From IMG/VR virus record IMGVR_UViG_3300028887_000066, positions 243,550 through 307,549 of that record: DNA of 64,000 nt; one strand, given 5' to 3'. Source of the DNA: a virus. Taxonomy: Duplodnaviria; Heunggongvirae; Uroviricota; Caudoviricetes. The notes under the pieces were generated by a model. It saw only the letters and a list, made by a program, of their open reading frames with translations, made no database searches and had not been told where the DNA came from. Every line of letters begins with the position of its first letter. Within the stretch, counting starts at the first letter, position 1. This document shows, one piece after another, positions 1 to 64,000 of this stretch. A program made the position numbers and the translations under genes.

Positions 1-669
1 TGCCATCATATCAAGGTATTTCTGTCTGAGACTAAAGAGTTTGGTATATATTCTACCCATGAATTCCCTCGGAACATGGTCATACCATGATAAATAATTT
101 GTACCGTCGTCATCGGGTATGTTTACTTCATACAAATACTGCCCCTTATCAAAATTCAAATCATTCAATAACTGTATCTTTTTCTTGATACGATCAATCT
201 GAAACTGATATTTCTTCGCCCCAATACCATAGCTACGATTCATTTTCAATGTCATTTCGGATACGCCGTTCTCCAATGCCTCGATAAGCCCTGTTACATT
301 GTTGCTGAAATACATATCAAGATCATTACGTATCTCTTCTATAATAGATTTCCATTCTTTTCCGCCATACTTGGCCTTGTCTATATAATCATATATATCA
401 TATGATGAATTTAGCTGTATGTCACCATTATTTATATCTACATTTGATGTAATGGTGGCATAACTCTTGCCTATTTCATAATCAGACGTAATATATGTAC
501 CCCATCCGAACACTTGTGAACCTGCACCCGTACCAAGAAATTTCTTATGGTTGAATTTGTCAAAATTGGCACTTGAACCGTGGTATCCCATAATCTCCCC
601 AACGGCCTCTAATACACGTCCCTTGACCATTTCCTTCAATTCTTTTCTCGTTATCCTTTTCATACCCAT
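1..669 (-). CDS. partial CDS: 5' end at ATG 669, 3' end beyond the window start; N-terminal ~220 aa with possible H-Y-E ADP-ribosyltransferase-like motifs and the shared N-terminal leader
   Basis: Reverse complement of 1-669 is one open frame with no stops (MGMKRITRKELKEMVKGRVLEAV..YHGSSANFDKF..GTGAGSQVFGWGTYITSDYEIGKSYA..). It is missing from the ORF track because it runs off the window. Motifs HGS, G-x-G-x-Y, S-x-Y resemble PARP/Alt-type ARTs. Confidence 0.45.
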   Translation of the reverse strand, partial: MGMKRITRKELKEMVKGRVLEAVGEIMGYHGSSANFDKFNHKKFLGTGAGSQVFGWGTYITSDYEIGKSYATITSNVDINNGDIQLNSSYDIYDYIDKAKYGGKEWKSIIEEIRNDLDMYFSNNVTGLIEALENGVSEMTLKMNRSYGIGAKKYQFQIDRIKKKIQLLNDLNFDKGQYLYEVNIPDDDGTNYLSWYDHVPREFMGRIYTKLFSLRQKYLDMMA

Positions 670-726
670 AAATACCTGAAATGGTATAAAAATAGGTGAT
701 TCCAATATAGAAACCACCCAGCTAAA

Positions 727-954
727 TCAGTCTTTATGCTCTTTTTTCCATTTGTAGTAAGCAATGAGGTCGTCGATAAGATTTATCCCACCTTCCATAG
801 CCTCATCCCTAATTACGGATTCCTTGCATTCTTTCAATGTCCAACTGTTTTTCCCTTTCATCGGGGACATTAAGAAAATGCTATCCTCTCCGTTTTCTGC
901 AATTTCCTTATCCAAGAATTCCAACATTGCAGACTGTGCTTCTTTTCTCGTCAT
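727..954 (-). CDS. hypothetical protein (75 aa)
   Basis: ORF with a 4-nt ATGA overlap with the upstream gene; consistent strand and codon usage. Confidence 0.5.
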   Translation of the reverse strand: MTRKEAQSAMLEFLDKEIAENGEDSIFLMSPMKGKNSWTLKECKESVIRDEAMEGGINLIDDLIAYYKWKKEHKD

Positions 955-1706
955 ACCACAAAGTATTTATCGTATTTATCAGGAGCGGCCTCCTTTATCT
1001 TATCAAGATAATACAGATAAAGTTTATTAGTAGTTCGCTCTTTTCCGAATTCATTGAAGAAATCCCTTATTTCATCTTCCGTGGCGAATCTATATAGGGA
1101 GAATGATGGTGAATAATCACCATAATAAGTACATGTTTCTGTACCATCAGAATGCTTATATGGGCTACGTCCGTAAATGGCTCTCGCTGCATGATCAGCA
1201 GGATAGTCAAAACTACGTATAATCATAAATCCCAATGTCTTACAATCCTCTTCCTTATATACTATTGCATCACCGCTTTTAAGTTTTCTTTCTTCGGGTC
1301 TATTTTTGTTACATCCAGCTGATTTAAACCATTCAACACCATCCAATGTCACTGTCGTCACATCTGTGTAATGTTCATTAATAGGTGTTAAAACGGGTGT
1401 TTCCTTTTTAGAGCTGGCGCAATCATCCTTTTTTTCAACGTTTGCGCCAGTATATGTATTTCCCGTTTCTTTATTTTCTTTGGCTTCCCCTGTATATACA
1501 GATTCATCCTCATATATTCCGACACCAAGCCTGCATAGCACTTTTATTGAGTCCCTGCCTTTTTCGACAAGGTTTGCTATCATCGTGTCAAATCCCTCTA
1601 CCTTATTAGGCATTTTGCCATATTCATCAAGAATGTCAAACAAGGTGTTTATTGTACTGAGCTTATTCCTGATATGCTCATTTATGCTTTCTCTATCCTT
1701 CGCCAT
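951..1706 (-). CDS. hypothetical protein (251 aa)
   Basis: Long ORF, operon-packed with its neighbours. Confidence 0.6.
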   Translation of the reverse strand: MAKDRESINEHIRNKLSTINTLFDILDEYGKMPNKVEGFDTMIANLVEKGRDSIKVLCRLGVGIYEDESVYTGEAKENKETGNTYTGANVEKKDDCASSKKETPVLTPINEHYTDVTTVTLDGVEWFKSAGCNKNRPEERKLKSGDAIVYKEEDCKTLGFMIIRSFDYPADHAARAIYGRSPYKHSDGTETCTYYGDYSPSFSLYRFATEDEIRDFFNEFGKERTTNKLYLYYLDKIKEAAPDKYDKYFVV

Positions 1707-2061
1707 TTTCCTTCTTTTCTAATCTTCCGAATAATAACGCACCATCATCAGTGCCTCGTGATGTATATATTTCAAATCTGTCTCCCACTTTACCGTTAGG
1801 CTCTTTCGGTGGGAAGACGAACATTATATTGTCCCCGTTATCAAGCTTTCCGTAATAGAACGGCATCCTAAAAGAACCATCAGGCTCACCAGTAATTACC
1901 CCATGAGAACCCACAGTCGGACACGTTTTTGTTGCCCTCTCATGTTCCTTTATGAGTTTTGACATTTTCATCAAACTAAAATATGAAATACATTCACCTA
2001 AAGTTTCAGAAAATTCTGGATGAAGCTCCAACAGTTTTCTTAAATCATCTAATTGCTTCAT
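1693..2061 (-). CDS. hypothetical protein (122 aa); ends in a TAG stop
   Basis: ORF; its stop codon is TAG (RC of 1693-1695). Confidence 0.55.
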   Translation of the reverse strand: MKQLDDLRKLLELHPEFSETLGECISYFSLMKMSKLIKEHERATKTCPTVGSHGVITGEPDGSFRMPFYYGKLDNGDNIMFVFPPKEPNGKVGDRFEIYTSRGTDDGALLFGRLEKKENGEG

Positions 2062-2489
2062 TATTTAAAACTATCTACAAACTTGTTTATTTTTCCTATC
2101 AACTCATCATTCGCCTTGTTTTCTATGAGGGCATTAAGAATGTCCTCTGATTCAAAATATGTGAGTTGAATGCTGCGCACGGTTTCAGTTGGTCGGTTCC
2201 CAAGAAGCTCATTTATCTGTTGCTGATCAGAAACAGGCAATTCAGTAATATCCGTCAAAAAGAGAACCCTGATATATTCACCGCCTTTAACACAATTGAA
2301 CAAATTCTCCAATACCCACAGACTGTATGACTTACTGAGTTTTACCCACTCGCCTACTTTTGGCTTCTTTTCACAAACCCCTTCATTGAACATTTGAAAC
2401 GCCGCATTTTCTGTATTAACGCAGAAACACGATTTATCAAACACAAGCACTATGGCTTCATTGAAGTCAGTATTAAATTCTGTATGCAT
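2061..2489 (-). CDS. hypothetical protein (142 aa)
   Basis: ORF lying directly downstream of the promoter at 2508-2544. Confidence 0.6.
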   Translation of the reverse strand: MHTEFNTDFNEAIVLVFDKSCFCVNTENAAFQMFNEGVCEKKPKVGEWVKLSKSYSLWVLENLFNCVKGGEYIRVLFLTDITELPVSDQQQINELLGNRPTETVRSIQLTYFESEDILNALIENKANDELIGKINKFVDSFK

Positions 2490-2507
2490 AATTTTAACTT
2501 AATTTTA

Positions 2508-2544
2508 TTGCAAATATAAGTTTTTATTCTGACATGGCAAAATA
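2508..2544 (-). promoter_or_regulatory. Bacteroidetes-type promoter (-33 TTTGCCA .. 19 nt .. -7 TATATTTG) driving 2061-2489
   Basis: On the minus strand: caaatata (2511-2518) = TAtaTTTG and tggcaaaa = TTTGCCA -33 element. Confidence 0.6.
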
Positions 2545-2547
2545 ATC

Positions 2548-2733
2548 CTACTCATTATCTTCCATCGGCTCAATCATATTAAGGAATTTCCTTAATTTTG
2601 ACTTGTTTGTATGAGCGTCTGTTTTTGCCATAGTTCCATTATACTTGGCCGCCGTTCCTTTCGGATATGACGCATTATATCCGTTTCTGAACAAACGCCT
2701 CCATAAATTACCCTTAAAACTATTTCTTTGCAT
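2548..2733 (-). CDS. hypothetical small basic protein (61 aa)
   Basis: ORF filling the gap between neighbouring genes. Confidence 0.35.
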   Translation of the reverse strand: MQRNSFKGNLWRRLFRNGYNASYPKGTAAKYNGTMAKTDAHTNKSKLRKFLNMIEPMEDNE

Positions 2734-3688
2734 CTTTCAATAATAATTTAAGCAGTTTCTGTTTCTCTTTGTCCGATAAATTGTCGGCGATTTCTGAAAC
2801 CTTACTTTTTTTCTTTGTAGGTTTTGTCTTTTTCACTACAACTGTTTTATAGCTATTATAAGCATCTACTAACTCTTTCTCTTTGCCCAATGTCTTGAAA
2901 AACATATAGTAATTTGAGTTATGGAAACCCGTTACCTCATACTCACCAATATTTTCCTCTGGCGGAATCAGCCTGTCGATTTTTTGCTTCTTGAAAAACT
3001 TCACTACTTCATCAATATATCTGTCCAAATCAATATACTTTAATGAACCGATACATGAAAATCTGAAACTACCCCCGCTATTCAACCAACGACAATTCTC
3101 ACCATTGTTAATGCGCCCACAAAAACCATCATAAATAAGACTACTGTTATCCCTCCAACAATACCACAAACCATCATCCTTCAATATGTTTTCACGTTCC
3201 ATATTGTTTTCCGAATTCACACGCTGTCTGATAGCCAATGATTTTTTATACTTTATTAGATCAAGCTTGAAAATATTCCCGCAAAAATTGCATATATTTG
3301 GTAATCCATCTTTATAGGCTCCATTTATACTTGAAATCAACGTTTCACCCAATTCATATTTGATGTCAAGCAATATCTCTTCACCTTCATATGTAACTCC
3401 GTCGATTTTCTTAAAATCGAAATACGGGCCACCCTCATCCAATTCCTTTTCATTTACAAATCTTCTTCCGCATCCAGCCGAAAACATTTCATCCCATGTC
3501 CCCCATATTTTATTTTCGACCTCCATACCGTATTTTATTTCGGGTGATTCGTCATCATCAGTAATGAGTATGGTAATTGAATTTATACGAGCCTTGTCAC
3601 CATAACATTCTCTTTTATAAGTCCATGAACCTGCCTTAAACAAGAATTGATCACCAAGTTTAAATTTTGTTTTAACCTTTCGCTCCAT
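2720..3688 (-). CDS. hypothetical protein (322 aa)
   Basis: Long ORF. Confidence 0.65.
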   Translation of the reverse strand: MERKVKTKFKLGDQFLFKAGSWTYKRECYGDKARINSITILITDDDESPEIKYGMEVENKIWGTWDEMFSAGCGRRFVNEKELDEGGPYFDFKKIDGVTYEGEEILLDIKYELGETLISSINGAYKDGLPNICNFCGNIFKLDLIKYKKSLAIRQRVNSENNMERENILKDDGLWYCWRDNSSLIYDGFCGRINNGENCRWLNSGGSFRFSCIGSLKYIDLDRYIDEVVKFFKKQKIDRLIPPEENIGEYEVTGFHNSNYYMFFKTLGKEKELVDAYNSYKTVVVKKTKPTKKKSKVSEIADNLSDKEKQKLLKLLLKDAKK

Positions 3689-4049
3689 TTCGTCTTTTTA
3701 TCATATTTTCTAACTCTTTCCTGAACTTATCAAGTGGCTGACATTTTTCCAAAAAGAAATCCTTATTCCTATTATTGACAATATCATCAACTTCCCCCAA
3801 CACCTCTTCATCCGTTATCTCTCCTTTGTCATTCATTTCTTCTAACATAACAAAATATTGATGAAGCTTATAGTAGTCATTTGAACGCAGCTTGTATATG
3901 TCATTTCCGATTTTCACAAACCACCCAATATCGGCCGTAACCATTAACGGGAAATTTAATTCACGGGCAATATTCAAATGCCATGATGAATACATCCCTG
4001 TGCTGCTTCCTGAAAATTCAATATCCAATTTATTCATATATCTTATCAC
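3672..4049 (-). CDS. hypothetical protein (125 aa)
   Basis: ORF. Confidence 0.55.
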   Translation of the reverse strand: MIRYMNKLDIEFSGSSTGMYSSWHLNIARELNFPLMVTADIGWFVKIGNDIYKLRSNDYYKLHQYFVMLEEMNDKGEITDEEVLGEVDDIVNNRNKDFFLEKCQPLDKFRKELENMIKRRNGAKG

Positions 4050-4317
4050 CTATTTTTAAGACAAAATATTTAACACCTTTCTCTGCTCCCCATTCCTCTT
4101 TTCCTTCTTGGTATTCAATACCATTAAGGGTAAATGTCATCCTGCGGCTATAATCGCCTTTTTTTGGATAGCCTAATGTGAATTGCACATGTGTGTACTC
4201 TTTGCCGATAAGACGTTTTTTCCAATAATCGTTATAGACTCTGTATTCCTCTTTTTTGACACCACTCTCTATAAGTCTATACCATTTTTCCTTGAGGCTT
4301 AAATACAATATTTTCAT
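4030..4317 (-). CDS. ASCH/DUF3850-like small beta-barrel protein (95 aa)
   Basis: MKILYLSLKEKWYRLIESGVKKEEYR.. resembles ASCH-family N-termini (M-K-x-hydrophobic..G-x-K-x-x-E-x-R). Confidence 0.4.
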   Translation of the reverse strand: MKILYLSLKEKWYRLIESGVKKEEYRVYNDYWKKRLIGKEYTHVQFTLGYPKKGDYSRRMTFTLNGIEYQEGKEEWGAEKGVKYFVLKIGDKIYE

Positions 4318-4535
4318 TCCATATAACTTTCTACATAAAAATTCTCAACAAACGTATCATTCTTCAAGTCCTCATAAGCGTCATCAATTGTGTCAAAACG
4401 GCATTTGCATACGTGATGGCTTGTAAGGTTTACGAAACAATATTTGTTGGTGCTTTCATCTAACATTATTTCACAGATTCTTACGCTACCGTCTTTCCTT
4501 CTAACGGTTATTCTCTCGACTTTCCTCTTCAACAT
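4314..4535 (-). CDS. hypothetical protein (73 aa)
   Basis: ORF, operon-packed. Confidence 0.45.
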   Translation of the reverse strand: MLKRKVERITVRRKDGSVRICEIMLDESTNKYCFVNLTSHHVCKCRFDTIDDAYEDLKNDTFVENFYVESYME

Positions 4536-5299
4536 TCACTTTCCCCTTTCCAATAGCAATATAGACATGAATTTTTACATTGGGATGGTTTCTTCCCAGT
4601 AATTAATTCTTTTTTATTCTTAGGGCAACAGCAGGAGCCTCTTTGCCCTTTCTTCCCCTCAAGTGTTATAATACCCGTGAGACCCAAAATATCAACATCC
4701 TTCTGTGATAGGCACGGAGTCGATTCATAACCATATTCTCCACACGTCTCCAATGTGGCATTAAATGTTTCACATACAGACATTAACAGATTATGTACAT
4801 CATTTATCGTCTTTTTATCTGCATTGAATGTGTCATATGGTAGTTTCAGCCCCTTATCAATAAAACGCTTTTTTACGTGATCATACATATCAAGACAAGA
4901 CCACCTGACTCTCGTGATACCTAACGGCAAAAATTTTTCGATAATCTTTATTGCCAATTTAATTCCCTTTTCGGTAGGAATCACAGGATCAACCCTCAAC
5001 ACTATATGTGAGACGGGGAAACCATTCATAATCAATTCTGACAGCTTCCTATATGTTGTTTCATAATCAGGCACAAACGGTTCGACTACAGTACCTCCGT
5101 AACCTGTGCATGTACAATGTAGGATTATCTTATCCTTATGTTCTATTAATTTTTCTGATAACTTATCAGTTATCCTTTTCGTTATGATAATGTTACCGTT
5201 ATATAATCGGTCAAACACACTAAGGTCGAAGCTTATTTCTCCCGCCTCGGTAGTGCCAAAATACTGACTTCTATCCATTCTTTCCGTGAATTTTATCAT
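4529..5299 (-). CDS. Cys-rich protein with C-terminal CX3CX2C (CKNSCLYC); DUF1848-like
   Basis: C-terminal ..GSCCCPKNKKEL..CKNSCLYCYW; a radical-SAM-like cysteine triad placed unusually at the C-terminus. Confidence 0.45.
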   Translation of the reverse strand: MIKFTERMDRSQYFGTTEAGEISFDLSVFDRLYNGNIIITKRITDKLSEKLIEHKDKIILHCTCTGYGGTVVEPFVPDYETTYRKLSELIMNGFPVSHIVLRVDPVIPTEKGIKLAIKIIEKFLPLGITRVRWSCLDMYDHVKKRFIDKGLKLPYDTFNADKKTINDVHNLLMSVCETFNATLETCGEYGYESTPCLSQKDVDILGLTGIITLEGKKGQRGSCCCPKNKKELITGKKPSQCKNSCLYCYWKGESEC

Positions 5300-5435
5300 G
5301 TTCCTTCATTGCCGCCTGAATATTCGACTTGACGCACCATATGGATTTATAGTCGCCATATTCGCTGATTATCTCATCAAGGATTTCAATCTGCCTTGCT
5401 TTTTTCTGATATTCTTCGGGTGTCATAACAATGAA

Positions 5436-5744
5436 TTAATCGTTAATGTTAAGTTTCTTCTCCAAATATACCTCAAAATCATTTGAAATTACATCGGCCA
5501 TACCGCAGTTATCATCGATACTTTCATCCAAGTCAATGCCGAATATTTCTTTCAAATAAAAATCAATGTTGTCCCCGAATAGGCAAGACAACTGAAAAAC
5601 AATGCTTTCCGCATCAAGCCGTTCATAGTATTTCTTATCCTCATCGACGAGACGCTTATAAAGTACATCAAAATCGATGTTTACCTCATCTTCAATAATA
5701 CGCTTAATAAAATACTTCATTGTTAAAATGTTAATAAACCACAC
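5436..5744 (-). CDS. hypothetical acidic protein (102 aa)
   Basis: ORF. Confidence 0.5.
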   Translation of the reverse strand: MWFINILTMKYFIKRIIEDEVNIDFDVLYKRLVDEDKKYYERLDAESIVFQLSCLFGDNIDFYLKEIFGIDLDESIDDNCGMADVISNDFEVYLEKKLNIND

Positions 5745-5826
5745 CTTAAATATACGAGAAAAAATTGTTATGATCTATTTATAGAAATGAGCGTATCAAA
5801 GTTAGTAAAAAGAAAAAATATATATT

Positions 5827-6492
5827 ATGGCGGATAAAAAATCAGACATTATTGTTGCCGTAGTCGCAGGACATGGTAAACAGGTTCAAGGAAAATGGTC
5901 TCCTAAGATAGAAAAAGGTATGGACATACCATCATTTCTCACTGAAGGCGGGCGTTTCAGGGAATGGAAATACGCGAGAGTCGTAGCTGACGATATTGTG
6001 ACAATACTCAAATCATACGGATATGACGCAAGGCTTATAGTTCCTGAAGATGATGATGTTACGTTAGGTGAAAGAGTGAGACGTGTGAATGCGCTTTGCA
6101 CGAAATACGGCGCAGGAAAAGTCCTTATGCTCGAAATTCACGCAAACGCCGTTGGATACGGCGATAAATGGGAATCTGCAAACGGTTGGGAGTGTTATAC
6201 TACTGTAGGTAAAACTAAATCCGACACATTAGCAGAATACCTCTATAAAAGGGCTGAAAAGAACTTCCCAAAAGACATAAAAATAAGAAAGGATCTTACT
6301 GATGGTGACTGTGATAAAGAAATGAATTTCTATGTGATTAGAAAAGTGAATTGTCCAGCCATCCTTAGTGAAAACTTCTTCTATACAAATAAAAAAGACC
6401 TTGAATATATGTCATCAGATGCAGGAATACACGCAGTGGTAAGGACACATGTGGAAGGTACTATCGATTACATCAATTCATTGAAAAAATAA
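5827..6492 (+). CDS. N-acetylmuramoyl-L-alanine amidase (Amidase_3 family); likely endolysin
   Basis: VVAGHGK.., LEIHANAVGYGD, ILSENFFYTN motifs typical of the Amidase_3 / CwlV-AmiC fold. Confidence 0.85.
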   Translation: MADKKSDIIVAVVAGHGKQVQGKWSPKIEKGMDIPSFLTEGGRFREWKYARVVADDIVTILKSYGYDARLIVPEDDDVTLGERVRRVNALCTKYGAGKVLMLEIHANAVGYGDKWESANGWECYTTVGKTKSDTLAEYLYKRAEKNFPKDIKIRKDLTDGDCDKEMNFYVIRKVNCPAILSENFFYTNKKDLEYMSSDAGIHAVVRTHVEGTIDYINSLKK

Positions 6493-6496
6493 AAAT

Positions 6497-6530
6497 AATG
6501 GGAGTGTTTTTTCCGCTCCCATTATTTTTT
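6497..6530 (+). terminator. Rho-independent (bidirectional) terminator after the amidase gene
   Basis: 8-bp stem aatgggag/ctcccatt, then a T-run attatttttt. Confidence 0.7.
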
Positions 6531-6857
6531 ATCTTCCGTCATATGTTCTATTTCTAACGATTCAAATGAATAGGCATTGACACCATCAAAAGCCTTTTTT
6601 AAATGCTGCATTATGATGGCCCATTTACTATCCGCACGTCCCCTTATCTCATCCTGTTTTCCAACTTTTTGCCAAATATTCATTGCAGCTTTTATATGGG
6701 CCATTGCTTTGTCACAATTGTTGTAAAGCTGATTAGGTTCTGCATTACGCATATGGTTCCCCTCATTAACTATTTTTTTAACAGACGCTTTTATTATCTC
6801 ATGTAATTCTGATTCCTTTATTTTCATTGTATTTTTCATTTTTATTTTAATCCCCAA
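6522..6857 (-). CDS. hypothetical protein carrying the shared N-terminal leader (KESELHEIIKASVKKIVNE)
   Basis: ORF; N-terminal motif shared with 15744-16358, 19880-20695 and 21265-21909. Confidence 0.55.
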   Translation of the reverse strand: MGIKIKMKNTMKIKESELHEIIKASVKKIVNEGNHMRNAEPNQLYNNCDKAMAHIKAAMNIWQKVGKQDEIRGRADSKWAIIMQHLKKAFDGVNAYSFESLEIEHMTEDKK

Positions 6858-6860
6858 ACA

Positions 6861-7145
6861 TTATTTTTCTGTACATATTTCCAAAATATCTTCAGCCATT
6901 GATTTCGCCAAATTTTTCGGTAATCTAAAATCGCTGAACTTATGTCCATACATACTGAAATATATACTTATATATTTCTCATCATTATCTAATGAATATT
7001 CTATGTTTTCATCACCATAGAAATCATTTTCCTTTAATATATTTGAACCATGCGTAAGGTTCTCTCCATCTTGGGTATGCAAGGTTTCTTTCGTTTTCAT
7101 ACGCTTCTCTCTCAAATGATATATTCCTGTAGGCTTTATGCCCAT
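6861..7145 (-). CDS. hypothetical protein (94 aa; start uncertain, overlaps 7024-7362)
   Basis: ORF. Confidence 0.35.
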   Translation of the reverse strand: MGIKPTGIYHLREKRMKTKETLHTQDGENLTHGSNILKENDFYGDENIEYSLDNDEKYISIYFSMYGHKFSDFRLPKNLAKSMAEDILEICTEK

Positions 7146-7362
7146 TTAAATATACAAAAAGTTTAATCAGCCATTCAATTCCATACCATATATAGAAAAA
7201 TATGTATAACATGTATTTCATCTGTTCCGTATGAATTGTTTCATGATTAATGTCATACTCATTCAATTCCCTTTTCGCATCGCTTCTTACAAACAGCACA
7301 CCAAAAAGGTTTATTGCCAAATAACCTTTAAATGGTATTATTTTGTTCTTAACTATTTTCAT
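7024..7362 (-). CDS. small membrane-associated protein with HExxH motif (NHETIH); putative metallopeptidase-like
   Basis: HETIH plus a hydrophobic segment; assignment speculative. Confidence 0.4.
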   Translation of the reverse strand: MKIVKNKIIPFKGYLAINLFGVLFVRSDAKRELNEYDINHETIHTEQMKYMLYIFFYIWYGIEWLIKLFVYLNGHKAYRNISFEREAYENERNLAYPRWREPYAWFKYIKGK

Positions 7363-7375
7363 CTTCTTTCTTGTC

Positions 7376-7386
7376 TTTATCTTTGT
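7376..7386 (+). promoter_or_regulatory. plus-strand -7 box TATCTTTG about 35 nt upstream of the 7420 start
   Basis: tatctttg at 7378-7385 matches the TAnnTTTG consensus. Confidence 0.45.
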
Positions 7387-7419
7387 AATAAATACTTAGG
7401 AAAAAGTATTTATAGACGT

Positions 7420-9174
7420 ATGAAAAAGATAACAATTACTGAATCACAATACAAAAAACTCAAGAAAAACATACTTGAGGGAATCGATTGGTCTAAAAAC
7501 CCAAACGGTACTATTAACATGTCAGTAAATCAGGACATGACAGATAAGGCTAATAGCGGCATGAATAGTGTAGATACCCGTGTATTCGGCAGTAAAAACA
7601 ATGTACTACATGGCGATAATACAGGACATTGGGCAACACATTCACTCTATCAGAACGCCACATCAAAACAGGCTGCAATACAATACTATACGAATGTAGT
7701 TAATTTTGTAAAAAATGGAAGGCAAGGCCAATTAGATGTGCCAGAAAACGTTGAGCCTAAGACTGTTACGGCTGTTAATAAATGGTTTTCAGAGGGTAGA
7801 TCAGACAGATGGATTATTGATGCTGCCACTAAGTCAATCGCCCGTATTCAACAAGAGGCTAACCCATATATAAGCACATTAAACAGAGTGACTTCTACAA
7901 ATTCGGATAAAGTGGCAAGATATACTACGGGTACGGTTACGGGGACTGACGTAAAATATATAGCCCTCTTTACGATGACTGACTTCAATTTTAGTGACGC
8001 TATAAAACACGGTAATGTAAGGCAAAACGGAAACATCGATTCTATCCTTGGTATTACGAAGAGTGAAAGGGAAAAAGGTGACAAGGGTACTGACTATGCC
8101 AATATAGATGTGACATACGATAATAAATATACCCCTGATATTGCCCAAAACTTCTCGCTTAAAAATGTACAGGATGGCCATTATAAACAGCAATACGGAT
8201 TAGGTGATGATAATGGTTATTCAAGTGTTTCCCAGTTCTTGGATAAATCGGTTAATTATGCCGCTTATGCCTTGAAGCAGGAAAACTACCATCCAGATTT
8301 CATTGTCGCACCGCCAAGCTCATCCAAATTCAACCAATACTATTGTACAAATCTCAGTAATAAGTTAGGCGTACCATTTAGACAGGATTTCTTTATAAGG
8401 AATTTGATCAATGTGAAATTCGATAATGGGAGAGACACGCAAGCGATGCTTGAAAAAGGCTTTTCACAGAAGGATATAATGGATTTTGAAAATCAGGTGA
8501 AAAATGTGGCTTACAAAGAGATAGCTTATTTCGTATCTGAACCTATCAGGGAATTAGTCTATTCAAACCAAGCCTTATTCTCAAATATATCATTGGCATT
8601 ACATAGCAGGGAAAAAACACCGATAAATGAGGTATTTGACTGTTTAATGATTTATGTATATAGAACAATAATAAATGCCATTCAGTCAGGCAATGATATA
8701 GTGGAAAAACATCTTGTCCATAATTTTATGGCAAAACAAAACAAGCTGTATCAGAAAAAATACGATTCAACACATATATTTACCCAAATAGTACAGCTTA
8801 TCAATTTGAAAATAGGCAAAAAAGTATTCAATGAGTATATGAAAAAGACATTACAATTAGTAAGACAATACTCAAATACATTGAAAGAGAATGGCTATGC
8901 ACTTCGTTTTGATACGAAAAGAGTCAAAGTAACACAATTCCAAAAGCAATTCCGACCATTCTTGCACAATGTATACATCATTGCTGACAATTACATGAAC
9001 AATGGTGAGCTTATGAAGCAATACAGGAATGCAAAGTTCCTTATATTTGACGAGGATATTAACAGCGGGGCCACCCTCAAACTCTGTATTGATGCCTTAG
9101 AGGAAAAAATACCAGATGCCAACGAAAAGAATATAATGTGTCTTGTAAACGCCTATTCCGCTAAAGGATGGTAA
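7420..9174 (+). CDS. large hypothetical protein (584 aa); C-terminal region has a phosphoribosyltransferase-type motif (FLIFDEDINSGATLK) and a ComF-like D-F-I-V-A-P-P-S-S-S segment
   Basis: Start refined to ATG 7420 (MKKITITESQYKKLKKNILEG). FLIFDEDINSGATL fits the type I PRTase PRPP-binding loop hhhhDDxxxTGxT. Confidence 0.65.
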   Translation: MKKITITESQYKKLKKNILEGIDWSKNPNGTINMSVNQDMTDKANSGMNSVDTRVFGSKNNVLHGDNTGHWATHSLYQNATSKQAAIQYYTNVVNFVKNGRQGQLDVPENVEPKTVTAVNKWFSEGRSDRWIIDAATKSIARIQQEANPYISTLNRVTSTNSDKVARYTTGTVTGTDVKYIALFTMTDFNFSDAIKHGNVRQNGNIDSILGITKSEREKGDKGTDYANIDVTYDNKYTPDIAQNFSLKNVQDGHYKQQYGLGDDNGYSSVSQFLDKSVNYAAYALKQENYHPDFIVAPPSSSKFNQYYCTNLSNKLGVPFRQDFFIRNLINVKFDNGRDTQAMLEKGFSQKDIMDFENQVKNVAYKEIAYFVSEPIRELVYSNQALFSNISLALHSREKTPINEVFDCLMIYVYRTIINAIQSGNDIVEKHLVHNFMAKQNKLYQKKYDSTHIFTQIVQLINLKIGKKVFNEYMKKTLQLVRQYSNTLKENGYALRFDTKRVKVTQFQKQFRPFLHNVYIIADNYMNNGELMKQYRNAKFLIFDEDINSGATLKLCIDALEEKIPDANEKNIMCLVNAYSAKGW

Positions 9175-9443
9175 AAATCATACAGTTTCTTGAAGAAAGA
9201 TGTATTACCATATATTTCAGACATTAAATCATCCTGAAAATAGGAGTAGTCGTCAATACATTCGTTTCCGAACATGTCAGTATCATAACGGTATGATTTG
9301 ACAAAATCGGAAACGATTTTTTTCGCCTCTTTACGAAAGAGCTTCAAATCTTTTCCTTCTATAGTAAATTCATCAGTAGCCTTCTCTTCGATTCCCTCAA
9401 GGCACTCTTTGATCAATTCCCTTTTATTCAATTTTTTTCCCAT
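9153..9443 (-). CDS. hypothetical protein (start refined to internal Met)
   Basis: The promoter-like caaagata box at 9459-9466 lies inside the longer ORF, so Met at 9443 is preferred. Confidence 0.45.
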   Translation of the reverse strand: MGKKLNKRELIKECLEGIEEKATDEFTIEGKDLKLFRKEAKKIVSDFVKSYRYDTDMFGNECIDDYSYFQDDLMSEIYGNTSFFKKLYDFYHPLAE

Positions 9444-9490
9444 TTGTCTCTTGTTTTGACATCGCAAAGATAGGATTTTATTTTCACATG

Positions 9491-9522
9491 AACAAAAAAA
9501 CATTCACTTTTTCAAGTGAATG
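9491..9522 (-). terminator. Rho-independent terminator closing the leftward tRNA transcription unit
   Basis: 9-bp perfect hairpin cattcactt/aagtgaatg followed (minus sense) by TTTTTTTG. Confidence 0.7.
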
Positions 9523-9534
9523 CTATGATATTAG

Positions 9535-9616
9535 ACTCCGTAGTTGGATTTGAACCAACGTGTGCAACGCAAATGGTTTTGCAGACCATCCCTATCGACC
9601 CCTCAGGCATACGGAG
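9535..9616 (-). tRNA. tRNA, type II-like (13-nt variable arm), apparent anticodon GCA (Cys)
   Basis: Manual fold: acceptor CTCCGTA/TACGGAG, anticodon stem ATGGT/ACCAT with loop CTGCAAA, variable arm TTGCGTTGCACAC, T-arm GTTGG-TTCAAAT-CCAAC. Confidence 0.55.
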
Positions 9617-10035
9617 GTAAAAATTCTAAAACATTACGTTTCATTCGGCGAAACCGTATAACGCTTGTTTTTAATGAACAAGTGATGAAACTTATCCGAC
9701 GTATCGGAAAGGACAAACCATTTGTACGTTTTCCATCAGCCGTAACGCTTTAGGAGGATTTCCTGGTAATCTTGCTCGGTTTCATTAAGCATCCTCGGGC
9801 CCAACTACATTCCCTATTCCACCTTTACCGTCTACACCGTGGTCAAATGGAAAAAACCACGATATGCTTCTCTCTTAACGTCTTTTCTAGGATAGACCTG
9901 AGTTTTTCGAACCGCTCCTCCTGCATCTGTCCTGATATGTTTGACAGCACCCATATAAAACTTCGGAGGAGGCAAACTATATAAATATACGCACTCCCTA
10001 GAACACCTACACTGATGTTGTGTAGCCCTATCGTG

Positions 10036-10107
10036 CGGCCTATGCAGGGATCGAACCCGCGACGTTTCCTTTTAGGGAGGACTGCTCTGCCACTGAGCTA
10101 ATAGACC
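10036..10107 (-). tRNA. candidate amber suppressor tRNA (anticodon CUA)
   Basis: Manual fold: acceptor GGTCTAT/ATAGGCC, D-arm GCTC-AGTGGCA-GAGC, anticodon stem GTCCT/AGGAA with loop CCCTAAA (positions 34-36 = CTA, A37), T-arm GCGGG-TTCGATC-CCTGC. C33 instead of U33 is atypical. Confidence 0.5.
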
Positions 10108-10147
10108 TTTCAATTAGGGAGCATTGTATCTCCCCGATTGTTTTTGC

Positions 10148-10185
10148 ATTGCAAAGATAAGGCATTTTATTGGAATGGCCAAATT
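10148..10185 (-). promoter_or_regulatory. Bacteroidetes-type promoter (TTTGGCCAT..20 nt..TATCTTTG) reading leftward into the suppressor tRNA
   Basis: caaagata (10151-10158) and tggccaaa (10176-10183) on plus = -7 and -33 on the minus strand. Confidence 0.65.
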
Positions 10186-10204
10186 TCTTTGCAAAAATGT
10201 TCAT

Positions 10205-10531
10205 TCAAAGAATTTCGACTACTTTTCCGTAGATGTTATTCCGACTTATTACCCCATTGGCGTGACCGTGATTGTTGCCGATCAAATACCTGTCACCAGG
10301 TTTTACCGACCATATCAAATGAAGATAATAGTGTCCGTTCACCTTACATAGTACAATATCGCGTTTCTTTAATTCAGTAGCATCATTCACGGGAATACAA
10401 ATTACAGGCTGCTTTGATTTCAGAATAGGCAACATACTATTACCTATACCAGTGATTTTAGCTACTTTCCCCTGTCTTAATGCTTCAGCGGAATACTTAT
10501 TCTCAAACCCTTCATATTCAACATTCCACAT
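10205..10531 (-). CDS. S24-family (LexA/UmuD-like) serine peptidase domain protein, no DNA-binding domain
   Basis: GNSMLP (Ser nucleophile motif) and a downstream Lys (LCKVNG); 108 aa standalone catalytic domain. Confidence 0.6.
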   Translation of the reverse strand: MWNVEYEGFENKYSAEALRQGKVAKITGIGNSMLPILKSKQPVICIPVNDATELKKRDIVLCKVNGHYYLHLIWSVKPGDRYLIGNNHGHANGVISRNNIYGKVVEIL

Positions 10532-11192
10532 AATCTAAGGTTTTAATCAAGTGCCACAATGACATTATACTTTCAACGTAGTTTTTCTTTTGTGTTTCCA
10601 TACTGTATGTATCACCCGTACCACCGTGTGTAGAGCCAAAATTGAATTTTATCTCCTCAGGCTTTCCGTAATCTGGATTTTTCGGATTTTCATTCTCATT
10701 ATGCAAGAATTCACGATACTCATTCTTAGTGCAGGTTTTATAGGCGTAACAATACTCATTATGACTTAAAAGATACAGTGTGTGTTCCGACACTTGCTTG
10801 TAGATGTCTTTTTTGTCCCTGTTTTTTCTGTCATAACAGTAGATGGATATAGGCATATCGTTATTTTCTTCATAACTTTGATATGTTCCGAAACGACCAT
10901 TACGCTCTTTTAGCACTTTCTGAAATGTGTCCCTTTTTCTTACAACAAAGTCGTCATCACTATAATTTAGAACATTCTTAAATGGCTCTAATTCTGAATA
11001 AAAAGTATTTGAGTACCCTCTGTTCTTCAGCATTTTTTCGCACTTATTAACCTGTTCTGTGATGTACTTCAATGCTTCATCCTCACTGAGGTTGTGCTTT
11101 ATACAGTAATAAACTACATGTGTGTGGTGATATACGTCCCACTTTCTCTCGGTCATCCAATTTTTCAGGAAAATATAACTATTGTTTTTCAT
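10518..11192 (-). CDS. hypothetical protein (224 aa)
   Basis: ORF. Confidence 0.6.
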   Translation of the reverse strand: MKNNSYIFLKNWMTERKWDVYHHTHVVYYCIKHNLSEDEALKYITEQVNKCEKMLKNRGYSNTFYSELEPFKNVLNYSDDDFVVRKRDTFQKVLKERNGRFGTYQSYEENNDMPISIYCYDRKNRDKKDIYKQVSEHTLYLLSHNEYCYAYKTCTKNEYREFLHNENENPKNPDYGKPEEIKFNFGSTHGGTGDTYSMETQKKNYVESIMSLWHLIKTLDYVEC

Positions 11193-11421
11193 AATTTTAA
11201 TCGTATTTGTAAAAAGTAATTATTGTTTTTAATGTGTGATCAATTTTTAACTGAAAAATCAATCGAAAAAAGCAAAATCCCATTTCAAAATACGATTATC
11301 GGATAACCACGGATTTTAGTAACCTACCATTTCTGTCTTTTCATAAATTCAGACGTTTTTTAATTAATGATTATTTTCTTTAGAATTAACATTACAAATA
11401 TACAAATCGTTTTGCATATTG

Positions 11422-11493
11422 TAGGCCGCGCAGGGGTCGAACCTGCCATCTTCTGATCCAGAGTCAGACGTGTTACCACTACACCAGCAGCCT
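11422..11493 (-). tRNA. tRNA-Gln (anticodon CUG)
   Basis: Manual fold: acceptor AGGCTGC/GCGGCCT, D-stem GTGT/ACAC, anticodon stem TCTGA/TCAGA, loop CTCTGGA, T-arm GCAGG-TTCGACC-CCTGC. Confidence 0.8.
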
Positions 11494-11503
11494 GTTTATT
11501 GAG

Positions 11504-11577
11504 TAGGGACGAAGAGGGTCAAACTCTTACCTTTTGGTTCAAAGCCAAATGTGCAGAAGTCGCTACACCACATCCCT
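11504..11577 (-). tRNA. tRNA-Gln (anticodon UUG), atypical D-loop
   Basis: Acceptor AGGGATG/CGTCCCT, anticodon stem TTTGG/CCAAA with loop CTTTGAA, T-arm AAGAG-TTTGACC-CTCTT; the D-loop lacks GG. Confidence 0.5.
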
Positions 11578-11719
11578 ATAAAATACTACGGATAAAATAT
11601 ATGACTTACCTCGGCGGGCCGCATACTCGACCACTTCACCACCTACCAGATCTGTCCTCGTTTAGTATGATAAGAGAGTATGGCAACTTATAATCAAATA
11701 TATTGATCAGTAGTATTAG

Positions 11720-11792
11720 TACGCCTAACAGGATTCGAACCCGTATAAAACACTTTAGAAGAGTGTTGCCTAATCCATTCGGCCACAGGCGC
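11720..11792 (-). tRNA. tRNA-Arg (anticodon UCU)
   Basis: Anticodon stem ACACT/AGTGT, loop CTTCTAA, T-arm ACGGG-TTCGAAT-CCTGT, acceptor GCGCCTG/TAGGCGT. Confidence 0.75.
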
Positions 11793-11798
11793 GTTTTG

Positions 11799-11870
11799 TA
11801 CCCCGACCCAGAATCGAACTGGAAACTAAATCTTAGGAGGATTTTGTTATATCCATTTAACTATCAGGGC
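11799..11870 (-). tRNA. tRNA-Arg (anticodon CCU)
   Basis: D-stem GTTA/TAAC, anticodon stem AAATC/GATTT, loop CTCCTAA, T-arm TCCAG-TTCGATT-CTGGG. Confidence 0.7.
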
Positions 11871-11885
11871 TTTAACATTGTTTAG

Positions 11886-11972
11886 TAGCGCGTATGGGAT
11901 TCGAACCCATGAGGGCGTTTTATGCCCACTACATTGAAAGTGTAGCGACCTAGACCACTAGTCCAACGCGCC
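11886..11972 (-). tRNA. tRNA with Glu anticodon UUC but an 18-nt stem-loop variable arm (type II architecture)
   Basis: Acceptor GGCGCGT/ACGCGCT, anticodon stem CTACA/TGTAG with loop CTTTCAA, variable arm TGGGCATAAAACGCCCTC (GGGC/GCCC stem), T-arm ATGGG-TTCGAAT-CCCAT. Confidence 0.55.
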
Positions 11973-11980
11973 ATATATTG

Positions 11981-12054
11981 TAGCGGTAGCGAGGCTCAAA
12001 CTCGCAATCTCCACATTGAGAGTGTGGTGACTTAATCAGTTCGTCTATACCGCC
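11981..12054 (-). tRNA. tRNA-Glu (anticodon CUC)
   Basis: Acceptor GGCGGTA/TACCGCT, anticodon stem CCACA/TGTGG with loop CTCTCAA, T-arm GCGAG-TTTGAGC-CTCGC. Confidence 0.65.
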
Positions 12055-12203
12055 ATAAATGATACCTGAACAGTTGCAACTTCTTTTCCTATGCAGACAC
12101 TTTACTATGGACTGTTGTTGTCTCTTACGTAACGCTCTACAGTCTAAACGGTCATTCTCCGCAGGCAATATGCAAGAATCAGATATTCAAGTATCGTATT
12201 TCG

Positions 12204-12240
12204 CTGCAAATATAAGATTAATTTTTCAATTGGCCAAATA
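12204..12240 (-). promoter_or_regulatory. Bacteroidetes-type promoter (TTTGGCCAA..20 nt..TATATTTG) heading the leftward tRNA operon
   Basis: caaatata 12207-12214 and ttggccaaa 12230-12238; the tRNA array and its terminator (9491-9522) lie downstream. Confidence 0.65.
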
Positions 12241-12618
12241 TTTCATCGTAAATCTTCGCCTCAAATTTATAGCGGTTCCGCTGTCTTTCCATTTATTGCA
12301 ACGTACAAACGCTATGTCAAAATCTGAAAAATCCGTCATTGCAGAATCACGTTCCTCGTCTGTTTTGAAACCACCAACTTTATTCTTGATAGCGTAATTA
12401 TAATTCATTGGCTGTTCATTCATATGGAATACTGTTGTTTTCTCTTCCATACCACATTCTACAAGATAATTCTGTGCCATTATATCAACCCCGTGATAGT
12501 CGCCGACAACAAATATTGCCTCTTTGTCATTGTCAATTACTTTATTGATCATCGGCTTGTAGAATTCATTAAATTCTTTAACAGTTACATCCCTATGTCC
12601 ACTTATGAAATATTTCAT
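12226..12618 (-). CDS. SLOG/DprA-like Rossmann protein (DUF2493/YspA-like)
   Basis: MKYFISGHRDVT .. IFVVGDYHGVD matches the xxSGsRdxt .. vvsGGArGvD pattern. Confidence 0.5.
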   Translation of the reverse strand: MKYFISGHRDVTVKEFNEFYKPMINKVIDNDKEAIFVVGDYHGVDIMAQNYLVECGMEEKTTVFHMNEQPMNYNYAIKNKVGGFKTDEERDSAMTDFSDFDIAFVRCNKWKDSGTAINLRRRFTMKYLAN

Positions 12619-12913
12619 CCTAAAATCATTTTTCGCAAATATACAAAAACCGAGAGCAAATCCATTTTTATGAATCTGTTCTCGGTCTAAATTTCTGTCA
12701 GGACGTTCTTATATTAAACACTGTACTTACAATCTACGTATTAAATAAAAGATCAAGAGACGACAGGCGACCGAGAAATTGTTCTCTCTGCTGCCTACAT
12801 TCTTGCTCTTGTTCTCTTCTATTTTTCAAAACGTAAATCATAACACGTATGTTCTATTTCTTTTTATAAATATACTACTTTTCCAAAAAATAACAATAAA
12901 AAATGAAAAAAAA

Positions 12914-13306
12914 TTATCTTCCTCCTCTTTTAATGCCGTGATTATGACCATTTGGCCTTATGTTCGGACGATGATTGAAATTACCCTGTCTATGTTGATA
13001 ATGGTTCCCGTTATAATAATGATGTCGCGGTCTTGGAGGCGGTAATGGTCTTGTATAAATCCTTGGAGACGAGTAACGCCTGATATTTGTTCGGTGATCA
13101 AACGGGACAATGTACGTGTGCCAACCGTTATTCCTCCATACCCTGTAATATGGCACATTATGTATGTAGACTATTGGTGCGCCCGTCAGATAATTATAGA
13201 ATGAATATTCAAAATATGTATCCCCAACCACTGCTTCCCCCGCTGTCACACATGACGTAAGCGTTAAAGAAAGCATTAACAATAATGAAGCAATTAATTT
13301 TCTCAT
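12914..13306 (-). CDS. lipoprotein (signal peptide + lipobox LTSC) with Pro/His/Arg-rich C-terminal tail
   Basis: MRKLIASLLLMLSLTLTSC..; tail RPLPPPRPRHHYYNGNHYQHRQG. Confidence 0.6.
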   Translation of the reverse strand: MRKLIASLLLMLSLTLTSCVTAGEAVVGDTYFEYSFYNYLTGAPIVYIHNVPYYRVWRNNGWHTYIVPFDHRTNIRRYSSPRIYTRPLPPPRPRHHYYNGNHYQHRQGNFNHRPNIRPNGHNHGIKRGGR

Positions 13307-13316
13307 AACCCTTAAC

Positions 13317-14936
13317 TTATTTTACATATAAATATCTTTTAATTTCCCCTTTTAACGTCTTGGAAAATGGTTTGCCATAAATAATAAAAGACGAAATTTG
13401 CTCATTTACTGGCAATTTACCATTTATTTTTTTCCTTTCATCATCAATAAGACGGCTCATTTCAGATAAATCTTCAAGGGTCTTGAATCTTTTAGCGGAA
13501 GGATAAACAATAGCTTTAAGCCTATTCTCATTTTTGTCAAGATATACAATGGACTCGCTTATAATGCCACTACTGTTAATGATCTCCTCTATTTCTTTGG
13601 GGTTGATGTTTTTCCCGTCATTTTTAATTATGAGATCACTTCTTCCCTCAAGAAATAGATTACCATCCTCGTCAAAATAGCCTACATCGCCTGTTCTCAT
13701 CCATCCATTGTCAAACACCTCATCCGTAGCTTGTTCATTTCCGTAATATCCGAGCATTACATTATCGCCCATCACATATATTTGGTTTCCATCCCTTACC
13801 TCTATCTGCATCCTGGGAGCCGTTTTCCCACAAGAACGAAATATATGTTCGTTTTGATCACTATATGTGATGATAGGTGAGCATTCAGTCATCCCGTATC
13901 CGACTGTAAACGGTATGTGATAGTCAATTAAAGCTCTTTCCACTTCTGCATCCAATTCAGCACCACCTATTATAATTTCATAGAAATTGCCCCCTAAAGC
14001 CGTCTTTATGACACGGCCTATGAGTTTATCCGCCAATGGTTTAAAAAGCCTGTAGAATGGCTTAAAATAAGTTTTATGGATATATTTGAATATATTATCC
14101 CTAATAAGCGTTTCGATTAATAACGGGACGACAATTACTATGCATGGTTTGGTTTTTTTGAATGTGGACAGCATATTTTTTACCGTTAAAGGTTGAGTCA
14201 TGAAATGTACATTTACCCCAAATACAATAGCCCCAAGAAAATCATACATTATACCATACATATGGGCCAACGGTAATAATGAAACTACATTATCTCCAGT
14301 TTTTAACATATGTACCACTTCTAATGCAAACGCTAAATTTGATGATAATGCCCGTGACGGTATCATTACGCCTTTTGGAGAGGACATTGTACCGCTTGTA
14401 TAGTTTATTGAAATTAGCTCGTCAGGTGAATAGTGGTGTATTTTATCACAGAATTCTTCAGCGGTACACCCCTCAAGCTTCATACTACCTATTACATATG
14501 GGAGTTTATTTTCACCTGAAAATAGGAGGCTGAAATCATCCAATGAGTAAACGGCTGACAGTTTTCCGAAACACTCAAGACTATTCTGCATTTCATCCCA
14601 AATCGCTTCTGATATGAATAGGACTTTTGAATCCGAATGCTCTATAAGATGGGTAATCTTATCTGTCGTAAATTCATGCAGAATAGGCACGGCAACAGTT
14701 CCATATGTAGTAGTAGCGAGATATGTTATCCCCCAATTTATTGAGTTCATTCCACAAATAGCCACTTTATCACCCTTTTTAATGTTCAGGCAATCAAACG
14801 CAAACCATAATTGCCGTATACCATAAGCTACATCAGAATAATTAAAAGAACGAATGGGATAATCCGTCATAGATGGAATATCCCAAAACTTTTTGAATGA
14901 TTCTGCTATGTATTGTGAATAGGTAAGGTTATTCAT
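13317..14936 (-). CDS. AMP-dependent synthetase/ligase (long-chain acyl-CoA synthetase-like)
   Basis: AMP-binding motif YTSGTMSSPKGV, GYGMTE, and hinge TGDVGYFDEDGNLFLEGRSDLIIKNDG. Confidence 0.85.
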   Translation of the reverse strand: MNNLTYSQYIAESFKKFWDIPSMTDYPIRSFNYSDVAYGIRQLWFAFDCLNIKKGDKVAICGMNSINWGITYLATTTYGTVAVPILHEFTTDKITHLIEHSDSKVLFISEAIWDEMQNSLECFGKLSAVYSLDDFSLLFSGENKLPYVIGSMKLEGCTAEEFCDKIHHYSPDELISINYTSGTMSSPKGVMIPSRALSSNLAFALEVVHMLKTGDNVVSLLPLAHMYGIMYDFLGAIVFGVNVHFMTQPLTVKNMLSTFKKTKPCIVIVVPLLIETLIRDNIFKYIHKTYFKPFYRLFKPLADKLIGRVIKTALGGNFYEIIIGGAELDAEVERALIDYHIPFTVGYGMTECSPIITYSDQNEHIFRSCGKTAPRMQIEVRDGNQIYVMGDNVMLGYYGNEQATDEVFDNGWMRTGDVGYFDEDGNLFLEGRSDLIIKNDGKNINPKEIEEIINSSGIISESIVYLDKNENRLKAIVYPSAKRFKTLEDLSEMSRLIDDERKKINGKLPVNEQISSFIIYGKPFSKTLKGEIKRYLYVK

Positions 14937-14942
14937 TTTAAT

Positions 14943-15158
14943 TTATCCAATTCGGTCAAGCATATCATTATAATTGAACCATATGGCAAAAACCACCGCC
15001 ACTATCATTACTACGTCATTTACCCCAGGGATAAACATTACGACAGTAGACAGCTTTGCAAAGCTTTCCATTTCGTGTCGTTTCAAATATGGTAACAAAC
15101 CCCTCAATACGACAAATGGGGCTAAATATAATAGACTACAAATTAAAAAGATACCCAT
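14943..15158 (-). CDS. small membrane protein; possibly the frameshifted C-terminal tail of the upstream FNT gene
   Basis: 71-aa hydrophobic ORF overlapping the end of the FNT ORF by 16 nt in another frame. Confidence 0.3.
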   Translation of the reverse strand: MGIFLICSLLYLAPFVVLRGLLPYLKRHEMESFAKLSTVVMFIPGVNDVVMIVAVVFAIWFNYNDMLDRIG

Positions 15159-15742
15159 TTCAAACCAAGTTTGTTAATCATTAAGCTTCCAATCGCGTTA
15201 CCAAATACCCACATAATTAGCTGCGGGCAGAAAAAATCACCGTTCATAGCCATATATCCATAGTTTGCTATACAGTGATCAAAGCCGCATAATATAAAAC
15301 ACATTACGGGAAGGATAATGGTTATTGGATGCTGTTTCCATTTATACCCGTCTACGGCAATATACATCATTGCGCCGCACCCAATAGACCTTATTAGTGC
15401 TTGATACCATAATTCGGAATATTTAGCGGCTAATATACTACTTGTTGTTAATGTAATTCCTGAGAAATTGGCGAATACCCAGCAAATAACCCCAATACCA
15501 ATAAAATTAAGTAAAAGCATTGGTAATAATTGGAATAATGGGTATGTCCAATTCATTTTCATGTATCCGACTTTCCCCGTATACAAGTTAGCACCCTGTA
15601 TTACGACGGTAAGAAGACCTAAACTAAACAAGAATGAGCCTAATATATGGCTTTCAACGGCAACAAATGCTATGCACCCGAATCCTATAAGCACTCCAGC
15701 CAATAGGGACTTCAATATGAATTCTAAAATCTTCTTTGGCAT
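15143..15742 (-). CDS. formate/nitrite transporter (FNT) family channel (short, 199 aa)
   Basis: Multi-TM protein with the FNT signature FILCGFDHCIANYGYMA (compare GFEHSIANM). Confidence 0.65.
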   Translation of the reverse strand: MPKKILEFILKSLLAGVLIGFGCIAFVAVESHILGSFLFSLGLLTVVIQGANLYTGKVGYMKMNWTYPLFQLLPMLLLNFIGIGVICWVFANFSGITLTTSSILAAKYSELWYQALIRSIGCGAMMYIAVDGYKWKQHPITIILPVMCFILCGFDHCIANYGYMAMNGDFFCPQLIMWVFGNAIGSLMINKLGLKWVSF

Positions 15743-15743
15743 T

Positions 15744-16358
15744 TTACTTAACTTTTACTCTTGCCCTGAAATCTTCTATACAAGCATCGATATTATAATG
15801 TACGTCATTGTAATTTCCGACACCATATTTCCTCGCATACTTATTATCTTCTTCCTCATTGTTTCCAAGGGCTTCCTTACGCTGTCTGTCAAATGTGTTT
15901 CCCTTTGTCGGGATATAGCCTCTGAATTTGCTTCCATCCCAATAGACCATGAAAATTACGGGTATTTCCCAATCACCGCCCGCACTAACAATAACGTATG
16001 GCATACCATTATAATCTCTCAAATCGCCAATGTAATCCACATTTTCTGGATCCCATTTTACTTTGGAAATATCATTGAACAAGTCTTTAAGGCTATTCTT
16101 ATGCTCTTTCTTCCAACACTGATTTCTAATGATATTTACAATATCCTTCCATTTAATCTTGCCATTTGCCTCATATTCAACCTCAATGGCGACTTTCTCA
16201 ACATGTTCAGTAAATTCAGTCGGGGTTATTTTAACCCCTGTCCTTCCGCTGCTTGGGAGTTCTACATCCATGTTAACATATTTGTTTTTATTTTCTTTCA
16301 GAACACGCTTAATGGACTCTCTCACTAAGCCTCTCAATTCAGATTCCCTTATCTTCAT
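15744..16358 (-). CDS. hypothetical protein with the shared N-terminal leader (MKIRESELRGLVRESIKRVLKE)
   Basis: ORF; leader motif. Confidence 0.6.
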   Translation of the reverse strand: MKIRESELRGLVRESIKRVLKENKNKYVNMDVELPSSGRTGVKITPTEFTEHVEKVAIEVEYEANGKIKWKDIVNIIRNQCWKKEHKNSLKDLFNDISKVKWDPENVDYIGDLRDYNGMPYVIVSAGGDWEIPVIFMVYWDGSKFRGYIPTKGNTFDRQRKEALGNNEEEDNKYARKYGVGNYNDVHYNIDACIEDFRARVKVK

Positions 16359-17116
16359 TACTCAGACATTTCTTTTTTGCTTTTCTTATACTTCTCCCTT
16401 GGTTTTGGACAAAGTTTTACCAATTTACTGTGCCACTCATTCCAAACGGGCTTGTATTTAACCTTAAAATCATCCCATTTAAAGCCATTTTCAAGGTCTG
16501 TAAAAATATCAGTATATAATGGACGTGCAACATAAAAATCTGTAATAAGCCCGTTTTCGGCAATTTGGCAGGCATACATAAGAAGCCTTATTGAATGAAA
16601 TAGGCTCTTCGCACCACATCTCATGTCCAAATCCTTCTTCACTGTCATTTTTTTCTTCGCTTTTGCAAATGAATTGTTTGACACGCTTCCAAACGACTCA
16701 CGTAGCAACCATTTATTTAACTTGAAGTATTGCCTGTAATCAGCTATTGTCTTTTTATTGTCATCCGTATTATACAACACCTCGTTAGTAAGAAGAATGG
16801 CCTCCAATGCAAAAGGCGTATGCTCATTTATCATATCGATGAAATCACTTTCTCTCACTACTTGCACGTCCGTCTTTGGTACATCCATCATTTCAATGGT
16901 AAATTGATGCAATCGAATATCACATTTTTCATTATCAAATACGCCATCCTGATCAATAAAGTCGGTATCATCAGCTACAACGATAGCCATATCACGATCC
17001 GATTCCTTTGTCATTGTGCCATAAACGGCGGAACCGCGTGAAAACATCGTAAGTCTTTCATTATCTACAAATAACTTTGCTACGCAATCCGCTACATCAT
17101 TACAATTTACTGTCAT
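16358..17116 (-). CDS. nucleotidyltransferase-fold (Pol-beta superfamily) protein
   Basis: GSAVYGTMTKESDRDMAIVV = G-S-x3-G-x5-S-D-x-D; exact subfamily (MNT, OAS/CD-NTase-like) undetermined. Confidence 0.45.
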   Translation of the reverse strand: MTVNCNDVADCVAKLFVDNERLTMFSRGSAVYGTMTKESDRDMAIVVADDTDFIDQDGVFDNEKCDIRLHQFTIEMMDVPKTDVQVVRESDFIDMINEHTPFALEAILLTNEVLYNTDDNKKTIADYRQYFKLNKWLLRESFGSVSNNSFAKAKKKMTVKKDLDMRCGAKSLFHSIRLLMYACQIAENGLITDFYVARPLYTDIFTDLENGFKWDDFKVKYKPVWNEWHSKLVKLCPKPREKYKKSKKEMSE

Positions 17117-17133
17117 ATTTATCGTTTTCTTTT

Positions 17134-17634
17134 CTACTTTTCTTCACCATTATTCAATGTACTGTACAAATCATTGTATGCCTCTGTCATTTTTTCTTTA
17201 AATGTCTTCAGGAAGGTGTCTTTATCTATTTCTTCCGCACTATCCATTATTTCCTTAATAGTTTCCTCCCCTCGATAAAACACCTTGATTTGTTCATAGT
17301 TATCATAGAAGAAATATGTTTCGTCGGCATAATCAGCGACGTTGCCATTAACGGCTATGCAAGTGATTATAATATCATATTCATCTTCACCTAAAGACCC
17401 TTTCCAAGGTCTTTTGCTAACCCAAGGATCTGGAAAATTTTCAGGTACATATATGTACTTCCCTTCCAAATCCAATGGTGTATTGTCATAGCCGAACTTA
17501 AAATATCTTCCTTTTAGAAATTTAATCAGGCCACCCATCTGAAGATTTTTAATCTTATTCCTAAGTTCGGAAACCTCATCCAACTTTTTACTTATTTCCT
17601 CTTTAAGTGTTCTGATTTCTTCTTCTGTATTCAT
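17134..17634 (-). CDS. hypothetical protein with N-terminal coiled coil (166 aa)
   Basis: ORF. Confidence 0.55.
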   Translation of the reverse strand: MNTEEEIRTLKEEISKKLDEVSELRNKIKNLQMGGLIKFLKGRYFKFGYDNTPLDLEGKYIYVPENFPDPWVSKRPWKGSLGEDEYDIIITCIAVNGNVADYADETYFFYDNYEQIKVFYRGEETIKEIMDSAEEIDKDTFLKTFKEKMTEAYNDLYSTLNNGEEK

Positions 17635-17637
17635 AAA

Positions 17638-17868
17638 CTAAAGATTTTCAATTATTTTTAACGGACACCATTTCGGTCTTTCATAGATGAATTTTTTCTT
17701 TTTCTTGTTATAAACCATAGGGGTTTCCCTTCCCTTAAAATAGCAAATCCTTATAGGCTTATCTTCCGTACCATCACTTGCGTCCTCTTTACGCTTTACA
17801 AAGGAAAACCTGCATTTGGTACATGTAACAGGCAGCTCCTTGAAATTTGTCTCGTATATGATTTTCAT
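17638..17868 (-). CDS. small Cys-containing (zinc-ribbon-like) protein
   Basis: CTKC .. WCP; 76 aa. Confidence 0.4.
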   Translation of the reverse strand: MKIIYETNFKELPVTCTKCRFSFVKRKEDASDGTEDKPIRICYFKGRETPMVYNKKKKKFIYERPKWCPLKIIENL

Positions 17869-17881
17869 TAATTACAGGAAG

Positions 17882-18355
17882 TTATTTATTTCTTTCCCTG
17901 TAATTAAATACTTGTTTTTTGATTCCTTCACGCCTCATTATGGAACATAATATCGTAAGATCTCCGAAATTATTACATTCTCTATATTCGGATTTTTTGA
18001 TCAATGAAATTTCATCCGTCTCTTCATCCCATTCCAATAACCCCCAGTTATCACCCAATTCGTCAGGTTTTATTATTCCTTTCGGGGCTAAATAATATCT
18101 ATAGTTTCCGACAGAGTATTTTTTAAACTGTTCATTACGGCTTTTTTTCTTGCTGTCTTTCTTGAAATCCGCCCTTGACGTTTTAACCTCAATAATGGTT
18201 GATTGCCATCCAGAAGTACCGTATACATCAGTACATTCCATTCCCTGCGTTATAATTTCGACGGCAACGTATTTTATAGACCAATAGTACATGCTCTGCA
18301 TGAACTCAGCCCCTTTTTTACAAAGCCTGTAATGTAATGAATTAGTTTTTGACAT
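17882..18355 (-). CDS. PD-(D/E)XK nuclease-fold protein (MmcB/DUF1052-like)
   Basis: YVAVEIITQGMECTDVYG .. STIIEVKTS gives the D .. E-V-K catalytic arrangement. Confidence 0.5.
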   Translation of the reverse strand: MSKTNSLHYRLCKKGAEFMQSMYYWSIKYVAVEIITQGMECTDVYGTSGWQSTIIEVKTSRADFKKDSKKKSRNEQFKKYSVGNYRYYLAPKGIIKPDELGDNWGLLEWDEETDEISLIKKSEYRECNNFGDLTILCSIMRREGIKKQVFNYRERNK

Positions 18356-18440
18356 TAAAATCTTGTTATCTTAGACAAATATACAATAAAAATGGAAGGC
18401 TCTTGAGAGTCTTCCATATAAAAACACCGTATTAGTGGAT

Positions 18441-18842
18441 TCAACGATTTTTTAAAACCTCGACCTTTATTAAAATAACTCCGAGCCTGTGTGCCGCAAT
18501 TTTTCCAAAGGCCCCGTATGTAAGGTCAAGCCTGTTAGGGTGCTTATTGGCAAAGCCTCCCCTGTCTGTGACTTTTACGATTACCGACTTACCGTTTTGT
18601 ATGTTAGTAACCTTTAGTCTCGTGCCAAATGGGAAATCCTTATGTGCTGCGCAAGTCATAGCATTCATATTGAATACGTCTCCATTTGCAGTATACCTAC
18701 GTCCCTTGTAAGTATTTCCGTAGTACGTGGCATCCCATTTTCCCTCTTTGACAATAATAGAATTGCTCCCCTTGTCGTTTGCCTGTGAATTAACGCTAAC
18801 TGTACCAAGCATAAACAAGAGCAAAATTAAAATTTGCTTCAT
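18441..18842 (-). CDS. secreted RlpA-like double-psi beta-barrel (lytic transglycosylase-type) protein
   Basis: Signal peptide; ATYYG..RYTANGDVF..MTCAAHKDFPFGTRLKVTNIQNGKSVIVKVTDRG matches the RlpA DPBB domain. Confidence 0.75.
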   Translation of the reverse strand: MKQILILLLFMLGTVSVNSQANDKGSNSIIVKEGKWDATYYGNTYKGRRYTANGDVFNMNAMTCAAHKDFPFGTRLKVTNIQNGKSVIVKVTDRGGFANKHPNRLDLTYGAFGKIAAHRLGVILIKVEVLKNR

Positions 18843-18987
18843 AAAACGTAAAATTTTTGGAGCTGTTATCTGCCCCCATAGTTATTATTATGCACGGCTA
18901 TCCACATGCCGTGTTTCCTTGTGGTTCAGAACAAACCAAAAACGGTACGTTTATAAATATACAAAATTTTAACTTTTTTTGATCATA

Positions 18988-19245
18988 TTAAGGTTTTTCT
19001 TTGAGTTTTTTAACTAATAAATCCTTGATATTCCCATATGTACGACATCTGACAATTTCAATATTTTTTATTTTAATACCAAGTTTATTTTCACACTCCA
19101 AAGCCGTTTCCATTACTTTTAAGGAATCCAACCCAAGATCATTAAGTAATGAAATATCATCGTTAATTTCTATTTTATTTTCTTTGATCTCCGATTTAAA
19201 TATAGTTTTCAATAAATCGTCAACCTTTTCCTCAAATTCATTCAT
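18988..19245 (-). CDS. acyl carrier protein
   Basis: DLGLDSLKVMETALECENKLGI contains the phosphopantetheine-attachment DLGxDSL motif; start set to Met19 to avoid overlap. Confidence 0.8.
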   Translation of the reverse strand: MNEFEEKVDDLLKTIFKSEIKENKIEINDDISLLNDLGLDSLKVMETALECENKLGIKIKNIEIVRCRTYGNIKDLLVKKLKEKP

Positions 19246-19258
19246 TGGATATAAAAAA

Positions 19259-19801
19259 TTATTCTGCTGTGCTAACTTCATATACTTTGTTTTTACCACC
19301 CTTTTCGGGCTTCATACAAGGAATAAACGCCATTTTCAATGCGTCATAATTCTTGATGTATGTAAAATTGTCAATATATATTGCATCAAACTTGTTTCCG
19401 ATAAAATTTTCAGGTCTTGTCATTACACTTACCTTTATAATATGCCCCTTGTACTGAAGCGTCATGTTCTTTTGGTTCATCCTGATTATTTTAATTGGCT
19501 CAGGATATTCATCTAAAACGCCTTTCAAAGCATCCATCACGGCTTTTGCGGCAGGCAATGAATGGTTCACATGGGCAATATTAAATTCATCTTTTTCATT
19601 GTTTATAATATCGTAAGCCATTTTAGCCACTAATGCCGTTGTCATTCCCGTCTGTCTACTTGAATCGAATGACATTGGGGCATTCTCCCATGCAAGCAAT
19701 AAGCATCGTTGAAGGTCTGACGGGTAGAATTTGCTTTTCTTTCGTGTCTTTTTATCAATAATAGTTACATACTTTTCAATAAATTCCAATATATTCATCA
19801 T
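19259..19801 (-). CDS. hypothetical protein with degenerate P-loop-like motif (SRQTGMTTAL)
   Basis: ORF. Confidence 0.5.
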   Translation of the reverse strand: MMNILEFIEKYVTIIDKKTRKKSKFYPSDLQRCLLLAWENAPMSFDSSRQTGMTTALVAKMAYDIINNEKDEFNIAHVNHSLPAAKAVMDALKGVLDEYPEPIKIIRMNQKNMTLQYKGHIIKVSVMTRPENFIGNKFDAIYIDNFTYIKNYDALKMAFIPCMKPEKGGKNKVYEVSTAE

Positions 19802-19879
19802 TAAACATTTTTATAAAAATACAAATAAAAAACGGCAAGGAAACAAAAAGTTATCCTTGCCGACATTTGAATTTTAGCG

Positions 19880-20695
19880 TTATCTATTAAAAGCAGTTAT
19901 CAATTGTTTCAGTAACCATTGCCCTCTTTGGTTCTGTCCTATTTCTTGTCTTAACTGGGCTATTATTGTCTCTATTTTATCATCATCAGGATTATCATAA
20001 TCACCCAAAACTGTCCTCGCAATTGCAGGTATTTTATGCTCTTGGTTATACGCCCATTTCAAATTACTTAATTTACTGAATGGTATCCAAGCAGCCACGT
20101 CTATCTCACCTACCTCACAATTCGCCGTAGATGTCGGATATTGGTCTGTTGTACCATTGACTATGGCTGTAAAACATACGTTAATATCCTTATTGTTGGA
20201 ATTGGTAGAGTATTGGTTTATCCTATTTATATCAATTTTAACGCCTGTTTCCTCATACACCTCACGTGCAATGCCCATTTCAAGTGTCTCATATTGTTTC
20301 ATACCGTTTTTCCCTATGGTATGAGCCATATCAAGGTATCCACCAGGAACGGCAAACAAACCGTTTCCTCCGTGTGCCTTCGGCCCTCTTTTAACCGCCA
20401 ACACGCACCATTCATCATTCTTATTTTTACAGAATGCATAAATGGACATACTCGTATTACGACTTACATAGAAAACCTGACCACCACGCCTTACGGCAAA
20501 ATTATTTTTAGTCTTTGCCCATTCATCACCAAATTTTGTATTAGGATCGTATTCCAATGACACTATATTATTAGGATCTCTTGGGTCATATGGCAATCTG
20601 TTTCTATGCGCTTCCTGTAATCCTTTCTTAATGGATTCTTTTATATGCTGTCTTAATTCTGTTTCCGTTAGTCTCATACAAGTAAATACCTTCAA
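19880..20695 (-). CDS. NUDIX hydrolase with ~100-aa N-terminal extension carrying the shared leader
   Basis: Nudix box GIAREVYEETGVKI (GX5EX7REUXEEXGU); N-terminus MRLTETELRQHIKESIKKGLQE. Confidence 0.8.
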   Translation of the reverse strand: MKVFTCMRLTETELRQHIKESIKKGLQEAHRNRLPYDPRDPNNIVSLEYDPNTKFGDEWAKTKNNFAVRRGGQVFYVSRNTSMSIYAFCKNKNDEWCVLAVKRGPKAHGGNGLFAVPGGYLDMAHTIGKNGMKQYETLEMGIAREVYEETGVKIDINRINQYSTNSNNKDINVCFTAIVNGTTDQYPTSTANCEVGEIDVAAWIPFSKLSNLKWAYNQEHKIPAIARTVLGDYDNPDDDKIETIIAQLRQEIGQNQRGQWLLKQLITAFNR

Positions 20696-20777
20696 AGTGC
20701 AAAAAATGCACTATAAAACGGCAATTAACCATTTATAGTGCATCAAACACAAACAATATCATGAACAACAAAAAACA

Positions 20778-21164
20778 CTATCGTGCCATTTTTACTAAGA
20801 TATTTCTCTTGACCTTTGACGGAATGTTTGCCTCATCATCAAGAATACGTTTCACAATGCTGTATGCTTCACCATACATTTCAGCGGTGGCATCTTCAAT
20901 TTTTTGCCCAGCACGAGGATCAGTACCGTTACGATACCCATACATATACAAATACCCGTCCATAAGATTAAGCTTCAAACTGTGAAGCCAAGGTGACTCG
21001 TTGTTACCATTATCATTCTTCCAACGATGGTAGTTTGCAAAATTAATACTCCGAAGACCTCGCATTTTCATCAAATCCTTCAATGATGCGCGAAGCTCAA
21101 TTTTCCGATAATCCAAAGATTTCTTCTTTCCGAACATGTTCTTAAAATTTTCTAAAAAACTCAT
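20778..21164 (-). CDS. hypothetical protein (128 aa)
   Basis: ORF. Confidence 0.55.
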   Translation of the reverse strand: MSFLENFKNMFGKKKSLDYRKIELRASLKDLMKMRGLRSINFANYHRWKNDNGNNESPWLHSLKLNLMDGYLYMYGYRNGTDPRAGQKIEDATAEMYGEAYSIVKRILDDEANIPSKVKRNILVKMAR

Positions 21165-21264
21165 ATGATTTATATTTGAAACTATATTGTCTCTCTCACC
21201 CTAAATATACAACATTTTTTCCTATTTAAAGCTATTTATTATAATAAAAAACACTTTTTCAAAA

Positions 21265-21909
21265 ATGAAATTGACAGAAAAACTATTAAGAGAATCTATA
21301 AAGAGAGTTATCAAGGAATACCTTGACTATTCGCCTGCCGACCTTGGTCTTAGTTGGGATGATGAAGAAGACCCGATGGCACAATCAGACGCAGAATATG
21401 ATGAATTCATGGATAAATATATGAAGGATAACCCAAACGAGTTTGAAAAAGAATTTGGTAGTCTTGAAAAACCATCTGAGACAAACAATGAAACTATCGA
21501 TACAAATGATATGCCATTTGAATCCAAGGAATTAAACGAGGCACAACTCAGAGCTATGGTAAGAGAGCAAGTGGAGAAGTTAATTAAGGAAAACTATCCA
21601 TTAGGCGCACAATATGACCCACGCGCACCTTGGAATCAGGCTCCTGATGTTACAAATAAGGTGACAGTCGATGGTACTGCATATTACGGCAATGATGAGA
21701 CGGAAGAAGATAAGGCAATACCATTCAGTGTCGAAGTAGAAGCATACGGAGAATATGAGGATGATTGGGATGAAGACGGACGCTCATCATATTTTGTCCC
21801 ATCTGATGATAATGACTATATAAGTCTCGTCAGACAAAGTGGTCAAGTACCTGATACAATAGATGGTGGTTTTACATTAGTGGATATTGATATTGATTCT
21901 GTAAATTGA
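21265..21909 (+). CDS. acidic hypothetical protein with the shared N-terminal leader (MKLTEKLLRESIKRVIKEYL)
   Basis: Plus-strand ORF, Asp/Glu-rich. Confidence 0.6.
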   Translation: MKLTEKLLRESIKRVIKEYLDYSPADLGLSWDDEEDPMAQSDAEYDEFMDKYMKDNPNEFEKEFGSLEKPSETNNETIDTNDMPFESKELNEAQLRAMVREQVEKLIKENYPLGAQYDPRAPWNQAPDVTNKVTVDGTAYYGNDETEEDKAIPFSVEVEAYGEYEDDWDEDGRSSYFVPSDDNDYISLVRQSGQVPDTIDGGFTLVDIDIDSVN

Positions 21910-21956
21910 TCATTATAATAGCGGTAAGGAAAAAACACCATACCGCTATTATTGTA

Positions 21957-22469
21957 CTATGCTATAAATTTTTTTACCTCGTCCGAAAGGGTCTTTCCAT
22001 CAACATTATTGAGCTTTCCCTTTACATATTTGATACAGAGTCCCATATGTTGTTTTGGCATCGCATTTGTAAACCCGTTCTCATTCATATAGTTTCCAAT
22101 TTCAAGACGCATTTCGTCAAGAGTCGCAGCCTTTGGTAAGAATCCCTGAATTATTGCAATCTCTTTTTCCTCTTTTTCAGCAAGTTCAGGACGGTTTCCT
22201 GTTTTATATGCAATTACAGACTGTTGCCTCTCTTTGATCATCTTATTAAGTATGGAAAGCTTATCTTCATCCGAAATCTCTTTCTTACCATCAATTTCTA
22301 CAAGTTTCTTAACGCCTTGCTCTGATGTTCTGAACTCAATGAATTTAGCCTTAATGAGCTTGTAAACAGCCAATTCCTCTTTCTTTCCACCGACATCAAC
22401 CGTTTTGTCATTTAATGCTTGACTTATTTCCTTTGTCTTTCCTAAAATAAGTTTATCTATATCAATCAT
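21957..22469 (-). CDS. GatB/YqeY domain protein
   Basis: LAEKEEKEIAIIQGFLPKAATLDEMRLEI .. MGLCIKYVKGKLNNVDGKTLSDEVKKFI matches the YqeY family layout. Confidence 0.7.
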   Translation of the reverse strand: MIDIDKLILGKTKEISQALNDKTVDVGGKKEELAVYKLIKAKFIEFRTSEQGVKKLVEIDGKKEISDEDKLSILNKMIKERQQSVIAYKTGNRPELAEKEEKEIAIIQGFLPKAATLDEMRLEIGNYMNENGFTNAMPKQHMGLCIKYVKGKLNNVDGKTLSDEVKKFIA

Positions 22470-22489
22470 AACTTTAACTAAAATTTATT

Positions 22490-23248
22490 TTACTTATACT
22501 TTTCTTCCGTTGTGACCATTTCATAACTGGCCGCATTTACAAAATTCTTAAACATAAACACATTGGTAAGTCTTTCCCCAAGATAACCACCTATCCTGTA
22601 TTGGTATGATTCCTCAGTTCCTGGATATACTTTTCCTTCACAATATTTGTCTTTATTGTCTTCGATTCTTTTTTTAATGTCAGTGCCTACAATTTCCACA
22701 TACTTATTCAAAACCCCGAAAACAAAATCACAATACTTGATGAAATCGTCTTTCTTCATTATAAACATGTTGCATGGGATAAATACTTGTGACTTCATTG
22801 CATTATCAAAAGCATTCAAGTAATCCTGAAAATGTTCACTTATAATGGTACGGCAAATATTCAAGTCTTCAATATTATGGCAAGCACTGTAGTTACCAAG
22901 CATATCTGTTCCAAATACTAATCTTCCTGCTGTAATCACATCAATTGTCTTAAACCATTCATCAATGTCAGGTATATTGTCCATAAACGAAAAATATTTC
23001 CTATAATGGCAGAAACCGACATAATCTTTCAGAGGAAGATTTTCATATACCCATTTGTAATGCCAAAATTCCGAATAGAATTTTTCATCCATTGGCAAAT
23101 CGACCTGATCACAAAAATAAGATTTAAGTTTATATTCATCCACCCCCCCCCTAATGGTGCTGAGTACCTTATAGGCATCATTTGTGACACTTGGTATAAA
23201 TTCTTTGTATGTACAAATGAAAATGTCTAAATTTCTATTATCCTTCAT
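22490..23248 (-). CDS. putative glycosyltransferase (DUF4422-like)
   Basis: FCHYRKYF .. RIGGYLGERL resemble DUF4422 GT-like proteins of Bacteroidales; weak. Confidence 0.35.
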   Translation of the reverse strand: MKDNRNLDIFICTYKEFIPSVTNDAYKVLSTIRGGVDEYKLKSYFCDQVDLPMDEKFYSEFWHYKWVYENLPLKDYVGFCHYRKYFSFMDNIPDIDEWFKTIDVITAGRLVFGTDMLGNYSACHNIEDLNICRTIISEHFQDYLNAFDNAMKSQVFIPCNMFIMKKDDFIKYCDFVFGVLNKYVEIVGTDIKKRIEDNKDKYCEGKVYPGTEESYQYRIGGYLGERLTNVFMFKNFVNAASYEMVTTEEKYK

Positions 23249-24359
23249 TAATCGGTATTTCGTATGTAGAAATGTTATCCTCTACAATATAATTCTCATT
23301 GATGCTTGTTACAACATGCGGGTTAGCAAGATAACTGTCAATAGGACGCTTGATTTTTTTATAGTAAAGGAAATTCTCAGGATGCATAACATCCATATAT
23401 GTGCGGTATACCATAATACCAATATCTTCTGCCGTGCGAGTCTCCTTATATTTTTCTTGCCTATCAAAACCGTAGTCATCAATATTGAATTTCTTTTCCA
23501 ATTTGAGTGCGAGTTCAACCCGTTGTTCTGGCGTATCAATCGGAACACCATTTTCCACTTCACATTTAACGGCCTTTGCTATATCCTCATAATAGACATT
23601 ATGACTATAGTCACGCACCCAAGAATCAAAATATTCAATATATTGTTCCTTACCGTCGAAATTAACCTTACACCATTTATGTGCCTTTGAGTCAAAACAG
23701 TTAGCCAGATCTTCCCAACAAAAATATGATTCGAAATCACTTGCATAATAATAACTGTTTTTGTGTGATTCCTCGCTGCTCCATTCACTTATGAATTTAA
23801 TTTCGCCATTTTCAAGAACAGGCTCTATATTTGTAAAACCACGAAGAGTCTTTATGTTAGTAACATTCCTGTCTTTCAAAAAACGCATCAGTAAATCAAT
23901 GGGGTCGAACAAATCCTGTAGATGCAAATCACAATGGAAATTCATATGCCCCCAATTTAAACGGTCAAATATTTCCCGCCTAATATCTTTGGCGATAAAA
24001 TCTTTTCTGTTCTGACTTAATCGGTTATAACCGTGTGTTGCGATTTCGCCTGAATGCATTGCAGCATATGTATGACGGCCAAGCCCATAATGGAATGACA
24101 ACCATATAAGATCATCTACCTTAGATGTCGGCAATACTTTTAATGGGGCAGACTTCTTACGACGTTTCTTCAAAAACTCCCTGAACTCAGCGACTAATTG
24201 ATGATATTCCTCAGAGTCAAAATCTACATTGAAATATTCGTCTTCTCGTTCATTTTTCAACCCTATTGCATATCGATACGACATCCATACTAAATCTTCC
24301 GCATACATGTCGTCAAAATCATTCTTTTTCTTCTTAGTCATTATTTTCTGTTTTTTCAA
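23238..24359 (-). CDS. hypothetical protein (373 aa)
   Basis: Long ORF. Confidence 0.6.
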   Translation of the reverse strand: MKKQKIMTKKKKNDFDDMYAEDLVWMSYRYAIGLKNEREDEYFNVDFDSEEYHQLVAEFREFLKKRRKKSAPLKVLPTSKVDDLIWLSFHYGLGRHTYAAMHSGEIATHGYNRLSQNRKDFIAKDIRREIFDRLNWGHMNFHCDLHLQDLFDPIDLLMRFLKDRNVTNIKTLRGFTNIEPVLENGEIKFISEWSSEESHKNSYYYASDFESYFCWEDLANCFDSKAHKWCKVNFDGKEQYIEYFDSWVRDYSHNVYYEDIAKAVKCEVENGVPIDTPEQRVELALKLEKKFNIDDYGFDRQEKYKETRTAEDIGIMVYRTYMDVMHPENFLYYKKIKRPIDSYLANPHVVTSINENYIVEDNISTYEIPINEG

Positions 24360-24822
24360 CGATGACCAATGCGTGTCTTATAATCTCCCCGTTCATCTTA
24401 TAACCCACTTTATATATGTTAGAAATGCAATTATCGGAAACATCGCCACTGTTTGAGGTGGATACGGCATTATGTATGTCAGGATTGAATTCATCGCCGA
24501 TAGAGCCATATGCTTCGACTCCACATTCTTTCAGTACATTAAATAATTTACTGTAAATCAACTTTATACCTTCACCGTCTGACCCCATTTTATGTGCCAT
24601 TTCACAATCATCGATGACAGTAATTAAAGATAAGATTATTTCTTTTCCTGCCGTATTCCGTATGGTTTCAATTTCCTTCGCCTTTCTCTTCTTGTAGTTA
24701 TCAAATTCGGCTAAAAGCCTAACATACATATCTTGGTAGTCAGGCTGCTTAACCTCTTCATCATTAACTATAACAGGCTGCTCATTTTCAACAGGCATGT
24801 TATTCAACATTGTCTTTAGCAT
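24334..24822 (-). CDS. grpE: GrpE nucleotide-exchange factor
   Basis: LLAEFDNYKKRKAKE .. DEFNPDIHNAV .. GYKMNGEIIRHALVIV align with GrpE's AEFENYRKR and FDP..HEAV..GY..R..RPA.V motifs. Confidence 0.8.
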   Translation of the reverse strand: MLKTMLNNMPVENEQPVIVNDEEVKQPDYQDMYVRLLAEFDNYKKRKAKEIETIRNTAGKEIILSLITVIDDCEMAHKMGSDGEGIKLIYSKLFNVLKECGVEAYGSIGDEFNPDIHNAVSTSNSGDVSDNCISNIYKVGYKMNGEIIRHALVIVEKTENND

Positions 24823-25132
24823 CGGTCTTATTTTCTTTCTCCTCTTCGTAATCGTAAACTTTCTTTAAAAAGTTGGCGACTTCTTGCATTTTCGTATAAT
24901 CACTTGGTTTTAATATTACCTCGCCAAAATCACCATATTTCGACCTATAGCCAAATATATACTTGATACCAAGCCATAGTCTCTTGAAAAATGGCAATGT
25001 ATTCAAATGAAACGATGCATATACACAAGGATAACTATCGTTTTCGTAGTCAGTCCAATAATTCATTAATATCTGATCAGCTACGTCTCCACAAGAGCAT
25101 AAAAACAAAATATTTCTTTCGTCGTCTCTCAT
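24800..25132 (-). CDS. hypothetical protein (110 aa)
   Basis: ORF. Confidence 0.5.
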   Translation of the reverse strand: MRDDERNILFLCSCGDVADQILMNYWTDYENDSYPCVYASFHLNTLPFFKRLWLGIKYIFGYRSKYGDFGEVILKPSDYTKMQEVANFLKKVYDYEEEKENKTDAKDNVE

Positions 25133-25138
25133 ATTTTT

Positions 25139-25444
25139 TTAATTTGGAATGCCAATTGTTACATAAAATACATCATCAACTACATCATTGTCTATTTTTA
25201 CGACAAATGCGTTAGGAAAACGAAGCTCAATTTGGAACATCATTTTGGCTAATGCCTCAAAATAATTACTCCAAATACCACGCCCGTTCAAACCTCCTGC
25301 AATGACAAAGCTGTCATAGCCATTATCCGTGGTCGTAAAACTATCCTCAAGTACAGTTAGTGTACCTCCATCGTGACACACCTTTGTGCAATCAATCTTA
25401 GAGATAGCTTTTTGAATAATCTCAATAATCTTGTTACCTTCCAT
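25139..25444 (-). CDS. hypothetical protein (101 aa)
   Basis: ORF. Confidence 0.5.
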   Translation of the reverse strand: MEGNKIIEIIQKAISKIDCTKVCHDGGTLTVLEDSFTTTDNGYDSFVIAGGLNGRGIWSNYFEALAKMMFQIELRFPNAFVVKIDNDVVDDVFYVTIGIPN

Positions 25445-25449
25445 ATTTC

Positions 25450-25776
25450 TTATTTAGTTTTTAATCCTAACTGATAATTTAATATTTTTTTAATATCATT
25501 TACATCTTCAATATATCCTTCAAACATTGATTCCCATTCGTAGACAGACATAAAAAACATTTCCACCTTAATTTGCATCCCATATTTGTCTGGTATAAAC
25601 ACCCATAAACGATATTTTGCCGTCCACCAACTACTGCCAATAGGCTTTTCCATATCTTGAAAATCTTTTGTTTCCCAAATGCCAATATTTACCCCATGTC
25701 CAGTATAAGTGAAAATACCAAAATTATCATCAAGTATTTTTATAATTGTATTTCTTATTTCATCGTATTTTCCCAT
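25450..25776 (-). CDS. hypothetical protein (108 aa)
   Basis: ORF. Confidence 0.5.
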   Translation of the reverse strand: MGKYDEIRNTIIKILDDNFGIFTYTGHGVNIGIWETKDFQDMEKPIGSSWWTAKYRLWVFIPDKYGMQIKVEMFFMSVYEWESMFEGYIEDVNDIKKILNYQLGLKTK

Positions 25777-26143
25777 AATTATCTATTTTATAAGCTGTAG
25801 GATCCCAATAGTCAATATCAGGCATTTGTGGTCTGTATTTTTCTTTGAATTTCTCGAATTCTTCGATAAAGACCTGTTCACTTATTTCATATCTTCTGAA
25901 AAACGAATCATATTGTATTGTTTGGTAAAGTATGAAAAAAGTGCCTCCCGATACTTTATAGTCATAGAATCTTGCATATTTCTTATGTCCTAAACCGTTA
26001 GTGTTGGCCTTAATATAGAACTTCTTATTACAAAAATCCTGAAACTCTAACACCTTCTTATTCATCTTGTTTTTTTGATATGAAATACAACTCACAACTA
26101 TGACAACAACACATAAGATTCCTAAAATTAAAGCCAAACACAT
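25760..26143 (-). CDS. hypothetical protein with N-terminal TM helix (127 aa)
   Basis: ORF. Confidence 0.5.
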   Translation of the reverse strand: MCLALILGILCVVVIVVSCISYQKNKMNKKVLEFQDFCNKKFYIKANTNGLGHKKYARFYDYKVSGGTFFILYQTIQYDSFFRRYEISEQVFIEEFEKFKEKYRPQMPDIDYWDPTAYKIDNYGKIR

Positions 26144-26172
26144 AACGTTACCTCCTTTTCTTCTATAGTGAA

Positions 26173-26514
26173 CTATTCACGCTGATTATAATTCTTTTCT
26201 ACGTATTCCCACAATTTTTCATCTGTTGAAAGGTCTATGGGTGTACCGTCCTTTTCCCAAGCAAAATATTCCTTTTCTTCATTTCCGCTTTTCTTGCTCT
26301 TCTCCAACAGACGAGGAGCATCATACAACGCCCACGAAATCCAATCCCATCCATCTTCTCCGTAGGCTTCTGTAAATGCCAATGCCTGCAACGCCCAATA
26401 TGACTTGCACAATTCAGTGTCAATAATGTCAATTCCGAGCTTTCTCAATGTTTCAATATCATTATCCGTTTTGCGGATAGTATCAAGCACCTCTTTGAAT
26501 TTCTCTAATTTCAT
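26173..26514 (-). CDS. hypothetical protein (113 aa)
   Basis: ORF. Confidence 0.5.
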   Translation of the reverse strand: MKLEKFKEVLDTIRKTDNDIETLRKLGIDIIDTELCKSYWALQALAFTEAYGEDGWDWISWALYDAPRLLEKSKKSGNEEKEYFAWEKDGTPIDLSTDEKLWEYVEKNYNQRE

Positions 26515-27026
26515 GCCTTAATATATTTAGTATCTACAAACTTAGTGAGCCAAACTCCATTGTTACTCAAATAAAACTTGTTTCCGTCGTTATGCATCGT
26601 TTTTGCGTCAATTACCAATACAATTGGCTTACCGTGCCTCTTTCCTACATTAATGGCAGTATCCGCATCAGCGGACAAATGTACATGCAGCCTTGTTCCG
26701 CTGTTTATTCCGCTTTTCATAATGGAATCCAAAAAACGTGTAGCCGTACCGTGATATAATGTATCAGGAGGTGTCATTTCCTTCAATTCCACATTAACTT
26801 CCACACTATGCCCTTGTCTTGCACGGATATATTTTCTGTCTTCAGAATACTCAAATCGTTTTTTGTTGTTAGTTTCAACGATTTCATCAAGTATTTCAGG
26901 TGTATAGCCGTGATTTCTTAACAAATCATCAACCTCACGCCAACCATGCTCGTCAAATTTATACTCTTTATCGTGTCTGAGAAGAAAAGCTAATTCCTTA
27001 CCTTTTTCAATTACTATATTTTTCAT
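26511..27026 (-). CDS. kptA: RNA 2'-phosphotransferase (Tpt1/KptA family)
   Basis: LRHDKEYKFDEHGW..KKRFEYS..IRARQGHSVEV..LYHGTATRFLDSI..RLHVHLSADADTAINVGKRHGKPIVLVIDA..GVWLT match Tpt1 conserved blocks. Confidence 0.85.
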   Translation of the reverse strand: MKNIVIEKGKELAFLLRHDKEYKFDEHGWREVDDLLRNHGYTPEILDEIVETNNKKRFEYSEDRKYIRARQGHSVEVNVELKEMTPPDTLYHGTATRFLDSIMKSGINSGTRLHVHLSADADTAINVGKRHGKPIVLVIDAKTMHNDGNKFYLSNNGVWLTKFVDTKYIKA

Positions 27027-27750
27027 TTTTGCCCAAATTTTTTACGGCATTTTCGCCATTTAACACAAATTCATATTCCGTTTTTTTAATTTCCGAAAAC
27101 CCCATACTTTTAGCCTTGGAAAGAAAATCATCTTTATCTTTCTCATTGATGTGGATTGTCGTACCTGTAACTTCAGAAAATATTTGGCCTACTTCCTCTG
27201 CATCACAGACTATTTTGACATTTCTATTTTTATCCATAGACGAGAATAACGATACAAACATTGCATTTTCATAACGTCCATTTTCATCTTTTGTGATATT
27301 TGTAGTCAATATTTTCTTCTCAATATCAGACAACTCACCAAAACCCAAATATGTATGGTACTCATTCACCTTTTCAAAAGTATCGGCATTGTATATGAAA
27401 TTCCTACATATCTTCTGACCGCTATTCAGGAAATTGATCAATATTTCTGTTCCATTCTTTGTCGCTTCGTCTTTATTCCTTGCCCAAAGTACGACATTAG
27501 CCTCAAATGGTGAATTCACTATTAGTGTGGGGTATGGGTAGTCATAGGAACCCATCAGTCTTGTCTCCTGTTCAATCTTATCAAAAATGACAACAAACAA
27601 AAACTCATCATTCACCTTGTCTTTAACCTCATATTCTTGTATATAGCCAACGCCAACACGTTTCACCATTTCTTCGGCTAACTCCATTGTGCTGAATGCT
27701 TCATTCACATCATAGTGAAATCCCTCATATCTTACAGTATAAACTTTCAT
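27007..27750 (-). CDS. hypothetical protein (start at MKVYTV)
   Basis: ORF. Confidence 0.55.
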   Translation of the reverse strand: MKVYTVRYEGFHYDVNEAFSTMELAEEMVKRVGVGYIQEYEVKDKVNDEFLFVVIFDKIEQETRLMGSYDYPYPTLIVNSPFEANVVLWARNKDEATKNGTEILINFLNSGQKICRNFIYNADTFEKVNEYHTYLGFGELSDIEKKILTTNITKDENGRYENAMFVSLFSSMDKNRNVKIVCDAEEVGQIFSEVTGTTIHINEKDKDDFLSKAKSMGFSEIKKTEYEFVLNGENAVKNLGKNEKYSN

Positions 27751-27771
27751 AAGACAAATATACAAAACTTT

Positions 27772-28452
27772 TTATTCGGAATAGCAATATACCAATGTCA
27801 AATGATTCATGTGAACCACTTTCTTAGCTTTTTCAATATCTAAGCCCATCTCATCTATCTTTTTATCATACTCCCATCTGTTAAATGGTTTCGTAATTAG
27901 ATGAATTCCTGTTCTTGTTTTAAAATGTGTAAGTACATTTTCATTATACGATGGTGAACATTGGCAAATAACAGACTTGTATCTTTCAATCTTATCCATA
28001 TCGATGATTTCTCCGTCTTTTACACAATCATCAATGTCGATTACCCATTTTTTATCATCCCTCTCAAGATATTTTCCAGAACAACTGTTGAATATCTTCC
28101 ACGGACGACGAAAATCTGAGCATCCTACACGCCTTATGAGTTCCTGCGCCGTATTTATCATTACTTGCTTACCGTCTTTTATATTAACAGAGCCATATGC
28201 CCTCATTCTCATTACGTCACATAACAGAATAATCTCAGGCATAGCCTTACGCAATTCCTCAATACTTTGAATGTAGTAGTTTTTAAAATGAACGTTAACG
28301 GCTGAAAGATTCGGGTTATCCTTTCCTCTTCTCATTACCTCTATCACATAGTATTTCGGGGTAAAATTCCTGTTATAATTTATTGTTTCTGGAATTCCAT
28401 TATCTCTTAAAAAATCCTCGTATGCCTTAAAATTATCAACTTTCATAAACAA
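27772..28452 (-). CDS. hypothetical protein (226 aa)
   Basis: ORF. Confidence 0.55.
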   Translation of the reverse strand: MFMKVDNFKAYEDFLRDNGIPETINYNRNFTPKYYVIEVMRRGKDNPNLSAVNVHFKNYYIQSIEELRKAMPEIILLCDVMRMRAYGSVNIKDGKQVMINTAQELIRRVGCSDFRRPWKIFNSCSGKYLERDDKKWVIDIDDCVKDGEIIDMDKIERYKSVICQCSPSYNENVLTHFKTRTGIHLITKPFNRWEYDKKIDEMGLDIEKAKKVVHMNHLTLVYCYSE

Positions 28453-28502
28453 ATTTTATTTTATGCAAAGATACAGAAAAAAATTGGACTGACAAAATAT
28501 TA

Positions 28503-30635
28503 TCAATCCAATTTCTCCAAAACAGTTCCTATAACAGTCCTAACCCCTAAGTCAAATTTTACAGTATATGACTTATTTTTTTCATTATAATGTATTATTT
28601 CACCAGTTCCAAAAAACTTATGCTTTACCATATCACCAACAGACAATTCATCATTCGCCTCAGAAAAACTGATTTTCCCAAACCTGTTTTTACCAAATTT
28701 ATCCTTTGGTTGGTTTAATTTTGTGATTAATTCATCATCTATCTCTTCAAGAAAACGCGACGGCTCTTTGTCTCTTTTAGTTATGAAATTAAATCCTCCC
28801 GACTCACTTAAATACAGTTTATCCATTGCGCGAGTTACAGCTACATAGAATATACGTCGTTCCTCTTCCAAGCCATCTGCCTGCATTTCTCTCATGGCTC
28901 TCGAATTTGGGAAAATACCTTCATTAAGCCCACAGACGAATACCACAGGAAATTCAAGCCCCTTACTTTGATGAATTGTCATCAGTTTTATTGCATCCGT
29001 ATCTGAGGTTTTGTCCATGTTAGTAAACAATGACATATCCTGCAAATACCTGTCAAGCCCTAAATCTTCCTCATGTTCATTTGATTTCTCATAATCTTTT
29101 ACCGATGAAATCAATTCGCCTATATTCTCAATACGTTCTTCATCTGAATCATTGGAATACAGTTTCTTCAAACCACTTTTATCCAGGACTTCAGAAAGTA
29201 TATCAGAAATATGCTTTTTGTCTTTATACGCTCTACCCCATTCAATAAGTTCAACGAATTTGACAATCTGCTCCTTGTTAAACTCCTTGTCTTTAATATG
29301 TTTCTTCAAAGATTCATACATTGTTGTTTTTTCTTTTTGGGAAAGTATTTTTAGTTTTTCCAACGAAACTTTGCCAAACTTCCTTGACGGTACATTAATA
29401 ATACGGCTAAACGCTATATCATCACCATTTGCGATAACACGCAAATATGACATCACATCCTTAATTTCCTTTCTATCATAAAACCTTACTCCACCCCATA
29501 TAATATATGGTATATTGGATTTTAACAGTTCCTGTTCTATTGGCCTTGACAAATATGATGCCCTGTACAACACCGCAAAATCAGTATTTTTCCTTTTATC
29601 TGATTTTTTTAACTTGTTTATTTCTTTCAGAATCCATGATGCCTCGTCCTGATCAGTATAGGCATGATAGTAAACAGGTAGTTCACCATCCTTTCTTTCC
29701 GTAACCAAATTTTTCTTTAATTGCCTCTCATTATTTTTGATTACACAATTCGCAACATCAAGAATCGGTTTTGTTGAGCGATAATTCTGATTTAATACAA
29801 CGTCTTTTTTACTTTTGAAATCTACGAACATCTGAGGCTTACTACCCCTGAACCCATATATGCTCTGACAATCGTCACCGACACAGAATATATTTCCACT
29901 TGCTTTTCCTAACAAATTTATAAGTTTCCAATCGACGGCATTGCAATCCTGCGTCTCATCTACCATTATGTATTGGAAAAACGACCATCTGTCATATGCA
30001 TCTTTATATTTCTGCAAAACATAGAGTCCGAAAAATATTAGATCATCAAAATCAAGATAATATGACTTACGTTGCTCTATAATATATTTTATAACAGGGT
30101 CGTTACTGTTCATTGTGTCCTTATCCATTACAATGTCGCCTATATAAGATGATTTTGACTTATATTCAGCCACTTTTTCCAATAACTGATATTCTGTCAT
30201 GTCGTCTTTGTCAATATGCAACTCATCCATCACCTTTTTAGCCATATCCTTTGAATCTATCTCATCTAGGATAATGAAATTTTTAGGATACCCTAAATGA
30301 TATATTTCGTTTCTTAGAATTTTGACACAGAGGCTATGAATGGTACATATAAAATCCGTGGCAACATCAGAATCAATGAGTTTTGAAACTCTATTCTTCA
30401 TTTCTTGTGCGGCTTTATTCGTAAAAGTTATGCACAATACATTAGCGGGTGATACCCCAAGGTTCTGTATTATATGGGCATATCTTGAAACAAGGGTCTT
30501 GGTTTTCCCTGCTCCAGCCCCTGCAATTGCCCGAACCTTACCTTCTGTGGCGTTTACGGCCTCTTTTTGCCTGTTATTGAGACCATTAAAAATGCCATCT
30601 GATTTGTTATTGCTATTCCGTTTCATTTTTCCCAA
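28503..30635 (-). CDS. UvrD/PcrA/Rep-family superfamily 1 DNA helicase
   Basis: LNNRQKEAV..AGAGAGKTKTLVSRYAHII (Walker A), later Q/III/IV/V/VI helicase motifs, 710 aa. Confidence 0.9.
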   Translation of the reverse strand: MGKMKRNSNNKSDGIFNGLNNRQKEAVNATEGKVRAIAGAGAGKTKTLVSRYAHIIQNLGVSPANVLCITFTNKAAQEMKNRVSKLIDSDVATDFICTIHSLCVKILRNEIYHLGYPKNFIILDEIDSKDMAKKVMDELHIDKDDMTEYQLLEKVAEYKSKSSYIGDIVMDKDTMNSNDPVIKYIIEQRKSYYLDFDDLIFFGLYVLQKYKDAYDRWSFFQYIMVDETQDCNAVDWKLINLLGKASGNIFCVGDDCQSIYGFRGSKPQMFVDFKSKKDVVLNQNYRSTKPILDVANCVIKNNERQLKKNLVTERKDGELPVYYHAYTDQDEASWILKEINKLKKSDKRKNTDFAVLYRASYLSRPIEQELLKSNIPYIIWGGVRFYDRKEIKDVMSYLRVIANGDDIAFSRIINVPSRKFGKVSLEKLKILSQKEKTTMYESLKKHIKDKEFNKEQIVKFVELIEWGRAYKDKKHISDILSEVLDKSGLKKLYSNDSDEERIENIGELISSVKDYEKSNEHEEDLGLDRYLQDMSLFTNMDKTSDTDAIKLMTIHQSKGLEFPVVFVCGLNEGIFPNSRAMREMQADGLEEERRIFYVAVTRAMDKLYLSESGGFNFITKRDKEPSRFLEEIDDELITKLNQPKDKFGKNRFGKISFSEANDELSVGDMVKHKFFGTGEIIHYNEKNKSYTVKFDLGVRTVIGTVLEKLD

Positions 30636-31479
30636 GTAACTTATCCTCTATTATCTTATATTCATTCGTCAGATGTTTGATCAATCTTGGCTTTCCTAAA
30701 TTATCATAGTATTCCTTAACCATCTCACAACCAATAAAATTCCTATTCGTTTTGATACAGGCTACGCCAGTAGTAAAGCCGCCGCCAAACGGGTCAAAAA
30801 CCAAGTCGCCATCAACGCTCCAACTGAGTATATGGTCAATTGCCAATTGTAATGGAAATGCCGCATTATGTCTAAATTCTTTATCACCGTCCTTAGATAC
30901 GTTATTCTGCTTCCATATATTATTCCTTACGCTGAATTCAGGTACTGGATTAATGAACTTTTTCTTTGAATTAACCAAATCACCTTTTTGATTCCTTTGG
31001 CTCTGCTGTCCAAAATTAGTATGCCCAAACCATTTATTAGGTTTATCTTTAATTAATGTGTAATCAGTCCTTGGTTTACCCTTACAAAAGACAAACATAT
31101 ATTCAAATATTTGGCTGTATCGTCGGCTATTCGGTTTTACGGGAAATGAACTTGTATCTTTTTCCCATATCATTGTGTCTAAAATCTTAAAGCCTATCTC
31201 TTTGAAATATAACGCCTGTTTAAATGATGTTCCTGTTTCAGAGCCGTCTATAACCGCATCATTGCATATCCAAACAATACAGCATCCATCATTCATTACC
31301 TTATACAAATGATCAGCAACATCTTTGAAAATTTCAAAATTCCATTCATCACCAACACCTTGATATGATCTTAAATTGTCATATGGAGGGGATGTTACGA
31401 CTAAATCTGCCTTGATGCCTCTTTCTATCATTTCATCCATTACATCAATGCAGTTCCTGTTAAAAATATTAATAACCAC
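30613..31479 (-). CDS. DNA methyltransferase (N6-adenine/N4-cytosine, beta class), orphan
   Basis: VVTSPPYDNLRSYQ (S/DPPY motif); no adjacent restriction endonuclease recognised. Confidence 0.85.
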   Translation of the reverse strand: MVINIFNRNCIDVMDEMIERGIKADLVVTSPPYDNLRSYQGVGDEWNFEIFKDVADHLYKVMNDGCCIVWICNDAVIDGSETGTSFKQALYFKEIGFKILDTMIWEKDTSSFPVKPNSRRYSQIFEYMFVFCKGKPRTDYTLIKDKPNKWFGHTNFGQQSQRNQKGDLVNSKKKFINPVPEFSVRNNIWKQNNVSKDGDKEFRHNAAFPLQLAIDHILSWSVDGDLVFDPFGGGFTTGVACIKTNRNFIGCEMVKEYYDNLGKPRLIKHLTNEYKIIEDKLLGKNETE

Positions 31480-31579
31480 TAACCATATAGTTTTTGCTTC
31501 AAAATTATTTTACCTTACAAATATACAAAAAAGGTCAGGAAAGAAAAATCCCGACCTTAATTAGAAATATCTATTCAAA

Positions 31580-32404
31580 TTAGTTTCTCTTGATGTTCCA
31601 CATCTTATCCGCTGACGCATCGAACAATACATCGATATTAGCACCGTTTTTCTTTTCGATAATATCCCAGGCACGCAATTGGATGTATTGTGATGGGTTC
31701 AAGTTCATTTCAGCCATATACGTCTTATCCGCGATAGCACGTTGTCTTTCGGCTTCTGCACGGGCCTTCTCGGACAAGATACGTTGCTCCTGTGTCTTCT
31801 TGGCCTGAATGACTGCCGCCGTCTTATCCATTTCTTTCTTCATATCATCATTAGGCTTTGCCTTACCAATAATGACGCTGTTTACATTTACAGGGAACGG
31901 CTTCTTTTCCGACAGTTTCGCAATGTAATTTTGCATATGCTGCTCCATCAACACTTGTACGCTGTCCGTAACACTACGATTACTCATAAGGTCAAACGGG
32001 GAATAATTGCCGACAAGATTATAGAAATGGCTCACAAACTCCTTATGGATGTTGTTCTTATACCAATCAGTACCATAGTTCTGAATCAATACGGGGGATT
32101 TTCCCTTTTCCACTTGTAAGATAATCTGAATGTCAAAGTCAAGCTGCGTATTGTCATTACTGTAAGCGTCCTCAATATGCTCGTCATGGGCAATAGGAGT
32201 GATCTTCACATATACAACATCAGTTGTCCACGCACACCAAGTTAAACCTGATTGCACAGGTGTCTCATCAACTCCGCCATGTCCAAAGAACCACGGCTTC
32301 ATAATCAGTACACCTTCTTCATCGGCATCAGGACTTGCACCTGTACATCCAGTAAACACCATCATAGATGCAAACAGCATCATTAAACACAAAAATTTCT
32401 TCAT
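31580..32404 (-). CDS. SPFH/band-7 (HflK/C-like) domain lipoprotein
   Basis: Lipobox MMVFTGC; C-terminal AEAERQRAIADKTYMAEMN .. coiled-coil typical of the SPFH family. Confidence 0.55.
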   Translation of the reverse strand: MKKFLCLMMLFASMMVFTGCTGASPDADEEGVLIMKPWFFGHGGVDETPVQSGLTWCAWTTDVVYVKITPIAHDEHIEDAYSNDNTQLDFDIQIILQVEKGKSPVLIQNYGTDWYKNNIHKEFVSHFYNLVGNYSPFDLMSNRSVTDSVQVLMEQHMQNYIAKLSEKKPFPVNVNSVIIGKAKPNDDMKKEMDKTAAVIQAKKTQEQRILSEKARAEAERQRAIADKTYMAEMNLNPSQYIQLRAWDIIEKKNGANIDVLFDASADKMWNIKRN

Positions 32405-32419
32405 TTCTTTATTTTTTTT

Positions 32420-32785
32420 TTAGTCGTTTAAATATCTGTGAATAATATCGTCATCAATATTGGCCAATATATCGTTAGCCCCATAATACTCTATTGCTTC
32501 ATCAACATCAACGTGTTCAAGCCAATCGCTTATTATCCAAGTGTCCTCTATATAGTCTTCAATATCATCCTTATCTATTGTGTTAAGTAATTCCTTTGCC
32601 CCAATACGCTCAACGCATTCTTCAGCATCAGGGAATTCGGTTTCATAAGGATAGACAAAGCCATTTCCTCTTGCTAATTTTTCGATTAGCCTTTCCTTGT
32701 CAGGCAATATGAGGTTATCTATCAATTCTTCTACATATTCTGGGCGCATTGCCCCGCATGGATAGTATTTTTCTGTTTCTTTCAT
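32420..32785 (-). CDS. acidic hypothetical protein (121 aa)
   Basis: ORF. Confidence 0.5.
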   Translation of the reverse strand: MKETEKYYPCGAMRPEYVEELIDNLILPDKERLIEKLARGNGFVYPYETEFPDAEECVERIGAKELLNTIDKDDIEDYIEDTWIISDWLEHVDVDEAIEYYGANDILANIDDDIIHRYLND

Positions 32786-33756
32786 TTCAAATCGATAATC
32801 TTAATTGGGTTCAAATCATATGAACTTGGGGTAATGACTACTTGGTCATCCTTTAGCAAGACATTTTTCGAATACGATTCAGCAGGATAGAGATACGTCT
32901 TAACCTTGTCTGATTTCTCAAGATACTTGATAAAATGTGCGCCGAATGCAACGTCCTTGATATTATTTTCCTCAATTACCTTTTCAAGGTATTCAAATAC
33001 ACCATCTTCTATACCTTTTTCGCTTCTTCCGTGTGCCATTAATGGAAGCAATACATAGTTATGAATCTTACTTCCGTACTTTTTACGGATTTCAAGGAAA
33101 TCGTCAACGCTTTCTTTATCCGAAATAAGATGATGCGTCATAACGTGACAATTACCCTTTTCAAAAAGCCCATCAATGGCATCGAATGCATATTTACGCA
33201 AAGCCTTATTACCAAGTGACACAGCAACACCTCCTACATACTTTGATGTCGCGGTTAGAATCTCATTTGCCTTTTCATAGTATATTGAGTCGGGCTTATT
33301 CCATGAAGCAAGGATAACACCATTAGTAGTATAATTTGGCACTACGTTTGTCTCATATACAGTTTTAAGGAATTCGCATATCATCATATGTTCCAAAGGT
33401 TCTCCTTCACTTCCTATCGCAATTTGGAATGGCTTAGATGTTAGGCATATTCCGTCTTCTGTTAAAGTGTCGGTATAAGTATCCATCCACTTTCTCCACG
33501 TTTCACAAACGTTTTCGTAATGTTTTGCATCAGGATTCGCGGAGACGTAGCAAAAACTACAACGTCCAGTGCGGCAAACGGGCCCTAAAGAAACGTCATA
33601 GAACTCGCTGTACCCTAATGGAAGCTCCATAACGTCGCCTTCATCGAAACGATAAGTCTTCAAATTATGCCACAACGCCCTGTAATTATACTCTTTGTTT
33701 ACACGAAGCTTTAGACCTACCCATTTGTCTTTACTAAGTTTTTTAATGTATTGCAT
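32782..33756 (-). CDS. radical-SAM-like protein with non-canonical CX4CX2C cluster motif
   Basis: CRTGRCSFC plus a GSEGEP (GGEP-like SAM motif) region. Confidence 0.45.
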   Translation of the reverse strand: MQYIKKLSKDKWVGLKLRVNKEYNYRALWHNLKTYRFDEGDVMELPLGYSEFYDVSLGPVCRTGRCSFCYVSANPDAKHYENVCETWRKWMDTYTDTLTEDGICLTSKPFQIAIGSEGEPLEHMMICEFLKTVYETNVVPNYTTNGVILASWNKPDSIYYEKANEILTATSKYVGGVAVSLGNKALRKYAFDAIDGLFEKGNCHVMTHHLISDKESVDDFLEIRKKYGSKIHNYVLLPLMAHGRSEKGIEDGVFEYLEKVIEENNIKDVAFGAHFIKYLEKSDKVKTYLYPAESYSKNVLLKDDQVVITPSSYDLNPIKIIDLK

Positions 33757-33784
33757 TTCAAATTTTATTTAATAGTTCCAAATC

Positions 33785-34219
33785 TTAATGTCTGTAATCA
33801 TTCCATTTAGAATCGTCTCTTGCCTCCTCTGAAACATCACATGCGTCAGCAAAATGATCTTCAATGTCAACCCAATAAAGACCTATGAGTCTCTTTTCAA
33901 TGGTCTCTTTGTTCATATTACAGAACTCTTCCCAATCTTCCTGTGACGGGTCTGAATAATAGCCTCCTCCCCAAGAATATGTATGGTACTCACCGCGAAT
34001 AAGTGCCTCGTCAAGTCCGCAGACATCACACACCATTTCCCATTCCCAACGGCCACGCTCAGAATACACCCAATCCCAATTGATTTCCTCGATGTTAATA
34101 CAATCTCCAGTATCCTTGAGATTATCGTAGTATTCCGCATTGCTCTTTTCCATTACAAACACCTCAGATGAACTATTCGTAATGACATCTGAAAAACTTT
34201 TAATCCCTTTAACTACCAT
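33785..34219 (-). CDS. acidic hypothetical protein; paralog of 34560-35039 (shared SDVITNSSSEVF N-terminus)
   Basis: FSDVITNSSSEVFV versus KTDVITNSSTEVFC. Confidence 0.55.
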   Translation of the reverse strand: MVVKGIKSFSDVITNSSSEVFVMEKSNAEYYDNLKDTGDCINIEEINWDWVYSERGRWEWEMVCDVCGLDEALIRGEYHTYSWGGGYYSDPSQEDWEEFCNMNKETIEKRLIGLYWVDIEDHFADACDVSEEARDDSKWNDYRH

Positions 34220-34227
34220 TTTTTCAA

Positions 34228-34587
34228 TTATCTTAAAACAAATTCAACTTTAAAGTCTTCGGTGCTATTACACTGAGCCTGATCTTTCAAATAATTATCA
34301 AGCCCTATTATCTGCATTCTGTATGTCATGAAATCATAGTCAAAATCCCTCATGTATACCTCGACAGTAAGCCCGTTTTGCTTTTCTACAAATACAATAT
34401 ACTTTGGCTCTTCTATTCCTATAAGGGAACGCCCTGTCTTTATACTACCGACTATCTGATAATACATCAGGGTATCCCTTGATAGTGTAATTTCTTCGTA
34501 TATAGAATTAAGACATTTAATGTTATTGTCTAAAGTCATTAACCAAACATTTATCTTATTTAACCGTAACAATAGCCCATATCCCAA
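34228..34587 (-). CDS. hypothetical protein (119 aa)
   Basis: ORF. Confidence 0.5.
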   Translation of the reverse strand: MGYGLLLRLNKINVWLMTLDNNIKCLNSIYEEITLSRDTLMYYQIVGSIKTGRSLIGIEEPKYIVFVEKQNGLTVEVYMRDFDYDFMTYRMQIIGLDNYLKDQAQCNSTEDFKVEFVLR

Positions 34588-35039
34588 ATAGATGACATCT
34601 TTTGTATCTTTTTAGCTGCATTAATAACCTTTGGGTCATTCTTGTATTCGTCCTTGACAATCACATCAACACCAGTTATCGATGGTGTATATTCGGTGTA
34701 TTCATCATGTGAACGTGCAATGGAGAGGATTTCATCATACGGAATATGCTCCAGCAAATAATTCTCTTGCTCATGATATGAAAGGTTTTCATAGTCACTT
34801 GTATCAACACTGACATTATTCCTTAACCACTCAAGGCAATCATCCTCTATCATATCCGTTTCAATACGATACTTGAAATCGAACACATCGTCTGCTGTAA
34901 GATTACTGCCACCCAGTTCAAAAATCGCGTTAATGATGTCTTTGATAGTGCTTATTCCATCATCATTATAGATGCAAAAGACTTCCGTAGAAGAATTAGT
35001 TATTACATCTGTCTTACTTTTCAAAAACTTAATAAACAT
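34560..35039 (-). CDS. acidic hypothetical protein; paralog of 33785-34219
   Basis: Shared N-terminal motif. Confidence 0.55.
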   Translation of the reverse strand: MFIKFLKSKTDVITNSSTEVFCIYNDDGISTIKDIINAIFELGGSNLTADDVFDFKYRIETDMIEDDCLEWLRNNVSVDTSDYENLSYHEQENYLLEHIPYDEILSIARSHDEYTEYTPSITGVDVIVKDEYKNDPKVINAAKKIQKMSSIWDMGYCYG

Positions 35040-35066
35040 CGGTACTTAAAAATTTAAAAACGTTAT

Positions 35067-35891
35067 TTAACCACAGAAATATACAATTCTTATTTTACTT
35101 GTATCAGTATATCCATATATTTCATCAACAATGTGATAAACACTATTGATCTCATGTTGCACACAGAGTATATCCCAAAAGTCCTCCTCAAAAAGATAAT
35201 CCAATGACGGAACATAACCTTCATCTTCATCGTCCTTCTTTTTCCTCTTTCTTTTCGGAGGTTCTAATGACGGATTTTTCTGTAACTTCATTATAAAGTC
35301 AAGCTTATCGTTCAAATCCTTGAAATTCGTGTGGTTTATGGATTCAACAAGACTTGCTCTGAATTTTTCGACAAGTTTATCCCTTGCGCCTTGCCATTCA
35401 CTGAGCAATACACTTGTATGCCCCCATGTATACTCTCCATCACCTAATTCCTTCCGCAGTTCGTCCGATATATCATCAGGATAGCCTCTATTGGCAAAGC
35501 CATAGTCATTTCCCCACGTATCATTTAAGAATGTGTCACGAATAACTCCACCATTATCAGCAAACATGACGTGTTTTTTCAACTTCAGCTCCTCTTTGGT
35601 TTCATCATCCTTGTATATGCCGCTCTTGTCATTCTCATAGGAATATCCGTAACGTATATCACTATACCACTTTACCAATTCCCATCTACATGGAACATCT
35701 TTTTCATTAACCTCCTCATATACGGGATTATGGTTTTCATTAGAAATAACCTTAATATATTTATGATAACCTTTTTCCCATCCTGAATAATAACAGCCTG
35801 GCTTTAAATCTTTGGAAATGTTACTGAAATCAACTCTTCCCTCTAAGGTTTTTCTGTTTATCTCAATATATCTGTGAACATAAACACTCAT
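35067..35891 (-). CDS. hypothetical protein (274 aa)
   Basis: ORF. Confidence 0.55.
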   Translation of the reverse strand: MSVYVHRYIEINRKTLEGRVDFSNISKDLKPGCYYSGWEKGYHKYIKVISNENHNPVYEEVNEKDVPCRWELVKWYSDIRYGYSYENDKSGIYKDDETKEELKLKKHVMFADNGGVIRDTFLNDTWGNDYGFANRGYPDDISDELRKELGDGEYTWGHTSVLLSEWQGARDKLVEKFRASLVESINHTNFKDLNDKLDFIMKLQKNPSLEPPKRKRKKKDDEDEGYVPSLDYLFEEDFWDILCVQHEINSVYHIVDEIYGYTDTSKIRIVYFCG

Positions 35892-35899
35892 ATTTCCAT

Positions 35900-36895
35900 C
35901 TATTTTTTATTTTCATTATTTTCTTCATCAAATGGATCAGGCATTTCTCTCCATTCACCGTTTTCATCTTTATAACGGTCTATTACCTGATTTTTATGAT
36001 TATTTTCGTAACATTCATTACAATATGGACACATCCATCCATATGGGCTTGTTATTACATCGGCATCCTTTCCGCAGTCAATGCAAATATGTTCACTCAT
36101 TCCCTCATATTTCCCTATCAACTGATACATTTCCCTTGATGCTGATCCGCAATATAGGCAAAAACGCCCCCACTTTTCCTTGATTTGCATTATTCTGAAC
36201 GAATAGAGCATCTTGTCTTTTTTTAACTGTTTCCTCATATCGACAAGTAGTTGTTTTCCAAATCTCTTATACCATCCAGGACATTCTCCTTTCATTGCAT
36301 CAATTTCTGTATAAGTTGGAATACAATGGAACAGTTGCAAAACATAATCATTCAAAAAGTCGGCAAATCTTATCTTAAATCTTAACCACTTGTTTACTGT
36401 GTGGTTAAATATATAAAACTTTTGCTCACCTATTATTGTATCGTCAATGAATACAATATTAAAATTGACATTGCCATTATTCTCATAAAAACCAATCTTA
36501 TGAAGCCCTGTATACTGTTCTGTTATTTCATACAGATTTATTTTTTTGATTACTTTATCCTTATAATATAGACTGACTACTCCATTGTTCATTACATAGC
36601 CATAAAGTAATACACCGTCTTTTTTAATATCGGCAGATAAGTTCTTATATGTATATTCTGATTCTTTCCATTCTTTTTTATTATACAGATGGCAACAGAC
36701 ACAACCTATTGCCTTTTTGTAATTGTCTGTATGATATTGATGCAGTTTCCAATTATTATAGTGTTTTCCCGTCCACCTGTTTCTTGGATAGAGAAACGGG
36801 TATTTCAAACAAAGATAAGTGGATTCAACAGGTTTCCAAATCTTACGCTTTAGCCACTTTTCAACCCTATTGATCAAATTATTTTTATTTTCCAT
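35900..36895 (-). CDS. hypothetical protein with C-terminal Cys4 zinc-ribbon (CIDCG..CPYCNEC)
   Basis: ORF; Cys motifs. Confidence 0.55.
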   Translation of the reverse strand: MENKNNLINRVEKWLKRKIWKPVESTYLCLKYPFLYPRNRWTGKHYNNWKLHQYHTDNYKKAIGCVCCHLYNKKEWKESEYTYKNLSADIKKDGVLLYGYVMNNGVVSLYYKDKVIKKINLYEITEQYTGLHKIGFYENNGNVNFNIVFIDDTIIGEQKFYIFNHTVNKWLRFKIRFADFLNDYVLQLFHCIPTYTEIDAMKGECPGWYKRFGKQLLVDMRKQLKKDKMLYSFRIMQIKEKWGRFCLYCGSASREMYQLIGKYEGMSEHICIDCGKDADVITSPYGWMCPYCNECYENNHKNQVIDRYKDENGEWREMPDPFDEENNENKK

Positions 36896-37013
36896 TAAAG
36901 CTAAAATTATTCATTACAAATATACAAAAAAATGTGGTGATCGTTTAAGATAACCACATTTAATTTTCCATATTATACCCGTTCTGATATAATTTAATAT
37001 TTTTTGCAACAGT

Positions 37014-37847
37014 TTATATTCGATCGGGTATAAATTTGACAATCTTACCGTTTTCTATTGTAAATAATTGTTTACAGTCAAGACAGGCAAAATACTTATC
37101 GATTATTGGCTCCGCAAGTTTATCCGTATACCCATTTGCATATATTTCTTTTTCCATTTCGTATGAAATACGCTGTGAATGCCCGAAAACTTGATACCAC
37201 CCTCTGAATTCATAACTATAGGGTGTTAGCTCATCCCAATGCGCCCAAATAAACGAGCCATACGGATAACGCCCGCCGCGTGATCTCGATACTGTACCAA
37301 GTGGGGCGATAATACTGTCAATATTATCTGACAATGCCTTATTTAGTGTATCGGCAATATCAGGAATATTAGCAGGCTTTTTGAATATTTTTGGGAGTTT
37401 GTCGTACTTTTGCCGTGTATTAACGTATTCTATCCATTTTTTCAATAAACAACTGTGAGAAAATAAGAATTTCTGCCCATCCTGTTCAGTGTACCATATT
37501 AGACTAAACTTCGACATGTTTTCATGAAACATTGCCCTGATGTCGTCAAGATGTTTATAATCAGTACGACAAGCAGGCATATCGTCGCTTATATAGGGGC
37601 CGAAATCGTGATTTCCTAACAATAATAGCACATTATCAGGAAATTTGTCCTTAAAATCAAGTATTTCTTCAAAATTGGCTATAGCATCTTCTTTTGTTAT
37701 ACCTTCCCAAGGATATGGATCCAAATAATCCCCAAGAAAAACCACAAACGCATTAGAATGTTCTTTAACATATTCTACCACAGGTTTCCAAAATGTGCGG
37801 CCATGTACATCAGGGACTATAATTATCTTTCTTTCTTTACTGTTCAT
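37014..37847 (-). CDS. calcineurin-like metallophosphoesterase (PPP/ApaH-lambda phosphatase-like)
   Basis: VPDVHG, FLGDYLD and GNHD motifs. Confidence 0.85.
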   Translation of the reverse strand: MNSKERKIIIVPDVHGRTFWKPVVEYVKEHSNAFVVFLGDYLDPYPWEGITKEDAIANFEEILDFKDKFPDNVLLLLGNHDFGPYISDDMPACRTDYKHLDDIRAMFHENMSKFSLIWYTEQDGQKFLFSHSCLLKKWIEYVNTRQKYDKLPKIFKKPANIPDIADTLNKALSDNIDSIIAPLGTVSRSRGGRYPYGSFIWAHWDELTPYSYEFRGWYQVFGHSQRISYEMEKEIYANGYTDKLAEPIIDKYFACLDCKQLFTIENGKIVKFIPDRI

Positions 37848-38676
37848 TATTTAAATTATATTTTTTCTTCAATATTTCCAAAGCCTTCAAAGCTTCATCT
37901 GTTTTTTCGTTTACCCTCCAATAATAATCAAGGTTATATGGTCTATTATTCCCATTATCGGCGCATACTCCACGGAATTTTCTATAGATAAATTCTTCCA
38001 ATGATTTAGTAACGTAATGCTTCAGTTTTACGTTATTGTATGAATAAACCCTGTTAAATGGTGATTGAGGGCTTATTTCCTGAAAATCTGCATTATAGGT
38101 TTTTCCCCTCGTAAGGCAATTATGTGGATTACCAATATAAAATCCTTCCCCTTTAACAAAGGATTTAATATGTACGTTTTCATCATCACCCGCCCAAAAC
38201 CTTATCTTCTTTTTCACAGGTTCAGGAAACCTTTCAATTACAGGTGCTTTCTCATAATAGTATTTTCCGTTATCCCCATATGTCTCCCAATTGACAAATA
38301 CGGCAGTGGCATCCGTACAATTCTTTTCTACAGCTTCAAAATAGTCAGAAACATTAGAATATTTTTCATGATTAAAATCAAAATACTCATCACAATCTAT
38401 CACACCTATCCAATCGTATTCATTTTTTTTAGCGAATGCATTGAGAAACATATTATATGCCGTCAATTGAAACGTCTTGGCCCCTTTGAAATTCGGGAGA
38501 ACTGATACTTTACCTTCAGTAATCCTACTTTTCAATGGTTCAATTATGGAAATGTCTTCTTTATCGTTATTATCAAATATCCAAATTTTATGAAACCCGA
38601 TATTCAAATGATAATCGACCCAATCTCGTATTGTCAAATTCTCATTTTTCGCCACACATAATAAATCTACCTTCAT
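37837..38676 (-). CDS. putative GT-A fold glycosyltransferase
   Basis: N-terminal DWVDYHLNIGFHKIWIFDNN plus a DxD-like IDCDEY; family uncertain. Confidence 0.5.
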   Translation of the reverse strand: MKVDLLCVAKNENLTIRDWVDYHLNIGFHKIWIFDNNDKEDISIIEPLKSRITEGKVSVLPNFKGAKTFQLTAYNMFLNAFAKKNEYDWIGVIDCDEYFDFNHEKYSNVSDYFEAVEKNCTDATAVFVNWETYGDNGKYYYEKAPVIERFPEPVKKKIRFWAGDDENVHIKSFVKGEGFYIGNPHNCLTRGKTYNADFQEISPQSPFNRVYSYNNVKLKHYVTKSLEEFIYRKFRGVCADNGNNRPYNLDYYWRVNEKTDEALKALEILKKKYNLNNEQ

Positions 38677-38681
38677 AATCG

Positions 38682-39479
38682 TCAGTCATATTGTTTGTAA
38701 TCATCGGCTTTAAGCCCGTATTTTTCATATAGCGGCCAATGATAATTATCGGCATTTTTCGCCTGAATAGCTAAATTCTTTTTTACATAGGCGCGTCTTA
38801 TTCCTAATATACTGCCTTCCGTATAATGCCTTACTAAGCTTTCATCAGTCGGCCCAAAGTCATTTTCCTGAAATGATGTTAAAAATGTCAATGCATTCTG
38901 ATCAAGGCTATACATCCCAGCACTCCAATTAGCGTCTAACGTTTCATCATATGAATAATAATATTCATTTATCTTTTTTGTCACGTTAGCTTCTATAATT
39001 TTATGCTTTTCTATCGTAGGGCATATCTTGTCAAAAAGAACGATGTTGTAACCAACAGGAAAATTAAGCAATGCACCTTTTATGTAATCCAATGAATACA
39101 AAAAACGCATATCATCCTCAAAACAGATTATCCTTTTGTATTCGAATAATTTTGCGTCTTGATGTATCATATAGTGGTTAAATGCTGCGTCCATTGCGTA
39201 TGCCAATTTCGGGGCCTCCCTATTCCAAAATATCGGCATAACCGTCATTAGCATATTATGTTTTAAAGGGGCATCTACAGTTTTTACAATTTCAACCTTA
39301 CCTGTTTGATAAATTCCTACACGCTTGAATTCATTTAATATCTTCGTAAGTCTTTCAGGTCTTTTAGTATACCATAGAACGTAAAACCTATCAAATAAGC
39401 CATCCCATAATTTAGTAAGTTCCTCCACTTTCGTACCCATACGCAGGATAGTTTCTATATTCTGATGGCTTCGCATCAA
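38682..39479 (-). CDS. hypothetical protein (possibly GT25-like glycosyltransferase)
   Basis: ICFEDDMRF resembles the GT25 ILEDDV motif; weak. Confidence 0.3.
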   Translation of the reverse strand: MMRSHQNIETILRMGTKVEELTKLWDGLFDRFYVLWYTKRPERLTKILNEFKRVGIYQTGKVEIVKTVDAPLKHNMLMTVMPIFWNREAPKLAYAMDAAFNHYMIHQDAKLFEYKRIICFEDDMRFLYSLDYIKGALLNFPVGYNIVLFDKICPTIEKHKIIEANVTKKINEYYYSYDETLDANWSAGMYSLDQNALTFLTSFQENDFGPTDESLVRHYTEGSILGIRRAYVKKNLAIQAKNADNYHWPLYEKYGLKADDYKQYD

Positions 39480-39873
39480 TTATCTGAATATTTGCTCCGC
39501 AACGAGGACATGACACGGAACTTGCAAGACTATCGTCTTCATCATTGTCAACATCCCCTATTACCTCTGAACGCATAAAATCCGCACCCCATATGATATG
39601 ACTATTACATTGCGGGCATAAGCCATGATAACCATGTTCAGTTTTCCCTAATTCGTCATCTATGGACTCATTGTAAAATGCATAATTTTCTTTCTCTTCA
39701 TCATCACAAAGAGTAACTATTTCAATTGTCCCACAATTAGGACATCTGAATACTATGCAGTCATCATCTTCAAACGAATTATCCCTTTCTAAAATTGAAT
39801 CGCACCTCATACAACGAGGGCTATTAAATGACTTGTTTTTTACCATTACCAAAAAATAACCTATAAAATACAA
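39412..39873 (-). CDS. multi zinc-ribbon protein
   Basis: Four CxxC pairs (CMRC, CPNC, CPQC, CPRC). Confidence 0.5.
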   Translation of the reverse strand: MYFIGYFLVMVKNKSFNSPRCMRCDSILERDNSFEDDDCIVFRCPNCGTIEIVTLCDDEEKENYAFYNESIDDELGKTEHGYHGLCPQCNSHIIWGADFMRSEVIGDVDNDEDDSLASSVSCPRCGANIQIIDAKPSEYRNYPAYGYESGGTY

Positions 39874-40063
39874 AAAATAATATTGAAAAGACCATTATCA
39901 ATAATGCAGCGGCATAAGGTAATACCAATATACCAAATACCCACCACCAAGATAAGGCTATAAGCCCGCTTGTTTTCAATAACACCATAAAAACAAATAT
40001 AATGCAAGATAAAACCAATGATACTACTGCTATATTTGTTATTTTCTCATTAGCTCCGATCAT
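39824..40063 (-). CDS. small membrane protein (79 aa)
   Basis: Two hydrophobic helices. Confidence 0.4.
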   Translation of the reverse strand: MIGANEKITNIAVVSLVLSCIIFVFMVLLKTSGLIALSWWWVFGILVLPYAAALLIMVFSILFFVFYRLFFGNGKKQVI

Positions 40064-40344
40064 TTCCTAAACAATTCAATTATGAAACCACATAACGACT
40101 TACTATGGTTAATATTTTTAACAAACATTCCATCAATAACTTCTGAACCTATTGATAAACACGGGCCACCTGGCGGATCAACCGCAACTATCTCGTCTTT
40201 ATTTGTCGGGGAATACGTTAATCCCATTGTAGGTAAATCCGTGATTAGCAAATACTTATTGTCTACTATATACTTTAATTTTGCATTGATACCATCCCTG
40301 TTGTACAGTATAATATCATTACCATCCAAATATCCCAATACCAT
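40060..40344 (-). CDS. hypothetical protein (94 aa)
   Basis: ORF. Confidence 0.45.
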   Translation of the reverse strand: MVLGYLDGNDIILYNRDGINAKLKYIVDNKYLLITDLPTMGLTYSPTNKDEIVAVDPPGGPCLSIGSEVIDGMFVKNINHSKSLCGFIIELFRK

Positions 40345-40347
40345 AAA

Positions 40348-41100
40348 CTATTCCATTCTTATACACTCATATATCGAAATTCTCTCGTTTTCCTTCAATG
40401 GTAAAATAAACCTGTCGTAAAATTCCATTACCCATTCAAATTGGTTTATTGTATCTTCAAGTTCTACCCATCCAGTTTTTTCGCTAAGAAATGCATATCC
40501 CCAAAACGAAGTATTACTAAGAACATAATTCTCTCTACTACCATACGTCGAAAAATATGCCTTTCTATTTTTCATATTTTCATATATGATTTTTTCCTCC
40601 TCCGTATTTGCCTTCTTACCTTCCATTACAGAATCCCAAGCAAACTCATACGTTTCCTTATTAGCTAAATGTATCTTATCCCACGCAATTTCATTTTTTG
40701 TACAGGAAAATACCTCTTCTCCGTTTTTATTGATCAATGGAACGGCAAAATTTTTTCCTAAACGACACGAATCATATTTTCCATTAGGATTCTTATCTGA
40801 TACGGCATCACCTGTTTCCTCGTCAATGTCATACCCTTCCGTTATATCAACAAAAAAATCGACATCACTCTGTTCCTTATATATTTTCAATTGCTCTTCA
40901 GCTAATGGGTAATTAGGATCCGTAGGCTCAAGTTTCAAAAGCATCTCTTCATAGAATTTAATATATTTCTGCCTAAGTTTACCTGCATTCTTGAATTGCA
41001 ATACGGTATATTGTTCTACTTTTTTATTGGAATCATATTCCTTTATCAGTTCATCAGGATTCTCACCGACTACCACTAATGTAAAATGTCTGTTATTCAC
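40348..41100 (-). CDS. hypothetical protein (250 aa)
   Basis: ORF. Confidence 0.55.
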   Translation of the reverse strand: MNNRHFTLVVVGENPDELIKEYDSNKKVEQYTVLQFKNAGKLRQKYIKFYEEMLLKLEPTDPNYPLAEEQLKIYKEQSDVDFFVDITEGYDIDEETGDAVSDKNPNGKYDSCRLGKNFAVPLINKNGEEVFSCTKNEIAWDKIHLANKETYEFAWDSVMEGKKANTEEEKIIYENMKNRKAYFSTYGSRENYVLSNTSFWGYAFLSEKTGWVELEDTINQFEWVMEFYDRFILPLKENERISIYECIRME

Positions 41101-41130
41101 TTATTCATATTCTTTTTCAATCTATTATTT

Positions 41131-41325
41131 TTAACCCCATTGGAACACGGCCGCCCAAAACAATGCCATAATTATAACAAGGATATTCTTGATTCTTGCC
41201 TTATCCTTATCCACAGTATCCAAGCCATTTCCGTATGGGTTAATTTTTGAACTTATATATTCGGCAAACATAATATTCACCCAAAAAAATGTTGCGGCTA
41301 ATGCCACTACTAAACAAAAATACAT
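41131..41325 (-). CDS. small membrane protein (64 aa)
   Basis: Hydrophobic ORF just downstream of a promoter-like caaatata box at 41346. Confidence 0.4.
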   Translation of the reverse strand: MYFCLVVALAATFFWVNIMFAEYISSKINPYGNGLDTVDKDKARIKNILVIIMALFWAAVFQWG

Positions 41326-41396
41326 ACTTTATTTTCTTTTACTACAAATATACATTTTTTCAACCAAAAAACTATATTTCTTAAAAGAAACAGACA

Positions 41397-42227
41397 TTGA
41401 CAATGGCTAACAGCAAACATATAAAATATAAGGCAGACGGTACGCCATATTACAGCTACTATAAAAAAAAATTAGGCAGACCGAAAAAACGTGGGCCGAA
41501 ATCGAAAAAGTATATACCAGTAAAGAAGAGGAACTATCAAAAATGGGACTTCAAGATATTAAGATTCGATTTCAAGAAACAAGTGGAATATATCGGGCAG
41601 TATCATGATTATGGGGAGGTGACAGAAAAAATGAATTCCCTGCTTGAAGAAAATAAAAAAATAGAAATCCCTGTAAAATTCATAAACAATAAAAGAAAAA
41701 ATCCATCACATTATGAATATGAAGGGGAATATGTTGTCTTAAAAAGAATAAGGGATAAAAACACGCAGACAAACGAATCAATGCTCAGAGACGAATACGG
41801 GAGATTTGTAAAGCATATCACAACATCTGAAAATTGGTTTATATATGAGAAATTCCCGTATTACAAGGAAGAAACGTTTTGGGTATACGGTTATAACCCG
41901 AAAACCGACAGAAAAACAATAAAATGGATATACTCCAATTTTATTTCAAACTTCATTGAAAACACATATGATATTGTTCAAGTATATCTTTACAATAATA
42001 AAGTAATATTCAGATACCCTGAGAACAAATTAAATTTTATTATCACAAAAAATATATCGGATGGGATACGTGTCTATAACTTTTTGCAGGATAAATACAA
42101 AAAAAATAAACAAGTTATATTCACAGGTTTTATCACGAAACATTCTGACAGGACGATGGAAACAATATCCCTGCTTAAAGAAAAAACAGGATGGGACATT
42201 ACGAAAATATACAGAAGGCATACATGA
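41397..42227 (+). CDS. AT-hook (GRPKKRGPK) DNA-binding protein on the opposite strand
   Basis: Lys/Tyr-rich, with the AT-hook GRPKKRGPKSKK near the N-terminus. Confidence 0.55.
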   Translation: MTMANSKHIKYKADGTPYYSYYKKKLGRPKKRGPKSKKYIPVKKRNYQKWDFKILRFDFKKQVEYIGQYHDYGEVTEKMNSLLEENKKIEIPVKFINNKRKNPSHYEYEGEYVVLKRIRDKNTQTNESMLRDEYGRFVKHITTSENWFIYEKFPYYKEETFWVYGYNPKTDRKTIKWIYSNFISNFIENTYDIVQVYLYNNKVIFRYPENKLNFIITKNISDGIRVYNFLQDKYKKNKQVIFTGFITKHSDRTMETISLLKEKTGWDITKIYRRHT

Positions 42228-42266
42228 AATAGGCAACCGTTTTAAATACGACTGCCTATTTTCTTA
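42227..42266. terminator. bidirectional hairpin between convergent genes
   Basis: aaataggca .. tgcctattt 9-bp stem followed by a T-rich run. Confidence 0.55.
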
Positions 42267-42532
42267 TAGTTTTCCTTGTTAGAGGTTTTTATCCCGCGTA
42301 ACATCCAATCAGTAGAATAATCAAGCCTATTAGAAATCAATAGTATTATTTCACAACTTGGTAATGGAAAGCCGCCAGTTCTCTTGTCCTTATTGAAAAG
42401 CCTGTTTATTTTTGAACTGTCAGGCAAACCAAGAGATAATGAGAAACGTCGAACATTCCCCCCAAAATTTTCATCTATTATAGTCTTAATACGCCTGTTA
42501 ATATCAGGCAATTCATTCAATGCATATTTCAT
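42242..42532 (-). CDS. XRE-family helix-turn-helix transcriptional regulator
   Basis: IKTIIDENFGGNVRRFSLSLGLPDSSKINRLFN .. DWMLRG is the typical Bacteroidales HTH_XRE layout. Confidence 0.6.
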   Translation of the reverse strand: MKYALNELPDINRRIKTIIDENFGGNVRRFSLSLGLPDSSKINRLFNKDKRTGGFPLPSCEIILLISNRLDYSTDWMLRGIKTSNKENYKKIGSRI

Positions 42533-42603
42533 ATATCTTAAAAAACCTTTCCTGTTTTCTTATAATAAATAAAACATTTTTCAAAATTTTCAAGATTTGT
42601 TAA

Positions 42604-42650
42604 TAAAAAAATTGAGGCTATCAGGAAAATTCCCAATAGCCTCAAAAAAA
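42604..42650. terminator. bidirectional rho-independent terminator downstream of 42651-44006
   Basis: 10-bp stem ttgaggctat/atagcctcaa flanked by A/T runs. Confidence 0.7.
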
Positions 42651-44006
42651 TCACTCAATGGTTATACCTATCTTTTTCACGTACTCAGCAACAAGCTTTT
42701 TCATGAACTGTTCACCATTGAATCCCGCTTCAAGGAACTTGAGCAAGTATGGGCTGTATCCTGACATAAAGACGTTACCATCCTTATCCACCTCAGGACA
42801 GGTCTTATTCCTTGAATTCAGATTCCACCAAACAATTTTCGTCTTAAAGCCGTTTTGTTGGAAGATGCGCATTGTCTCGTCCTTTGACTGTTTTGAACCA
42901 CAGTCAAATTCCATGTCACTGAGGACGACCAACCACTCAGGGGCGTTTTTAGCATCAAGACCCTTCAACAGACGCATTACAGCCGCAAAATCTGTATTAC
43001 TGCAATCACCCGTGTACATCGAGGCAATTTCGCGCTCATATTGGTTCTTGCAATGGCTAAGATTCTGACGATGCGTCCTTACACCCCATCCATAAGAAGT
43101 AACCTCATTTTCGACACCAAGCTCAAGCAATTGAGGATTGGACGAGAAAGAGACCACCTTGTTAGGTGCATATGTAGAACACTTTGAAAGGTAATGCCCG
43201 ATAGCAATAGCCTTTCCATAGGAATCATTACCATCCTGCATAGAGCCTGACGAGTCGATAACAGGAATCCAACTTCCACTGATTTTCTCTATCTTGTCGA
43301 AGAAAAGATCTGGATCAATCTTAGTACGATTCTTATAGATGTCATACACGGTCGTAGTGGAAATCTTCATTTCCTTCTTGCCATCCTTGACATCGGCAAG
43401 GTACTTCTCAAAACGGGCCTTTGTATCCTCCTTTTTGAGGAAACGCTGATAATATTTGATCAACGCAAGCGAAGGAACATGCTCGAACTCAATTTCCTCT
43501 GTGTTCTTACGGGATAATTTGTTTTCCACGGTATCACACTTGATGAACTTGCCATACTGCTGCTTATTCATACCCCAATACTTTGCAATCTCACGGGCGA
43601 CCATCAGATTCTTTGAGGAATAACGTGGCATCCACTTCTTAGCAAGCTCATTACCCTTCTTGATTTCATCCTTCAAGTAATCAAGTGCCTCATTAAAAGC
43701 TGCCGTACCATGAAACATAGTCCAAACATCATCAAAACGTCCTGCCAACACCATATCAGTAATGGAGACATGCGCCTGCTTCATCAATTCACGTCCAAGG
43801 TCACGCTTTCCAAGACCGTATCGTGGGTCACGGACAAACATTGCGAATGCCTTTTCAAAAGCTGACGTACCTATACGTACCTCATCAACATGCTTCTGAA
43901 AATACTCTGTCATAAACAGCAAGTCCAACAGTGGATTCAATGTAGACTTGTAGGAAACATCACCGTTTTCTGTCAACTTCTGGTTGAAAATTTCTTCTAA
44001 ATTCAT
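42651..44006 (-). CDS. von Willebrand factor A (MIDAS) domain protein, DUF2828-like
   Basis: MIDAS motif VIDSSGSM (DxSxS) around residue 250. Confidence 0.65.
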   Translation of the reverse strand: MNLEEIFNQKLTENGDVSYKSTLNPLLDLLFMTEYFQKHVDEVRIGTSAFEKAFAMFVRDPRYGLGKRDLGRELMKQAHVSITDMVLAGRFDDVWTMFHGTAAFNEALDYLKDEIKKGNELAKKWMPRYSSKNLMVAREIAKYWGMNKQQYGKFIKCDTVENKLSRKNTEEIEFEHVPSLALIKYYQRFLKKEDTKARFEKYLADVKDGKKEMKISTTTVYDIYKNRTKIDPDLFFDKIEKISGSWIPVIDSSGSMQDGNDSYGKAIAIGHYLSKCSTYAPNKVVSFSSNPQLLELGVENEVTSYGWGVRTHRQNLSHCKNQYEREIASMYTGDCSNTDFAAVMRLLKGLDAKNAPEWLVVLSDMEFDCGSKQSKDETMRIFQQNGFKTKIVWWNLNSRNKTCPEVDKDGNVFMSGYSPYLLKFLEAGFNGEQFMKKLVAEYVKKIGITIE

Positions 44007-44047
44007 ATTCTCTGACTTTTTAGCAAGGTTATTATTTCAAATTAACA

Positions 44048-44085
44048 CTGCAAAGATACGACTATTTTTTGAATTGGCCAAATAA
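44048..44085 (-). promoter_or_regulatory. Bacteroidetes-type promoter (TTTGGCCAA..20 nt..TATCTTTG) for 42651-44006
   Basis: caaagata 44051-44058 and ttggccaaa 44075-44082. Confidence 0.65.
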
Positions 44086-44101
44086 AACGATAAAAATATT
44101 A

Positions 44102-44725
44102 TCAATCCCACCAATAATCAGTATATCGCTCCCTCACTTTGTAATATATATGTCGTGCTTTTGCCATATAATATTCATGATCATAGTTTCCGCTTTTGAA
44201 AATATTAGACTCTAACAGGGCTTTATTTAAGAAACGCTTTGCATTCCTCTTATTCACATATGGGCCGTCATAGCGATAAATTAATTTATCTGTCTTTATT
44301 TCAGAAAGACCCATATTTGAATCACCTACCTGTTTCACAGGCCCATACTCAACGTTCCCGTCATAATGGAAATAATCTGTTTCATTATTGAGTACATGAA
44401 TGCAATGTTTCGCCCATTTCAAGGAACGCATAATTTCATTATATTGCTCATCAACCATTAGCTGATGATGCTTAAACCAATGCAATTGTTTATCTATTTG
44501 CCTCTCTTCAAGCTCAAGAATGAAACCCCCATCCCAAGGATATGTCACAAACGCTTGTTTGATCAATCTCCAATGATACTTATTGAAATTACAATAGAAC
44601 CAATGATACATTGTTCTGTATGCCGACTTTGGTTTATCCCAAATGTACCATAGTATATTGTCGTCTATCCAATCACATACCTTGTTGGACTTACATTTTT
44701 TGTACCACCAATCGCTTATTTTCAT
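44102..44725 (-). CDS. Trp-rich hypothetical protein (207 aa)
   Basis: ORF. Confidence 0.55.
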   Translation of the reverse strand: MKISDWWYKKCKSNKVCDWIDDNILWYIWDKPKSAYRTMYHWFYCNFNKYHWRLIKQAFVTYPWDGGFILELEERQIDKQLHWFKHHQLMVDEQYNEIMRSLKWAKHCIHVLNNETDYFHYDGNVEYGPVKQVGDSNMGLSEIKTDKLIYRYDGPYVNKRNAKRFLNKALLESNIFKSGNYDHEYYMAKARHIYYKVRERYTDYWWD

Positions 44726-44844
44726 AAAATTTAATCTTTTTTAGTGTATGTAACGACTTTACGGCTTAATGCCACACAAACAATCACCAATCCGAGCCAA
44801 TGCCAAAAATCAGTGAAGAAAAATTCGCATAAATATTTTGCTAT
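44710..44844 (-). CDS. small hydrophobic ORF (about 44 aa) missed by the 60-aa track
   Basis: MEIAKYLCEFFFTDFWHWLGLVIVCVALSRKV..; its stop overlaps the downstream start. Confidence 0.3.
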
Positions 44845-44853
44845 TTCCATAAT

Positions 44854-45651
44854 TTATCTTTTTGGTATAATGTTCAATTGATCAAAATATTCGTTAGTAA
44901 ACAATTCAGCATAATGGGCTTTCCATATGCTCCTTTCATATGAAACAGGTTCACCTTTTATTGTCGTGTTAAATGTTTCTGTTTCCTTGTATACGATACG
45001 CCCGTACTTCTTTCCATTATCCAACGCATTCCAATCGACATCCTTCTCATTGTTCAACAATTCAATTTGTTCATCGGCTTTCAAACCCACAAGTCTTTTA
45101 TGCGGAAGATATGTCTGTGCAGTCTGTTGTTTTGAATTACGCAGACAATCGTTCTGTCGATAAAGCAACCACGCAAATACGTCATTATATGTCGGTACTG
45201 TCCATACTTTGCAATCAAATTGTACAATAGGTTCAGATGCTATGATTTGTTTCAAATCATTATTTGAACATGGGACATTACATACTCTAAGTATGTTTAA
45301 TTGATTAAACTTAGCCGTTGCCAATGACGCTATTATCGACTGCATCTTACATAGTCTGAAACCGAAAAATGAATCACTTTCAGGTGTGTCAAAATCGGTA
45401 ATTACAAGACTAATCTCATCAGACTGTACATACGCTGTCTTACAGCCCTGTATTTCCTTACAAAGATATTCAGCCGTCTCATTCATCATACGGATAAATT
45501 CATCGTCAAACGGACGTTCAAAACGCTTTTTGACAAGTTTTGAAAATGAGCGTCCATCAATATGTGCCAGTACATACGAATTTGGCGTAAGTCTATAATC
45601 ATAGATGGATTTATAATACTCCATCCTTTCCTTTAGATTATTAAATTGCAT
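44854..45651 (-). CDS. Thg1-like protein (tRNA-His guanylyltransferase family, 3'-5' nucleotide addition)
   Basis: YVLAHIDGRSFSKLVKKRFERPFDDEFIRMM .. AYVQSDEISLV .. LATAKFN match Thg1 catalytic blocks (RIDGRxF, SDE); start refined to Met at 45651. Confidence 0.8.
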   Translation of the reverse strand: MQFNNLKERMEYYKSIYDYRLTPNSYVLAHIDGRSFSKLVKKRFERPFDDEFIRMMNETAEYLCKEIQGCKTAYVQSDEISLVITDFDTPESDSFFGFRLCKMQSIIASLATAKFNQLNILRVCNVPCSNNDLKQIIASEPIVQFDCKVWTVPTYNDVFAWLLYRQNDCLRNSKQQTAQTYLPHKRLVGLKADEQIELLNNEKDVDWNALDNGKKYGRIVYKETETFNTTIKGEPVSYERSIWKAHYAELFTNEYFDQLNIIPKR

Positions 45652-45753
45652 ATGTTTTTTAATTAATACATTGCAAATATACGGCAAAAAAATAGAACCA
45701 CCAAAATATTTCATTGATGGTTCTATCCATGATTATGAAAAAAGTAAAAAACA

Positions 45754-47628
45754 TTAAACCTCTTCTGCTTTCTGAGTACCCCCTGTAAATCCTGAGAAAA
45801 TATCATTCAGGGGATTTCCATCACCTTGTGGATTACTTCCTTGATACATCTTCTGGGTAATCGGATACCAAGTTTGCTCAAGCTCTTTCTGACAAGTTTC
45901 TACAAGACTGACATCTTTTGCCTCAATCGCCTTCTTTAAAGCCTCAATCTTTGGTGTAAGAGTGTTCTTATCATCATCGGTAAGTTTATCACCCATTTCC
46001 TCCATAGATTTTTCAATAGCAAAAATCAAACCGTCAGCATTGTTTAGTTTATCGGCGTTTTCCTTCTTTTTTCTGTCAGCCTCCGCATTTGCCTCTGCTT
46101 CAGCTTTCATACGCTCGATTTCTTCATCGGTAATACTGCTTTTTGATTCAATAGTGATATGCTGTTCCTTATTAGTCGCTTTATCAACAGCAGTTACACT
46201 CAAAACCCCATTAACATCCATATCAAAAGTGACTTCAATCTGAGGCACACCTTTTCTTGCGGGAGCAATCCCATCAAGATTAAAAATACCTATTGTTTTG
46301 TTGTCTACGGCCATTGGACGATTGCCTTGTAGTACCTTTATTTGTACACCTGGCTGATTATCCTGTGCTGTACTGAAAGTTTGTGATTTTTTGGTAGGTA
46401 TCGTTGTATTAGCCTCAATGATGTTCGTCATAACACCCCCTATTGTCTCGATGCCTAAATTCAATGGTGTCACATCAAGTAACAAAACATCCTTATTATC
46501 ACCAGCGATAATTGAACCTTGAACCGCAGCACCAAGAGCTACAATCTCATCAGGATTGACATTTTTAATAAGCTGAACCCCAAATTCCTTCGTGAGCATT
46601 TCCTGAACATAAGGAATTCGTGTAGAACCACCTACGAGAATAATACCAGTAAGTTCATTCGCCATAATGCCTGAATTTGATAAAGCTGTTTTACCACAAC
46701 CTATAACCTTTTTGATTTCATTTGAAATGAGTTTTTCAAATTTGGCACGTGTAACACTGATATTCAAATGCTGTGGAACCCCGTCTTTAGCGGTAATGTA
46801 TGGAATATTAATATCTGTTGTGGTACTATTTGAAAGCTCCATTTTAGCTTTTTCAGCGGCCTCCACGACACGTGTCATTGCCATAGGATCAACAGAAAGG
46901 TCGATACCTGTATCACTTTTAAATGAATTAACAATGTCGTCACACAAAAGCTTAGTAAGGTCTGAACCTCCACAATACACATCACCATACGAACTCAATA
47001 TCTCAACAACACCATCAGAAATGTCGGCAATGGAGAAATCCAATGTTGAGCCACCGTAATCGGCAACCATATATTTACCACCTTTAGCCATATCAATGCC
47101 AGAAGCAAGAATTGCCGCTGTAGGTTCTGCGACGATACGACGTACATTTAGTCCAGCAATTTGACCAGCTTTAATGGTGGCTTCACGTGCTTCATTATCG
47201 AACATAGCAGGTACGGTAATAACAGCCTCTGTAACCTCCTCCCCAAGATAATCTTCTGCTGTCTTCTTTAATTTTTGAAGTATCATTGCGGAAATTTCTT
47301 CAGGGGAATACTCCCTATCACCAATTGCAATTCTTGGGTAGCCATTAACGTTTTTCACATCATACTCAATATGAGCGAAATTGTCTTTTACATTCTCATA
47401 AGTACCACCCATGAAACGTTTAATAAGAACTACTGTATTCTTGGGGTTGGTGATTGCTTGACGTTGTGCCGAAGCCCCGACCTTGCGTGTTCCGTCTTTA
47501 TCAAAAAATACTACAGACGGAGTTGTCCTATTTCCTTCATCATTGACAATAATCACTGGGCTATTACCCTCCATTACAGAGACTTCGCTAAGGGTACTAC
47601 CCAAATCAATTCCAATAATCTTTCCCAT
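45754..47628 (-). CDS. dnaK: Hsp70 chaperone DnaK
   Basis: [18 protein letters not shown] .. [11 protein letters not shown] .. full-length 624 aa with a C-terminal EEV-like tail. Confidence 0.95.
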
Positions 47629-47654
47629 TTTTACTTTTATTGTTTTTGATAAAA

Positions 47655-48056
47655 TTAGTTGAACAAATTTTTGACTTTTTCAAACTTATTCTTTAACTCA
47701 TTATTCTCGTTCTGATACTTCTTCAAGATATTCTCAAGCTCCTTGATCTTTGCATCCTTTTCATCAATTAACAACTGCAATTTAGTCACATCTACATCAT
47801 TGGTCTTGTTATTCTCCTTTCCTATTTGAGGTGTTGCTTTTTCATCTTTCAGAACCTTACCGTCTTTCACCTCTTTTTCCTCATGTTCAACCAATTTGCC
47901 ATTCTTATACGTGTTATTCACATAATGGTAATATGATTTGCCGTTGTCATTTTCATTTTTCTTTACTTCTTTCTCAGTCTTTTCAAAGCTATTGTCAAGC
48001 TCTTTCATCAATTCATCGGCTTCCTCAAAGAAAGTCTTAAAAAACTCATTAAACAT
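47655..48056 (-). CDS. coiled-coil Lys/Glu-rich hypothetical protein
   Basis: Start refined to MFNEFFK to abut the upstream gene. Confidence 0.5.
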
Positions 48057-48060
48057 ATTA

Positions 48061-48597
48061 TTAATTATTTTTTTCTTCTTTGTTATTTTCACTATTGTTA
48101 TTAACAACTTCCGTGCCAGATAGTTTTTCAACAATAATTTTACTACCTTCAAATGCCATAATGACAAATTTGTCAGAATTTACTAACATTTTGTCAGAAT
48201 ATACCATTATTTGCTGCTCCTTGCCGTCAAGTTCAATAGTTCCGAGATAGTAGTTTCCATTTACTCTCGTTTCGATAATCCCGATTTTGTTCTTGAATAC
48301 AGAATCAACATCCGTAAACCGATTTTCAACGGTCTCTATCTTTTTTTTTAGCCTGTAATGATATAATAATGATTGTAAGCCTAAAAGTAATACTGCGATA
48401 ACCGCTAATATCAAATAAAAATTCATATTAAACAAACTATTAATACCCAATGCCGCCCATGATGAAAAAACAAGCCCGAATAAAACATCTATCTTTACAA
48501 AACGCATATAAACATCACTATACATTCTATAGTTAATAAACAGCATACTATAGAACAATGTGGTCAGCAATGTGAACAATACTTCATTAGGCATCAT
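48061..48597 (-). CDS. membrane-anchored hypothetical protein (178 aa)
   Basis: Three N-terminal TM helices. Confidence 0.5.
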   Translation of the reverse strand: MMPNEVLFTLLTTLFYSMLFINYRMYSDVYMRFVKIDVLFGLVFSSWAALGINSLFNMNFYLILAVIAVLLLGLQSLLYHYRLKKKIETVENRFTDVDSVFKNKIGIIETRVNGNYYLGTIELDGKEQQIMVYSDKMLVNSDKFVIMAFEGSKIIVEKLSGTEVVNNNSENNKEEKNN

Positions 48598-49327
48598 TTT
48601 CTCCGATTATCAATTCTTTCGCATATGGCAAACTTTCAACCCACTTACAGAATTCACCCCAATCTTCCTTCAGCTTATGATGCTTTCTTTGATGGTACAT
48701 TGTCTGCAACTGTTTATAGTTCGTCGATACCCGCACAAACAATTCAGCACCCATAGGGCAATTGGAAATAATGAGCATGAATGCCGTATATACAGTATCC
48801 TCGTATCCGATGGTCTTAATAGAATTCTCGCCATTCTTGAACTCCCAACTTGAAGGTCTGAATTCGACTATATGGTTATATTGATTTACAAGCGTCTGCA
48901 TCGTCTGTATGTTACTGTTCAAGACATACTTATTGCAACACTTGCTGAAATTCATCTTCGTAATCCTATGCATCATTGATGATGACGACACATAATCAAA
49001 CCAATGATAACGCTGCATCTGCTTTGTGATATATTGGCTGTATTTCATATCAACAGATACTCTGATTCCTGTCAGATAGTTATCATGACACTTAACATTC
49101 TTGCTATTATTACTTGCCTCTACAAGTTTTTTTGCCCTGTCAAGACTTTTTTCAAACTCTTCATCAGTATATTCTACAGGTTCAAGTCTCATCGCATTCC
49201 TACATGCGATTACAGATTCCTTGAGATCATATACTTTTGTATTTCTAAACTCTAACATGTAAACATTTGTTTTTCTATTTTTTATAAACATTAGCCCCGA
49301 CTCCGCCAAGAATAACAAATTCAGCAT
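48587..49327 (-). CDS. hypothetical protein (246 aa)
   Basis: ORF. Confidence 0.55.
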   Translation of the reverse strand: MLNLLFLAESGLMFIKNRKTNVYMLEFRNTKVYDLKESVIACRNAMRLEPVEYTDEEFEKSLDRAKKLVEASNNSKNVKCHDNYLTGIRVSVDMKYSQYITKQMQRYHWFDYVSSSSMMHRITKMNFSKCCNKYVLNSNIQTMQTLVNQYNHIVEFRPSSWEFKNGENSIKTIGYEDTVYTAFMLIISNCPMGAELFVRVSTNYKQLQTMYHQRKHHKLKEDWGEFCKWVESLPYAKELIIGENDA

Positions 49328-50384
49328 TTTTGAAATCGGACAATGTTTTACTATTGGTATAGCTCATCGAACTCCTTAAATAGGAGTCCATATTCTCAAT
49401 CCAATGTGACACAGGATACTTAACCTCAACGGGTTTGCAAATACCTTCAGACACTTTTGATCCGTCACCTCCCGTAATCATTTGCATTGAGCGGTGCGAC
49501 ATACCAGAATACATCCTATAAGGCGTAAGTGTATCCTTTATTGATACATCAAGATTGTATAATTCATCAGGGAAATATCCGATGTCTAAAGTAAAATCTT
49601 CTTCTGACATACAATATAGGACTTTGCCACAAGCTTCTTCACACTCAGCAAATAATTTCCCTATCATTACGGCATCAGCACCTAATGCAAGAGCTTTATT
49701 GATGTCATCATACCATTCAATTCCGCCGTCCAATATAATTTTAGTATACTCGCAATGGCAATCCTTGTCAAACTTAATGTATTTTTTCTTTTCTTCTATT
49801 AACTCATCCACCAACGATGCGGCAGGAAAATGAATACCTAACGCACAACTACTTGTGCATCTACTACCGCCACCGATAGAAACACGTATCCAATCCACAC
49901 AAGCTTCACATAATTCACTGTAAATGTGAGGATTAGCAATATTACCCGTCATAACCTCCACTCTTTCGCCATATGAATTCTTAATACGTTTACACACATT
50001 AAGAAGTTTCCTCATATGCCCATTTGCAAGATCAATACAGATGTATTTCTTTTCAAAACCCGTATCCTCATATTCTGAGAATTCTTCTGCTTCAGATAAT
50101 GACAAAGATACAAATGTTTCATCGGCAAGGTTAATTCTCTCTTCCAAGCTAAGTCTCTGTTGAACTGAACGTGGGATAACGGGTGTTAATTTGTTCTCTA
50201 TCCATTTAGTATAATTGAATTCGTCAGTAACAGCCGCCATCGGAGCCACAAAAATAGGATAGCTTTCTCTCCCACAAATTTTCGTGAATGGGTTTACGTC
50301 TTTTCTGCTATCGATTTCTGTAATACTCGCAGGGATAATAGCCACATCTTTCAGGCTATAGCAAATTTTGTTCAATTTACTCAT
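49275..50384 (-). CDS. IMP dehydrogenase/GMP reductase family protein (GuaC-like, no CBS domains)
   Basis: ICIDLANGH, GNIANPHIYSELCEACVDWIRVSIGGGSRCTSS (catalytic Cys loop), ILDGGIEWYDDINKALALGADAVMIG. Confidence 0.75.
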   Translation of the reverse strand: MSKLNKICYSLKDVAIIPASITEIDSRKDVNPFTKICGRESYPIFVAPMAAVTDEFNYTKWIENKLTPVIPRSVQQRLSLEERINLADETFVSLSLSEAEEFSEYEDTGFEKKYICIDLANGHMRKLLNVCKRIKNSYGERVEVMTGNIANPHIYSELCEACVDWIRVSIGGGSRCTSSCALGIHFPAASLVDELIEEKKKYIKFDKDCHCEYTKIILDGGIEWYDDINKALALGADAVMIGKLFAECEEACGKVLYCMSEEDFTLDIGYFPDELYNLDVSIKDTLTPYRMYSGMSHRSMQMITGGDGSKVSEGICKPVEVKYPVSHWIENMDSYLRSSMSYTNSKTLSDFKNAEFVILGGVGANVYKK

Positions 50385-50475
50385 TTCTGTATAAATTTCA
50401 ATCAAAATAAATATACAAAAAATTAGGGATACACAATACTGCATACCCCTTTAATGACTTTCTCTGATCAATGAT

Positions 50476-50811
50476 TTACTTCTTATCTTTGTCATCATCA
50501 AGCTCAACTTCAACTTCGTCATCAAGCATCTTCTTTGCCTTCTCAAGATACTCTTTTGACTTTTCATAACCATCTGCGTCCTGCATGTATGTGATATACT
50601 CATTCAGCTTCTGTGCAATCTTGGACTTATCGTCAGCCACATCCTTGATGCTGTTGATTGTTTCATCGGCCTTACGCCTTGATTCATATGCCATTTCCTC
50701 CGCATTGTCAATAGCATCATCCAAGGTACGACGTACACGCTTCTCACGGAATGAGAACGTTTCTGCCAATACACCCTTTACTCCTTTTACAATAAAATCA
50801 ATTCTTTTCAT
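50476..50811 (-). CDS. acidic coiled-coil hypothetical protein
   Basis: ORF. Confidence 0.5.
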   Translation of the reverse strand: MKRIDFIVKGVKGVLAETFSFREKRVRRTLDDAIDNAEEMAYESRRKADETINSIKDVADDKSKIAQKLNEYITYMQDADGYEKSKEYLEKAKKMLDDEVEVELDDDKDKK

Positions 50812-50824
50812 TTTTATTAAACGT

Positions 50825-51304
50825 TTAATTAATCTTTATCCAATATTTTTGTTTGAAATTTACTTTTCTCACTTTTACACAACAATAATCGGTTTTGATT
50901 AAATATCTTCTACCGATATTTACCGTACCTTGGTCTGAAATAGTGAAAGATGAAACACTGGTAGATGGGATATATCTCTGTCCATATGGATAATGATACC
51001 ACCAATTTTTTGCTGTTGTTCCCTGTGTCCAAATAGTACCAAAACTCTCCTCTATTGCCTTTTTAACACCATTATCAATATAATCGGTAATTGTCATAGA
51101 TACTTGGTCAGCACAGATGGATGAGTTGGCATCACTTCTTGTTGTAGTAATACATGTAGCATCACCGCCATAATAAGAAGTTACTCCTACAGCAAGGTCA
51201 GATGCTTTTATGGTACAGCAATAGCTATCGACATAATCATCGTGTGACGCATTACACGTAGCAGAAATTCTTTCTTTTAACTCTTCCTCATTTTTGTATA
51301 ACAT
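50825..51304 (-). CDS. Cys/Tyr-rich hypothetical protein
   Basis: ORF. Confidence 0.5.
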   Translation of the reverse strand: MLYKNEEELKERISATCNASHDDYVDSYCCTIKASDLAVGVTSYYGGDATCITTTRSDANSSICADQVSMTITDYIDNGVKKAIEESFGTIWTQGTTAKNWWYHYPYGQRYIPSTSVSSFTISDQGTVNIGRRYLIKTDYCCVKVRKVNFKQKYWIKIN

Positions 51305-51308
51305 TATA

Positions 51309-52010
51309 TTAACTTTTTTTCATATCGAATATGATAGGACTATAAGCAACTTCGTATTTTTCATTAAGTATCGATGCATTAGCTATTTTAATTCCTTCAT
51401 ATTCTGTTATTTTTTTAAGAGGCGAAGAATGAATATGCCCAAAAAACACGTATTTTGGTTTCCTGTCCAACACGTATTTAGCAAGTACCTCATTTCCAAA
51501 ATTCCTACCATTTACGTCGCCTTCAGTAGCCATTCCACCATTTAAAATATCAGGGGCATCGTGTGTAACAAGAATGTCAAGCCCATATGGTATGAAATCA
51601 TAGTATCTCTCCAAATTATCCCGTGTAAACGGCCATCTTGGTAAAGGTTTACAATATGGGCAACCAAAAATCTTATATACTACGCCATCATTCTTGAAAT
51701 CAAATTCCTCATTATCAAGATATATGAGACGGTTATCCTTAATATTTGAAAGCCATTCGTTTTTCTGTTTGTTGCTAATTCCTTCCAAGAAAAACGAATG
51801 ATTTCCCGCTATCATTACTACCTTAGATTCAGAATTCCTATATGGCAATTTATTTATCCAATCAGAGAATGTGGTATTTAGCCATTCTTTATGAAACTGT
51901 CTGCTCTGATTCCATACAGGTTCGCCATCACCACACATGATCAAAAGATCAAATTCTTCTTTAATTGGTATCAAATTTCCATGTAAATCACTTATTACAA
52001 TAACTTTCAT
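51309..52010 (-). CDS. calcineurin-like metallophosphoesterase
   Basis: VISDLHGN, MCGDGE, AGNHSF, GHIH motifs. Confidence 0.85.
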   Translation of the reverse strand: MKVIVISDLHGNLIPIKEEFDLLIMCGDGEPVWNQSRQFHKEWLNTTFSDWINKLPYRNSESKVVMIAGNHSFFLEGISNKQKNEWLSNIKDNRLIYLDNEEFDFKNDGVVYKIFGCPYCKPLPRWPFTRDNLERYYDFIPYGLDILVTHDAPDILNGGMATEGDVNGRNFGNEVLAKYVLDRKPKYVFFGHIHSSPLKKITEYEGIKIANASILNEKYEVAYSPIIFDMKKS

Positions 52011-52035
52011 ATCCTAAATATACAGAAAATACGTT

Positions 52036-52329
52036 TTAGTATTCAATAGTGTAAAGTATGTCACCGAATGAGGTCTCTCCTCTCCTGATATACTTTCCAT
52101 CAATATTAAACATTATCATCCCATAAGGAGATTCACCAAAACGTATATACTTGTTAGAATCGATATTACCGACTATTCTTCCATAGCCTGACTCACCTTC
52201 CCTAATACGGTTAGAGGAATCGATGTTGTATAATATTTGACCATACGGTGAAAACCCTCTTCTGATGTATTTTCCATCAAAATTATAGGAAATGTTTCCG
52301 TAGCCTCCTTGTCCTTCTCTGATAATCAT
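52036..52329 (-). CDS. tandem-repeat protein (4 x ~24-aa G-x-S/G-x-Y-G-x-I-x-x-N-I-D-x-x-x-Y-I-R-x-G-E repeats)
   Basis: Repeats visible directly in the translation. Confidence 0.55.
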   Translation of the reverse strand: MIIREGQGGYGNISYNFDGKYIRRGFSPYGQILYNIDSSNRIREGESGYGRIVGNIDSNKYIRFGESPYGMIMFNIDGKYIRRGETSFGDILYTIEY

Positions 52330-52349
52330 ATTTTTTACTTTTAATTACA

Positions 52350-52387
52350 ATGCAAAGATAAGACAATTATTTCAAACGGCCAAATCA
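52350..52387 (-). promoter_or_regulatory. Bacteroidetes-type promoter (TTTGGCCGT..20 nt..TATCTTTG) for 52036-52329
   Basis: caaagata 52353-52360 and cggccaaa 52377-52384. Confidence 0.6.
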
Positions 52388-52855
52388 CCAACAGTCAAAA
52401 TCGGTAATATCGGCGGTTTCTCCGCATATATTACATTTACAATGCACAACATTTCCAAGACCTGTACCCATAAACGAAACAACAGTTCCACCACCTATCG
52501 CACCACGATTTACACCTTCATGACGATGGTTTTCACAGAACTTCAAATAACGGGCATATTCGACCCTAGAAAGCTTATATCCGTATTTGCAGTGTGATTC
52601 ATAATGCTTCTCGAAATTCTCTATGCCATTAGTATCTTCCTCTGTTATCTTTTCGTAGTCAAACGGATCCTTCAAAACCTCATTAGGTTCTTTTCTTACA
52701 AGTTTCTCTTTAATGTAACTCTCATCGACTATGGCAACACCATAACCTCCATTATACATTGCCAATTTATTCTCATCGATCCATATAGCCTTATCACCAT
52801 TATGACAAAGATATACATCACCAAACTGAGCATTTTCAAAAATGTCTTTTTCCAT
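52385..52855 (-). CDS. hypothetical protein with C-terminal Cys cluster
   Basis: ORF. Confidence 0.5.
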   Translation of the reverse strand: MEKDIFENAQFGDVYLCHNGDKAIWIDENKLAMYNGGYGVAIVDESYIKEKLVRKEPNEVLKDPFDYEKITEEDTNGIENFEKHYESHCKYGYKLSRVEYARYLKFCENHRHEGVNRGAIGGGTVVSFMGTGLGNVVHCKCNICGETADITDFDCW

Positions 52856-52861
52856 ATTTTC

Positions 52862-53353
52862 CTAACTATTAAAATTCTGAGTCCATTCCTGACTAAACCA
52901 AACATTATCTGGTATGCCGCCGAAACGTTTTCCCGCCTCCTTGAACATATTTATCAATTCGCGCCCTGTGTAACCGCACAATGTCTTTTCATTCGGCTGA
53001 TTACGGTATGCCACCTTGAATTTCATATTCGGATTTTCTTTGGCACATACATACATGTCAACGATGTTTCTTACAATTGTTTCCTGATCAATGCTTGGGC
53101 GGTAGTTTTTGGTGAGGTCTGTTGTCGGTAGAGCGTATGAATTACCGACTAAACCCTTTCCAACGCCATACTTTGCTCCAAAATACTTATGCGCCGCTGC
53201 TGCTGAACCAGCACCATGACGACCTTCAGGATTACTACCGAACACGAAAATCGTATCGGCGGATGGGCTTATATTGCCTGTATATGTATTCATTTTCAAT
53301 ATTTTTTTAAAGTTACAAAAATTATTCCAATTGTTTAGCGGTTTCAGGGTCAT
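52862..53353 (-). CDS. hypothetical protein with Gly-rich Rossmann-like N-terminus (FVFGSNPEGRHGAGSAAAA)
   Basis: ORF; family not recognised. Confidence 0.5.
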   Translation of the reverse strand: MTLKPLNNWNNFCNFKKILKMNTYTGNISPSADTIFVFGSNPEGRHGAGSAAAAHKYFGAKYGVGKGLVGNSYALPTTDLTKNYRPSIDQETIVRNIVDMYVCAKENPNMKFKVAYRNQPNEKTLCGYTGRELINMFKEAGKRFGGIPDNVWFSQEWTQNFNS

Positions 53354-54002
53354 ATTTTTTATACAACTCTGTCATCCACCACTTAGTTTTGAACTTTACT
53401 TTCGGAAGTCTTTGCCCTTTCATCAACGTTGTGCGTCGGCAAACGACCCCTTCTTTTACATTAGGGTATTGGCAACCTTCCTGAGTCCAGTCATTGTCCT
53501 GAATCGACTTTATAAAGTCTTTTGTTAATTTTCCTCTGTATATCAGTTCTGGTTGTATTATTTCCTTATGTGAATAAAACAGCTCAATTAGGGGTTTAAA
53601 CTCGATATATCCTTTCTTTTTCAAAAATACATCTATCAATGCCAGCCTAAGTTCATCACCGTCTTCATGAAAACCTGCAAAGGAATGGTCTCCATACCAC
53701 TCAAAATAGAATGTGACTTCATCAATGCCATTAAACAGACCCTTCTTTCCTGAATTTTCGGTGACTATTCTTGAAAGCAGGTCAGGGTAGCATGAATTAT
53801 TAAACCATTTAACGGCATCACCAAATTGTTCATCATTTTCATCAAATACTCGCTTACGCGACCCAAACTGTTCAAACGCTTTCCTTTTCGGAGAATATTT
53901 TATGCACACGTTCTGTCCGTCAAGCTTATTGAATGCAGCTATTTCTTCTCCAAGTAATGTTCCATCGTCTTGTATTCTGTTTATACTATCGTAATGCTTC
54001 AT
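53322..54002 (-). CDS. ATP-dependent RNA ligase, Rnl2-like nucleotidyltransferase domain only
   Basis: Motif I FNKLDGQNVCIKY (KxDGxN), motif III-like FYFEWYG, motif IV EGVVCR, motif V KVKFKTK. Confidence 0.7.
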   Translation of the reverse strand: MKHYDSINRIQDDGTLLGEEIAAFNKLDGQNVCIKYSPKRKAFEQFGSRKRVFDENDEQFGDAVKWFNNSCYPDLLSRIVTENSGKKGLFNGIDEVTFYFEWYGDHSFAGFHEDGDELRLALIDVFLKKKGYIEFKPLIELFYSHKEIIQPELIYRGKLTKDFIKSIQDNDWTQEGCQYPNVKEGVVCRRTTLMKGQRLPKVKFKTKWWMTELYKKYDPETAKQLE

Positions 54003-54945
54003 TTTTAAAAGTCCCCTCAATTCTTTTATAGTATTCTGCGTATTTTTCAGATTTGACTATATCTCTAGTCCGCCTTGCAACCCCATAGTCAATATCTATT
54101 ACATCACTAAATGTATGTGTTTCATCCATAATGTAAATTCTTTGGGACAAAAATAACGCCTCAGAAATATCATGCGTTATCATTATAAATGTCCTGTCTA
54201 TTTTTTGATCATAGAATATCTTGAGGAGAATGTCCTGCATTGCAGCCTTTGATGCGATGTCCAATCCTGAAGAATATTCGTCAAGCACAAGAATTTGTGA
54301 ATCGGATGCCAAAGACCTTGCCAATGCGACGCGCTGTAATTGACCTCCTGACAATGGTGGCATTTTTGCCCATTTATCTTCGTGTCCCTTCAACCCCACC
54401 AGATCAATAAGCTCTAATGCTTTCTCTTTTGCCACCTTTTTGTCAATGCCTTTCATCTTCATAGGAAGCATTACATTTTCTAACACACTCATCCATTCAA
54501 AAGACGAATACTGCTGAAATACCGTAGGCACAAACGTTTTGTCAGTATATGGCTTACCATACATCAATACCTCCCCTTCATTTGGCTTTGTCAAACCTGA
54601 TATAATACGACTTAACTGTGTCTTTCCTGAGCCTGATTTACCCATAATGGTAATAAACTGTCCCATACCCTTAAAATCAGGTATCCTAAAATTAAGTTTA
54701 TCAAAAAGTGTGAAATTACCAAACTTTAAAGTAATGTCTTTCAGATTAATGACATCCAACGGCTCACACTCATAAATTCCGTCCATGACAGCTTTTTCAT
54801 TGTTTTCCTCGACAGTTGTAGGCTCAGTATTATTTTGCGCCTCAGAAGGCTTTAAAATGGCTCCTGCGATACTTTCAGATGTGTTATCAACCGTGGATAC
54901 CTTCGTATTTTCAGGTTCCTTGAACAATGTATCAAATTTTCCCAT
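53986..54945 (-). CDS. ABC transporter ATP-binding protein (NitT/TauT-like)
   Basis: Walker A GKSGSGKT, signature LSGGQLQRVALARSL, Walker B ILVLDE. Confidence 0.9.
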   Translation of the reverse strand: MGKFDTLFKEPENTKVSTVDNTSESIAGAILKPSEAQNNTEPTTVEENNEKAVMDGIYECEPLDVINLKDITLKFGNFTLFDKLNFRIPDFKGMGQFITIMGKSGSGKTQLSRIISGLTKPNEGEVLMYGKPYTDKTFVPTVFQQYSSFEWMSVLENVMLPMKMKGIDKKVAKEKALELIDLVGLKGHEDKWAKMPPLSGGQLQRVALARSLASDSQILVLDEYSSGLDIASKAAMQDILLKIFYDQKIDRTFIMITHDISEALFLSQRIYIMDETHTFSDVIDIDYGVARRTRDIVKSEKYAEYYKRIEGTFKNEALR

Positions 54946-54951
54946 AAATTA

Positions 54952-55785
54952 TTATTTATTATACTTGAATGGAAACAGTTTTTTTGAGAAATAAGTAAAC
55001 GCCATATCTTGTAGCGTACCAATTATGATGATTATAAACAAAAGAGCGAATGCTTCTGCCATGTACGATTGCCGTATCATCGTGTTTATCAATGCGCCGA
55101 TTCCGCTAATCGAACCATCTTTATATATCATTTCAGCGATAACCACATATGTATAACTGATCGCCGTCAAATTTATAATATCATTTACTATCCCGCTTGT
55201 TACATATGGAAAATATACATAGCGGAATTTTTGCCACTTATTAGCCCCTAATGTTTGTATTGTTTGTAGATAAACATTATCCTTAACATTACTTGGGTTT
55301 TGTAGGTCGTTAATTTTATTTACCACAGTAGGTATAATATAAATCATAATGGCCACGGTAAGAAACCACGTCTTCATTTCAAATGTCAGTCCCCAAATAA
55401 CGATAAAAATACTTGAAACCGCAGGTAATGGCAAAAATCTTACGCTGTTTATACTTTTTCCAAATAAGATATTGTTAATTGGGTATAATGCCAAGAAAAA
55501 GCCTATCGGTAAAGACAATAGGATGGCATAAACATAACACATAAGGTTAAGTTTTACCGTAAACCAAATATTAGCAAATAAATGATTATCAGTGATAAGA
55601 CCACCAATCGATGTAATTACATTAAACGGGTCTGGAAGCACCTTAGGTGAAACCAATTCAAATGCTGCAATAAAATGCCATAGCATAATGATGATGGTGA
55701 AACCGATAACAGTAATAATGCTGTTATTCAATACACCAAAATCACTATCCCCACCAAATTTGAAGAGTTTTTTGAACAAATTCAT
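54952..55785 (-). CDS. ABC transporter permease
   Basis: Six TM helices, binding-protein-dependent permease topology. Confidence 0.8.
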   Translation of the reverse strand: MNLFKKLFKFGGDSDFGVLNNSIITVIGFTIIIMLWHFIAAFELVSPKVLPDPFNVITSIGGLITDNHLFANIWFTVKLNLMCYVYAILLSLPIGFFLALYPINNILFGKSINSVRFLPLPAVSSIFIVIWGLTFEMKTWFLTVAIMIYIIPTVVNKINDLQNPSNVKDNVYLQTIQTLGANKWQKFRYVYFPYVTSGIVNDIINLTAISYTYVVIAEMIYKDGSISGIGALINTMIRQSYMAEAFALLFIIIIIGTLQDMAFTYFSKKLFPFKYNK

Positions 55786-55982
55786 TATTTATTTCTATTG
55801 ATTAAAATTGTTTCGCCACAATTAGGGCAGTTTATCGAATCTTTGACAACCGTTTCTCTTGCTATTCTGTTAACAAGTTCTTGATCATGTTCATTTATTA
55901 ACGACGACCATAATACAACGGTTATAAATGCCATTACTAAAACTAATAGGATACCTCCTATAACCTGAAACACTGTTTTCAT
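55785..55982 (-). CDS. small membrane protein with CxxC zinc-ribbon
   Basis: TM helix + CPNCGE. Confidence 0.4.
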   Translation of the reverse strand: MKTVFQVIGGILLVLVMAFITVVLWSSLINEHDQELVNRIARETVVKDSINCPNCGETILINRNK

Positions 55983-56054
55983 ATTTTGGAAAATTTGAGG
56001 GAGATGCTTACAATACCCTGAAAAACACCTCCCTCTTTATTATTTATGGAAAAC

Positions 56055-57584
56055 CTATTCGCTCACTAACTGGAAGTCTGTTGTACGATAGTTTTGGTTA
56101 TCACCTACTACACCATCTTCGATAGCTTTCTTCGGGCCGTTTCCTATGATGATAAAACGATTTGCATCAAACCCGTATTCTCTGATGAGGTAATTAGCTA
56201 CTGCCTGCGCACGGCGTTTTGAAAGCTCTACGTTATAGGCTTGATTGCCCGTATTGTCAGTATTTCCAACAATTTTAACACGAGAACCTGCAAACTGCTT
56301 CGCTATGCCAACGAACTCTCTGTCAATAAGTGTTTTCGCATCGTTACTAAGCAAGTCACTATTAACACCAAACTCGATGGTAAGCTTCTTATCGGAAATA
56401 ACCTCCTTATTCACTATTTCCTCTGTAACGGCTGTAAACTTAACACTTGTTTCCGCATCCTGATTACCCTGCACCAATTCAGTATCGCCATCTAATGCCT
56501 CAATAATAGCTGAATTAGACACCTTGCGCCAAGACAAAGGCTTTTTACACAGCCCAAGACCTTCATATGTACGTGCCATTTTAGAATATAGTTCATCGCC
56601 CTTAATACCCGTGTATGAACTATTCAAACCGAAGAAATTAAGTTCATCACCCAATGTGGCATAACGGATATTTTTACTTCCCTCTACGGCAAACTCTGTA
56701 TCAGTACCATATGCCTTTGCAAAAGCGTCTGCTGCAAAATTCACCGCATTTTCATCTGTATTCATCAAATTATTGGCATAAAGCAATGCAGCAACAAGCT
56801 TCTTCAACTTATCCGAATTGTTATCGATGTATGTTTGTTTTGCAATAAGACAGTCACAAATAATATTTGAAGCTTGCTTTGTCGATACAAGTACCTTTGC
56901 TCCAGCAATAGATGCTACGATGTCTTGATCATCGGGAGAAAACACCACTGCCGCATCACATTGTCCAGACTTAAACACTTGTGCCGCATCAAGTCCGCTT
57001 GCTACAACCTTAATATTCACTTTGTCGTTCTTAACACCTTCTCCTGTATTTACCTTGTCATACCCAATACCATTTGTCTCCAAGGTATTCAAGAGCAATG
57101 TATGGGAGGCGGTTCCTTCAGAGCAAGCCACAACCTTACCGATCAAATCACCTACTGTAGAAATATTCTTATTTACTACGATGGCATCCGCTCCACGAGA
57201 CCAATTTGACAGATTAAACAAACGCGCATCAGCCATATCAGAACCCTCACTCATTTCTACAGGTAAGGCATCCGCCGTACAATACAGGACATCAATGTCT
57301 CCATTTCTAAATGCGGCTCGACCTGCCTGAAAATCATCCTGTACAAGAATCTTCAACTTGATTCCGTAGTTCTTGTAGATATAAGAATCCTCATTCGGCT
57401 CAAGTCCGTTGTTTAGATACATGAACGGCATAAAGCCTGCATACGTATTAGTTCCAACGACAATCACGTCCTTATCAGAACTACCACCAAAACCTGTGTA
57501 CTTGGAAATGCCGAAAACGGCTCCTGCAACAATGATAACAATAAGGGCAATCTTTACCCAAGGTCTAACAATCATCTTTGCCAT
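56055..57584 (-). CDS. fusion protein: N-terminal TM anchor, NMT1/TauA-like ABC substrate-binding domain, C-terminal OmpA/MotB peptidoglycan-binding domain
   Basis: C-terminal NTDNTGNQAYNVELSKRRAQAVANYLI is the OmpA-like motif; the central region resembles periplasmic sulfonate/nitrate binding proteins. Confidence 0.7.
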   Translation of the reverse strand: MAKMIVRPWVKIALIVIIVAGAVFGISKYTGFGGSSDKDVIVVGTNTYAGFMPFMYLNNGLEPNEDSYIYKNYGIKLKILVQDDFQAGRAAFRNGDIDVLYCTADALPVEMSEGSDMADARLFNLSNWSRGADAIVVNKNISTVGDLIGKVVACSEGTASHTLLLNTLETNGIGYDKVNTGEGVKNDKVNIKVVASGLDAAQVFKSGQCDAAVVFSPDDQDIVASIAGAKVLVSTKQASNIICDCLIAKQTYIDNNSDKLKKLVAALLYANNLMNTDENAVNFAADAFAKAYGTDTEFAVEGSKNIRYATLGDELNFFGLNSSYTGIKGDELYSKMARTYEGLGLCKKPLSWRKVSNSAIIEALDGDTELVQGNQDAETSVKFTAVTEEIVNKEVISDKKLTIEFGVNSDLLSNDAKTLIDREFVGIAKQFAGSRVKIVGNTDNTGNQAYNVELSKRRAQAVANYLIREYGFDANRFIIIGNGPKKAIEDGVVGDNQNYRTTDFQLVSE

Positions 57585-57632
57585 AAATCTTTAAATTTTT
57601 TTTAATTAATATTAAACTTTTTAACTCTTTTT

Positions 57633-58643
57633 TCAATCAAACCAATTTTCTTTAATTTTCGGTACAGTATTTACAACTTCGGCTTTCTGCATATTTGCCA
57701 TAACATATTCAGGTTTCTTGCTACCAAAATTTGTAAGAATACCGTCAATACCGAACTGATCATACTTTTCAAGTAATGCTGTAGCCTTTTCCGAAACAAT
57801 TTCGTTGTCAAGGTCAATCTCACTCATAATACTACCTGTCTCATTAATAATATCCTCCATTTCTCCAAGTTTTTGAGTAATGTCATAGGACATATTATCC
57901 ATAGCCATAGTAAATGTGTTCAGTTTGTCATCCTGTTTGAGGATACCCATAACACTTGTGAATACCTTGTGCTGCTTCTTAATCATTTCCCATTCCTCAA
58001 CACGCTCATTCACTTCATTCTCGGTGTCTTTGACAGTAAGTTCTGCCGCATACTTCAAATCACCAAGTATCTTGTACCATTTACGTGCATCAGTAAGACG
58101 TTTCTCTTGACGTTTAATAACCCCATCAAGTCTTACTACGGAATGTTCATATACGGCTGCTTCTTGCGCCTTACCCTTTTCTTTGCATAACTGTAAGGCA
58201 AGAGCATCATGCTCCAATTTTTCTTTTTTCTCTTTTAGCCGCCTCTCAGAATCTTTAATAAGTCCATTTAATGAACCCATGTTCCTTTGTATCTCTTTAA
58301 TTTTCTCGTTCATCTTAATAAGATGATGCTTCACAATAGAAATGGGATCCATATCTACTACAATACCCATAATTTTCCTTACGAGCATAAAGTATAATTC
58401 ACTTACAATCTTCCTGATTTTTGGATCAAGAATGCAATACACTATTGCGGCAAGAGCAATACATAAACCAACAAATGTGATGGTATTTGCAAGTAACGAA
58501 TTGAGGAAAATAAGAATTGGGTTCAGGTGCATTATGAGAAAAATACCACCTAATGCCAATAATACCGTTCCTGTAACACTACCAGGCTTTTTAAAGAACG
58601 GAATTTTTGACTCACCTCCGTTATACTGAATAATATCATTCAT
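57633..58643 (-). CDS. membrane-anchored coiled-coil protein
   Basis: Two N-terminal TM helices followed by a long coiled coil. Confidence 0.55.
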   Translation of the reverse strand: MNDIIQYNGGESKIPFFKKPGSVTGTVLLALGGIFLIMHLNPILIFLNSLLANTITFVGLCIALAAIVYCILDPKIRKIVSELYFMLVRKIMGIVVDMDPISIVKHHLIKMNEKIKEIQRNMGSLNGLIKDSERRLKEKKEKLEHDALALQLCKEKGKAQEAAVYEHSVVRLDGVIKRQEKRLTDARKWYKILGDLKYAAELTVKDTENEVNERVEEWEMIKKQHKVFTSVMGILKQDDKLNTFTMAMDNMSYDITQKLGEMEDIINETGSIMSEIDLDNEIVSEKATALLEKYDQFGIDGILTNFGSKKPEYVMANMQKAEVVNTVPKIKENWFD

Positions 58644-58648
58644 AATGT

Positions 58649-59275
58649 TTAATCTTTAAGCGTTTTCTCAATTTTTTCTTTGTCTTCATTAAGTTTTCCA
58701 ACTAAGAATGAAACCGCTAGCTTCATATCCATTTCATTCTTGCTACATTTTGTTTCAGTCTCATCAACATCCTTTCTAAGGACATCGATTTTTGCTGTTA
58801 ACTGTGCGATTTGCTGAGTTATAGATTCGATTTCCTTCTTCTTGTCAACAACTGTAGCACGCACTTTTTCAACATCAGCTAACGCATCCTTTTCCCAATT
58901 TGTTAAACAGGAAATATAATGGTTAATGCTTTCAACCACATGACTCTTTGTTAACTGTGGCGCACCAGCCTTTAGTGACGTAAACGCTGCAAGAAAACGC
59001 ATACTTTCATCAGGAATAATGCTTGTCATATTTACATCATTCACTGCTTGCTTCAGTTCCATGTAGTCAGGGCCAGGAATGTTTTCCTGATCCAAACGCT
59101 CACACAACTTGTCTAACAACACTTGATTTAGTTGTCCTGTTGGTTGCTGAACAGTTGGCTGCTGCACTGTTTGTACGACTGTCGATTGTGGCACGGCTAT
59201 AGTTGAGGTCTCCTGTTTTCCTTCTTCCTCTACAACGAATGCCGATGCCACGGCTTTAAAAAACTTATTTGCCAT
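58649..59275 (-). CDS. hypothetical Gln/Val-rich coiled-coil protein
   Basis: ORF. Confidence 0.5.
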   Translation of the reverse strand: MANKFFKAVASAFVVEEEGKQETSTIAVPQSTVVQTVQQPTVQQPTGQLNQVLLDKLCERLDQENIPGPDYMELKQAVNDVNMTSIIPDESMRFLAAFTSLKAGAPQLTKSHVVESINHYISCLTNWEKDALADVEKVRATVVDKKKEIESITQQIAQLTAKIDVLRKDVDETETKCSKNEMDMKLAVSFLVGKLNEDKEKIEKTLKD

Positions 59276-59322
59276 TATATCTAAAATTTTATTGTTTTTC
59301 TTCTCAAATATACATTTAATTT

Positions 59323-59970
59323 CTAATTGTCAAACCAAAATACGGCGCGTACTTCATACTCTCCTGAAATTTCATAGCCTTTCATAGCACCAACAAGGGC
59401 AACCCATTCCTCATAGTCACCATGCCATCCTTGATCTTCATTATAGAATGTCTCGTTCACAGCTTTTTCCATTTCCTGCGTTGTACACCAATTAGGAGAA
59501 TGCCAATCTGGCCCTGTTACTAATTTCATATCTTTATTATCAGGGTTCGAAATCCATTTTGAATAGCCTTTCTCCACCCACTCATTAGCACTGCTTTCAG
59601 ATGTATAATACAAACTGCTATAGCCATACCTGTCTTCATTCTTATCATAATCTTCATCACTCACCACAATATAAGAATAAGAAAGAATTGTATCACCTGT
59701 AGCATCATCAGGAAAACCCCTATCCTCCAACGGCTCAATATCCCAATTATTCCTTACATCGTTAAGCCTTGCAAACATCCCGTAAACACGGTCAGACCAT
59801 ACAGAATGATAGCCAAACAAATAACATTGCTTCCACTTGTCAGCCTTTTCAATCCAATACTTTTCAGGGGAAATTTCATTCCCTTTATCATCATACTTCG
59901 CCTTGAAAATAATGTGTTTCTTGTCTTTCTTCAGACGACGTTCAAGTTTCAAATGAATATCACATCCCAT
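59323..59970 (-). CDS. hypothetical protein (215 aa)
   Basis: ORF. Confidence 0.55.
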   Translation of the reverse strand: MGCDIHLKLERRLKKDKKHIIFKAKYDDKGNEISPEKYWIEKADKWKQCYLFGYHSVWSDRVYGMFARLNDVRNNWDIEPLEDRGFPDDATGDTILSYSYIVVSDEDYDKNEDRYGYSSLYYTSESSANEWVEKGYSKWISNPDNKDMKLVTGPDWHSPNWCTTQEMEKAVNETFYNEDQGWHGDYEEWVALVGAMKGYEISGEYEVRAVFWFDN

Positions 59971-59983
59971 ATTCTATCTTTAT

Positions 59984-60181
59984 TTAATTTTGTTTATTGT
60001 TAAATTTTTCACATATCTCTCCAAAAGGTAAATTCCATATATCAGTGTTACTTAATAGCCATTCACATATTTCGTGGGAGTATTTTGAATCACCAAATGT
60101 ATGAATAATATCATAGCACAAATCAAAGTTTATACCATATTTGACACAATATTGCACTGTGATTTCATTATAGCCATTCAT
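59984..60181 (-). CDS. hypothetical small protein (65 aa)
   Basis: ORF. Confidence 0.4.
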   Translation of the reverse strand: MNGYNEITVQYCVKYGINFDLCYDIIHTFGDSKYSHEICEWLLSNTDIWNLPFGEICEKFNNKQN

Positions 60182-61044
60182 AGTTTTTTCTGTATTTCAC
60201 GCACATAATCAATGTGTTCCTGAGACATTGGGACACCTGTGAAATTCACATGCAAGAATGCCTCAATTACGTCCTCATCGGTAGTTCCCTCTTCCATTTC
60301 ACCATAAGTAAGCACCTGACTGTTTCTGAAAAGATGCTGTGCGCGATCGGATAAATCAGAATAGTAGTTTCCGTGCATATCCTGGAATTTATCATTAACA
60401 AAGTCAATTATACACCCAAGACGCTGTTTTCCATCGACCACATCAAAGAAACCAACCTCTGAATTTCCATTCTTACACTGTTCCTCCACATACTTAAATG
60501 AACGTTTACGAAGAAGTACCATTCCACAATTTATGGATTGATAAACACTTTCAATGAATAACTGCTTATCTTTCAGTGTCCAACAGAAATCACGCTGATA
60601 GTATAGCTTCTCACCGTTTTTCAAAACATATGGGTTAAAATTACATTCACATGGGCAAATTCCGTTAATTTCGTACTTTTCAGCCTTTCTTCCGACACGG
60701 CCTGATGCCCCAATAAAAAGCATAATACCCTCAAGGTCATAATTGGTGGTGCGAATACGTCTATTCCAAGCCCTATCAGGAAACGGATTAGCCCCAACAT
60801 TAAACAATGAACGTTCAATCTGTGTCTTATCAAGAATAATATCATTAACTTTCCAATAGTCATGAGTTTTCCAATTCACGACAAATTTCCCATCAGGTAA
60901 TATCTTCTTAATGGTGATGTATTCTTTACGGTCAGGATCTCTCGCCAAATCGTCAAGAAAACCACACTTTGTAGTGGCTTCATCACCGACTTTCCATTCT
61001 TTTTCAAGAAATGCCTTAACCATTTCATCTTTCTTCTTTGCCAT
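60178..61044 (-). CDS. DUF262/ParB-like nuclease domain protein (DGQQR-type motif VVDGKQRLG)
   Basis: VVDGKQRLGCIIDF in the C-terminal half; start refined to Met at 61044 because the promoter lies at 61075-61112. Confidence 0.5.
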   Translation of the reverse strand: MAKKKDEMVKAFLEKEWKVGDEATTKCGFLDDLARDPDRKEYITIKKILPDGKFVVNWKTHDYWKVNDIILDKTQIERSLFNVGANPFPDRAWNRRIRTTNYDLEGIMLFIGASGRVGRKAEKYEINGICPCECNFNPYVLKNGEKLYYQRDFCWTLKDKQLFIESVYQSINCGMVLLRKRSFKYVEEQCKNGNSEVGFFDVVDGKQRLGCIIDFVNDKFQDMHGNYYSDLSDRAQHLFRNSQVLTYGEMEEGTTDEDVIEAFLHVNFTGVPMSQEHIDYVREIQKKL

Positions 61045-61074
61045 AACGCTGAACTTGTTTTTCTTTTGATTACA

Positions 61075-61112
61075 ATGCAAAGATAAGGCTTTTTCCCCAA
61101 TTAGCCAAATAA
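61075..61112 (-). promoter_or_regulatory. Bacteroidetes-type promoter (TTTGGCTAA..20 nt..TATCTTTG)
   Basis: caaagata 61078-61085 and tagccaaa 61102-61109. Confidence 0.6.
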
Positions 61113-61113
61113 T

Positions 61114-61626
61114 TCACTTTTTTTCATATGTTGTCTCGTTATAGGCTTTAATAGCCCTATCCACATCGTACCATTGTGGATGTTCTTTAACTTCTTGAAT
61201 AATGTTTTCAAAAATTTTACCATCAACATCAAGCCTACCTCCCTGCCACCATGATTGGATGTCCATAGAAAACCATCCACCATCGTTTTTAGTTCTAACA
61301 AACCAAAGATTATTGTCATCATATACTGGACAAGAACATTCTACAAAATAATCCGTTTCGGTCTCATAAAGCCAATCATGGTTTGGCATTTCGTCATTAT
61401 GCCAATGATCATATAATGATACAAGATTATATATCGGATTATCCTGTGTACATTCATCGTCAGGTACTGTAACCATTATAGATTTTGCTTCTTCGGGTGT
61501 TACAATTCTTTCACACTTGCAAATATAATGCCTTGACGGGCTTGTTTTGCCATCATCAAAGAAATGATAAAATTCACCTACTTTTGGGGTTGGTTTTAGC
61601 TCAATATTCTTATTTTCCATATACAC
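61114..61626 (-). CDS. hypothetical protein (170 aa)
   Basis: ORF. Confidence 0.55.
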   Translation of the reverse strand: MYMENKNIELKPTPKVGEFYHFFDDGKTSPSRHYICKCERIVTPEEAKSIMVTVPDDECTQDNPIYNLVSLYDHWHNDEMPNHDWLYETETDYFVECSCPVYDDNNLWFVRTKNDGGWFSMDIQSWWQGGRLDVDGKIFENIIQEVKEHPQWYDVDRAIKAYNETTYEKK

Positions 61627-61631
61627 TAATT

Positions 61632-62075
61632 TTATTTTAGCAATTCAGGATTATCGTACATGTTTCCCTCTACAACGGCATCCATTTCATCAAGCCACTT
61701 TTGATCAATAGTCTGCCAAATATCCCAAGACTCATCCAACTCAAAAACATTAGCCATCTTGAAACCTCCCTTATTGGGAAGATATTTTACGATTTTCAAC
61801 AACTTTTGCCCGTCGCTTAATACAACGGAAATAATATCCCCGTCATATATCTTAACGAAATTTTTATCAGTTAGCTCCGATAGCATTCCAACTGTGTCAC
61901 TTAACACTTCATATTTTAACCCTGTATTGGTAATAATTACGCCCTTGCCGTCAACTCCCACAATTGGCTGATAATAGCCATAACAAAATGAAAACGAACC
62001 ATCATTATTAGCATAGACGAATTTGCCTCTTACGGTGGGTATGAATTTTTTAAATATATCTGTACTTTTCATCAC
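61632..62075 (-). CDS. hypothetical protein (147 aa)
   Basis: ORF. Confidence 0.5.
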   Translation of the reverse strand: MMKSTDIFKKFIPTVRGKFVYANNDGSFSFCYGYYQPIVGVDGKGVIITNTGLKYEVLSDTVGMLSELTDKNFVKIYDGDIISVVLSDGQKLLKIVKYLPNKGGFKMANVFELDESWDIWQTIDQKWLDEMDAVVEGNMYDNPELLK

Positions 62076-62674
62076 CTGTACAATTTTTCTTCCTTGATCA
62101 AATTATCTATTTCTTTGCAAGTATAAACAGACACATCTTCACCGCTCTTTGCCATTTCCCTTATCTTGGTGGAATGTATTGTGACGGGTTCCTCTATCTT
62201 CAATGTTCCGTAATAATAATTAGAGTATCTTACGGCTTCACATATGTCGTTTCCGTCAAATAAAATTAAGAATTTATTAGACCTCAGCAACTCTTTTGAT
62301 TTAAACCACTTATCATCCAAAAGTTCCAAAAATGTCTCTTCAGTTATTATCCACCAAAATTTATGACCTATCATTTTATCCTCGCCACGAAGAAAATGAG
62401 TAATAAGGTCATAAGTATATTTTGGTCGGATAGTCGCTTCAATATCGTCAACCAACACATTCTCGGAAAGCCCAGAAAACATGTATCGGCACATCTGATA
62501 CCTTTTCCAAAAATCCAAACTTTCAGATTTATTAGGATTCTGATATGCAGGTATGATATGAATATGGTCTATCCCACAAAAATCCATCATGCCACTATTC
62601 AAAACCGCTTCAATACACTTTCTATGTCCTATATGAGGCGGATTAAAACTACCTAAGAATATTGCCCTGCTCAT
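62072..62674 (-). CDS. nicotinate/nicotinamide mononucleotide adenylyltransferase (NadD/NMNAT-like)
   Basis: LGSFNPPHIGH (HxGH nucleotidyltransferase motif) and TIHSTKIRE (ISSTxIR motif). Confidence 0.8.
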   Translation of the reverse strand: MSRAIFLGSFNPPHIGHRKCIEAVLNSGMMDFCGIDHIHIIPAYQNPNKSESLDFWKRYQMCRYMFSGLSENVLVDDIEATIRPKYTYDLITHFLRGEDKMIGHKFWWIITEETFLELLDDKWFKSKELLRSNKFLILFDGNDICEAVRYSNYYYGTLKIEEPVTIHSTKIREMAKSGEDVSVYTCKEIDNLIKEEKLYR

Positions 62675-62997
62675 CCTTCCAACATTTTATTAAGTTCATC
62701 GGCATTTCCGCACCATCCCAGCCCATTCAAACCAAGATAATACGCGCCAAGGTAAAAATCAAATGAATCCAGGTCAAACTTGTTAAGCTGTGGATGGAAT
62801 CTGTATTTAGTGTGGCATACAGGACATTCAAAAATAGCCATAAAGCCGTTATATGTTTCACACCATCCAACAAGCAACGGTTTCTCACCGTGTTTTACTC
62901 CACTGCCATTGCACTCAGGACATACGAACTCAGGGGCATATTCAATATCCTCCCACTGGCTTATCTTCGGTATAATGTCAATAACCTTCTTTTCCAT
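62671..62997 (-). CDS. small zinc-binding protein (CPEC .. CPVC)
   Basis: ORF downstream of the promoter at 63020-63057. Confidence 0.5.
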   Translation of the reverse strand: MEKKVIDIIPKISQWEDIEYAPEFVCPECNGSGVKHGEKPLLVGWCETYNGFMAIFECPVCHTKYRFHPQLNKFDLDSFDFYLGAYYLGLNGLGWCGNADELNKMLEG

Positions 62998-63019
62998 AAT
63001 TTATTTCTTTTTAATTACA

Positions 63020-63057
63020 TTGCAAATATAAGATTAATTTTTCATTTGGCCAAACTA
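63020..63057 (-). promoter_or_regulatory. Bacteroidetes-type promoter (TTTGGCCAA..20 nt..TATATTTG)
   Basis: caaatata 63023-63030 and ttggccaaa 63046-63054. Confidence 0.65.
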
Positions 63058-63106
63058 ATATACATAAAAATGAGCATTCATCCATGCGACAAATGCCCAT
63101 TTAGCC

Positions 63107-63736
63107 TTAGAAAACCGTGTACCAAATTTCAAGCAATTTTTGTTTCCATTTCGGATATGCATATTTCAATATACTCTTTTCATGTCCGAATGCCCATTCA
63201 TACTTTTTAACTTGATTTACAGGTATCCATTTAATATCCTGTACTTCATTTTTCTCTCCGCCTCTTCCATCATCCCAATCATCGAGATTAGGCCCAAGTA
63301 CATATTGGTGTTTTTTACCAAGAAATACCGTATGATGAATAGTCACATTACCGTTATTGCATTCAGAAGGTTCTGTTTGAACAAATACTGCCTTAAATCT
63401 TTCAGGTGGAATAACTTCGACGCATTCCTCCATTGTCTCGCGGGCGATCCCTTGACGTGAATTTTCATTTCTTTCAAGAAAACCACACGGACAGTTCCAA
63501 TAACCTTGAAAATCTGGAGTTCCGCTGCCACGACGATTAGCAAGGACACAATATTTACCGTTTACAACGGCATAAATAAACCCTGCCACAGCACAATACC
63601 TGCCATCATATAATGTTATTGTTTTATCCTTAGGCACGATAAAACTATCATCGTGACATTCAACGGCATTAATGTCGAATGCCTTATATGGTTTATTTCT
63701 CTCCATCATCCAATCTGTTTTAATAGATATGCACAT
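63107..63736 (-). CDS. NUDIX hydrolase
   Basis: Nudix box GFLERNENSRQGIARETMEECVEV. Confidence 0.8.
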   Translation of the reverse strand: MCISIKTDWMMERNKPYKAFDINAVECHDDSFIVPKDKTITLYDGRYCAVAGFIYAVVNGKYCVLANRRGSGTPDFQGYWNCPCGFLERNENSRQGIARETMEECVEVIPPERFKAVFVQTEPSECNNGNVTIHHTVFLGKKHQYVLGPNLDDWDDGRGGEKNEVQDIKWIPVNQVKKYEWAFGHEKSILKYAYPKWKQKLLEIWYTVF

Positions 63737-64000
63737 TTCTCCTGATTACCAAGTGTCTTGCCCCTGTCACAGGAAAGCTTTACACAGTCATGCCACTCAC
63801 GATTTTCGGTAATACGCATACCTGTAAGTTTTACCACGATATTGCTATATGGAAATTTCTCATTCGTTTCCTTATTAGTTACGTCAGCACAAAGATGTGT
63901 TCCAATGCCATAACTATCCTTCATCCGTCCACCAAGCCAATTATGAAGGTCGATAGCCTTATCGATGGTCAATGCATTACTGTACACAATAGACTTAGTA
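63706..64000 (-). CDS. partial CDS (5' end beyond window): C-terminal ~98 aa of a nicotinate/nicotinamide phosphoribosyltransferase (PF04095, Nampt/PncB family)
   Basis: SYGIGTHL .. NIVVKLTGM .. VKLSCDRGKTLGN match the family's C-terminal GIGT .. VVKL .. KLS..GK blocks. The frame is open to the window edge; the track's 63987 start is only a GTG inside the frame. Confidence 0.55.
   Translation of the reverse strand, partial: TKSIVYSNALTIDKAIDLHNWLGGRMKDSYGIGTHLCADVTNKETNEKFPYSNIVVKLTGMRITENREWHDCVKLSCDRGKTLGNQEKCAYLLKQIG

Follow-up and report, generated by a model that had tools for sequence, protein, structure and literature searches.

A CUA-anticodon tRNA with a Bacteroidota-type promoter in a megaphage region that uses the standard genetic code

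Suppressor tRNAs with the anticodon CUA (Sup-CTA) are known from phages of genetic code 15, among them Lak phages, crAss-like phages and members of other clades (PMC6784885; bioRxiv 10.1101/2021.08.26.457843; PMC9523058; PMC11210395). TAG depletion has been described by Borges et al. in the standard-code relatives of recoded phages. For TGA, a suppressor tRNA has been found in a standard-code relative of recoded phages, and the authors proposed that a suppressor in a standard-code genome is a step before the code change (bioRxiv 10.1101/2021.08.26.457843). Phage suppressor tRNAs are usually taken as markers of recoding, also by gene callers and annotators. The locus described here holds a well-formed, apparently promoter-driven CUA tRNA in a near-Lak phage of the gut or rumen whose readable quarter uses TAG freely as a stop codon.

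The window, a stretch of 64,000 nucleotides, is the reverse complement of positions 48,346-112,345 of the metagenomic JGI contig Ga0310696_10000012 (355,767 bp), which has an ENA twin of 356,049 bp. Sequence comparison identifies the source as a megaphage with Bacteroidota-type promoters, with the Lak group and other megaphages as its nearest detected relatives. The first-pass annotation had raised a connection to Lak-type phages, and it holds: the Hsp70 shares 52-56% identity with its counterparts in the 634-735 kb genomes deposited as 'uncultured phage' (LR7565xx/LR745206) and about 51% with those in Prevotella Lak phages. The AMP-binding enzyme has bacterial homologues at about 41% identity, Bacteroidales proteins among them. 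Neither an exact 45-nt match of the CUA tRNA nor relatives of three neighbouring proteins were found in viral contigs, which means that the collection does not include the lineage. A megablast search of GenBank phages with 25 kb gave no match, and a 40-kb region of Lak-C1 around a weak DNA match contained no tRNAs.

The tRNA gene and its predicted transcription unit

The elements of the locus, all on the minus strand, are as follows.

11421..12238, minus strand: array of six tRNAs (Glu-CTC, Glu-TTC, Arg-CCT, Arg-TCT, Gln-TTG, Gln-CTG) with its promoter at 12207-12238, outside the suppressor unit
10205..11192, minus strand: a 224-aa gene with no function assigned and a 108-aa Peptidase_S24-like gene, delimited by strain and relative comparison
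10152..10183, minus strand: predicted Bacteroidota-type promoter, with a -33 box TTTG (10183-10180), 20 nt and a -7 box TATCTTTG (10159-10152), from motif enrichment
10111..10140, minus strand: 5' leader hairpin CAAU-C-GGGGAG / CUCCCU-A-AUUG, from RNA folding and strain comparison
10036..10107, minus strand: CUA tRNA gene of 72 nt, from ARAGORN, Rfam RF00005 and the RNAfold cloverleaf, identical across 6 assemblies
9617..10035, minus strand: 3' trailer with hairpins (10035-9990), then a non-coding spacer of about 420 nt to tRNA-Cys
9535..9616 (about), minus strand: tRNA-Cys (GCA), from ARAGORN and Rfam
9499..9524, minus strand: terminator-like hairpin of 11 pairs followed by a T-run, 3' of tRNA-Cys

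The sequence at 10036-10107 is a genuine class-I tRNA with the anticodon CUA and belongs to a known kind, the phage-encoded amber-suppressor tRNA. ARAGORN places it at 10035-10107 (minus strand) with the anticodon CTA and names it 'Pyl' by the default of the tool. Rfam RF00005 matches 10036-10107 (minus strand) over its full length (model positions 1-71 of 71) with 50.9 bits, where the gathering score is 29, and with E = 5.6e-8 in a search of the whole window. Infernal, in its alignment, and RNAfold, in its minimum-energy structure, arrive at the same cloverleaf. The acceptor stem has 7 bp (GGUCUAU/AUAGGCC), with G1-C72 and a U3.G70 pair included; the D arm (GCUC-AGUGGCA-GAGC) has a 4-bp stem and a 7-nt loop with G18G19; the variable loop has 5 nt (ACGUC); and the T arm (GCGGG-UUCGAUC-CCUGC) has a 5-bp stem and the canonical TTCGATC loop. 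The anticodon arm (GUCCU-CCCUAAA-AGGAA) has a stem of five positions whose top pair is a G27.A43 mismatch, the one non-standard pair of the cloverleaf. The discriminator is G73 (10036), and CCA is not encoded. The anticodon lies at 10075-10073 (TAG on the plus strand, 10073-10075) in the 7-nt loop CCCUAAA (10077-10071), where position 33 is C, the complement of G10076, rather than U. The same loop has a purine at position 37 in the context A36-A37-A38, which is typical of tRNAs for codons starting with U and marks sites of isopentenyl-A37 modification in general.

The first-pass annotation had folded this interval by hand. Its 72-nt cloverleaf is borne out by ARAGORN, Rfam/Infernal and RNAfold, which also agree with it in placing CTA at positions 34-36 of the loop CCCTAAA. 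The C at position 33, which it had found odd, is present in the Infernal alignment and is rare but recurrent in phage tRNAs. It had proposed a run of tRNAscan-SE or ARAGORN, and an anticodon elsewhere or a pseudogene-like score would have counted against the tRNA; ARAGORN returned CTA, and the Rfam score is 50.9 bits. Another register of the anticodon, such as UAA-Leu with a 9-nt loop, receives no support from ARAGORN, Infernal or RNAfold. The Infernal scores of the eight tRNAs in the window range from 50.9 to 61.1, and although that of the CUA tRNA is the lowest, it is no outlier because tRNA-Cys scores 51.7.

The -33/-7 promoter that had been claimed upstream of the tRNA is found at 10183-10152, and its pattern is enriched. 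Against an expectation of 2.6, the window has 15 copies of TTTG-N18-21-TAnnTTTG, a count reached in 0 of 100 shuffles, and 14 of the 15 are on the coding strand. The promoter of the CUA tRNA falls in an extended class, TTTGGCC...CTTATMTTTG, shared with the six-tRNA array and four more sites. The members found by the motif scan are the following.

10152-10183, minus strand: extended promoter of the CUA tRNA
12207-12238, minus strand: extended promoter of the six-tRNA array
44051-44082, minus strand: extended promoter motif
52353-52384, minus strand: extended promoter motif
61078-61109, minus strand: extended promoter motif
63023-63054, minus strand: extended promoter motif

The 32-nt extended consensus TTTGGCCAATTGAAAAAWTARTCTTATMTTTG has at least six copies on the coding strand, and a 78%-identical copy occurs in a relative's contig (L315, 14635-14685). 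Its sequence suggests a promoter class that is specific to the phage and elaborates the Bacteroidota -33/-7 boxes. A scan for a phage-specific recurrent motif returned generic Bacteroidota promoter boxes only.

The leader hairpin lies between the predicted transcription start and the 5' end of the tRNA, and its stem is conserved while its loop varies between strains. A pattern scan of 9617..10035 found no promoter motif. The 420-nt spacer contains a GGTTCGAAA motif and was considered as a possible site of a hidden RNA, but Rfam has no match to it at E values up to 10. Because there is no promoter motif between the two genes and a terminator-like site follows tRNA-Cys, the CUA tRNA and tRNA-Cys are probably co-transcribed, with 9499..9524 as the probable end of the unit.

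The eight tRNAs called by ARAGORN are all on the minus strand between 9534 and 12054. Two of them have unusual variable regions. tRNA-Glu(TTC) (11885-11972, minus strand) reaches 88 nt through an inserted 16-nt hairpin, GGGC-AUAAAAC-GCCC-U, in its variable region, and tRNA-Cys (about 9534-9616, minus strand) reaches 83 nt through a 10-nt insertion at the corresponding site. Both tRNAs normally have short variable loops, and their orthologues in the relative's contig are 73 and 72 nt long, without the insertions.

TAG usage around the tRNA and in other phage loci

The window and two flanking loci (about 9 kb on each side), together 81.7 kb or 23% of the genome, use the standard code, and TAG is not avoided in them. 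ORFs bounded by all three stops cover about 93-94% of the 81.7 kb, and reading TAG as sense brings no gain in coverage (0.92, against 0.93 with the standard stops). TAG is the stop of 27 of the 137 ORFs in the 81.7 kb; among the 111 ORFs of at least 80 aa the stops are TAG in 20, TAA in 63 and TGA in 28. Thus 18-20% of the genes in the 81.7 kb end in TAG, which is no strong depletion, and the share of 18% here against 12% in the syntenic relative gives no sign of TAG avoidance. The median distance to the next in-frame stop is 10 codons after TAG, 6 after TAA and 5.5 after TGA, and the tails behind TAG show no excess length. Several TAG codons stand at natural domain ends, as in an OmpA domain at residues 405-497 of 509, an IMPDH-like domain reaching 378 of 389, a methyltransferase domain reaching 271 of 288 and a YqeY domain reaching 167 of 170. 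The TAG at 1693-1695, which the first-pass annotation had read as a stop, is indeed a stop.

Three in-frame pairs of ORFs across a TAG, the only ones in the 81.7 kb, were considered as read-through candidates and rejected as ordinary gene junctions: two are junctions consisting of a stop, one codon and an ATG, and in the third further stops follow. The endolysin-family amidase at 5827-6492 (PHROG E = 8.6e-36), 3.5 kb from the CUA tRNA, is intact. No structural genes were found in the 81.7 kb, and the Pfam hits of its called genes include no release factor (RF2) or synthetase, which are optional in known systems. The expectation that any recoded genes would lie outside the window agrees with these results. 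The role in TAG recoding that the first-pass annotation had implied finds no support in the 81.7 kb, which contain no genes with in-frame TAG.

The relation between CUA tRNAs and recoding was surveyed with at least about 190 distinct phage CUA tRNAs from three scans of viral contigs. Loci of at least 6 kb were classed as recoded-like when the coverage gained with TAG as a sense codon exceeded both 0.08 and twice the gain of a TGA control; this is a crude test, applied to chunks of at most 15 kb, so that the code is read locally beside the tRNA. By this crude test, 19 of 111 loci with a U33 CUA tRNA and 0 of 20 with a C33 CUA tRNA are recoded-like among the matches listed, with p of about 0.04 as a rough hand estimate. 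The median share of TAG stops is 17% in both groups among the matches listed. By itself, then, a CUA tRNA predicts local recoding only weakly, as most of the surveyed loci that carry one look standard-coded beside it, and taking it as a hallmark of recoding, as in the first-pass annotation, is unreliable.

The survey also shows how C33 and the G27.A43 mismatch are distributed. In a scan open to either pyrimidine at position 33, 97 of the 99 CUA tRNAs among the matches listed have U33 and 2 have C33, and the unselected tRNAs in loci with a U33 suppressor have C33 in 12 of 361 cases (3.3%) among the matches listed. C33 as a trait specific to suppressors is rejected, since it occurs in about 2% of phage CUA tRNAs against a background of about 3%. 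The C33 CUA tRNAs are diverse, with 33 distinct sequences among 35, from at least 33 different viral contigs. A G-A pair at 27-43 is present in 17 of 191 phage CUA tRNAs among the matches listed. As an observation in its own right, C33 occurs in 3-9% of the ARAGORN-called phage tRNAs of the surveyed viral loci (L014-L313), with many anticodons, and a recurrent C33 type of Arg-CCU with the loop CCCCUAA gave at least 10 matches in a pattern-selected set. No description of C33 in phage tRNAs was found in the literature searched.

Insertion, origin and genomic setting of the tRNA

Six independent assemblies have the CUA tRNA in identical form, but with strains that agree at 98-100% overall this is only weak evidence of selection. 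The segment at 10205-11192 is a mosaic patch, with 47-78% nucleotide and 54% amino acid identity between strains and flanks at 98-100%, and it stops at the promoter of the CUA tRNA. The 224-aa protein encoded there is represented by only two protein clusters in a database of 5.8 billion proteins. A syntenic relative, ENA NODE_109 (111 kb), has an AMP-binding enzyme 47% identical to the one in the window and the tRNAs Trp-CCA, Glu, Glu, Arg, Gln and Cys; it lacks the CUA tRNA and both companion genes, and the suppressor unit is therefore a lineage-specific insertion. The relative's contig L315 (111 kb) carries IS605 OrfB/TnpB (Cas12f-like) genes at 13399-14562 and 19900-21225, beside the tRNA array and near the amidase gene.

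Among the tRNAs of the relative, the best match to the CUA tRNA is Trp-CCA at 67% identity, within the range of 51-69% seen for orthologous pairs. The CUA tRNA and this Trp-CCA are the only G73 tRNAs in the two clusters, and 31 of 32 phage Trp tRNAs among the matches listed have G73. Positions 33 and 35 are the only ones at which the phage Trp loop CUCCAAA departs from CCCUAAA. Against a Trp origin stands the pair G1-C72, phage Trp tRNAs having mostly A1-U72, and a nearest-neighbour comparison with about 1,080 phage tRNAs puts Trp tRNAs in general among the least similar to the CUA tRNA. Nearest-neighbour comparison and blastn do not discriminate, the best matches being a mix of Ala, Phe, Asn, Val, Ile, Thr and Lys, and blastn found no similar tRNA in GenBank phages, only mixed matches at 76-82%. 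When metagenomes were scanned for the body of the tRNA, with the anticodon arm left free, a single further copy turned up, which was identical, and there were no variants. In two scans of genomes, no bacterial tRNA shared either this body or its T-arm and acceptor strand. Because of U35 and G73, and of tRNA-Trp as the best match in the relative, Gln or Trp is the most plausible amino acid for the tRNA to carry.

The window also contains genes for Hsp70, GrpE, UvrD helicase, DNA methyltransferases, an AMP-binding enzyme and NAD-salvage enzymes. The Hsp70 (45754-47628, minus strand) is DnaK-like (Pfam E = 1.5e-202), and a GrpE-domain protein is encoded at 24334-24822 (minus strand); by these domain matches the phage carries part of its own chaperone system. 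A further set of genes is related to the processing and repair of RNA.

44854-45714, minus strand: Thg1-like tRNA-His guanylyltransferase
53322-54020, minus strand: RNA ligase
16358-17116, minus strand: Pol-beta-type nucleotidyltransferase
42651-44006, minus strand: TROVE/DUF2828-like RNA-binding protein
21957-22469, minus strand: YqeY (GatB-tail-like) protein
37014-37847, minus strand: metallophosphoesterase

As predicted from sequence, this tRNA and RNA repair set suggests an investment against host defences that target tRNAs.

Two further features of the region deserve mention. The NAD-salvage block (62072-62674, minus strand, and 5868-9568 of the flanking locus L004) encodes isochorismatase-like, NAD synthase, NAPRTase, NUDIX and CTP_transf_like proteins, the last of which is possibly an NMN adenylyltransferase; the block agrees with the title of PMC11662467, on NAD+ systems of gut jumbo phages. 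A reverse transcriptase of 362 aa (RVT_1) is encoded in the flanking locus L008 (15260-16348), about 3.75 to 4.8 kb beyond position 1 of the window. Three independent Logan assemblies, L010, L011 and L012, all break 1.0-1.4 kb upstream of RVT_1, in or just after a 355-aa gene, and the locus could be a diversity-generating retroelement whose variable target breaks assemblies.

Possible roles and comparison with known systems

The explanation that we favour, with a rough probability of 0.45 and hence tentatively, is that the phage is still standard-coded and expresses the tRNA as an accessory amber suppressor, probably a weak one. It comes first because the 23% of the genome that was read uses the standard code, with TAG as 18-20% of the stops. 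The tRNA would be transcribed by the host RNA polymerase, probably as a unit with tRNA-Cys, and matured by RNase P and, because no CCA is encoded, by a CCA-adding enzyme. A host synthetase would charge it, presumably with Gln or Trp, and the charged tRNA would compete with release factor 1 at UAG codons. The efficiency of suppression would probably be low because of C33 and the G27.A43 mismatch. The suppressor would have been acquired without recoding, and the tRNA would not be the decoder of a code-15 genome. Low-level read-through at UAG would place short tails (median 10 codons) on TAG-ended phage and host proteins, and may buffer amber mutations. An active suppressor would be costly in a genome region where 18-20% of the genes end in TAG; its activity should therefore be very weak, or its role not one of decoding. 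It also counts against an accessory suppressor that the nearest known relatives, the Lak phages, are TAG-recoded and have CUA suppressors.

The best-surviving rival, although rather unlikely, is that the tRNA is the decoder of a partial code-15 system, in which a suppressor expressed early under a host-type promoter would switch on the translation of TAG-containing genes for late functions, structure and lysis in other parts of the genome; such a switch has been proposed for crAss-like and other recoded phages. The closest Hsp70 proteins are those of the TAG-recoded Lak phages and of the LR7565xx megaphages, published surveys report Sup-CTA in 40-52% of code-15 phages, suppressor tRNAs have been reported in standard-coded regions of recoded genomes, and the CUA tRNA has its own promoter. 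Yet there is no in-frame TAG in 82 kb, where TAG ends 18-20% of the genes, whereas published recoded lineages show TAG depletion and most Lak replication genes are reported to be in the alternative code too. The endolysin-family gene beside the tRNA reads in the standard code, the tRNA belongs to a lineage-specific insertion, and local recoding is seen at 0 of 20 C33 loci against 19 of 111 U33 loci among the matches listed. If the late genes were recoded after all, the phage would simply be another code-15 megaphage.

An evolutionary proposal, which we consider unlikely, is that the phage is a TAG-side intermediate near Lak, in which a suppressor would have been captured on a mobile mosaic segment while TAG was undepleted and the genome fully standard-coded, with C33 and G27.A43 acting as an attenuator of read-through. 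Under this proposal the capture of the suppressor would come before the depletion of TAG, the reverse of the order proposed so far. C33-type CUA tRNAs might then form a class of 'safe' suppressors, an idea for which the 0 of 20 testable loci locally recoded among the matches listed are relevant. If the whole genome is standard-coded, the phage would be a natural example of 'suppressor first, recoding later' for TAG, and a test bed for tolerated read-through and for the tuning of suppressor strength by C33.

It is distinctly unlikely that the gene is a decaying or inactive sense tRNA, perhaps Trp-like with the changes C35U and U33C, which persists only owing to its recent arrival. Its Infernal score is the lowest of the eight, it has both C33 and the G27.A43 mismatch, the strains are too alike for conservation to prove selection, and the 81.7 kb offer no TAG-containing genes for it to serve. 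On the other side, the stems are intact, the T-loop and G18G19 are canonical, A36-A37-A38 suits the reading of UAG, and the gene has a dedicated consensus promoter. The two oddities are not confined to it, as the G-A pair at 27-43 recurs in other phage CUA tRNAs (the 17 of 191 among the matches listed) and C33 is found in about 3% of otherwise normal-looking phage tRNAs. Work by Bare and colleagues in Nature in 1983 is also said to have found that a yeast tRNA can suppress amber codons without U33, which counts against inactivity.

Roles other than suppression, recoding or a relic are improbable even when taken together. A non-decoding role, as a decoy or sponge that occupies a host nuclease directed at tRNAs or an enzyme that modifies them, is speculation and very improbable. 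The Thg1-like enzyme, RNA ligase, nucleotidyltransferase, TROVE-like protein and YqeY in the window would fit it, and according to PMC10264068, phage tRNAs with altered anticodon loops are reported to evade anticodon nucleases; however, position 33 and suppressors are unmentioned there, there is no host CUA tRNA to replace, and nothing ties C33 or CUA to a particular nuclease. There is next to no chance that the gene encodes a pyrrolysine tRNA, which would be favoured only by the CUA anticodon and the label that ARAGORN gives to any CUA tRNA, and which is rejected by the 5-nt variable loop, the 7-nt D loop with G18G19, the five-position anticodon stem and TTCGATC, with no pyl families among the Pfam hits of the called genes in 82 kb. 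In genuine tRNA-Pyl the variable loop has 3 nt, the D loop is short and lacks G18G19, and the anticodon stem has 6 bp.

The accessory suppressor favoured here can be set beside four known systems. Like the Sup-CTA tRNAs of code-15 phages, it is a class-I CUA tRNA encoded by a large phage with Bacteroidota-type promoters and a Lak-like Hsp70, and it stands among other tRNAs in a standard-code region. It differs from them in that no gene is recoded in 82 kb, where TAG makes up 18-20% of the stops, and in having C33, about 98% of the phage CUA tRNAs with such a loop having U33 among the matches listed. The TGA suppressor in a standard-code relative of recoded phages is similar in that a suppressor tRNA occurs in a genome that reads as standard (here in 23% of its length) and in a lineage related to recoded phages; the present tRNA would be the TAG equivalent. 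TAG is undepleted here, which makes the locus a misfit with the proposed order of depletion first and suppressor second.

The other two systems are not from phages. E. coli Su7 (supU) is tRNA-Trp with the anticodon changed from CCA to CUA, and the CUA tRNA resembles Su7 and tRNA-Trp in G73 and in the loop context C32...A36-A37-A38. On the other hand, it has G1-C72, unlike most phage Trp tRNAs, and it is not at the position of the relative's tRNA-Trp. The eukaryotic cytoplasmic initiator tRNA-Met has C33, as in the vertebrate loop CCCAUAA, and so shares C32-C33 before the anticodon; its function shows that C33 is compatible with binding to the ribosome, although it acts as an initiator in the P site, comes from another domain of life and is unrelated to the CUA tRNA in sequence and role. 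What is less usual here is a near-Lak phage whose readable quarter is standard-coded and which carries its CUA tRNA on a mosaic insertion.

Follow-up and report, generated by a model that had tools for sequence, protein, structure and literature searches.

The locus described here raises the question whether a very large phage encodes an Hsp70 system consisting of DnaK and GrpE but lacking DnaJ, as suggested by an initial annotation of the window, i.e., the complete 64,000-nucleotide stretch of DNA analyzed in this study.

The dnaK and grpE genes

The dnaK gene (45754–47628, minus strand) encodes a protein of 624 aa, which matches the Pfam HSP70 profile PF00012 over its entire length (positions 1–599 of 599; 674.5 bits, cutoff 20.6) and bears out its earlier description as a full-length DnaK. 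The NCBIfam equivalog NF001413 is matched above its cutoff as well (789.3 bits, cutoff 648), while the score against TIGR02350 (772.2) falls short of that model's more stringent cutoff (822.55), which fits a divergent DnaK lineage. The protein comprises a nucleotide-binding domain, a linker, a substrate-binding domain and a helical lid. It is 51% identical to E. coli DnaK, which also provides the closest solved structure (7krw/5nro, E 1e-179). The ATPase, allosteric and substrate-pocket residues (D8, K70, R71, P143, R151, E171, D194, T199, D201, F426, A429, Q433, V436) and those of the DVLLLD linker (L391, L392, D393) are kept, and all of them are conserved in 26/26 members of the DnaK clade, too. 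The J-domain-responsive switch is likewise conserved, with R167, T173, E217, Q378 and D393 matching the bacterial consensus. A role in the J-domain response has been described for R167, D393 and D481 (PMC7289447); position 481 is N in the phage protein, likewise in 80/80 sampled bacteria. Since the R167/D393/linker switch is kept, the phage DnaK is expected to still require a J-protein.

The second gene, grpE (24334–24822, minus strand), encodes a short nucleotide-exchange factor of 162 aa. Its earlier identification was corroborated by the Pfam model PF01025 (111.2 bits, cutoff 25.8; profile positions 22–165 of 165), with a match spanning the helix, four-helix-bundle and beta-domain regions, and by solved relatives (4ani, 8gb3, 3a6m, 1dkg; E 1e-16 to 4e-12). 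Identity to E. coli GrpE is 29%, and the N-terminus is about 35 residues shorter than in bacterial GrpE. G122 of the E. coli protein, the site of the grpE280 mutation, aligns to G101 and is invariant in 14/14 aligned relatives. All 26 NCBIfam GrpE models match under their cutoffs (best score 98.8, cutoff 194), and the nearest relative among 1.84 billion cluster representatives is 52% identical. Judged by these comparisons, the protein is a divergent GrpE and an orthologue of no bacterial lineage. Both genes are indeed about 21 kb apart and on the same strand, as had been pointed out; the shared strand means little, however, as approximately 88 of the 101 window ORFs (≥60 aa) are encoded on the minus strand.

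Two of these properties could be taken as signs that DnaK and GrpE are decaying remnants without chaperone action: GrpE stays under all NCBIfam equivalog cutoffs, and DnaK carries the changes T11S, N13L, N170A, G198S, T225V and H226Y at positions invariant in 80/80 sampled bacterial DnaKs. However, both ORFs are intact and of full length, and every catalytic and allosteric residue of DnaK is retained. Further, the unusual substitutions are fixed in all or nearly all (≥23/26) clade members, a pattern that speaks for a conserved variant and against drift. Every member of the clade has A instead of N at position 170, and A170 is shared with 12/40 phage DnaKs having an adjacent DnaJ. Decay is, thus, very improbable. 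In our best reading, DnaK is a canonical ATP-driven Hsp70. Together with the short GrpE, which should reset DnaK through ADP/ATP exchange, it would form an Hsp70 machine of the phage's own, and the pair is predicted to be active. The pair may serve folding or assembly of a very large phage proteome or provide independence from the host heat-shock system.

Phage origin of the locus

The window is quite likely part of a huge phage of approximately 356 kb related to Lak megaphages, probably infecting a Prevotella-like Bacteroidota host. A genome size above 200 kb was recovered repeatedly: the same DnaK, or one nearly identical to it, is encoded on contigs of 355,767, 356,049, 356,121 and 353,808 bp. 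The chaperone locus is found in JGI Ga0310696_10000012 (355,767 bp), ENA ERZ27257203 (356,049 bp) and three Logan runs, and gene order is identical among the independent assemblies of about 356 kb. The attribution to a very large phage is upheld. Within the window, composition is uniform (GC 0.32–0.39, GC skew negative throughout). An ORFan at 57633–58643 is 45–50% identical to Lak proteins, and 15/16 phage-database records sharing any of seven queried unannotated window ORFs are Lak. Comparison with PHROGs gave matches of unknown function only, and no capsid, portal or terminase genes were found in the 82 kb read of the approximately 356 kb. The assignment as a phage accordingly rests on syntenic relatives classed as viral in IMG/VR, on Lak homologies, on genome size and on gene style. 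The phage itself was not retrieved from IMG/VR.

Recent host origin of the chaperone genes, either in a bacterial region or by chimeric assembly, had been named as the finding that would overturn a phage-encoded system. The window is rich in metabolic genes and has no structural ones, and one DnaK of 71% identity (P0032) carries the NCBI label “MAG: Bacteroidales bacterium”. On the other hand, the identical gene order in independent assemblies does not fit a chimera, and the best bacterial DnaK in 185,579 species genomes is just 57% identical. DnaK relatives of about 70% identity are found on syntenic contigs of 230–361 kb, several of which IMG/VR lists as viral. The closest relatives of GrpE are all metagenomic sequences of at most 52% identity, and homologs of the window ORFans in phage databases are almost all from Lak. 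In addition, a host-type operon is missing given the 21 kb gap between grpE and dnaK, and the window contains an array of eight tRNAs, one of which is a suppressor tRNA. Host DNA or a chimera is, consequently, extremely improbable.

The comparison of DnaK with bacteria proposed earlier points in the same direction. In a neighbor-joining tree without support values, 103 phage and metagenome DnaKs, including the window DnaK, group together with zero bacterial members, although bacterial sampling was biased by 8-mer patterns and the phage-only clade may be less clean with full sampling. Within the tree, the 27-member subclade of the window DnaK is nested among clades with a dnaK-dnaJ operon. Altogether, 26 DnaKs from metagenomes and IMG/VR are 64–88% identical to that of the window and have a common synteny of an IMPDH-like gene, DnaK and Thg1. 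We are fairly confident that DnaK and GrpE are old phage lineages and not fresh host copies. Virally encoded Hsp70 systems had been called rare, which holds in relative terms; nevertheless, at least 101 viral stretches in IMG/VR encode DnaK, at least 55 GrpE and hundreds DnaJ. GrpE was not found in the IMG/VR contigs of the subclade in a search that hinged on one exact motif.

Search for a J-domain protein

The reported absence of a J-domain protein from the window was reproduced in several ways. PF00226 had no match at E ≤ 0.001 among the 101 window ORFs of ≥60 aa in a Pfam scan. The best hit of a local J-domain HMM in six-frame stop-to-stop segments of ≥30 aa had an E-value of 1.2, and that of an improved profile of 205 sequences had 0.78. 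The approach itself is sound, since the J-domain HMMs used here pick up DnaJ from Lak and LR phages with E-values of 1e-24 to 1e-29. HPD occurs just twice as a tripeptide in the window, in neither case within a J-like context. The search for an HPD J-domain beyond the window, which had been proposed, was extended to 10 kb on either side and found none; it covers positions 39,672–121,395 of the 355,767-bp contig, i.e., 82 of about 356 kb. Using tblastn, SSB, DnaJ and ClpP of relatives had no match in the window or its flanks even at E ≤ 10, with one zinc-finger-like exception.

This exception is a 108-aa ORF (62671–62997, minus strand) with CPECNGSG (CxxCxGxG) and CPVC motifs, lacking a J-domain and weakly resembling the DnaJ zinc finger. 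It aligns to residues 119–175 of a relative's DnaJ (tblastn, E 0.067) and to positions 148–180 of the full DnaJ profile (E 0.24), neither of which is significant; a tie to the chaperone pair is speculative. A 373-aa ORF (23238–24359), in turn, overlaps the grpE stop by 26 nt and is tightly coupled to this gene. Either of the two might replace DnaJ as a non-canonical co-chaperone. However, both lack an HPD motif and a J-domain match, and a canonical DnaK is not known to be activated independently of a J-protein. Such a replacement is, therefore, very improbable.

Position of dnaJ in related phages

A DnaK and GrpE pair lacking DnaJ does not typify phages of this kind, and as a distinctive feature it finds no support. 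Full-length type I DnaJ is present in Lak megaphages and in LR phages of 460–735 kb, and dozens of IMG/VR huge-phage contigs have the full set as well. Among 96 IMG/VR DnaK loci, 37 have DnaJ within 10 kb, mostly directly downstream of dnaK. DnaK, type I DnaJ and GrpE, with grpE elsewhere in the genome, usually make up the set in the wider phage DnaK radiation. Neither is a DnaJ-less pair a trait of the subclade: at least nine members encode type I DnaJ, 18–31 kb from dnaK, and every relative with enough sequence encodes one. DnaK and DnaJ lie on one contig in two cases (L115/L231; L113/L431), and six further pairs were joined through contigs of equal bp (P0023/P0146, P0074/P0140, P0073/P0147, P0027/P0241, P0040/P0258, P0049/P0275).

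In the subclade, dnaJ occupies one of two sites, an SSB-DnaJ-ClpP module or a position beside the IMPDH-like gene, to which it has moved. Both sites could be located in the window by synteny. The first is marked by a block at 40348–42227, consisting of ORFs of 276 aa (41397–42227, plus strand), about 64 aa (41134–41328, minus strand) and 250 aa (40348–41100, minus strand). In blastp and tblastn, it is 41–51% identical to a 269aa(−)/68aa/255aa block in relatives (L271, L420, L231/L423, L424). Directly after it, the relatives have SSB-DnaJ-ClpP, whereas the window has unrelated small ORFs. One of the relatives with this module is a 360-kb contig (L420), whose DnaK was not seen. The second site is marked by the IMPDH/GMP-reductase-like gene (49275–50444, minus strand; Pfam IMPDH, 124 bits). 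An ORF at 34–38% identity to it comes right after DnaJ in L426 and in L431, a 361-kb relative whose contig also bears the DnaK locus L113. In both relatives, dnaJ is the immediate upstream neighbor; in the window, that place is taken by a 111-aa helical ORF. Hence, both anchors are present, each without dnaJ, and this absence from the two syntenic sites where relatives keep the gene is the narrower point which survives; the framing as “DnaK and GrpE without DnaJ” is mostly an effect of the window. dnaJ is the mobile, fast-evolving member of the phage triad.

As dnaJ is absent at both sites of the relatives, the J-partner would either be encoded in the remaining 274 kb of the genome or have been lost, with host DnaJ-class proteins substituting. 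We consider a J-protein encoded elsewhere in the genome the more probable outcome, albeit with modest confidence, and the earlier caveat to this effect was appropriate. True loss from this phage is quite possible, though somewhat short of likely. In the latter case, the lineage would have discarded its ancestral dnaJ, and phage DnaK and GrpE would run as a true two-component system relying on host J-proteins (DnaJ, CbpA, DjlA class) for client delivery and ATPase activation. Such a cross-kingdom partnership might be fine-tuned by the clade-wide changes, namely N170A on the J-binding face and T11S, N13L, G198S and H226Y in the nucleotide pocket. Besides the two empty sites and the lack of a J-domain in the 82 kb surrounding dnaK and grpE, the bacterial consensus at the J-interface residues fits dependence on host J-proteins, as does the finding that none of about 200 DnaJ homologs among the matches listed is on a 353–356 kb contig. 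The latter negative is weak, however: the identity of the phage's DnaJ to the queries is expected at approximately 34–41% from a calibration with seven DnaK/DnaJ pairs (regression: about 41% at 71% DnaK identity), at or below the weakest of the best 120 matches. Equal-bp contig pairing, moreover, recovered DnaJ for about 6/27 relatives only, and DnaJ occurs in every relative with sufficient sequence. The J-domain search spans 23% of the genome, with 77% lying outside. Finally, SSB and ClpP are missing from the window together with DnaJ, and relocation of the whole module fits equally well. Reliance on host J-proteins is, therefore, a possible but rather doubtful reading.

Comparison with known chaperone systems

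Lak (MK250015–MK250029) and LR phages (LR745206, LR756501–LR756504, LR756508) also carry full-length DnaK and GrpE, at 51–56% and 27–34% identity, respectively, and the neighbor-joining tree places the DnaK of Lak-A1 within the phage group that contains the window DnaK. As in the window, grpE is far from dnaK in Lak (18 kb in Lak-B) and LR756504. In contrast to the window, type I DnaJ is present: in Lak it is the immediate neighbor of dnaK, in LR756502 and LR745206 it adjoins grpE or lies in its vicinity, and the genomes of Lak and LR phages are larger than 356 kb. The subclade relatives (IMGVR_UViG_3300026549_001501; IMGVR_UViG_3300028833_000001, 361 kb; ENA WILK20-1 scaffold_33, 360 kb; Logan SRR32996463_610) are closer: their DnaK is 66–72% identical where seen, and they have the IMPDH-like, DnaK, Thg1 neighborhood, RNA-repair genes and the 269aa/68aa/255aa block in common with the window. 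Unlike the window, which lacks all three module genes, they encode a DnaJ of 339–353 aa with HPD and four CxxCxGxG motifs at the sites described above. Bacterial DnaK and GrpE (E. coli 1dkg complex, Geobacillus 4ani) agree in architecture, catalytic residues, linker, substrate pocket and the G122 position, but the window has no dnaK-dnaJ or grpE-dnaK-dnaJ operon, and its DnaK has clade-specific changes at nucleotide-pocket positions invariant in the sampled bacteria.

Literature on phage Hsp70 is scant, with DnaK and DnaJ noted in an ATPase survey and in moraphages, large aquatic Bacteroidota phages encoding proteins of the Hsp70 system, for which roles in host-machinery takeover and counter-defense are discussed (PMC12619734). 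The moraphage DnaK is reported to branch within Flavobacteriaceae, suggesting recent transfer, whereas the window DnaK belongs to a phage-only radiation; GrpE, present in the window, is not mentioned for moraphages (PMC12619734). We found no discussion of GrpE in phages in the literature. In RB43, at least in the account cited in PMC12619734, Rki is a J-domain protein recruiting host DnaK (PMC3486835), so that the chaperone cycle is split between phage and host, and the same split applies to the DnaJ domains of jumbo phages covered by the survey PMC7824862. Compared to such J-protein-only phages, the division of labor is reversed, as the phage described here supplies Hsp70 and the exchange factor.

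Carrying DnaK and GrpE, this phage is an ordinary case of a known but under-reported class, as many huge phages do likewise. Phage DnaKs constitute a large separate radiation with the DnaK-DnaJ-GrpE triad as the default set, and phage-borne Hsp70 systems show the reach of huge phages towards independence from host proteostasis. If loss of dnaJ is true, it would be the reverse of the known hijack of host DnaK by a J-protein alone, and a phage truly lacking a J-protein would offer a natural test of whether host J-proteins can drive a viral Hsp70.

Identity of the DnaK and GrpE genes

The initial annotation described a full-length DnaK at 45754-47628 and a clear GrpE at 24334-24822, and both identifications were borne out by profile searches. 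The DnaK gene (minus strand) encodes 624 aa, which are matched end to end by Pfam HSP70 (674.5 bits), pass the NCBIfam equivalog NF001413 (789 bits, cutoff 648) and are 51% identical to DnaK of E. coli, whose structures are the best solved relatives (E-value of 1e-179). An identity as HscA or HscC was rejected, as HscA models reached at most 507 bits versus 789 for DnaK. The Mg/ATP and catalytic residues (D8, K70, E171, D194, T199, D201; E. coli numbering), the allosteric switch (P143, R151), the hydrophobic linker (DVLLLD), the substrate pocket (F426, A429, Q433, V436) and the J-domain-triggering residues (R167, T173, E217, Q378, D393) are kept in the window DnaK and in 26 of 26 members of its clade. 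Roles in J-domain-triggered hydrolysis have been described for R167, D393 and D481 (PMC7289447). Six changes are fixed or nearly fixed in the clade (T11S, N13L, N170A, G198S, T225V, H226Y; positions 11, 13, 167, 194, 217 and 218 in the window protein), at positions otherwise invariant in 79-80 of 80 sampled bacterial DnaKs. These clade-wide substitutions suggest that the nucleotide pocket or the J-binding face is altered in this phage Hsp70 lineage. A170 is also present in 12 of 40 phage DnaKs with an adjacent DnaJ and is, therefore, no marker of J-independence.

The GrpE gene (minus strand, 162 aa) matches Pfam GrpE with 111 bits over positions 22-165 of 165 in the profile. Because the protein also matches the solved GrpE chains 4ani, 8gb3, 3a6m and 1dkg, yet scores under every lineage-specific NCBIfam GrpE cutoff, it is, judged by its sequence, a genuine but divergent GrpE. 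Its N-terminus is approx. 35 residues shorter than that of E. coli GrpE, and the protein retains the glycine equivalent to E. coli G122. The nearest of 1.84 billion cluster representatives is 52% identical and the others at most 48%, except for a 66-aa fragment at 94%; the ten nearest clusters hold metagenomic sequences only, none assigned to an organism. Scans of IMG/VR with GrpE, which depend on exact motifs and are thus uninformative, returned only relatives of at most 39% identity, none of them on contigs carrying a DnaK of the subclade (the 27-member group that includes the window DnaK). A 201-aa GrpE-like protein (P0476, in the cluster of P0320, the representative of which is 41% identical to the window GrpE) was found on a 353,911-bp contig close in size to the assemblies of this phage; it may come from another phage of similar size or be a second GrpE of this one. 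The start of a 373-aa ORF (23238-24359, minus strand) overlaps the end of grpE by 26 nt, an arrangement suggestive of translational coupling; this ORF has no Pfam or NCBIfam match and a faint match to a PHROG of unknown function. The two chaperone genes do lie on the same strand, as annotated initially, but this is uninformative, as nearly all ORFs of the window are on the minus strand.

Origin of the chaperone genes and integrity of the region

Neither gene is a recent host capture and the assemblies are concordant, contrary to the possibility raised in the initial annotation that the genes are of recent host origin or the region chimeric. The best bacterial or archaeal match to the window DnaK, found in Bacteroidota MAGs, has 57% identity in a scan of one genome per species (185,579 species) that depends on shared 8-mers and is thus biased. 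Identities of 65-88% are reached by over 100 metagenomic proteins; those inspected are encoded on contigs of 230-261 kb that share the IMPDH-like/DnaK/Thg1 neighbourhood. A single one is labelled ‘Bacteroidales bacterium’ and probably represents a mis-binned phage contig. In a neighbor-joining tree of 195 DnaKs, 103 sequences from phages and metagenomes cluster together without any bacterial member, and the window DnaK falls within a 27-member subclade of this group; this topology is indicative only, having no support values and a biased bacterial sample. By sequence comparison, GrpE is even more isolated than DnaK.

The exact window DnaK sequence is present on the JGI contig Ga0310696_10000012 (355,767 bp; metagenome 3300031993), of which the window covers, by coordinates, approx. 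48.3-112.3 kb in reverse orientation. Near-identical DnaK variants occur on a contig of 356,121 bp, another of 353,808 bp and numerous shorter contigs, and a 356,049-bp ENA assembly (ERZ27257203, k141_7658771) has the same flank genes. A chimeric assembly is excluded because one JGI assembly and three from Logan have their genes in identical order around DnaK and base composition is uniform along the whole window.

No virion genes were seen in the 82 kb read (window and 10 kb on each side), a 24-kb megablast query had no match in the phage database, and ten unannotated ORFs matched only PHROGs of unknown function. The assignment to a phage is based on three other observations. First, the syntenic relatives whose DnaK is 64-69% identical are viral genomes in IMG/VR, with sizes of up to 361 kb. 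Second, a joint query with seven unannotated ORFs returned homologs in 16 records of the phage database, 15 of which are Lak megaphages of Prevotella. Third, a consistent genome size was recovered repeatedly. The clearest tie to Lak is a membrane/coiled-coil ORFan of 336 aa (57633-58643, minus strand) with 45-50% identity to proteins of all 15 Lak genomes.

Search for a J-domain protein

The reported absence of a J-domain from the window was confirmed, since Pfam scans of all 101 ORFs of at least 60 aa gave no PF00226 match. A local J-domain HMM run against all six-frame segments of at least 30 aa reached a best E-value of 1.2, and a profile of 205 J sequences including phage DnaJs one of 0.78. 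The same profiles recovered the DnaJ proteins of Lak-A1, Lak-B4, LR756502 and LR745206 at E-values of 1e-24 to 1e-29 and, therefore, the negative result is meaningful for the sequence searched. J-domains are also absent from the 10-kb flanks, so that the total scope comprises record positions 39,672-121,395 of the 355,767-bp contig. Two ORFs were considered as degenerate J-domains and rejected, namely a 111-aa ORF upstream of the IMPDH-like gene (no HPD motif, score not significant) and the ORF at 9153-9503 (best J-HMM E-value of 0.78, not significant, no HPD motif). A 108-aa ORF (62671-62997, minus strand) with CPECNGSG and CPVC motifs weakly resembles the DnaJ zinc finger (E-values of 0.07-0.24) and has no J-domain.

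For the genome as a whole, two homolog searches with DnaJ of relatives had no protein from a 353-356 kb contig among the matches listed, a test which recovers about 6 of 27 relatives. A calibration on seven DnaK/DnaJ pairs showed a much faster divergence of DnaJ than of DnaK (DnaJ identity ~ 1.27 x DnaK identity - 0.50). For the DnaJ of this phage the calibration predicts 34-41% identity, which is at or below the weakest matches listed; thus, this negative result carries little weight. Ga0310696_10000012 was not among the matches listed (at least 600) in a JGI metagenome scan with the subclade DnaJ alignment, an uninformative outcome given the generic motif on which the scan ran.

Position of dnaJ in related phages

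A tblastn search of 50,697 phage records detected DnaK, full-length DnaJ and GrpE in every Lak genome (MK250015-MK250029) and in the huge phages LR745206 and LR756501 to LR756504. In Lak, dnaJ abuts dnaK and grpE is 18-130 kb off; in LR756502, dnaJ abuts grpE. The DnaK match of Lak-B4 (MK250023.1, 401060-403485; also Lak-B7 and Lak-B8) is in two pieces and spans 2.4 kb for approx. 607 residues, which implies an insertion of about 600 nt, possibly an intein, an intron or a recoded stretch, inside Lak-B dnaK.

In IMG/VR, a DnaJ of approx. 360 aa was found within 10 kb in 37 of 96 phage DnaK loci, mostly just downstream. None of the nine IMG/VR loci of the subclade has a DnaJ within this distance of dnaK, and the same holds for the three further contigs inspected there (two from ENA and one of an NCBI MAG); a DnaJ near dnaK is present in the sister sequence (L120) and in the next clades out. 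The subclade has moved DnaJ, not lost it, and two arrangements were found. In arrangement A, the order is 269aa(-)/68aa/255aa/SSB/DnaJ/ClpP; it was seen in L231/L423 (on the same contig as DnaK locus L115), L420 (on a 360-kb contig), L424 and L271, the last being the contig of a DnaK (P0023) 72% identical to that of the window. In arrangement B, DnaJ lies directly upstream of an IMPDH-like gene, as found in L426 and in L431, which shares its 361-kb contig with DnaK locus L113. The relocated proteins are type I DnaJs with HPD and four CxxCxGxG motifs, and have clade-specific signatures such as KWHPDRWVN. Six further subclade DnaKs were tied to a DnaJ through contigs of matching size.

The window contains counterparts of both gene blocks, that of arrangement A at 41397-42227 (plus strand), 41134-41328 and 40348-41100 (both minus strand), with 41-51% identity to the relatives’ block, and the IMPDH-like gene of arrangement B at 49275-50444 (minus strand). 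No dnaJ is present beside either of them, and the window lacks SSB and ClpP as well. Searching the window by tblastn with the SSB, DnaJ and ClpP proteins of relatives gave nothing at E-values up to 10, the sole exception being a weak match of the DnaJ zinc-finger region to the 108-aa ORF. As the window lacks the entire SSB-DnaJ-ClpP module, which may have been relocated as a unit, we somewhat favor a J-protein encoded in the other 274 kb of this genome; a real loss of dnaJ is only a little less probable.

Other genes of the region

An array of eight tRNA genes (9534-12054, minus strand) is made up of Cys, Gln (two), Arg (two), Glu (two) and one with anticodon CTA, labelled ‘Pyl’ by ARAGORN (10035-10107, minus strand), a potential amber suppressor of the kind present in Lak-type phages that have recoded TAG. 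Of 83 window ORFs, 15 end in TAG and, therefore, recoding, if any, would touch other, possibly late, genes. A Thg1-like tRNA-His guanylyltransferase directly follows dnaK (44854-45714), and a 451-aa protein with DUF2828 and DUF7788 is encoded two genes downstream of Thg1 (42651-44006), a position kept in all assemblies. The RNA-repair-type genes comprise, besides the Thg1-like one, those for a Tpt1/KptA RNA 2'-phosphotransferase (26511-27026) and an RNA ligase (53322-54020), and all three are, like the gene of the 451-aa protein, on the minus strand; the relatives of 230-261 kb additionally have a T4 Rnl1-type ligase and an HD/AAA_33 kinase-like gene.

An NAD+ salvage/synthesis cluster (isochorismatase-like, NAD synthase, NAPRTase, NUDIX and NMNAT-like cytidylyltransferase) occupies 62072-63999 (minus strand) and 5868-10603 of locus L111. 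A set resembling an ABC transporter (53986-57584, minus strand) is unusual phage cargo; it comprises an ATPase, a permease weakly matching BPD_transp_1 and a 509-aa protein in which an NMT1-type substrate-binding part is fused to an OmpA domain. An AMP-binding enzyme (acyl/aryl-AMP ligase; 13317-14936) and a phosphopantetheine-binding carrier protein (18988-19299) are separate genes, both on the minus strand; other cargo comprises a UvrD helicase, a DNA methylase, an amidase and YopX. A reverse transcriptase gene (RVT_1; L109, 15260-16348) on the JGI contig, approx. 5 kb outside window position 1, is possibly part of a diversity-generating retroelement.

Relation to known phage chaperone systems and possible role

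Phage-borne chaperone sets are already known from several precedents. Moraphages, which infect Bacteroidota, have been described as encoding DnaK and DnaJ (PMC12619734), DnaK chaperones are listed with the ATPases abundant in huge phages (PMC8297831), and recruitment of host Hsp70 is the presumed function of J-domain proteins from cultured jumbo phages (PMC7824862). In IMG/VR, at least 101 viral stretches encode DnaK, at least 55 GrpE and hundreds DnaJ. The public Lak and LR genomes already hold the full DnaK-DnaJ-GrpE triad, whereas the window has no DnaJ. The initial observation of DnaK and GrpE without DnaJ stands, but the interpretation attached to it is only partly supported; the sole potentially new element is a lineage-specific absence of dnaJ, which is unproven.

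Because the catalytic, switch, linker, pocket and J-responsive residues are all kept, the window DnaK would be expected to cycle as a canonical Hsp70. A J-protein would deliver the client and trigger hydrolysis, and GrpE would then release ADP. For the phage, such a system may serve the folding and assembly of a very large proteome, provide independence from host heat-shock control or act in counter-defence.

Follow-up and report, generated by a model that had tools for sequence, protein, structure and literature searches.

In bacteria and phages no pathway that makes RNA with an internal 2'-phosphate is known, and the RNA 2'-phosphotransferase Tpt1 (KptA) is common in bacteria that have no known route to such RNA (PMC6097658); its presence alone therefore implies nothing. 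What, then, might a huge phage do with a Tpt1 gene? Finding one there is by itself unsurprising, since KptA/Tpt1 has already been described in phages (Iyer et al. 2021, 2022; PMC7824862, PMC9503650) and Tpt1 is annotated in many GenBank phages. We address the question for a 64-kb stretch of viral DNA (64,000 nucleotides, hereafter the window), in which a preliminary description made from the letters had flagged the following gene:

26511-27026, minus strand: Tpt1/KptA RNA 2'-phosphotransferase ORF, 171 aa, complete

The gene is a single ORF that runs from an ATG at 27026 to a TGA at 26513-26511 and coincides exactly with the flagged region. Its first 20 nt lie inside the upstream ORF, and its stop codon is shared with the ATG of the next ORF in an ATGA overlap. 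The same 171-aa product was called independently on public contigs of identical sequence, and the exact protein recurs, in unchanged synteny, on 23 contigs that come from many samples. A sigma-70 promoter scan returned a number of sites not above chance.

The family assignment was borne out by Pfam, PHROG, PDB, sequence alignments and a fold model, which agree on a phage Tpt1/KptA with an intact active site. The profile search that had been proposed as a check (PF01885) gave 150.6 bits (E 6.2e-44, profile positions 6-176 of 177), far above the curated cut-off of 26 bits; PHROG 5470 "RNA 2'-phosphotransferase" matched with E 3.1e-58, and the Tpt1 of Runella slithyformis (PDB 7kw8) with E 4e-45 at 52.8% identity. 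The NCBIfam RNA 2'-phosphotransferase models (NF002012-15), whose strict equivalog cut-offs lie at 231-279 bits, gave at best 197.1 bits, where 239 would have been needed, a shortfall that touches automatic naming and not membership of the Tpt1 family. The window Tpt1 is a member of a divergent phage-associated clade. Its AF2 model (pLDDT 86.9) has the two-lobe fold, with a winged-helix RNA lobe and an ART-like NAD+ lobe, and the top 22 matches of a Foldseek search against the PDB, which span about 175 columns, were without exception Tpt1/KptA. The global TM-score is low (~0.53) because of the orientation of the lobes; the low-confidence linker comprises residues 73-78.

All four residues of the Arg-His-Arg-Arg tetrad (reference residues from PMC6097658 and PMC6333775), whose absence the preliminary description had regarded as fatal to its assignment, were found by pairwise and multiple alignment as R17, H18, R57 and R112, and they are invariant in both a 17-sequence and a 26-sequence alignment. 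R68 (YIRARQGHS) was considered as the third tetrad arginine and rejected, as alignment with the Runella and C. thermocellum enzymes gives R57 (NKKRF); R68 is also invariant, though outside the tetrad. The NAD+ site is formed by H92-G93-T94, F98, I102 and R130-H131, with R112 and R130 as the arginine cage on the NAD+ diphosphate, while H131 stands at the position of Cth R140 and is the same variant as Runella H138. Every residue whose importance has been proven by mutagenesis or structure is conserved (PMC6097658, PMC6333775), as are those of the RNA lobe that touch the junction nucleotide. Across a large clade at 60-80% identity the catalytic residues are all invariant. From sequence and model, therefore, the ORF is predicted to encode a catalytically competent Tpt1/KptA enzyme.

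The carrier looks like a megaphage of about 355 kb, from gut or rumen Bacteroidales/Prevotellaceae communities, that has few genes in common with the Lak phages. A metagenomic contig of 355,767 bp, JGI 3300031993 Ga0310696_10000012, matches the window at 100% identity over 20.5 kb, and a second one of 353,808 bp, from another sample, is 98.7% identical to it. Contigs with members of the Tpt1 clade (60-100% identity) are ruminant- or gut-derived and binned as Bacteroidales/Prevotellaceae; the IMG/VR contigs in which relatives lie measure 183-380 kb, and the relative L007 holds a large terminase gene. A synteny comparison with Lak-A1 gave two isolated gene matches only, and no GenBank phage had nucleotide similarity to the window beyond 38 nt; that 38-nt match, to Lak phages, was considered as a regulatory element and rejected, being a conserved peptide motif. 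The GenBank Lak megaphages gave no Tpt1 match, and RNA ligase, Tpt1 and NAD go unmentioned in the Lak and huge-phage papers. An exact-sequence look-up with the 647-aa ORF at 7231-9174 returned no record. In this way a megaphage lineage of gut and rumen Bacteroidales communities joins the phages known to carry Tpt1/KptA.

Directly around the gene lie ORFs that could not be annotated, together with genes for a UvrD helicase, a DNA methylase and GrpE, and no repair enzyme is among them; the ORFs at 26173-26514, 27007-27765 and 27772-28452 had no Pfam match and at most a PHROG of unknown function. Further away, the window holds the following genes, none of them adjacent to Tpt1:

9534-12054, minus strand: eight tRNA genes (Cys, suppressor CUA, two Gln, two Arg, two Glu)
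16358-17116, minus strand: Pol-beta-superfamily nucleotidyltransferase (homologue in L008-L012, see below)
37014-37847, minus strand: calcineurin-like metallophosphoesterase (PF00149)
42651-44006, minus strand: DUF2828/DUF7788 protein (same Pfam domains upstream of Tpt1 in the relatives L032/L033)
44854-45714, minus strand: Thg1-like protein (3'-5' polymerase; tRNA 5'-end repair; PF04446, E 3.8e-26)
51309-52010, minus strand: second metallophosphoesterase (PF00149, E 1e-12; PHROG 1649; PDB match MPPED2)
53322-54002, minus strand: stand-alone RNA-ligase-like ATP-dependent adenylyltransferase, 226 aa, KLDG motif (PF09414, 32.5 bits; PHROG 548 'RNA ligase')
62072-64000, minus strand: start of an NAD+ salvage cluster (precomputed Pfam on L035, a contig with 98.7% identity to window positions 46056-64000)
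62072-62674, minus strand: CTP_transf_like adenylyltransferase of that cluster
63107-63736, minus strand: NUDIX gene of that cluster

The 226-aa ligase lies 26 kb from Tpt1. A PDB sequence search with it returned nothing, and its family fold was seen by structure search: the AF2 model (pLDDT 91.7) has TbREL1, T4 Rnl2, T4 Rnl1 and Naegleria Rnl as its top Foldseek matches. By this model it looks like an Rnl2-like minimal RNA ligase rather than one of the 2'-phosphate-dependent Trl1/Rnl1 type, and it is a candidate sealing partner of Tpt1. Its family includes 'RNA ligase [Lak_Megaphage_Sonny]' and is kept by every one of the 15 Lak megaphages in GenBank; as those phages lack a Tpt1 match, the ligase has no obligate need for Tpt1. 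The Thg1-like protein, with 4kgk 'Thg1-like uncharacterized protein' as its best PDB match (E 2e-31), may likewise belong to a repair toolkit. The metallophosphoesterase at 37014-37847, which matches an internal region of the 737-position 'RNA ligase' profile PHROG 8238, is a candidate 2',3'-phosphate end-healing enzyme. A NAPRTase C-terminus in the salvage cluster is truncated by the window end, and an NAD synthase and an isochorismatase-like gene come next beyond it; this cluster would supply the co-substrate of Tpt1. The eight tRNAs showed no intron that would call for splicing (ARAGORN -i, Rfam), a tblastn search of the 64-kb window for LIG and HD-Pnk homologues returned none, and neither RtcB nor a Trl1-type ligase was found there.

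It is in the relatives that Tpt1 recurrently lies a few kb from RNA ligases and end-healing enzymes, and this genomic association gives good support to a connection with RNA repair. The Tpt1-linked PF09414 ligases are encoded at 4699-5367 in L004 and at 3083-3766 in L007. Neighbours within a few kb include RNA ligases, HD-Pnk, RtcB, metallophosphoesterases, ADP-ribosyl-glycohydrolase (ARH) and nicotinamidase-like genes. In L007 and L077, Tpt1, two ligases and a Thg1-like protein are packed inside 7 kb, with a homologue of the 226-aa ligase 2 kb from Tpt1 and the Thg1-like homologue ~0.65 kb (L007) or ~0.7 kb (L077) downstream of it. L001-L005 have a PF09414 ligase 4.6 kb upstream of Tpt1 and a metallophosphoesterase ~5 kb downstream; L032/L033 have Tpt1 between metallophosphoesterases, one of them, 0.85 kb downstream, a homologue (37% identity) of that at 37014-37847, and a PHA02142-type putative ligase 3.7 kb off. 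In L008-L012 some 3-4 kb separate a homologue of the Pol-beta nucleotidyltransferase from a member of the family of the 226-aa ligase. Cellular Dysgonomonas (L074) has the order RtcB-PrfH-Tpt1-LIG-HD-Pnk, which matches the Runella cluster (PMC6097658), and in phage relatives a LIG homologue (44-47% identity to that of Dysgonomonas) again lies within a few kb of Tpt1, with HD-Pnk-like genes nearby. The Runella-type clustering of Tpt1 with LIG and HD-Pnk, absent from the window, is full in L040, which holds ligase-like, HD-Pnk-like and RtcB-like genes, a Tpt1 fusion and an ARH gene, and partial in L001-L005, L007 and L077. The annotation around Tpt1 in phages phiCD211 and Alexandra consists mostly of hypothetical proteins.

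We therefore consider it most likely, with a probability of roughly 0.6, that Tpt1 is part of a phage toolkit that repairs RNA (tRNA) against host ribonucleases and that it erases a junction 2'-phosphate; here we infer the substrate, the order of the steps and the identity of the ligase and phosphoesterase partners. Host ribonucleases would leave 2',3'-cyclic phosphate and 5'-OH ends on RNAs. Phage phosphoesterases would open the cyclic phosphate (metallophosphoesterases are able to open such phosphates to 2'-phosphates; PMC2190708), phage ATP-dependent RNA ligases would seal the break, and Tpt1 would strip the leftover 2'-phosphate from the junction. By homology, its first step is predicted to be an attack of the RNA 2'-phosphate on NAD+, giving nicotinamide and a 2'-phospho-ADP-ribosyl-RNA intermediate, and the phage salvage genes may restore the NAD+. 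In line with such a substrate, the Tpt1 of Runella, the closest characterised homologue, acts on internal 2'-phosphates only (PMC6573784, PMC6182162). Against the repair-toolkit reading counts, besides the lack of repair genes next to Tpt1 in the window, that no Tpt1 neighbour is conserved across lineages: a conserved operon partner was sought and rejected, the immediate neighbours in six lineages having no mutual similarity.

The preliminary description had gone further and read the presence of Tpt1 as implying a phage ligase pathway with 2'-phosphate junctions. That claim, inference only, held in part. The co-occurrence with ligases that it called for was seen in relatives, where repair genes lie near Tpt1, but the window's own ligase is Rnl2-like and 26 kb off, and the same ligase occurs in 15 Lak phages without a Tpt1 match. 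Nor did Pfam scans and precomputed Pfam, covering all but some small ORFs in these 64 of ~355 kb, show a 2H CPDase or a 5'-kinase; the only P-loop protein among the scanned ORFs was an ABC ATPase.

Among known systems, Runella Tpt1 shares with the window Tpt1 the tetrad, the length class and the Q71 and H131 variants, but the Runella genome is cellular, its cluster consists of Tpt1, MTase-HIT, LIG and HD-Pnk, whereas the viral window has no LIG, HD-Pnk or adjacent repair gene, and the inter-helix loop of the window's RNA lobe is shorter. The Tpt1-linked ligase of Runella reportedly does not seal ordinary 3'-OH/5'-PO4 ends. Jumbo-phage KptA/Tpt1 proteins (PHROG 5470), such as kptA of C. difficile phage phiCD211 and gp275 of Erwinia phage Alexandra, are 44-49% identical to that of the window and are likewise stand-alone enzymes of ~170-190 aa that occur with RNA ligases, tRNAs, Thg1, NTases and NAD salvage; the window phage differs in lineage, in its Tpt1 neighbours and in its distinct Tpt1 clade. 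The fungal and plant pair Trl1 and Tpt1 offers the same enzyme family, predicted chemistry and logic of ligation followed by removal of the 2'-phosphate, but in the window no Trl1-type ligase, 2H CPDase (which gives 3'-OH,2'-PO4 ends), kinase domain for 5'-OH ends or intron-containing tRNA was found, and the phage ligases are, unlike Trl1, minimal PF09414 adenylyltransferases. Archaeal KptA/Tpt1, an eraser of tRNA 2'-phosphouridine-47 and an NADP(H) 2'-phosphotransferase, is of the same family (31-36% identity to archaeal structures). We know of no Ark1-type RNA 2'-kinase in bacteria, and none was seen in the window. In the archaeal case an internal 2'-phosphate can arise without a ligase (PMC10622864).

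Repair might also proceed without a 2'-phosphate junction ever being formed, if Tpt1 removed a terminal 2'-phosphate (or 3'-phosphate) before ligation, as Iyer, Burroughs and Aravind put forward for jumbo phages (PMC7824862, PMC9503650). The Tpt1 enzymes of C. thermocellum, A. pernix and Chaetomium do remove terminal 2'-phosphates (PMC6573784), metallophosphoesterases adjoin Tpt1 in relatives, and the window's ligase is Rnl2-like, of a class that seals 3'-OH/5'-PO4 ends; yet Runella Tpt1, with 53% identity and the Q71 and H131 variants in common, is inept or feeble on terminal phosphates, and the same is true of KptA from E. coli and of the enzymes from yeast and human. We regard this variant as unlikely. 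A role outside repair, raised in the preliminary description, is the capping of 5'-phosphorylated RNA or DNA with ADP-ribose, which would serve to damage or mark the nucleic acids of the host or to protect those of the phage and which ADP-ribosyl-glycohydrolases would undo. Some Tpt1 enzymes do have this activity (PMC6182162), such caps can be taken off by ARH and macrodomain hydrolases (PMC11833690), and several relatives have an ARH gene immediately beside Tpt1, but Runella (PMC6182162) and human Tpt1 are inactive in capping, the window showed no ARH adjoining Tpt1, and the full tetrad, including the step-2 residues, is conserved, which leaves this role improbable.

The substrate could also be something other than RNA, such as NADP(H), within phage management of the NAD pool: archaeal Tpt1 moves the NADP(H) 2'-phosphate to NAD+ (PMC10622864), the same genome has the salvage cluster, and in L006 a nicotinamidase-like gene overlaps the Tpt1 stop codon. 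However, one NAD+ is spent for each NADP+ converted, hence there is no net gain; the reaction has been demonstrated for archaeal enzymes only, the RNA-lobe contacts to the junction nucleotide are conserved, and in its genomic surroundings Tpt1 is associated above all with RNA ligases and end-healing enzymes, so that we give a metabolic role very little weight. That Tpt1 is a recently acquired passenger without a specific role in infection would fit the differing position and neighbours of the gene between lineages and its absence from the GenBank Lak phages, but hardly fits the 23 contigs with one synteny or the large clade with invariant catalytic residues; we find it scarcely credible.

Within the preferred reading of junction repair, a bolder version can be entertained, although we think it doubtful: the clade's Tpt1, the minimal ligases and a metallophosphoesterase or HD-Pnk may form a viral counterpart of the fungal and plant pathway. 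Opening of the cyclic-phosphate ends would give 3'-OH,2'-PO4, ligation would leave a 2'-phosphate at the junction, and this phosphate might block re-cleavage or serve as a quality check until Tpt1 erases it. If true, such a pathway would give the bacterial world its first natural source of internal 2'-phosphate RNA and would account for the retention of Tpt1 by bacteria and phages. The compact Tpt1 clusters of the relatives offer practical material for the question, posed by the Shuman laboratory, of where the 2'-phosphate substrates of bacterial-type Tpt1 come from. As a last observation on reading the gene, stop-codon recoding was considered given the suppressor tRNA-CUA and set aside: ORFs of the window, that of Tpt1 among them, are unbroken under the standard code.

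The preliminary description had read one stretch of the window as a phage-encoded Tpt1/KptA, the NAD+-dependent RNA 2'-phosphotransferase, and matches in Pfam, PHROG and the PDB bore this out. A single ORF fills the coordinates exactly:

26511-27026, minus strand: Tpt1/KptA ORF, 171 codons, ATG at 27026, TGA at 26513-26511

Its stop codon runs into the start codon of the following ORF (ATGA), its start shares 20 nt with the preceding ORF, and gene calling on public contigs of identical sequence yields this 171-aa product as well. The profile search proposed in the preliminary description returned a full-length match to PF01885 (PTS_2-RNA, Tpt1/KptA; 150.6 bits, E 6e-44) covering nearly the whole profile. 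PHROG 5470 "RNA 2'-phosphotransferase" matched with E 3e-58, and NCBIfam RNA 2'-phosphotransferase models scored up to 197 bits, under their strict equivalog cut-offs. The best PDB match was the Runella slithyformis enzyme (7kw8, E 4e-45; 52.8% identity), followed by that of Clostridium thermocellum (6e3a/6ede; 42.8%). An AlphaFold2 model (pLDDT 86.9) found only Tpt1/KptA structures among its top 22 PDB matches, all over the full length, with a modest global TM-score because the inter-lobe linker is modelled at low confidence. Absence of the catalytic Arg-His-Arg-Arg tetrad had been named as what would speak against the assignment; all four residues are present and the identification stands. 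Alignment to the reference tetrads of Runella (R16/H17/R64/R119; PMC6097658) and C. thermocellum (R18/H19/R68/R121; PMC6333775) places them at R17, H18, R57 and R112; R68, the other candidate for a tetrad arginine, was ruled out by the alignment in favour of R57. The tetrad is invariant among 26 aligned close relatives and in a 17-sequence alignment of megaphage relatives, C. difficile phage phiCD211 KptA, Erwinia phage Alexandra gp275 and the two reference enzymes. The window protein also keeps the further residues that the Shuman laboratory has examined (K10, K55, Q71, H92-G93-T94, F98, I102 and R130-H131, the last being the same variant as in Runella). By sequence and profile comparison, Tpt1/KptA identity is thus confirmed and a chance match ruled out.

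That the gene is phage-encoded, as the preliminary description also held, is well supported by contigs of megaphage size, a terminase in a relative and a ligase shared with Lak phages. The window (35.9% G+C) holds about 100 densely packed ORFs, almost all of them minus-strand and uninterrupted when read in the standard code (TAG stops 14 of 92 long ORFs); no structural hallmark gene was found within its 64 kb. A 355,767-bp JGI contig is 100% identical to window 16511-37026 and a 353,808-bp ENA contig from another sample is 98.7% identical to 46056-64000, and the similar size of these two matching contigs suggests that the genome measures about 355 kb. An identical Tpt1 protein is encoded on 23 contigs, gene order unchanged. 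In IMG/VR, relatives were found on contigs 183-380 kb long, and a T4-type large terminase is present on one related contig. In genome collections, the Tpt1 proteins most similar to this one (60-68% identity) come from contigs assigned by binning to rumen or gut Prevotellaceae and Bacteroidales, and those of cultured Bacteroidota (Dysgonomonas, Chryseobacterium) are about 52-54% identical; a Prevotellaceae host is only suggested. Separately, an 8.9-kb contig of the cultured Prevotellaceae isolate Hallella faecis strain CLA-AA-H145 (L046), with a high coverage tag of 375, carries a phage-clade Tpt1 (68% identical) and an ADP-ribosyl-glycohydrolase (ARH) 99% identical to that of related locus L029; it is possibly a phage or an episome present in the culture, and a pointer to a host.

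The direct neighbours of Tpt1 in the window are not informative. Upstream stand a UvrD helicase, an N6/N4 DNA methylase and an SPFH protein, then a hairpin and two ORFs of unknown function; downstream, five ORFs of unknown function precede GrpE, which shares a gap-free gene run with Tpt1 and lies 21 kb from DnaK:

28518-28477: terminator-like hairpin, between the SPFH-side genes and the two ORFs
24334-24822, minus strand: GrpE
45754-47628, minus strand: full-length DnaK (Hsp70), 674 bits

RNA-repair-style genes are found elsewhere in the window, which also encodes NUDIX proteins:

53322-54002: stand-alone RNA-ligase-like adenylyltransferase, 226 aa, PF09414, KLDG motif
44854-45714: Thg1-like protein, best PDB match 4kgk (Thg1-like protein)
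37014-37847: first calcineurin-like metallophosphoesterase
51309-52010: second calcineurin-like metallophosphoesterase
16358-17116: Pol-beta nucleotidyltransferase
42651-44006: DUF2828/DUF7788 protein
62072-64000, minus strand: start of an NAD+ salvage cluster at the window's right edge (CTP_transf_like adenylyltransferase, NUDIX, NAPRTase)

For the ligase, the AlphaFold2 model (pLDDT 91.7) most resembles T. brucei REL1, T4 Rnl2, T4 Rnl1 and Naegleria RNA ligase. Searches of the 64 kb turned up no 2H cyclic phosphodiesterase, polynucleotide kinase, HD-Pnk, RtcB or Runella-type LIG. On L035 (1-3585), a near-identical contig continuing past the window end, the salvage cluster goes on with NAD synthase and a faintly matching isochorismatase-like gene. 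NAD synthase and a nicotinamidase-like gene suggest a deamidated (Preiss-Handler-type) route; phage NAD+ salvage is usually described as NadV plus NadM/NadR.

Across lineages, Tpt1 has no conserved immediate neighbour, and RNA-repair or ADP-ribose/NAD genes recur within a few kb of it in relatives. At L007 (and L077), a PF09414 ligase, a 226-aa-type ligase, DUF6717, Tpt1 and a Thg1-like protein share 7 kb beside the terminase. At L001-L005, where Tpt1 is about 70% identical, it is preceded at 4.6 kb by a PF09414 ligase (E 5e-24) and followed at about 5 kb by a metallophosphoesterase. L032/L033 combine a DUF2828/DUF7788 protein, a metallophosphoesterase, Tpt1, a homologue of the 37014-37847 phosphoesterase and a PHA02142-type putative ligase. 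On L040, a 131-kb 'Prevotella sp.' MAG contig, ligase-like, HD-Pnk-like and RtcB-like genes and ARH flank a 507-aa fusion (7977-9500) of N-terminal Tpt1, a middle that is NADAR-like by eye and a C-terminal 5'(3')-nucleotidase/HAD domain (PDB 2jao, E 3e-13). ARH adjoins or is close to Tpt1 in L029-31, L036, L041, L046 and L053, and at L006 an isochorismatase (nicotinamidase-like) gene overlaps the Tpt1 stop codon. The cellular order in Dysgonomonas (L074), RtcB - PrfH-like - Tpt1 - LIG - HD-Pnk - Nudix - NADAR-like, is of the same type as Runella's (PMC6097658), and the PF09414 ligases of the phages share 44-47% identity with the Dysgonomonas LIG. On the proposed co-occurrence with RNA ligase the results point both ways: repair genes repeatedly lie near Tpt1 in relatives, but Lak phages have the 226-aa ligase and gave no Tpt1 match. 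The Lak (Prevotella) homologue is 60% identical and present in 15/15 GenBank genomes, and the family takes in "RNA ligase [Lak_Megaphage_Sonny]"; Lak-A1 shows almost no synteny with the window. Since every GenBank Lak phage has this ligase and the 98 records from the Tpt1 tblastn search include no Prevotella-phage group, the ligase does not need Tpt1.

By homology, the window enzyme should transfer RNA 2'-phosphate to NAD+, and the best-supported reading is that it helps the phage to repair RNA (tRNA) attacked by host ribonucleases. The phage's own salvage genes would replenish the NAD+ used, and relatives have ARH, NADAR and HAD neighbours that would clear away ADP-ribose, the by-product. The preliminary description took the presence of Tpt1 to imply a ligase pathway with 2'-PO4 junctions; while the enzyme's identity was right, that pathway is plausible only. 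The 2'-phosphate may be removed from a sealed junction; in favour of this, Runella Tpt1 is active only on internal 2'-PO4, with neither terminal-phosphate healing nor 5'-phosphate capping (PMC6573784, PMC6182162), Runella LIG forms ligase-AMP and does not seal ordinary ends (PMC6097658), and metallophosphoesterases can yield 2'-phosphate products (PMC2190708).

The phosphate may instead be taken off a terminal end before ligation, a reading favoured by the Rnl2-like window ligase and by the removal of terminal phosphates by some Tpt1 enzymes. Less likely are ADP-ribosylation of 5'-phosphates, which Runella Tpt1 does not cap (PMC6182162), and dephosphorylation of NADP(H).

Phage KptA/Tpt1 is already catalogued. 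By tblastn, 98 GenBank phage records have a homologue, many annotated as such, from phages of Erwinia, Dickeya, Klebsiella and Serratia (many with ~260-kb jumbo genomes), C. difficile phiCD211-like phages and phages of Bacillus and Listeria, with no Prevotella-phage group among them; PHROG 5470 is an existing family for it. Iyer et al. describe KptA in jumbo phages as an NAD+-dependent clean-up step of RNA repair and treat Thg1, ligase-associated Pol-beta NTases, TROVE proteins and NAD salvage with it (PMC7824862, PMC9503650). The Lak and huge-phage papers make no mention of Tpt1, and what is new here is its occurrence in a megaphage lineage not previously noted to carry it. The main value lies in the compact Tpt1-ligase-healing-enzyme clusters of relatives, which could serve for testing whether 2'-PO4 junctions are made by bacterial-type systems.

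Two loci of relatives have further features. At L029 (8536-9849), as at L030 and L031, a 437-aa protein with Anticodon_1, the class-I aminoacyl-tRNA-synthetase anticodon-binding domain, comes immediately after Tpt1, and ARH and NT5C stand upstream, possibly a tRNA-targeting module. On L006, a 184-kb viral contig, an IS607-like pair (serine resolvase TnpA and TnpB with a Cas12f1-like TNB domain; 6549-9316) is inserted just upstream of Tpt1.

The window also encodes tRNAs, none of the eight with an intron:

9534-12054, minus strand: array of 8 tRNA genes
10035-10107, minus strand: suppressor tRNA within it, anticodon CUA (reads TAG)

The suppressor hints at TAG reassignment elsewhere in the genome, which occurs in Lak phages. 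As drawn by ARAGORN, tRNA-Cys(GCA) (83 nt, 9534-9616, minus) and tRNA-Glu(UUC) (88 nt, 11885-11972, minus) each have a 6-bp anticodon stem and a long variable arm, features not usually seen with these acceptors; the Rfam tRNA model accepts both.

Other genes noticed were:

53986-57584, minus strand: ABC transporter ATPase and permease with a 509-aa NMT1-type solute-binding/OmpA fusion, directly upstream of the RNA ligase gene
13317-14936, minus strand: AMP-binding (adenylate-forming) enzyme, 539 aa
18988-19299, minus strand: PP-binding carrier protein
60178-61080, minus strand: GmrSD_N (DUF262) domain protein

The GmrSD_N family is linked to restriction of modified DNA. The AMP-binding enzyme and the PP-binding protein, a few kb apart, could form a small acyl- or aminoacyl-carrier system in the phage.
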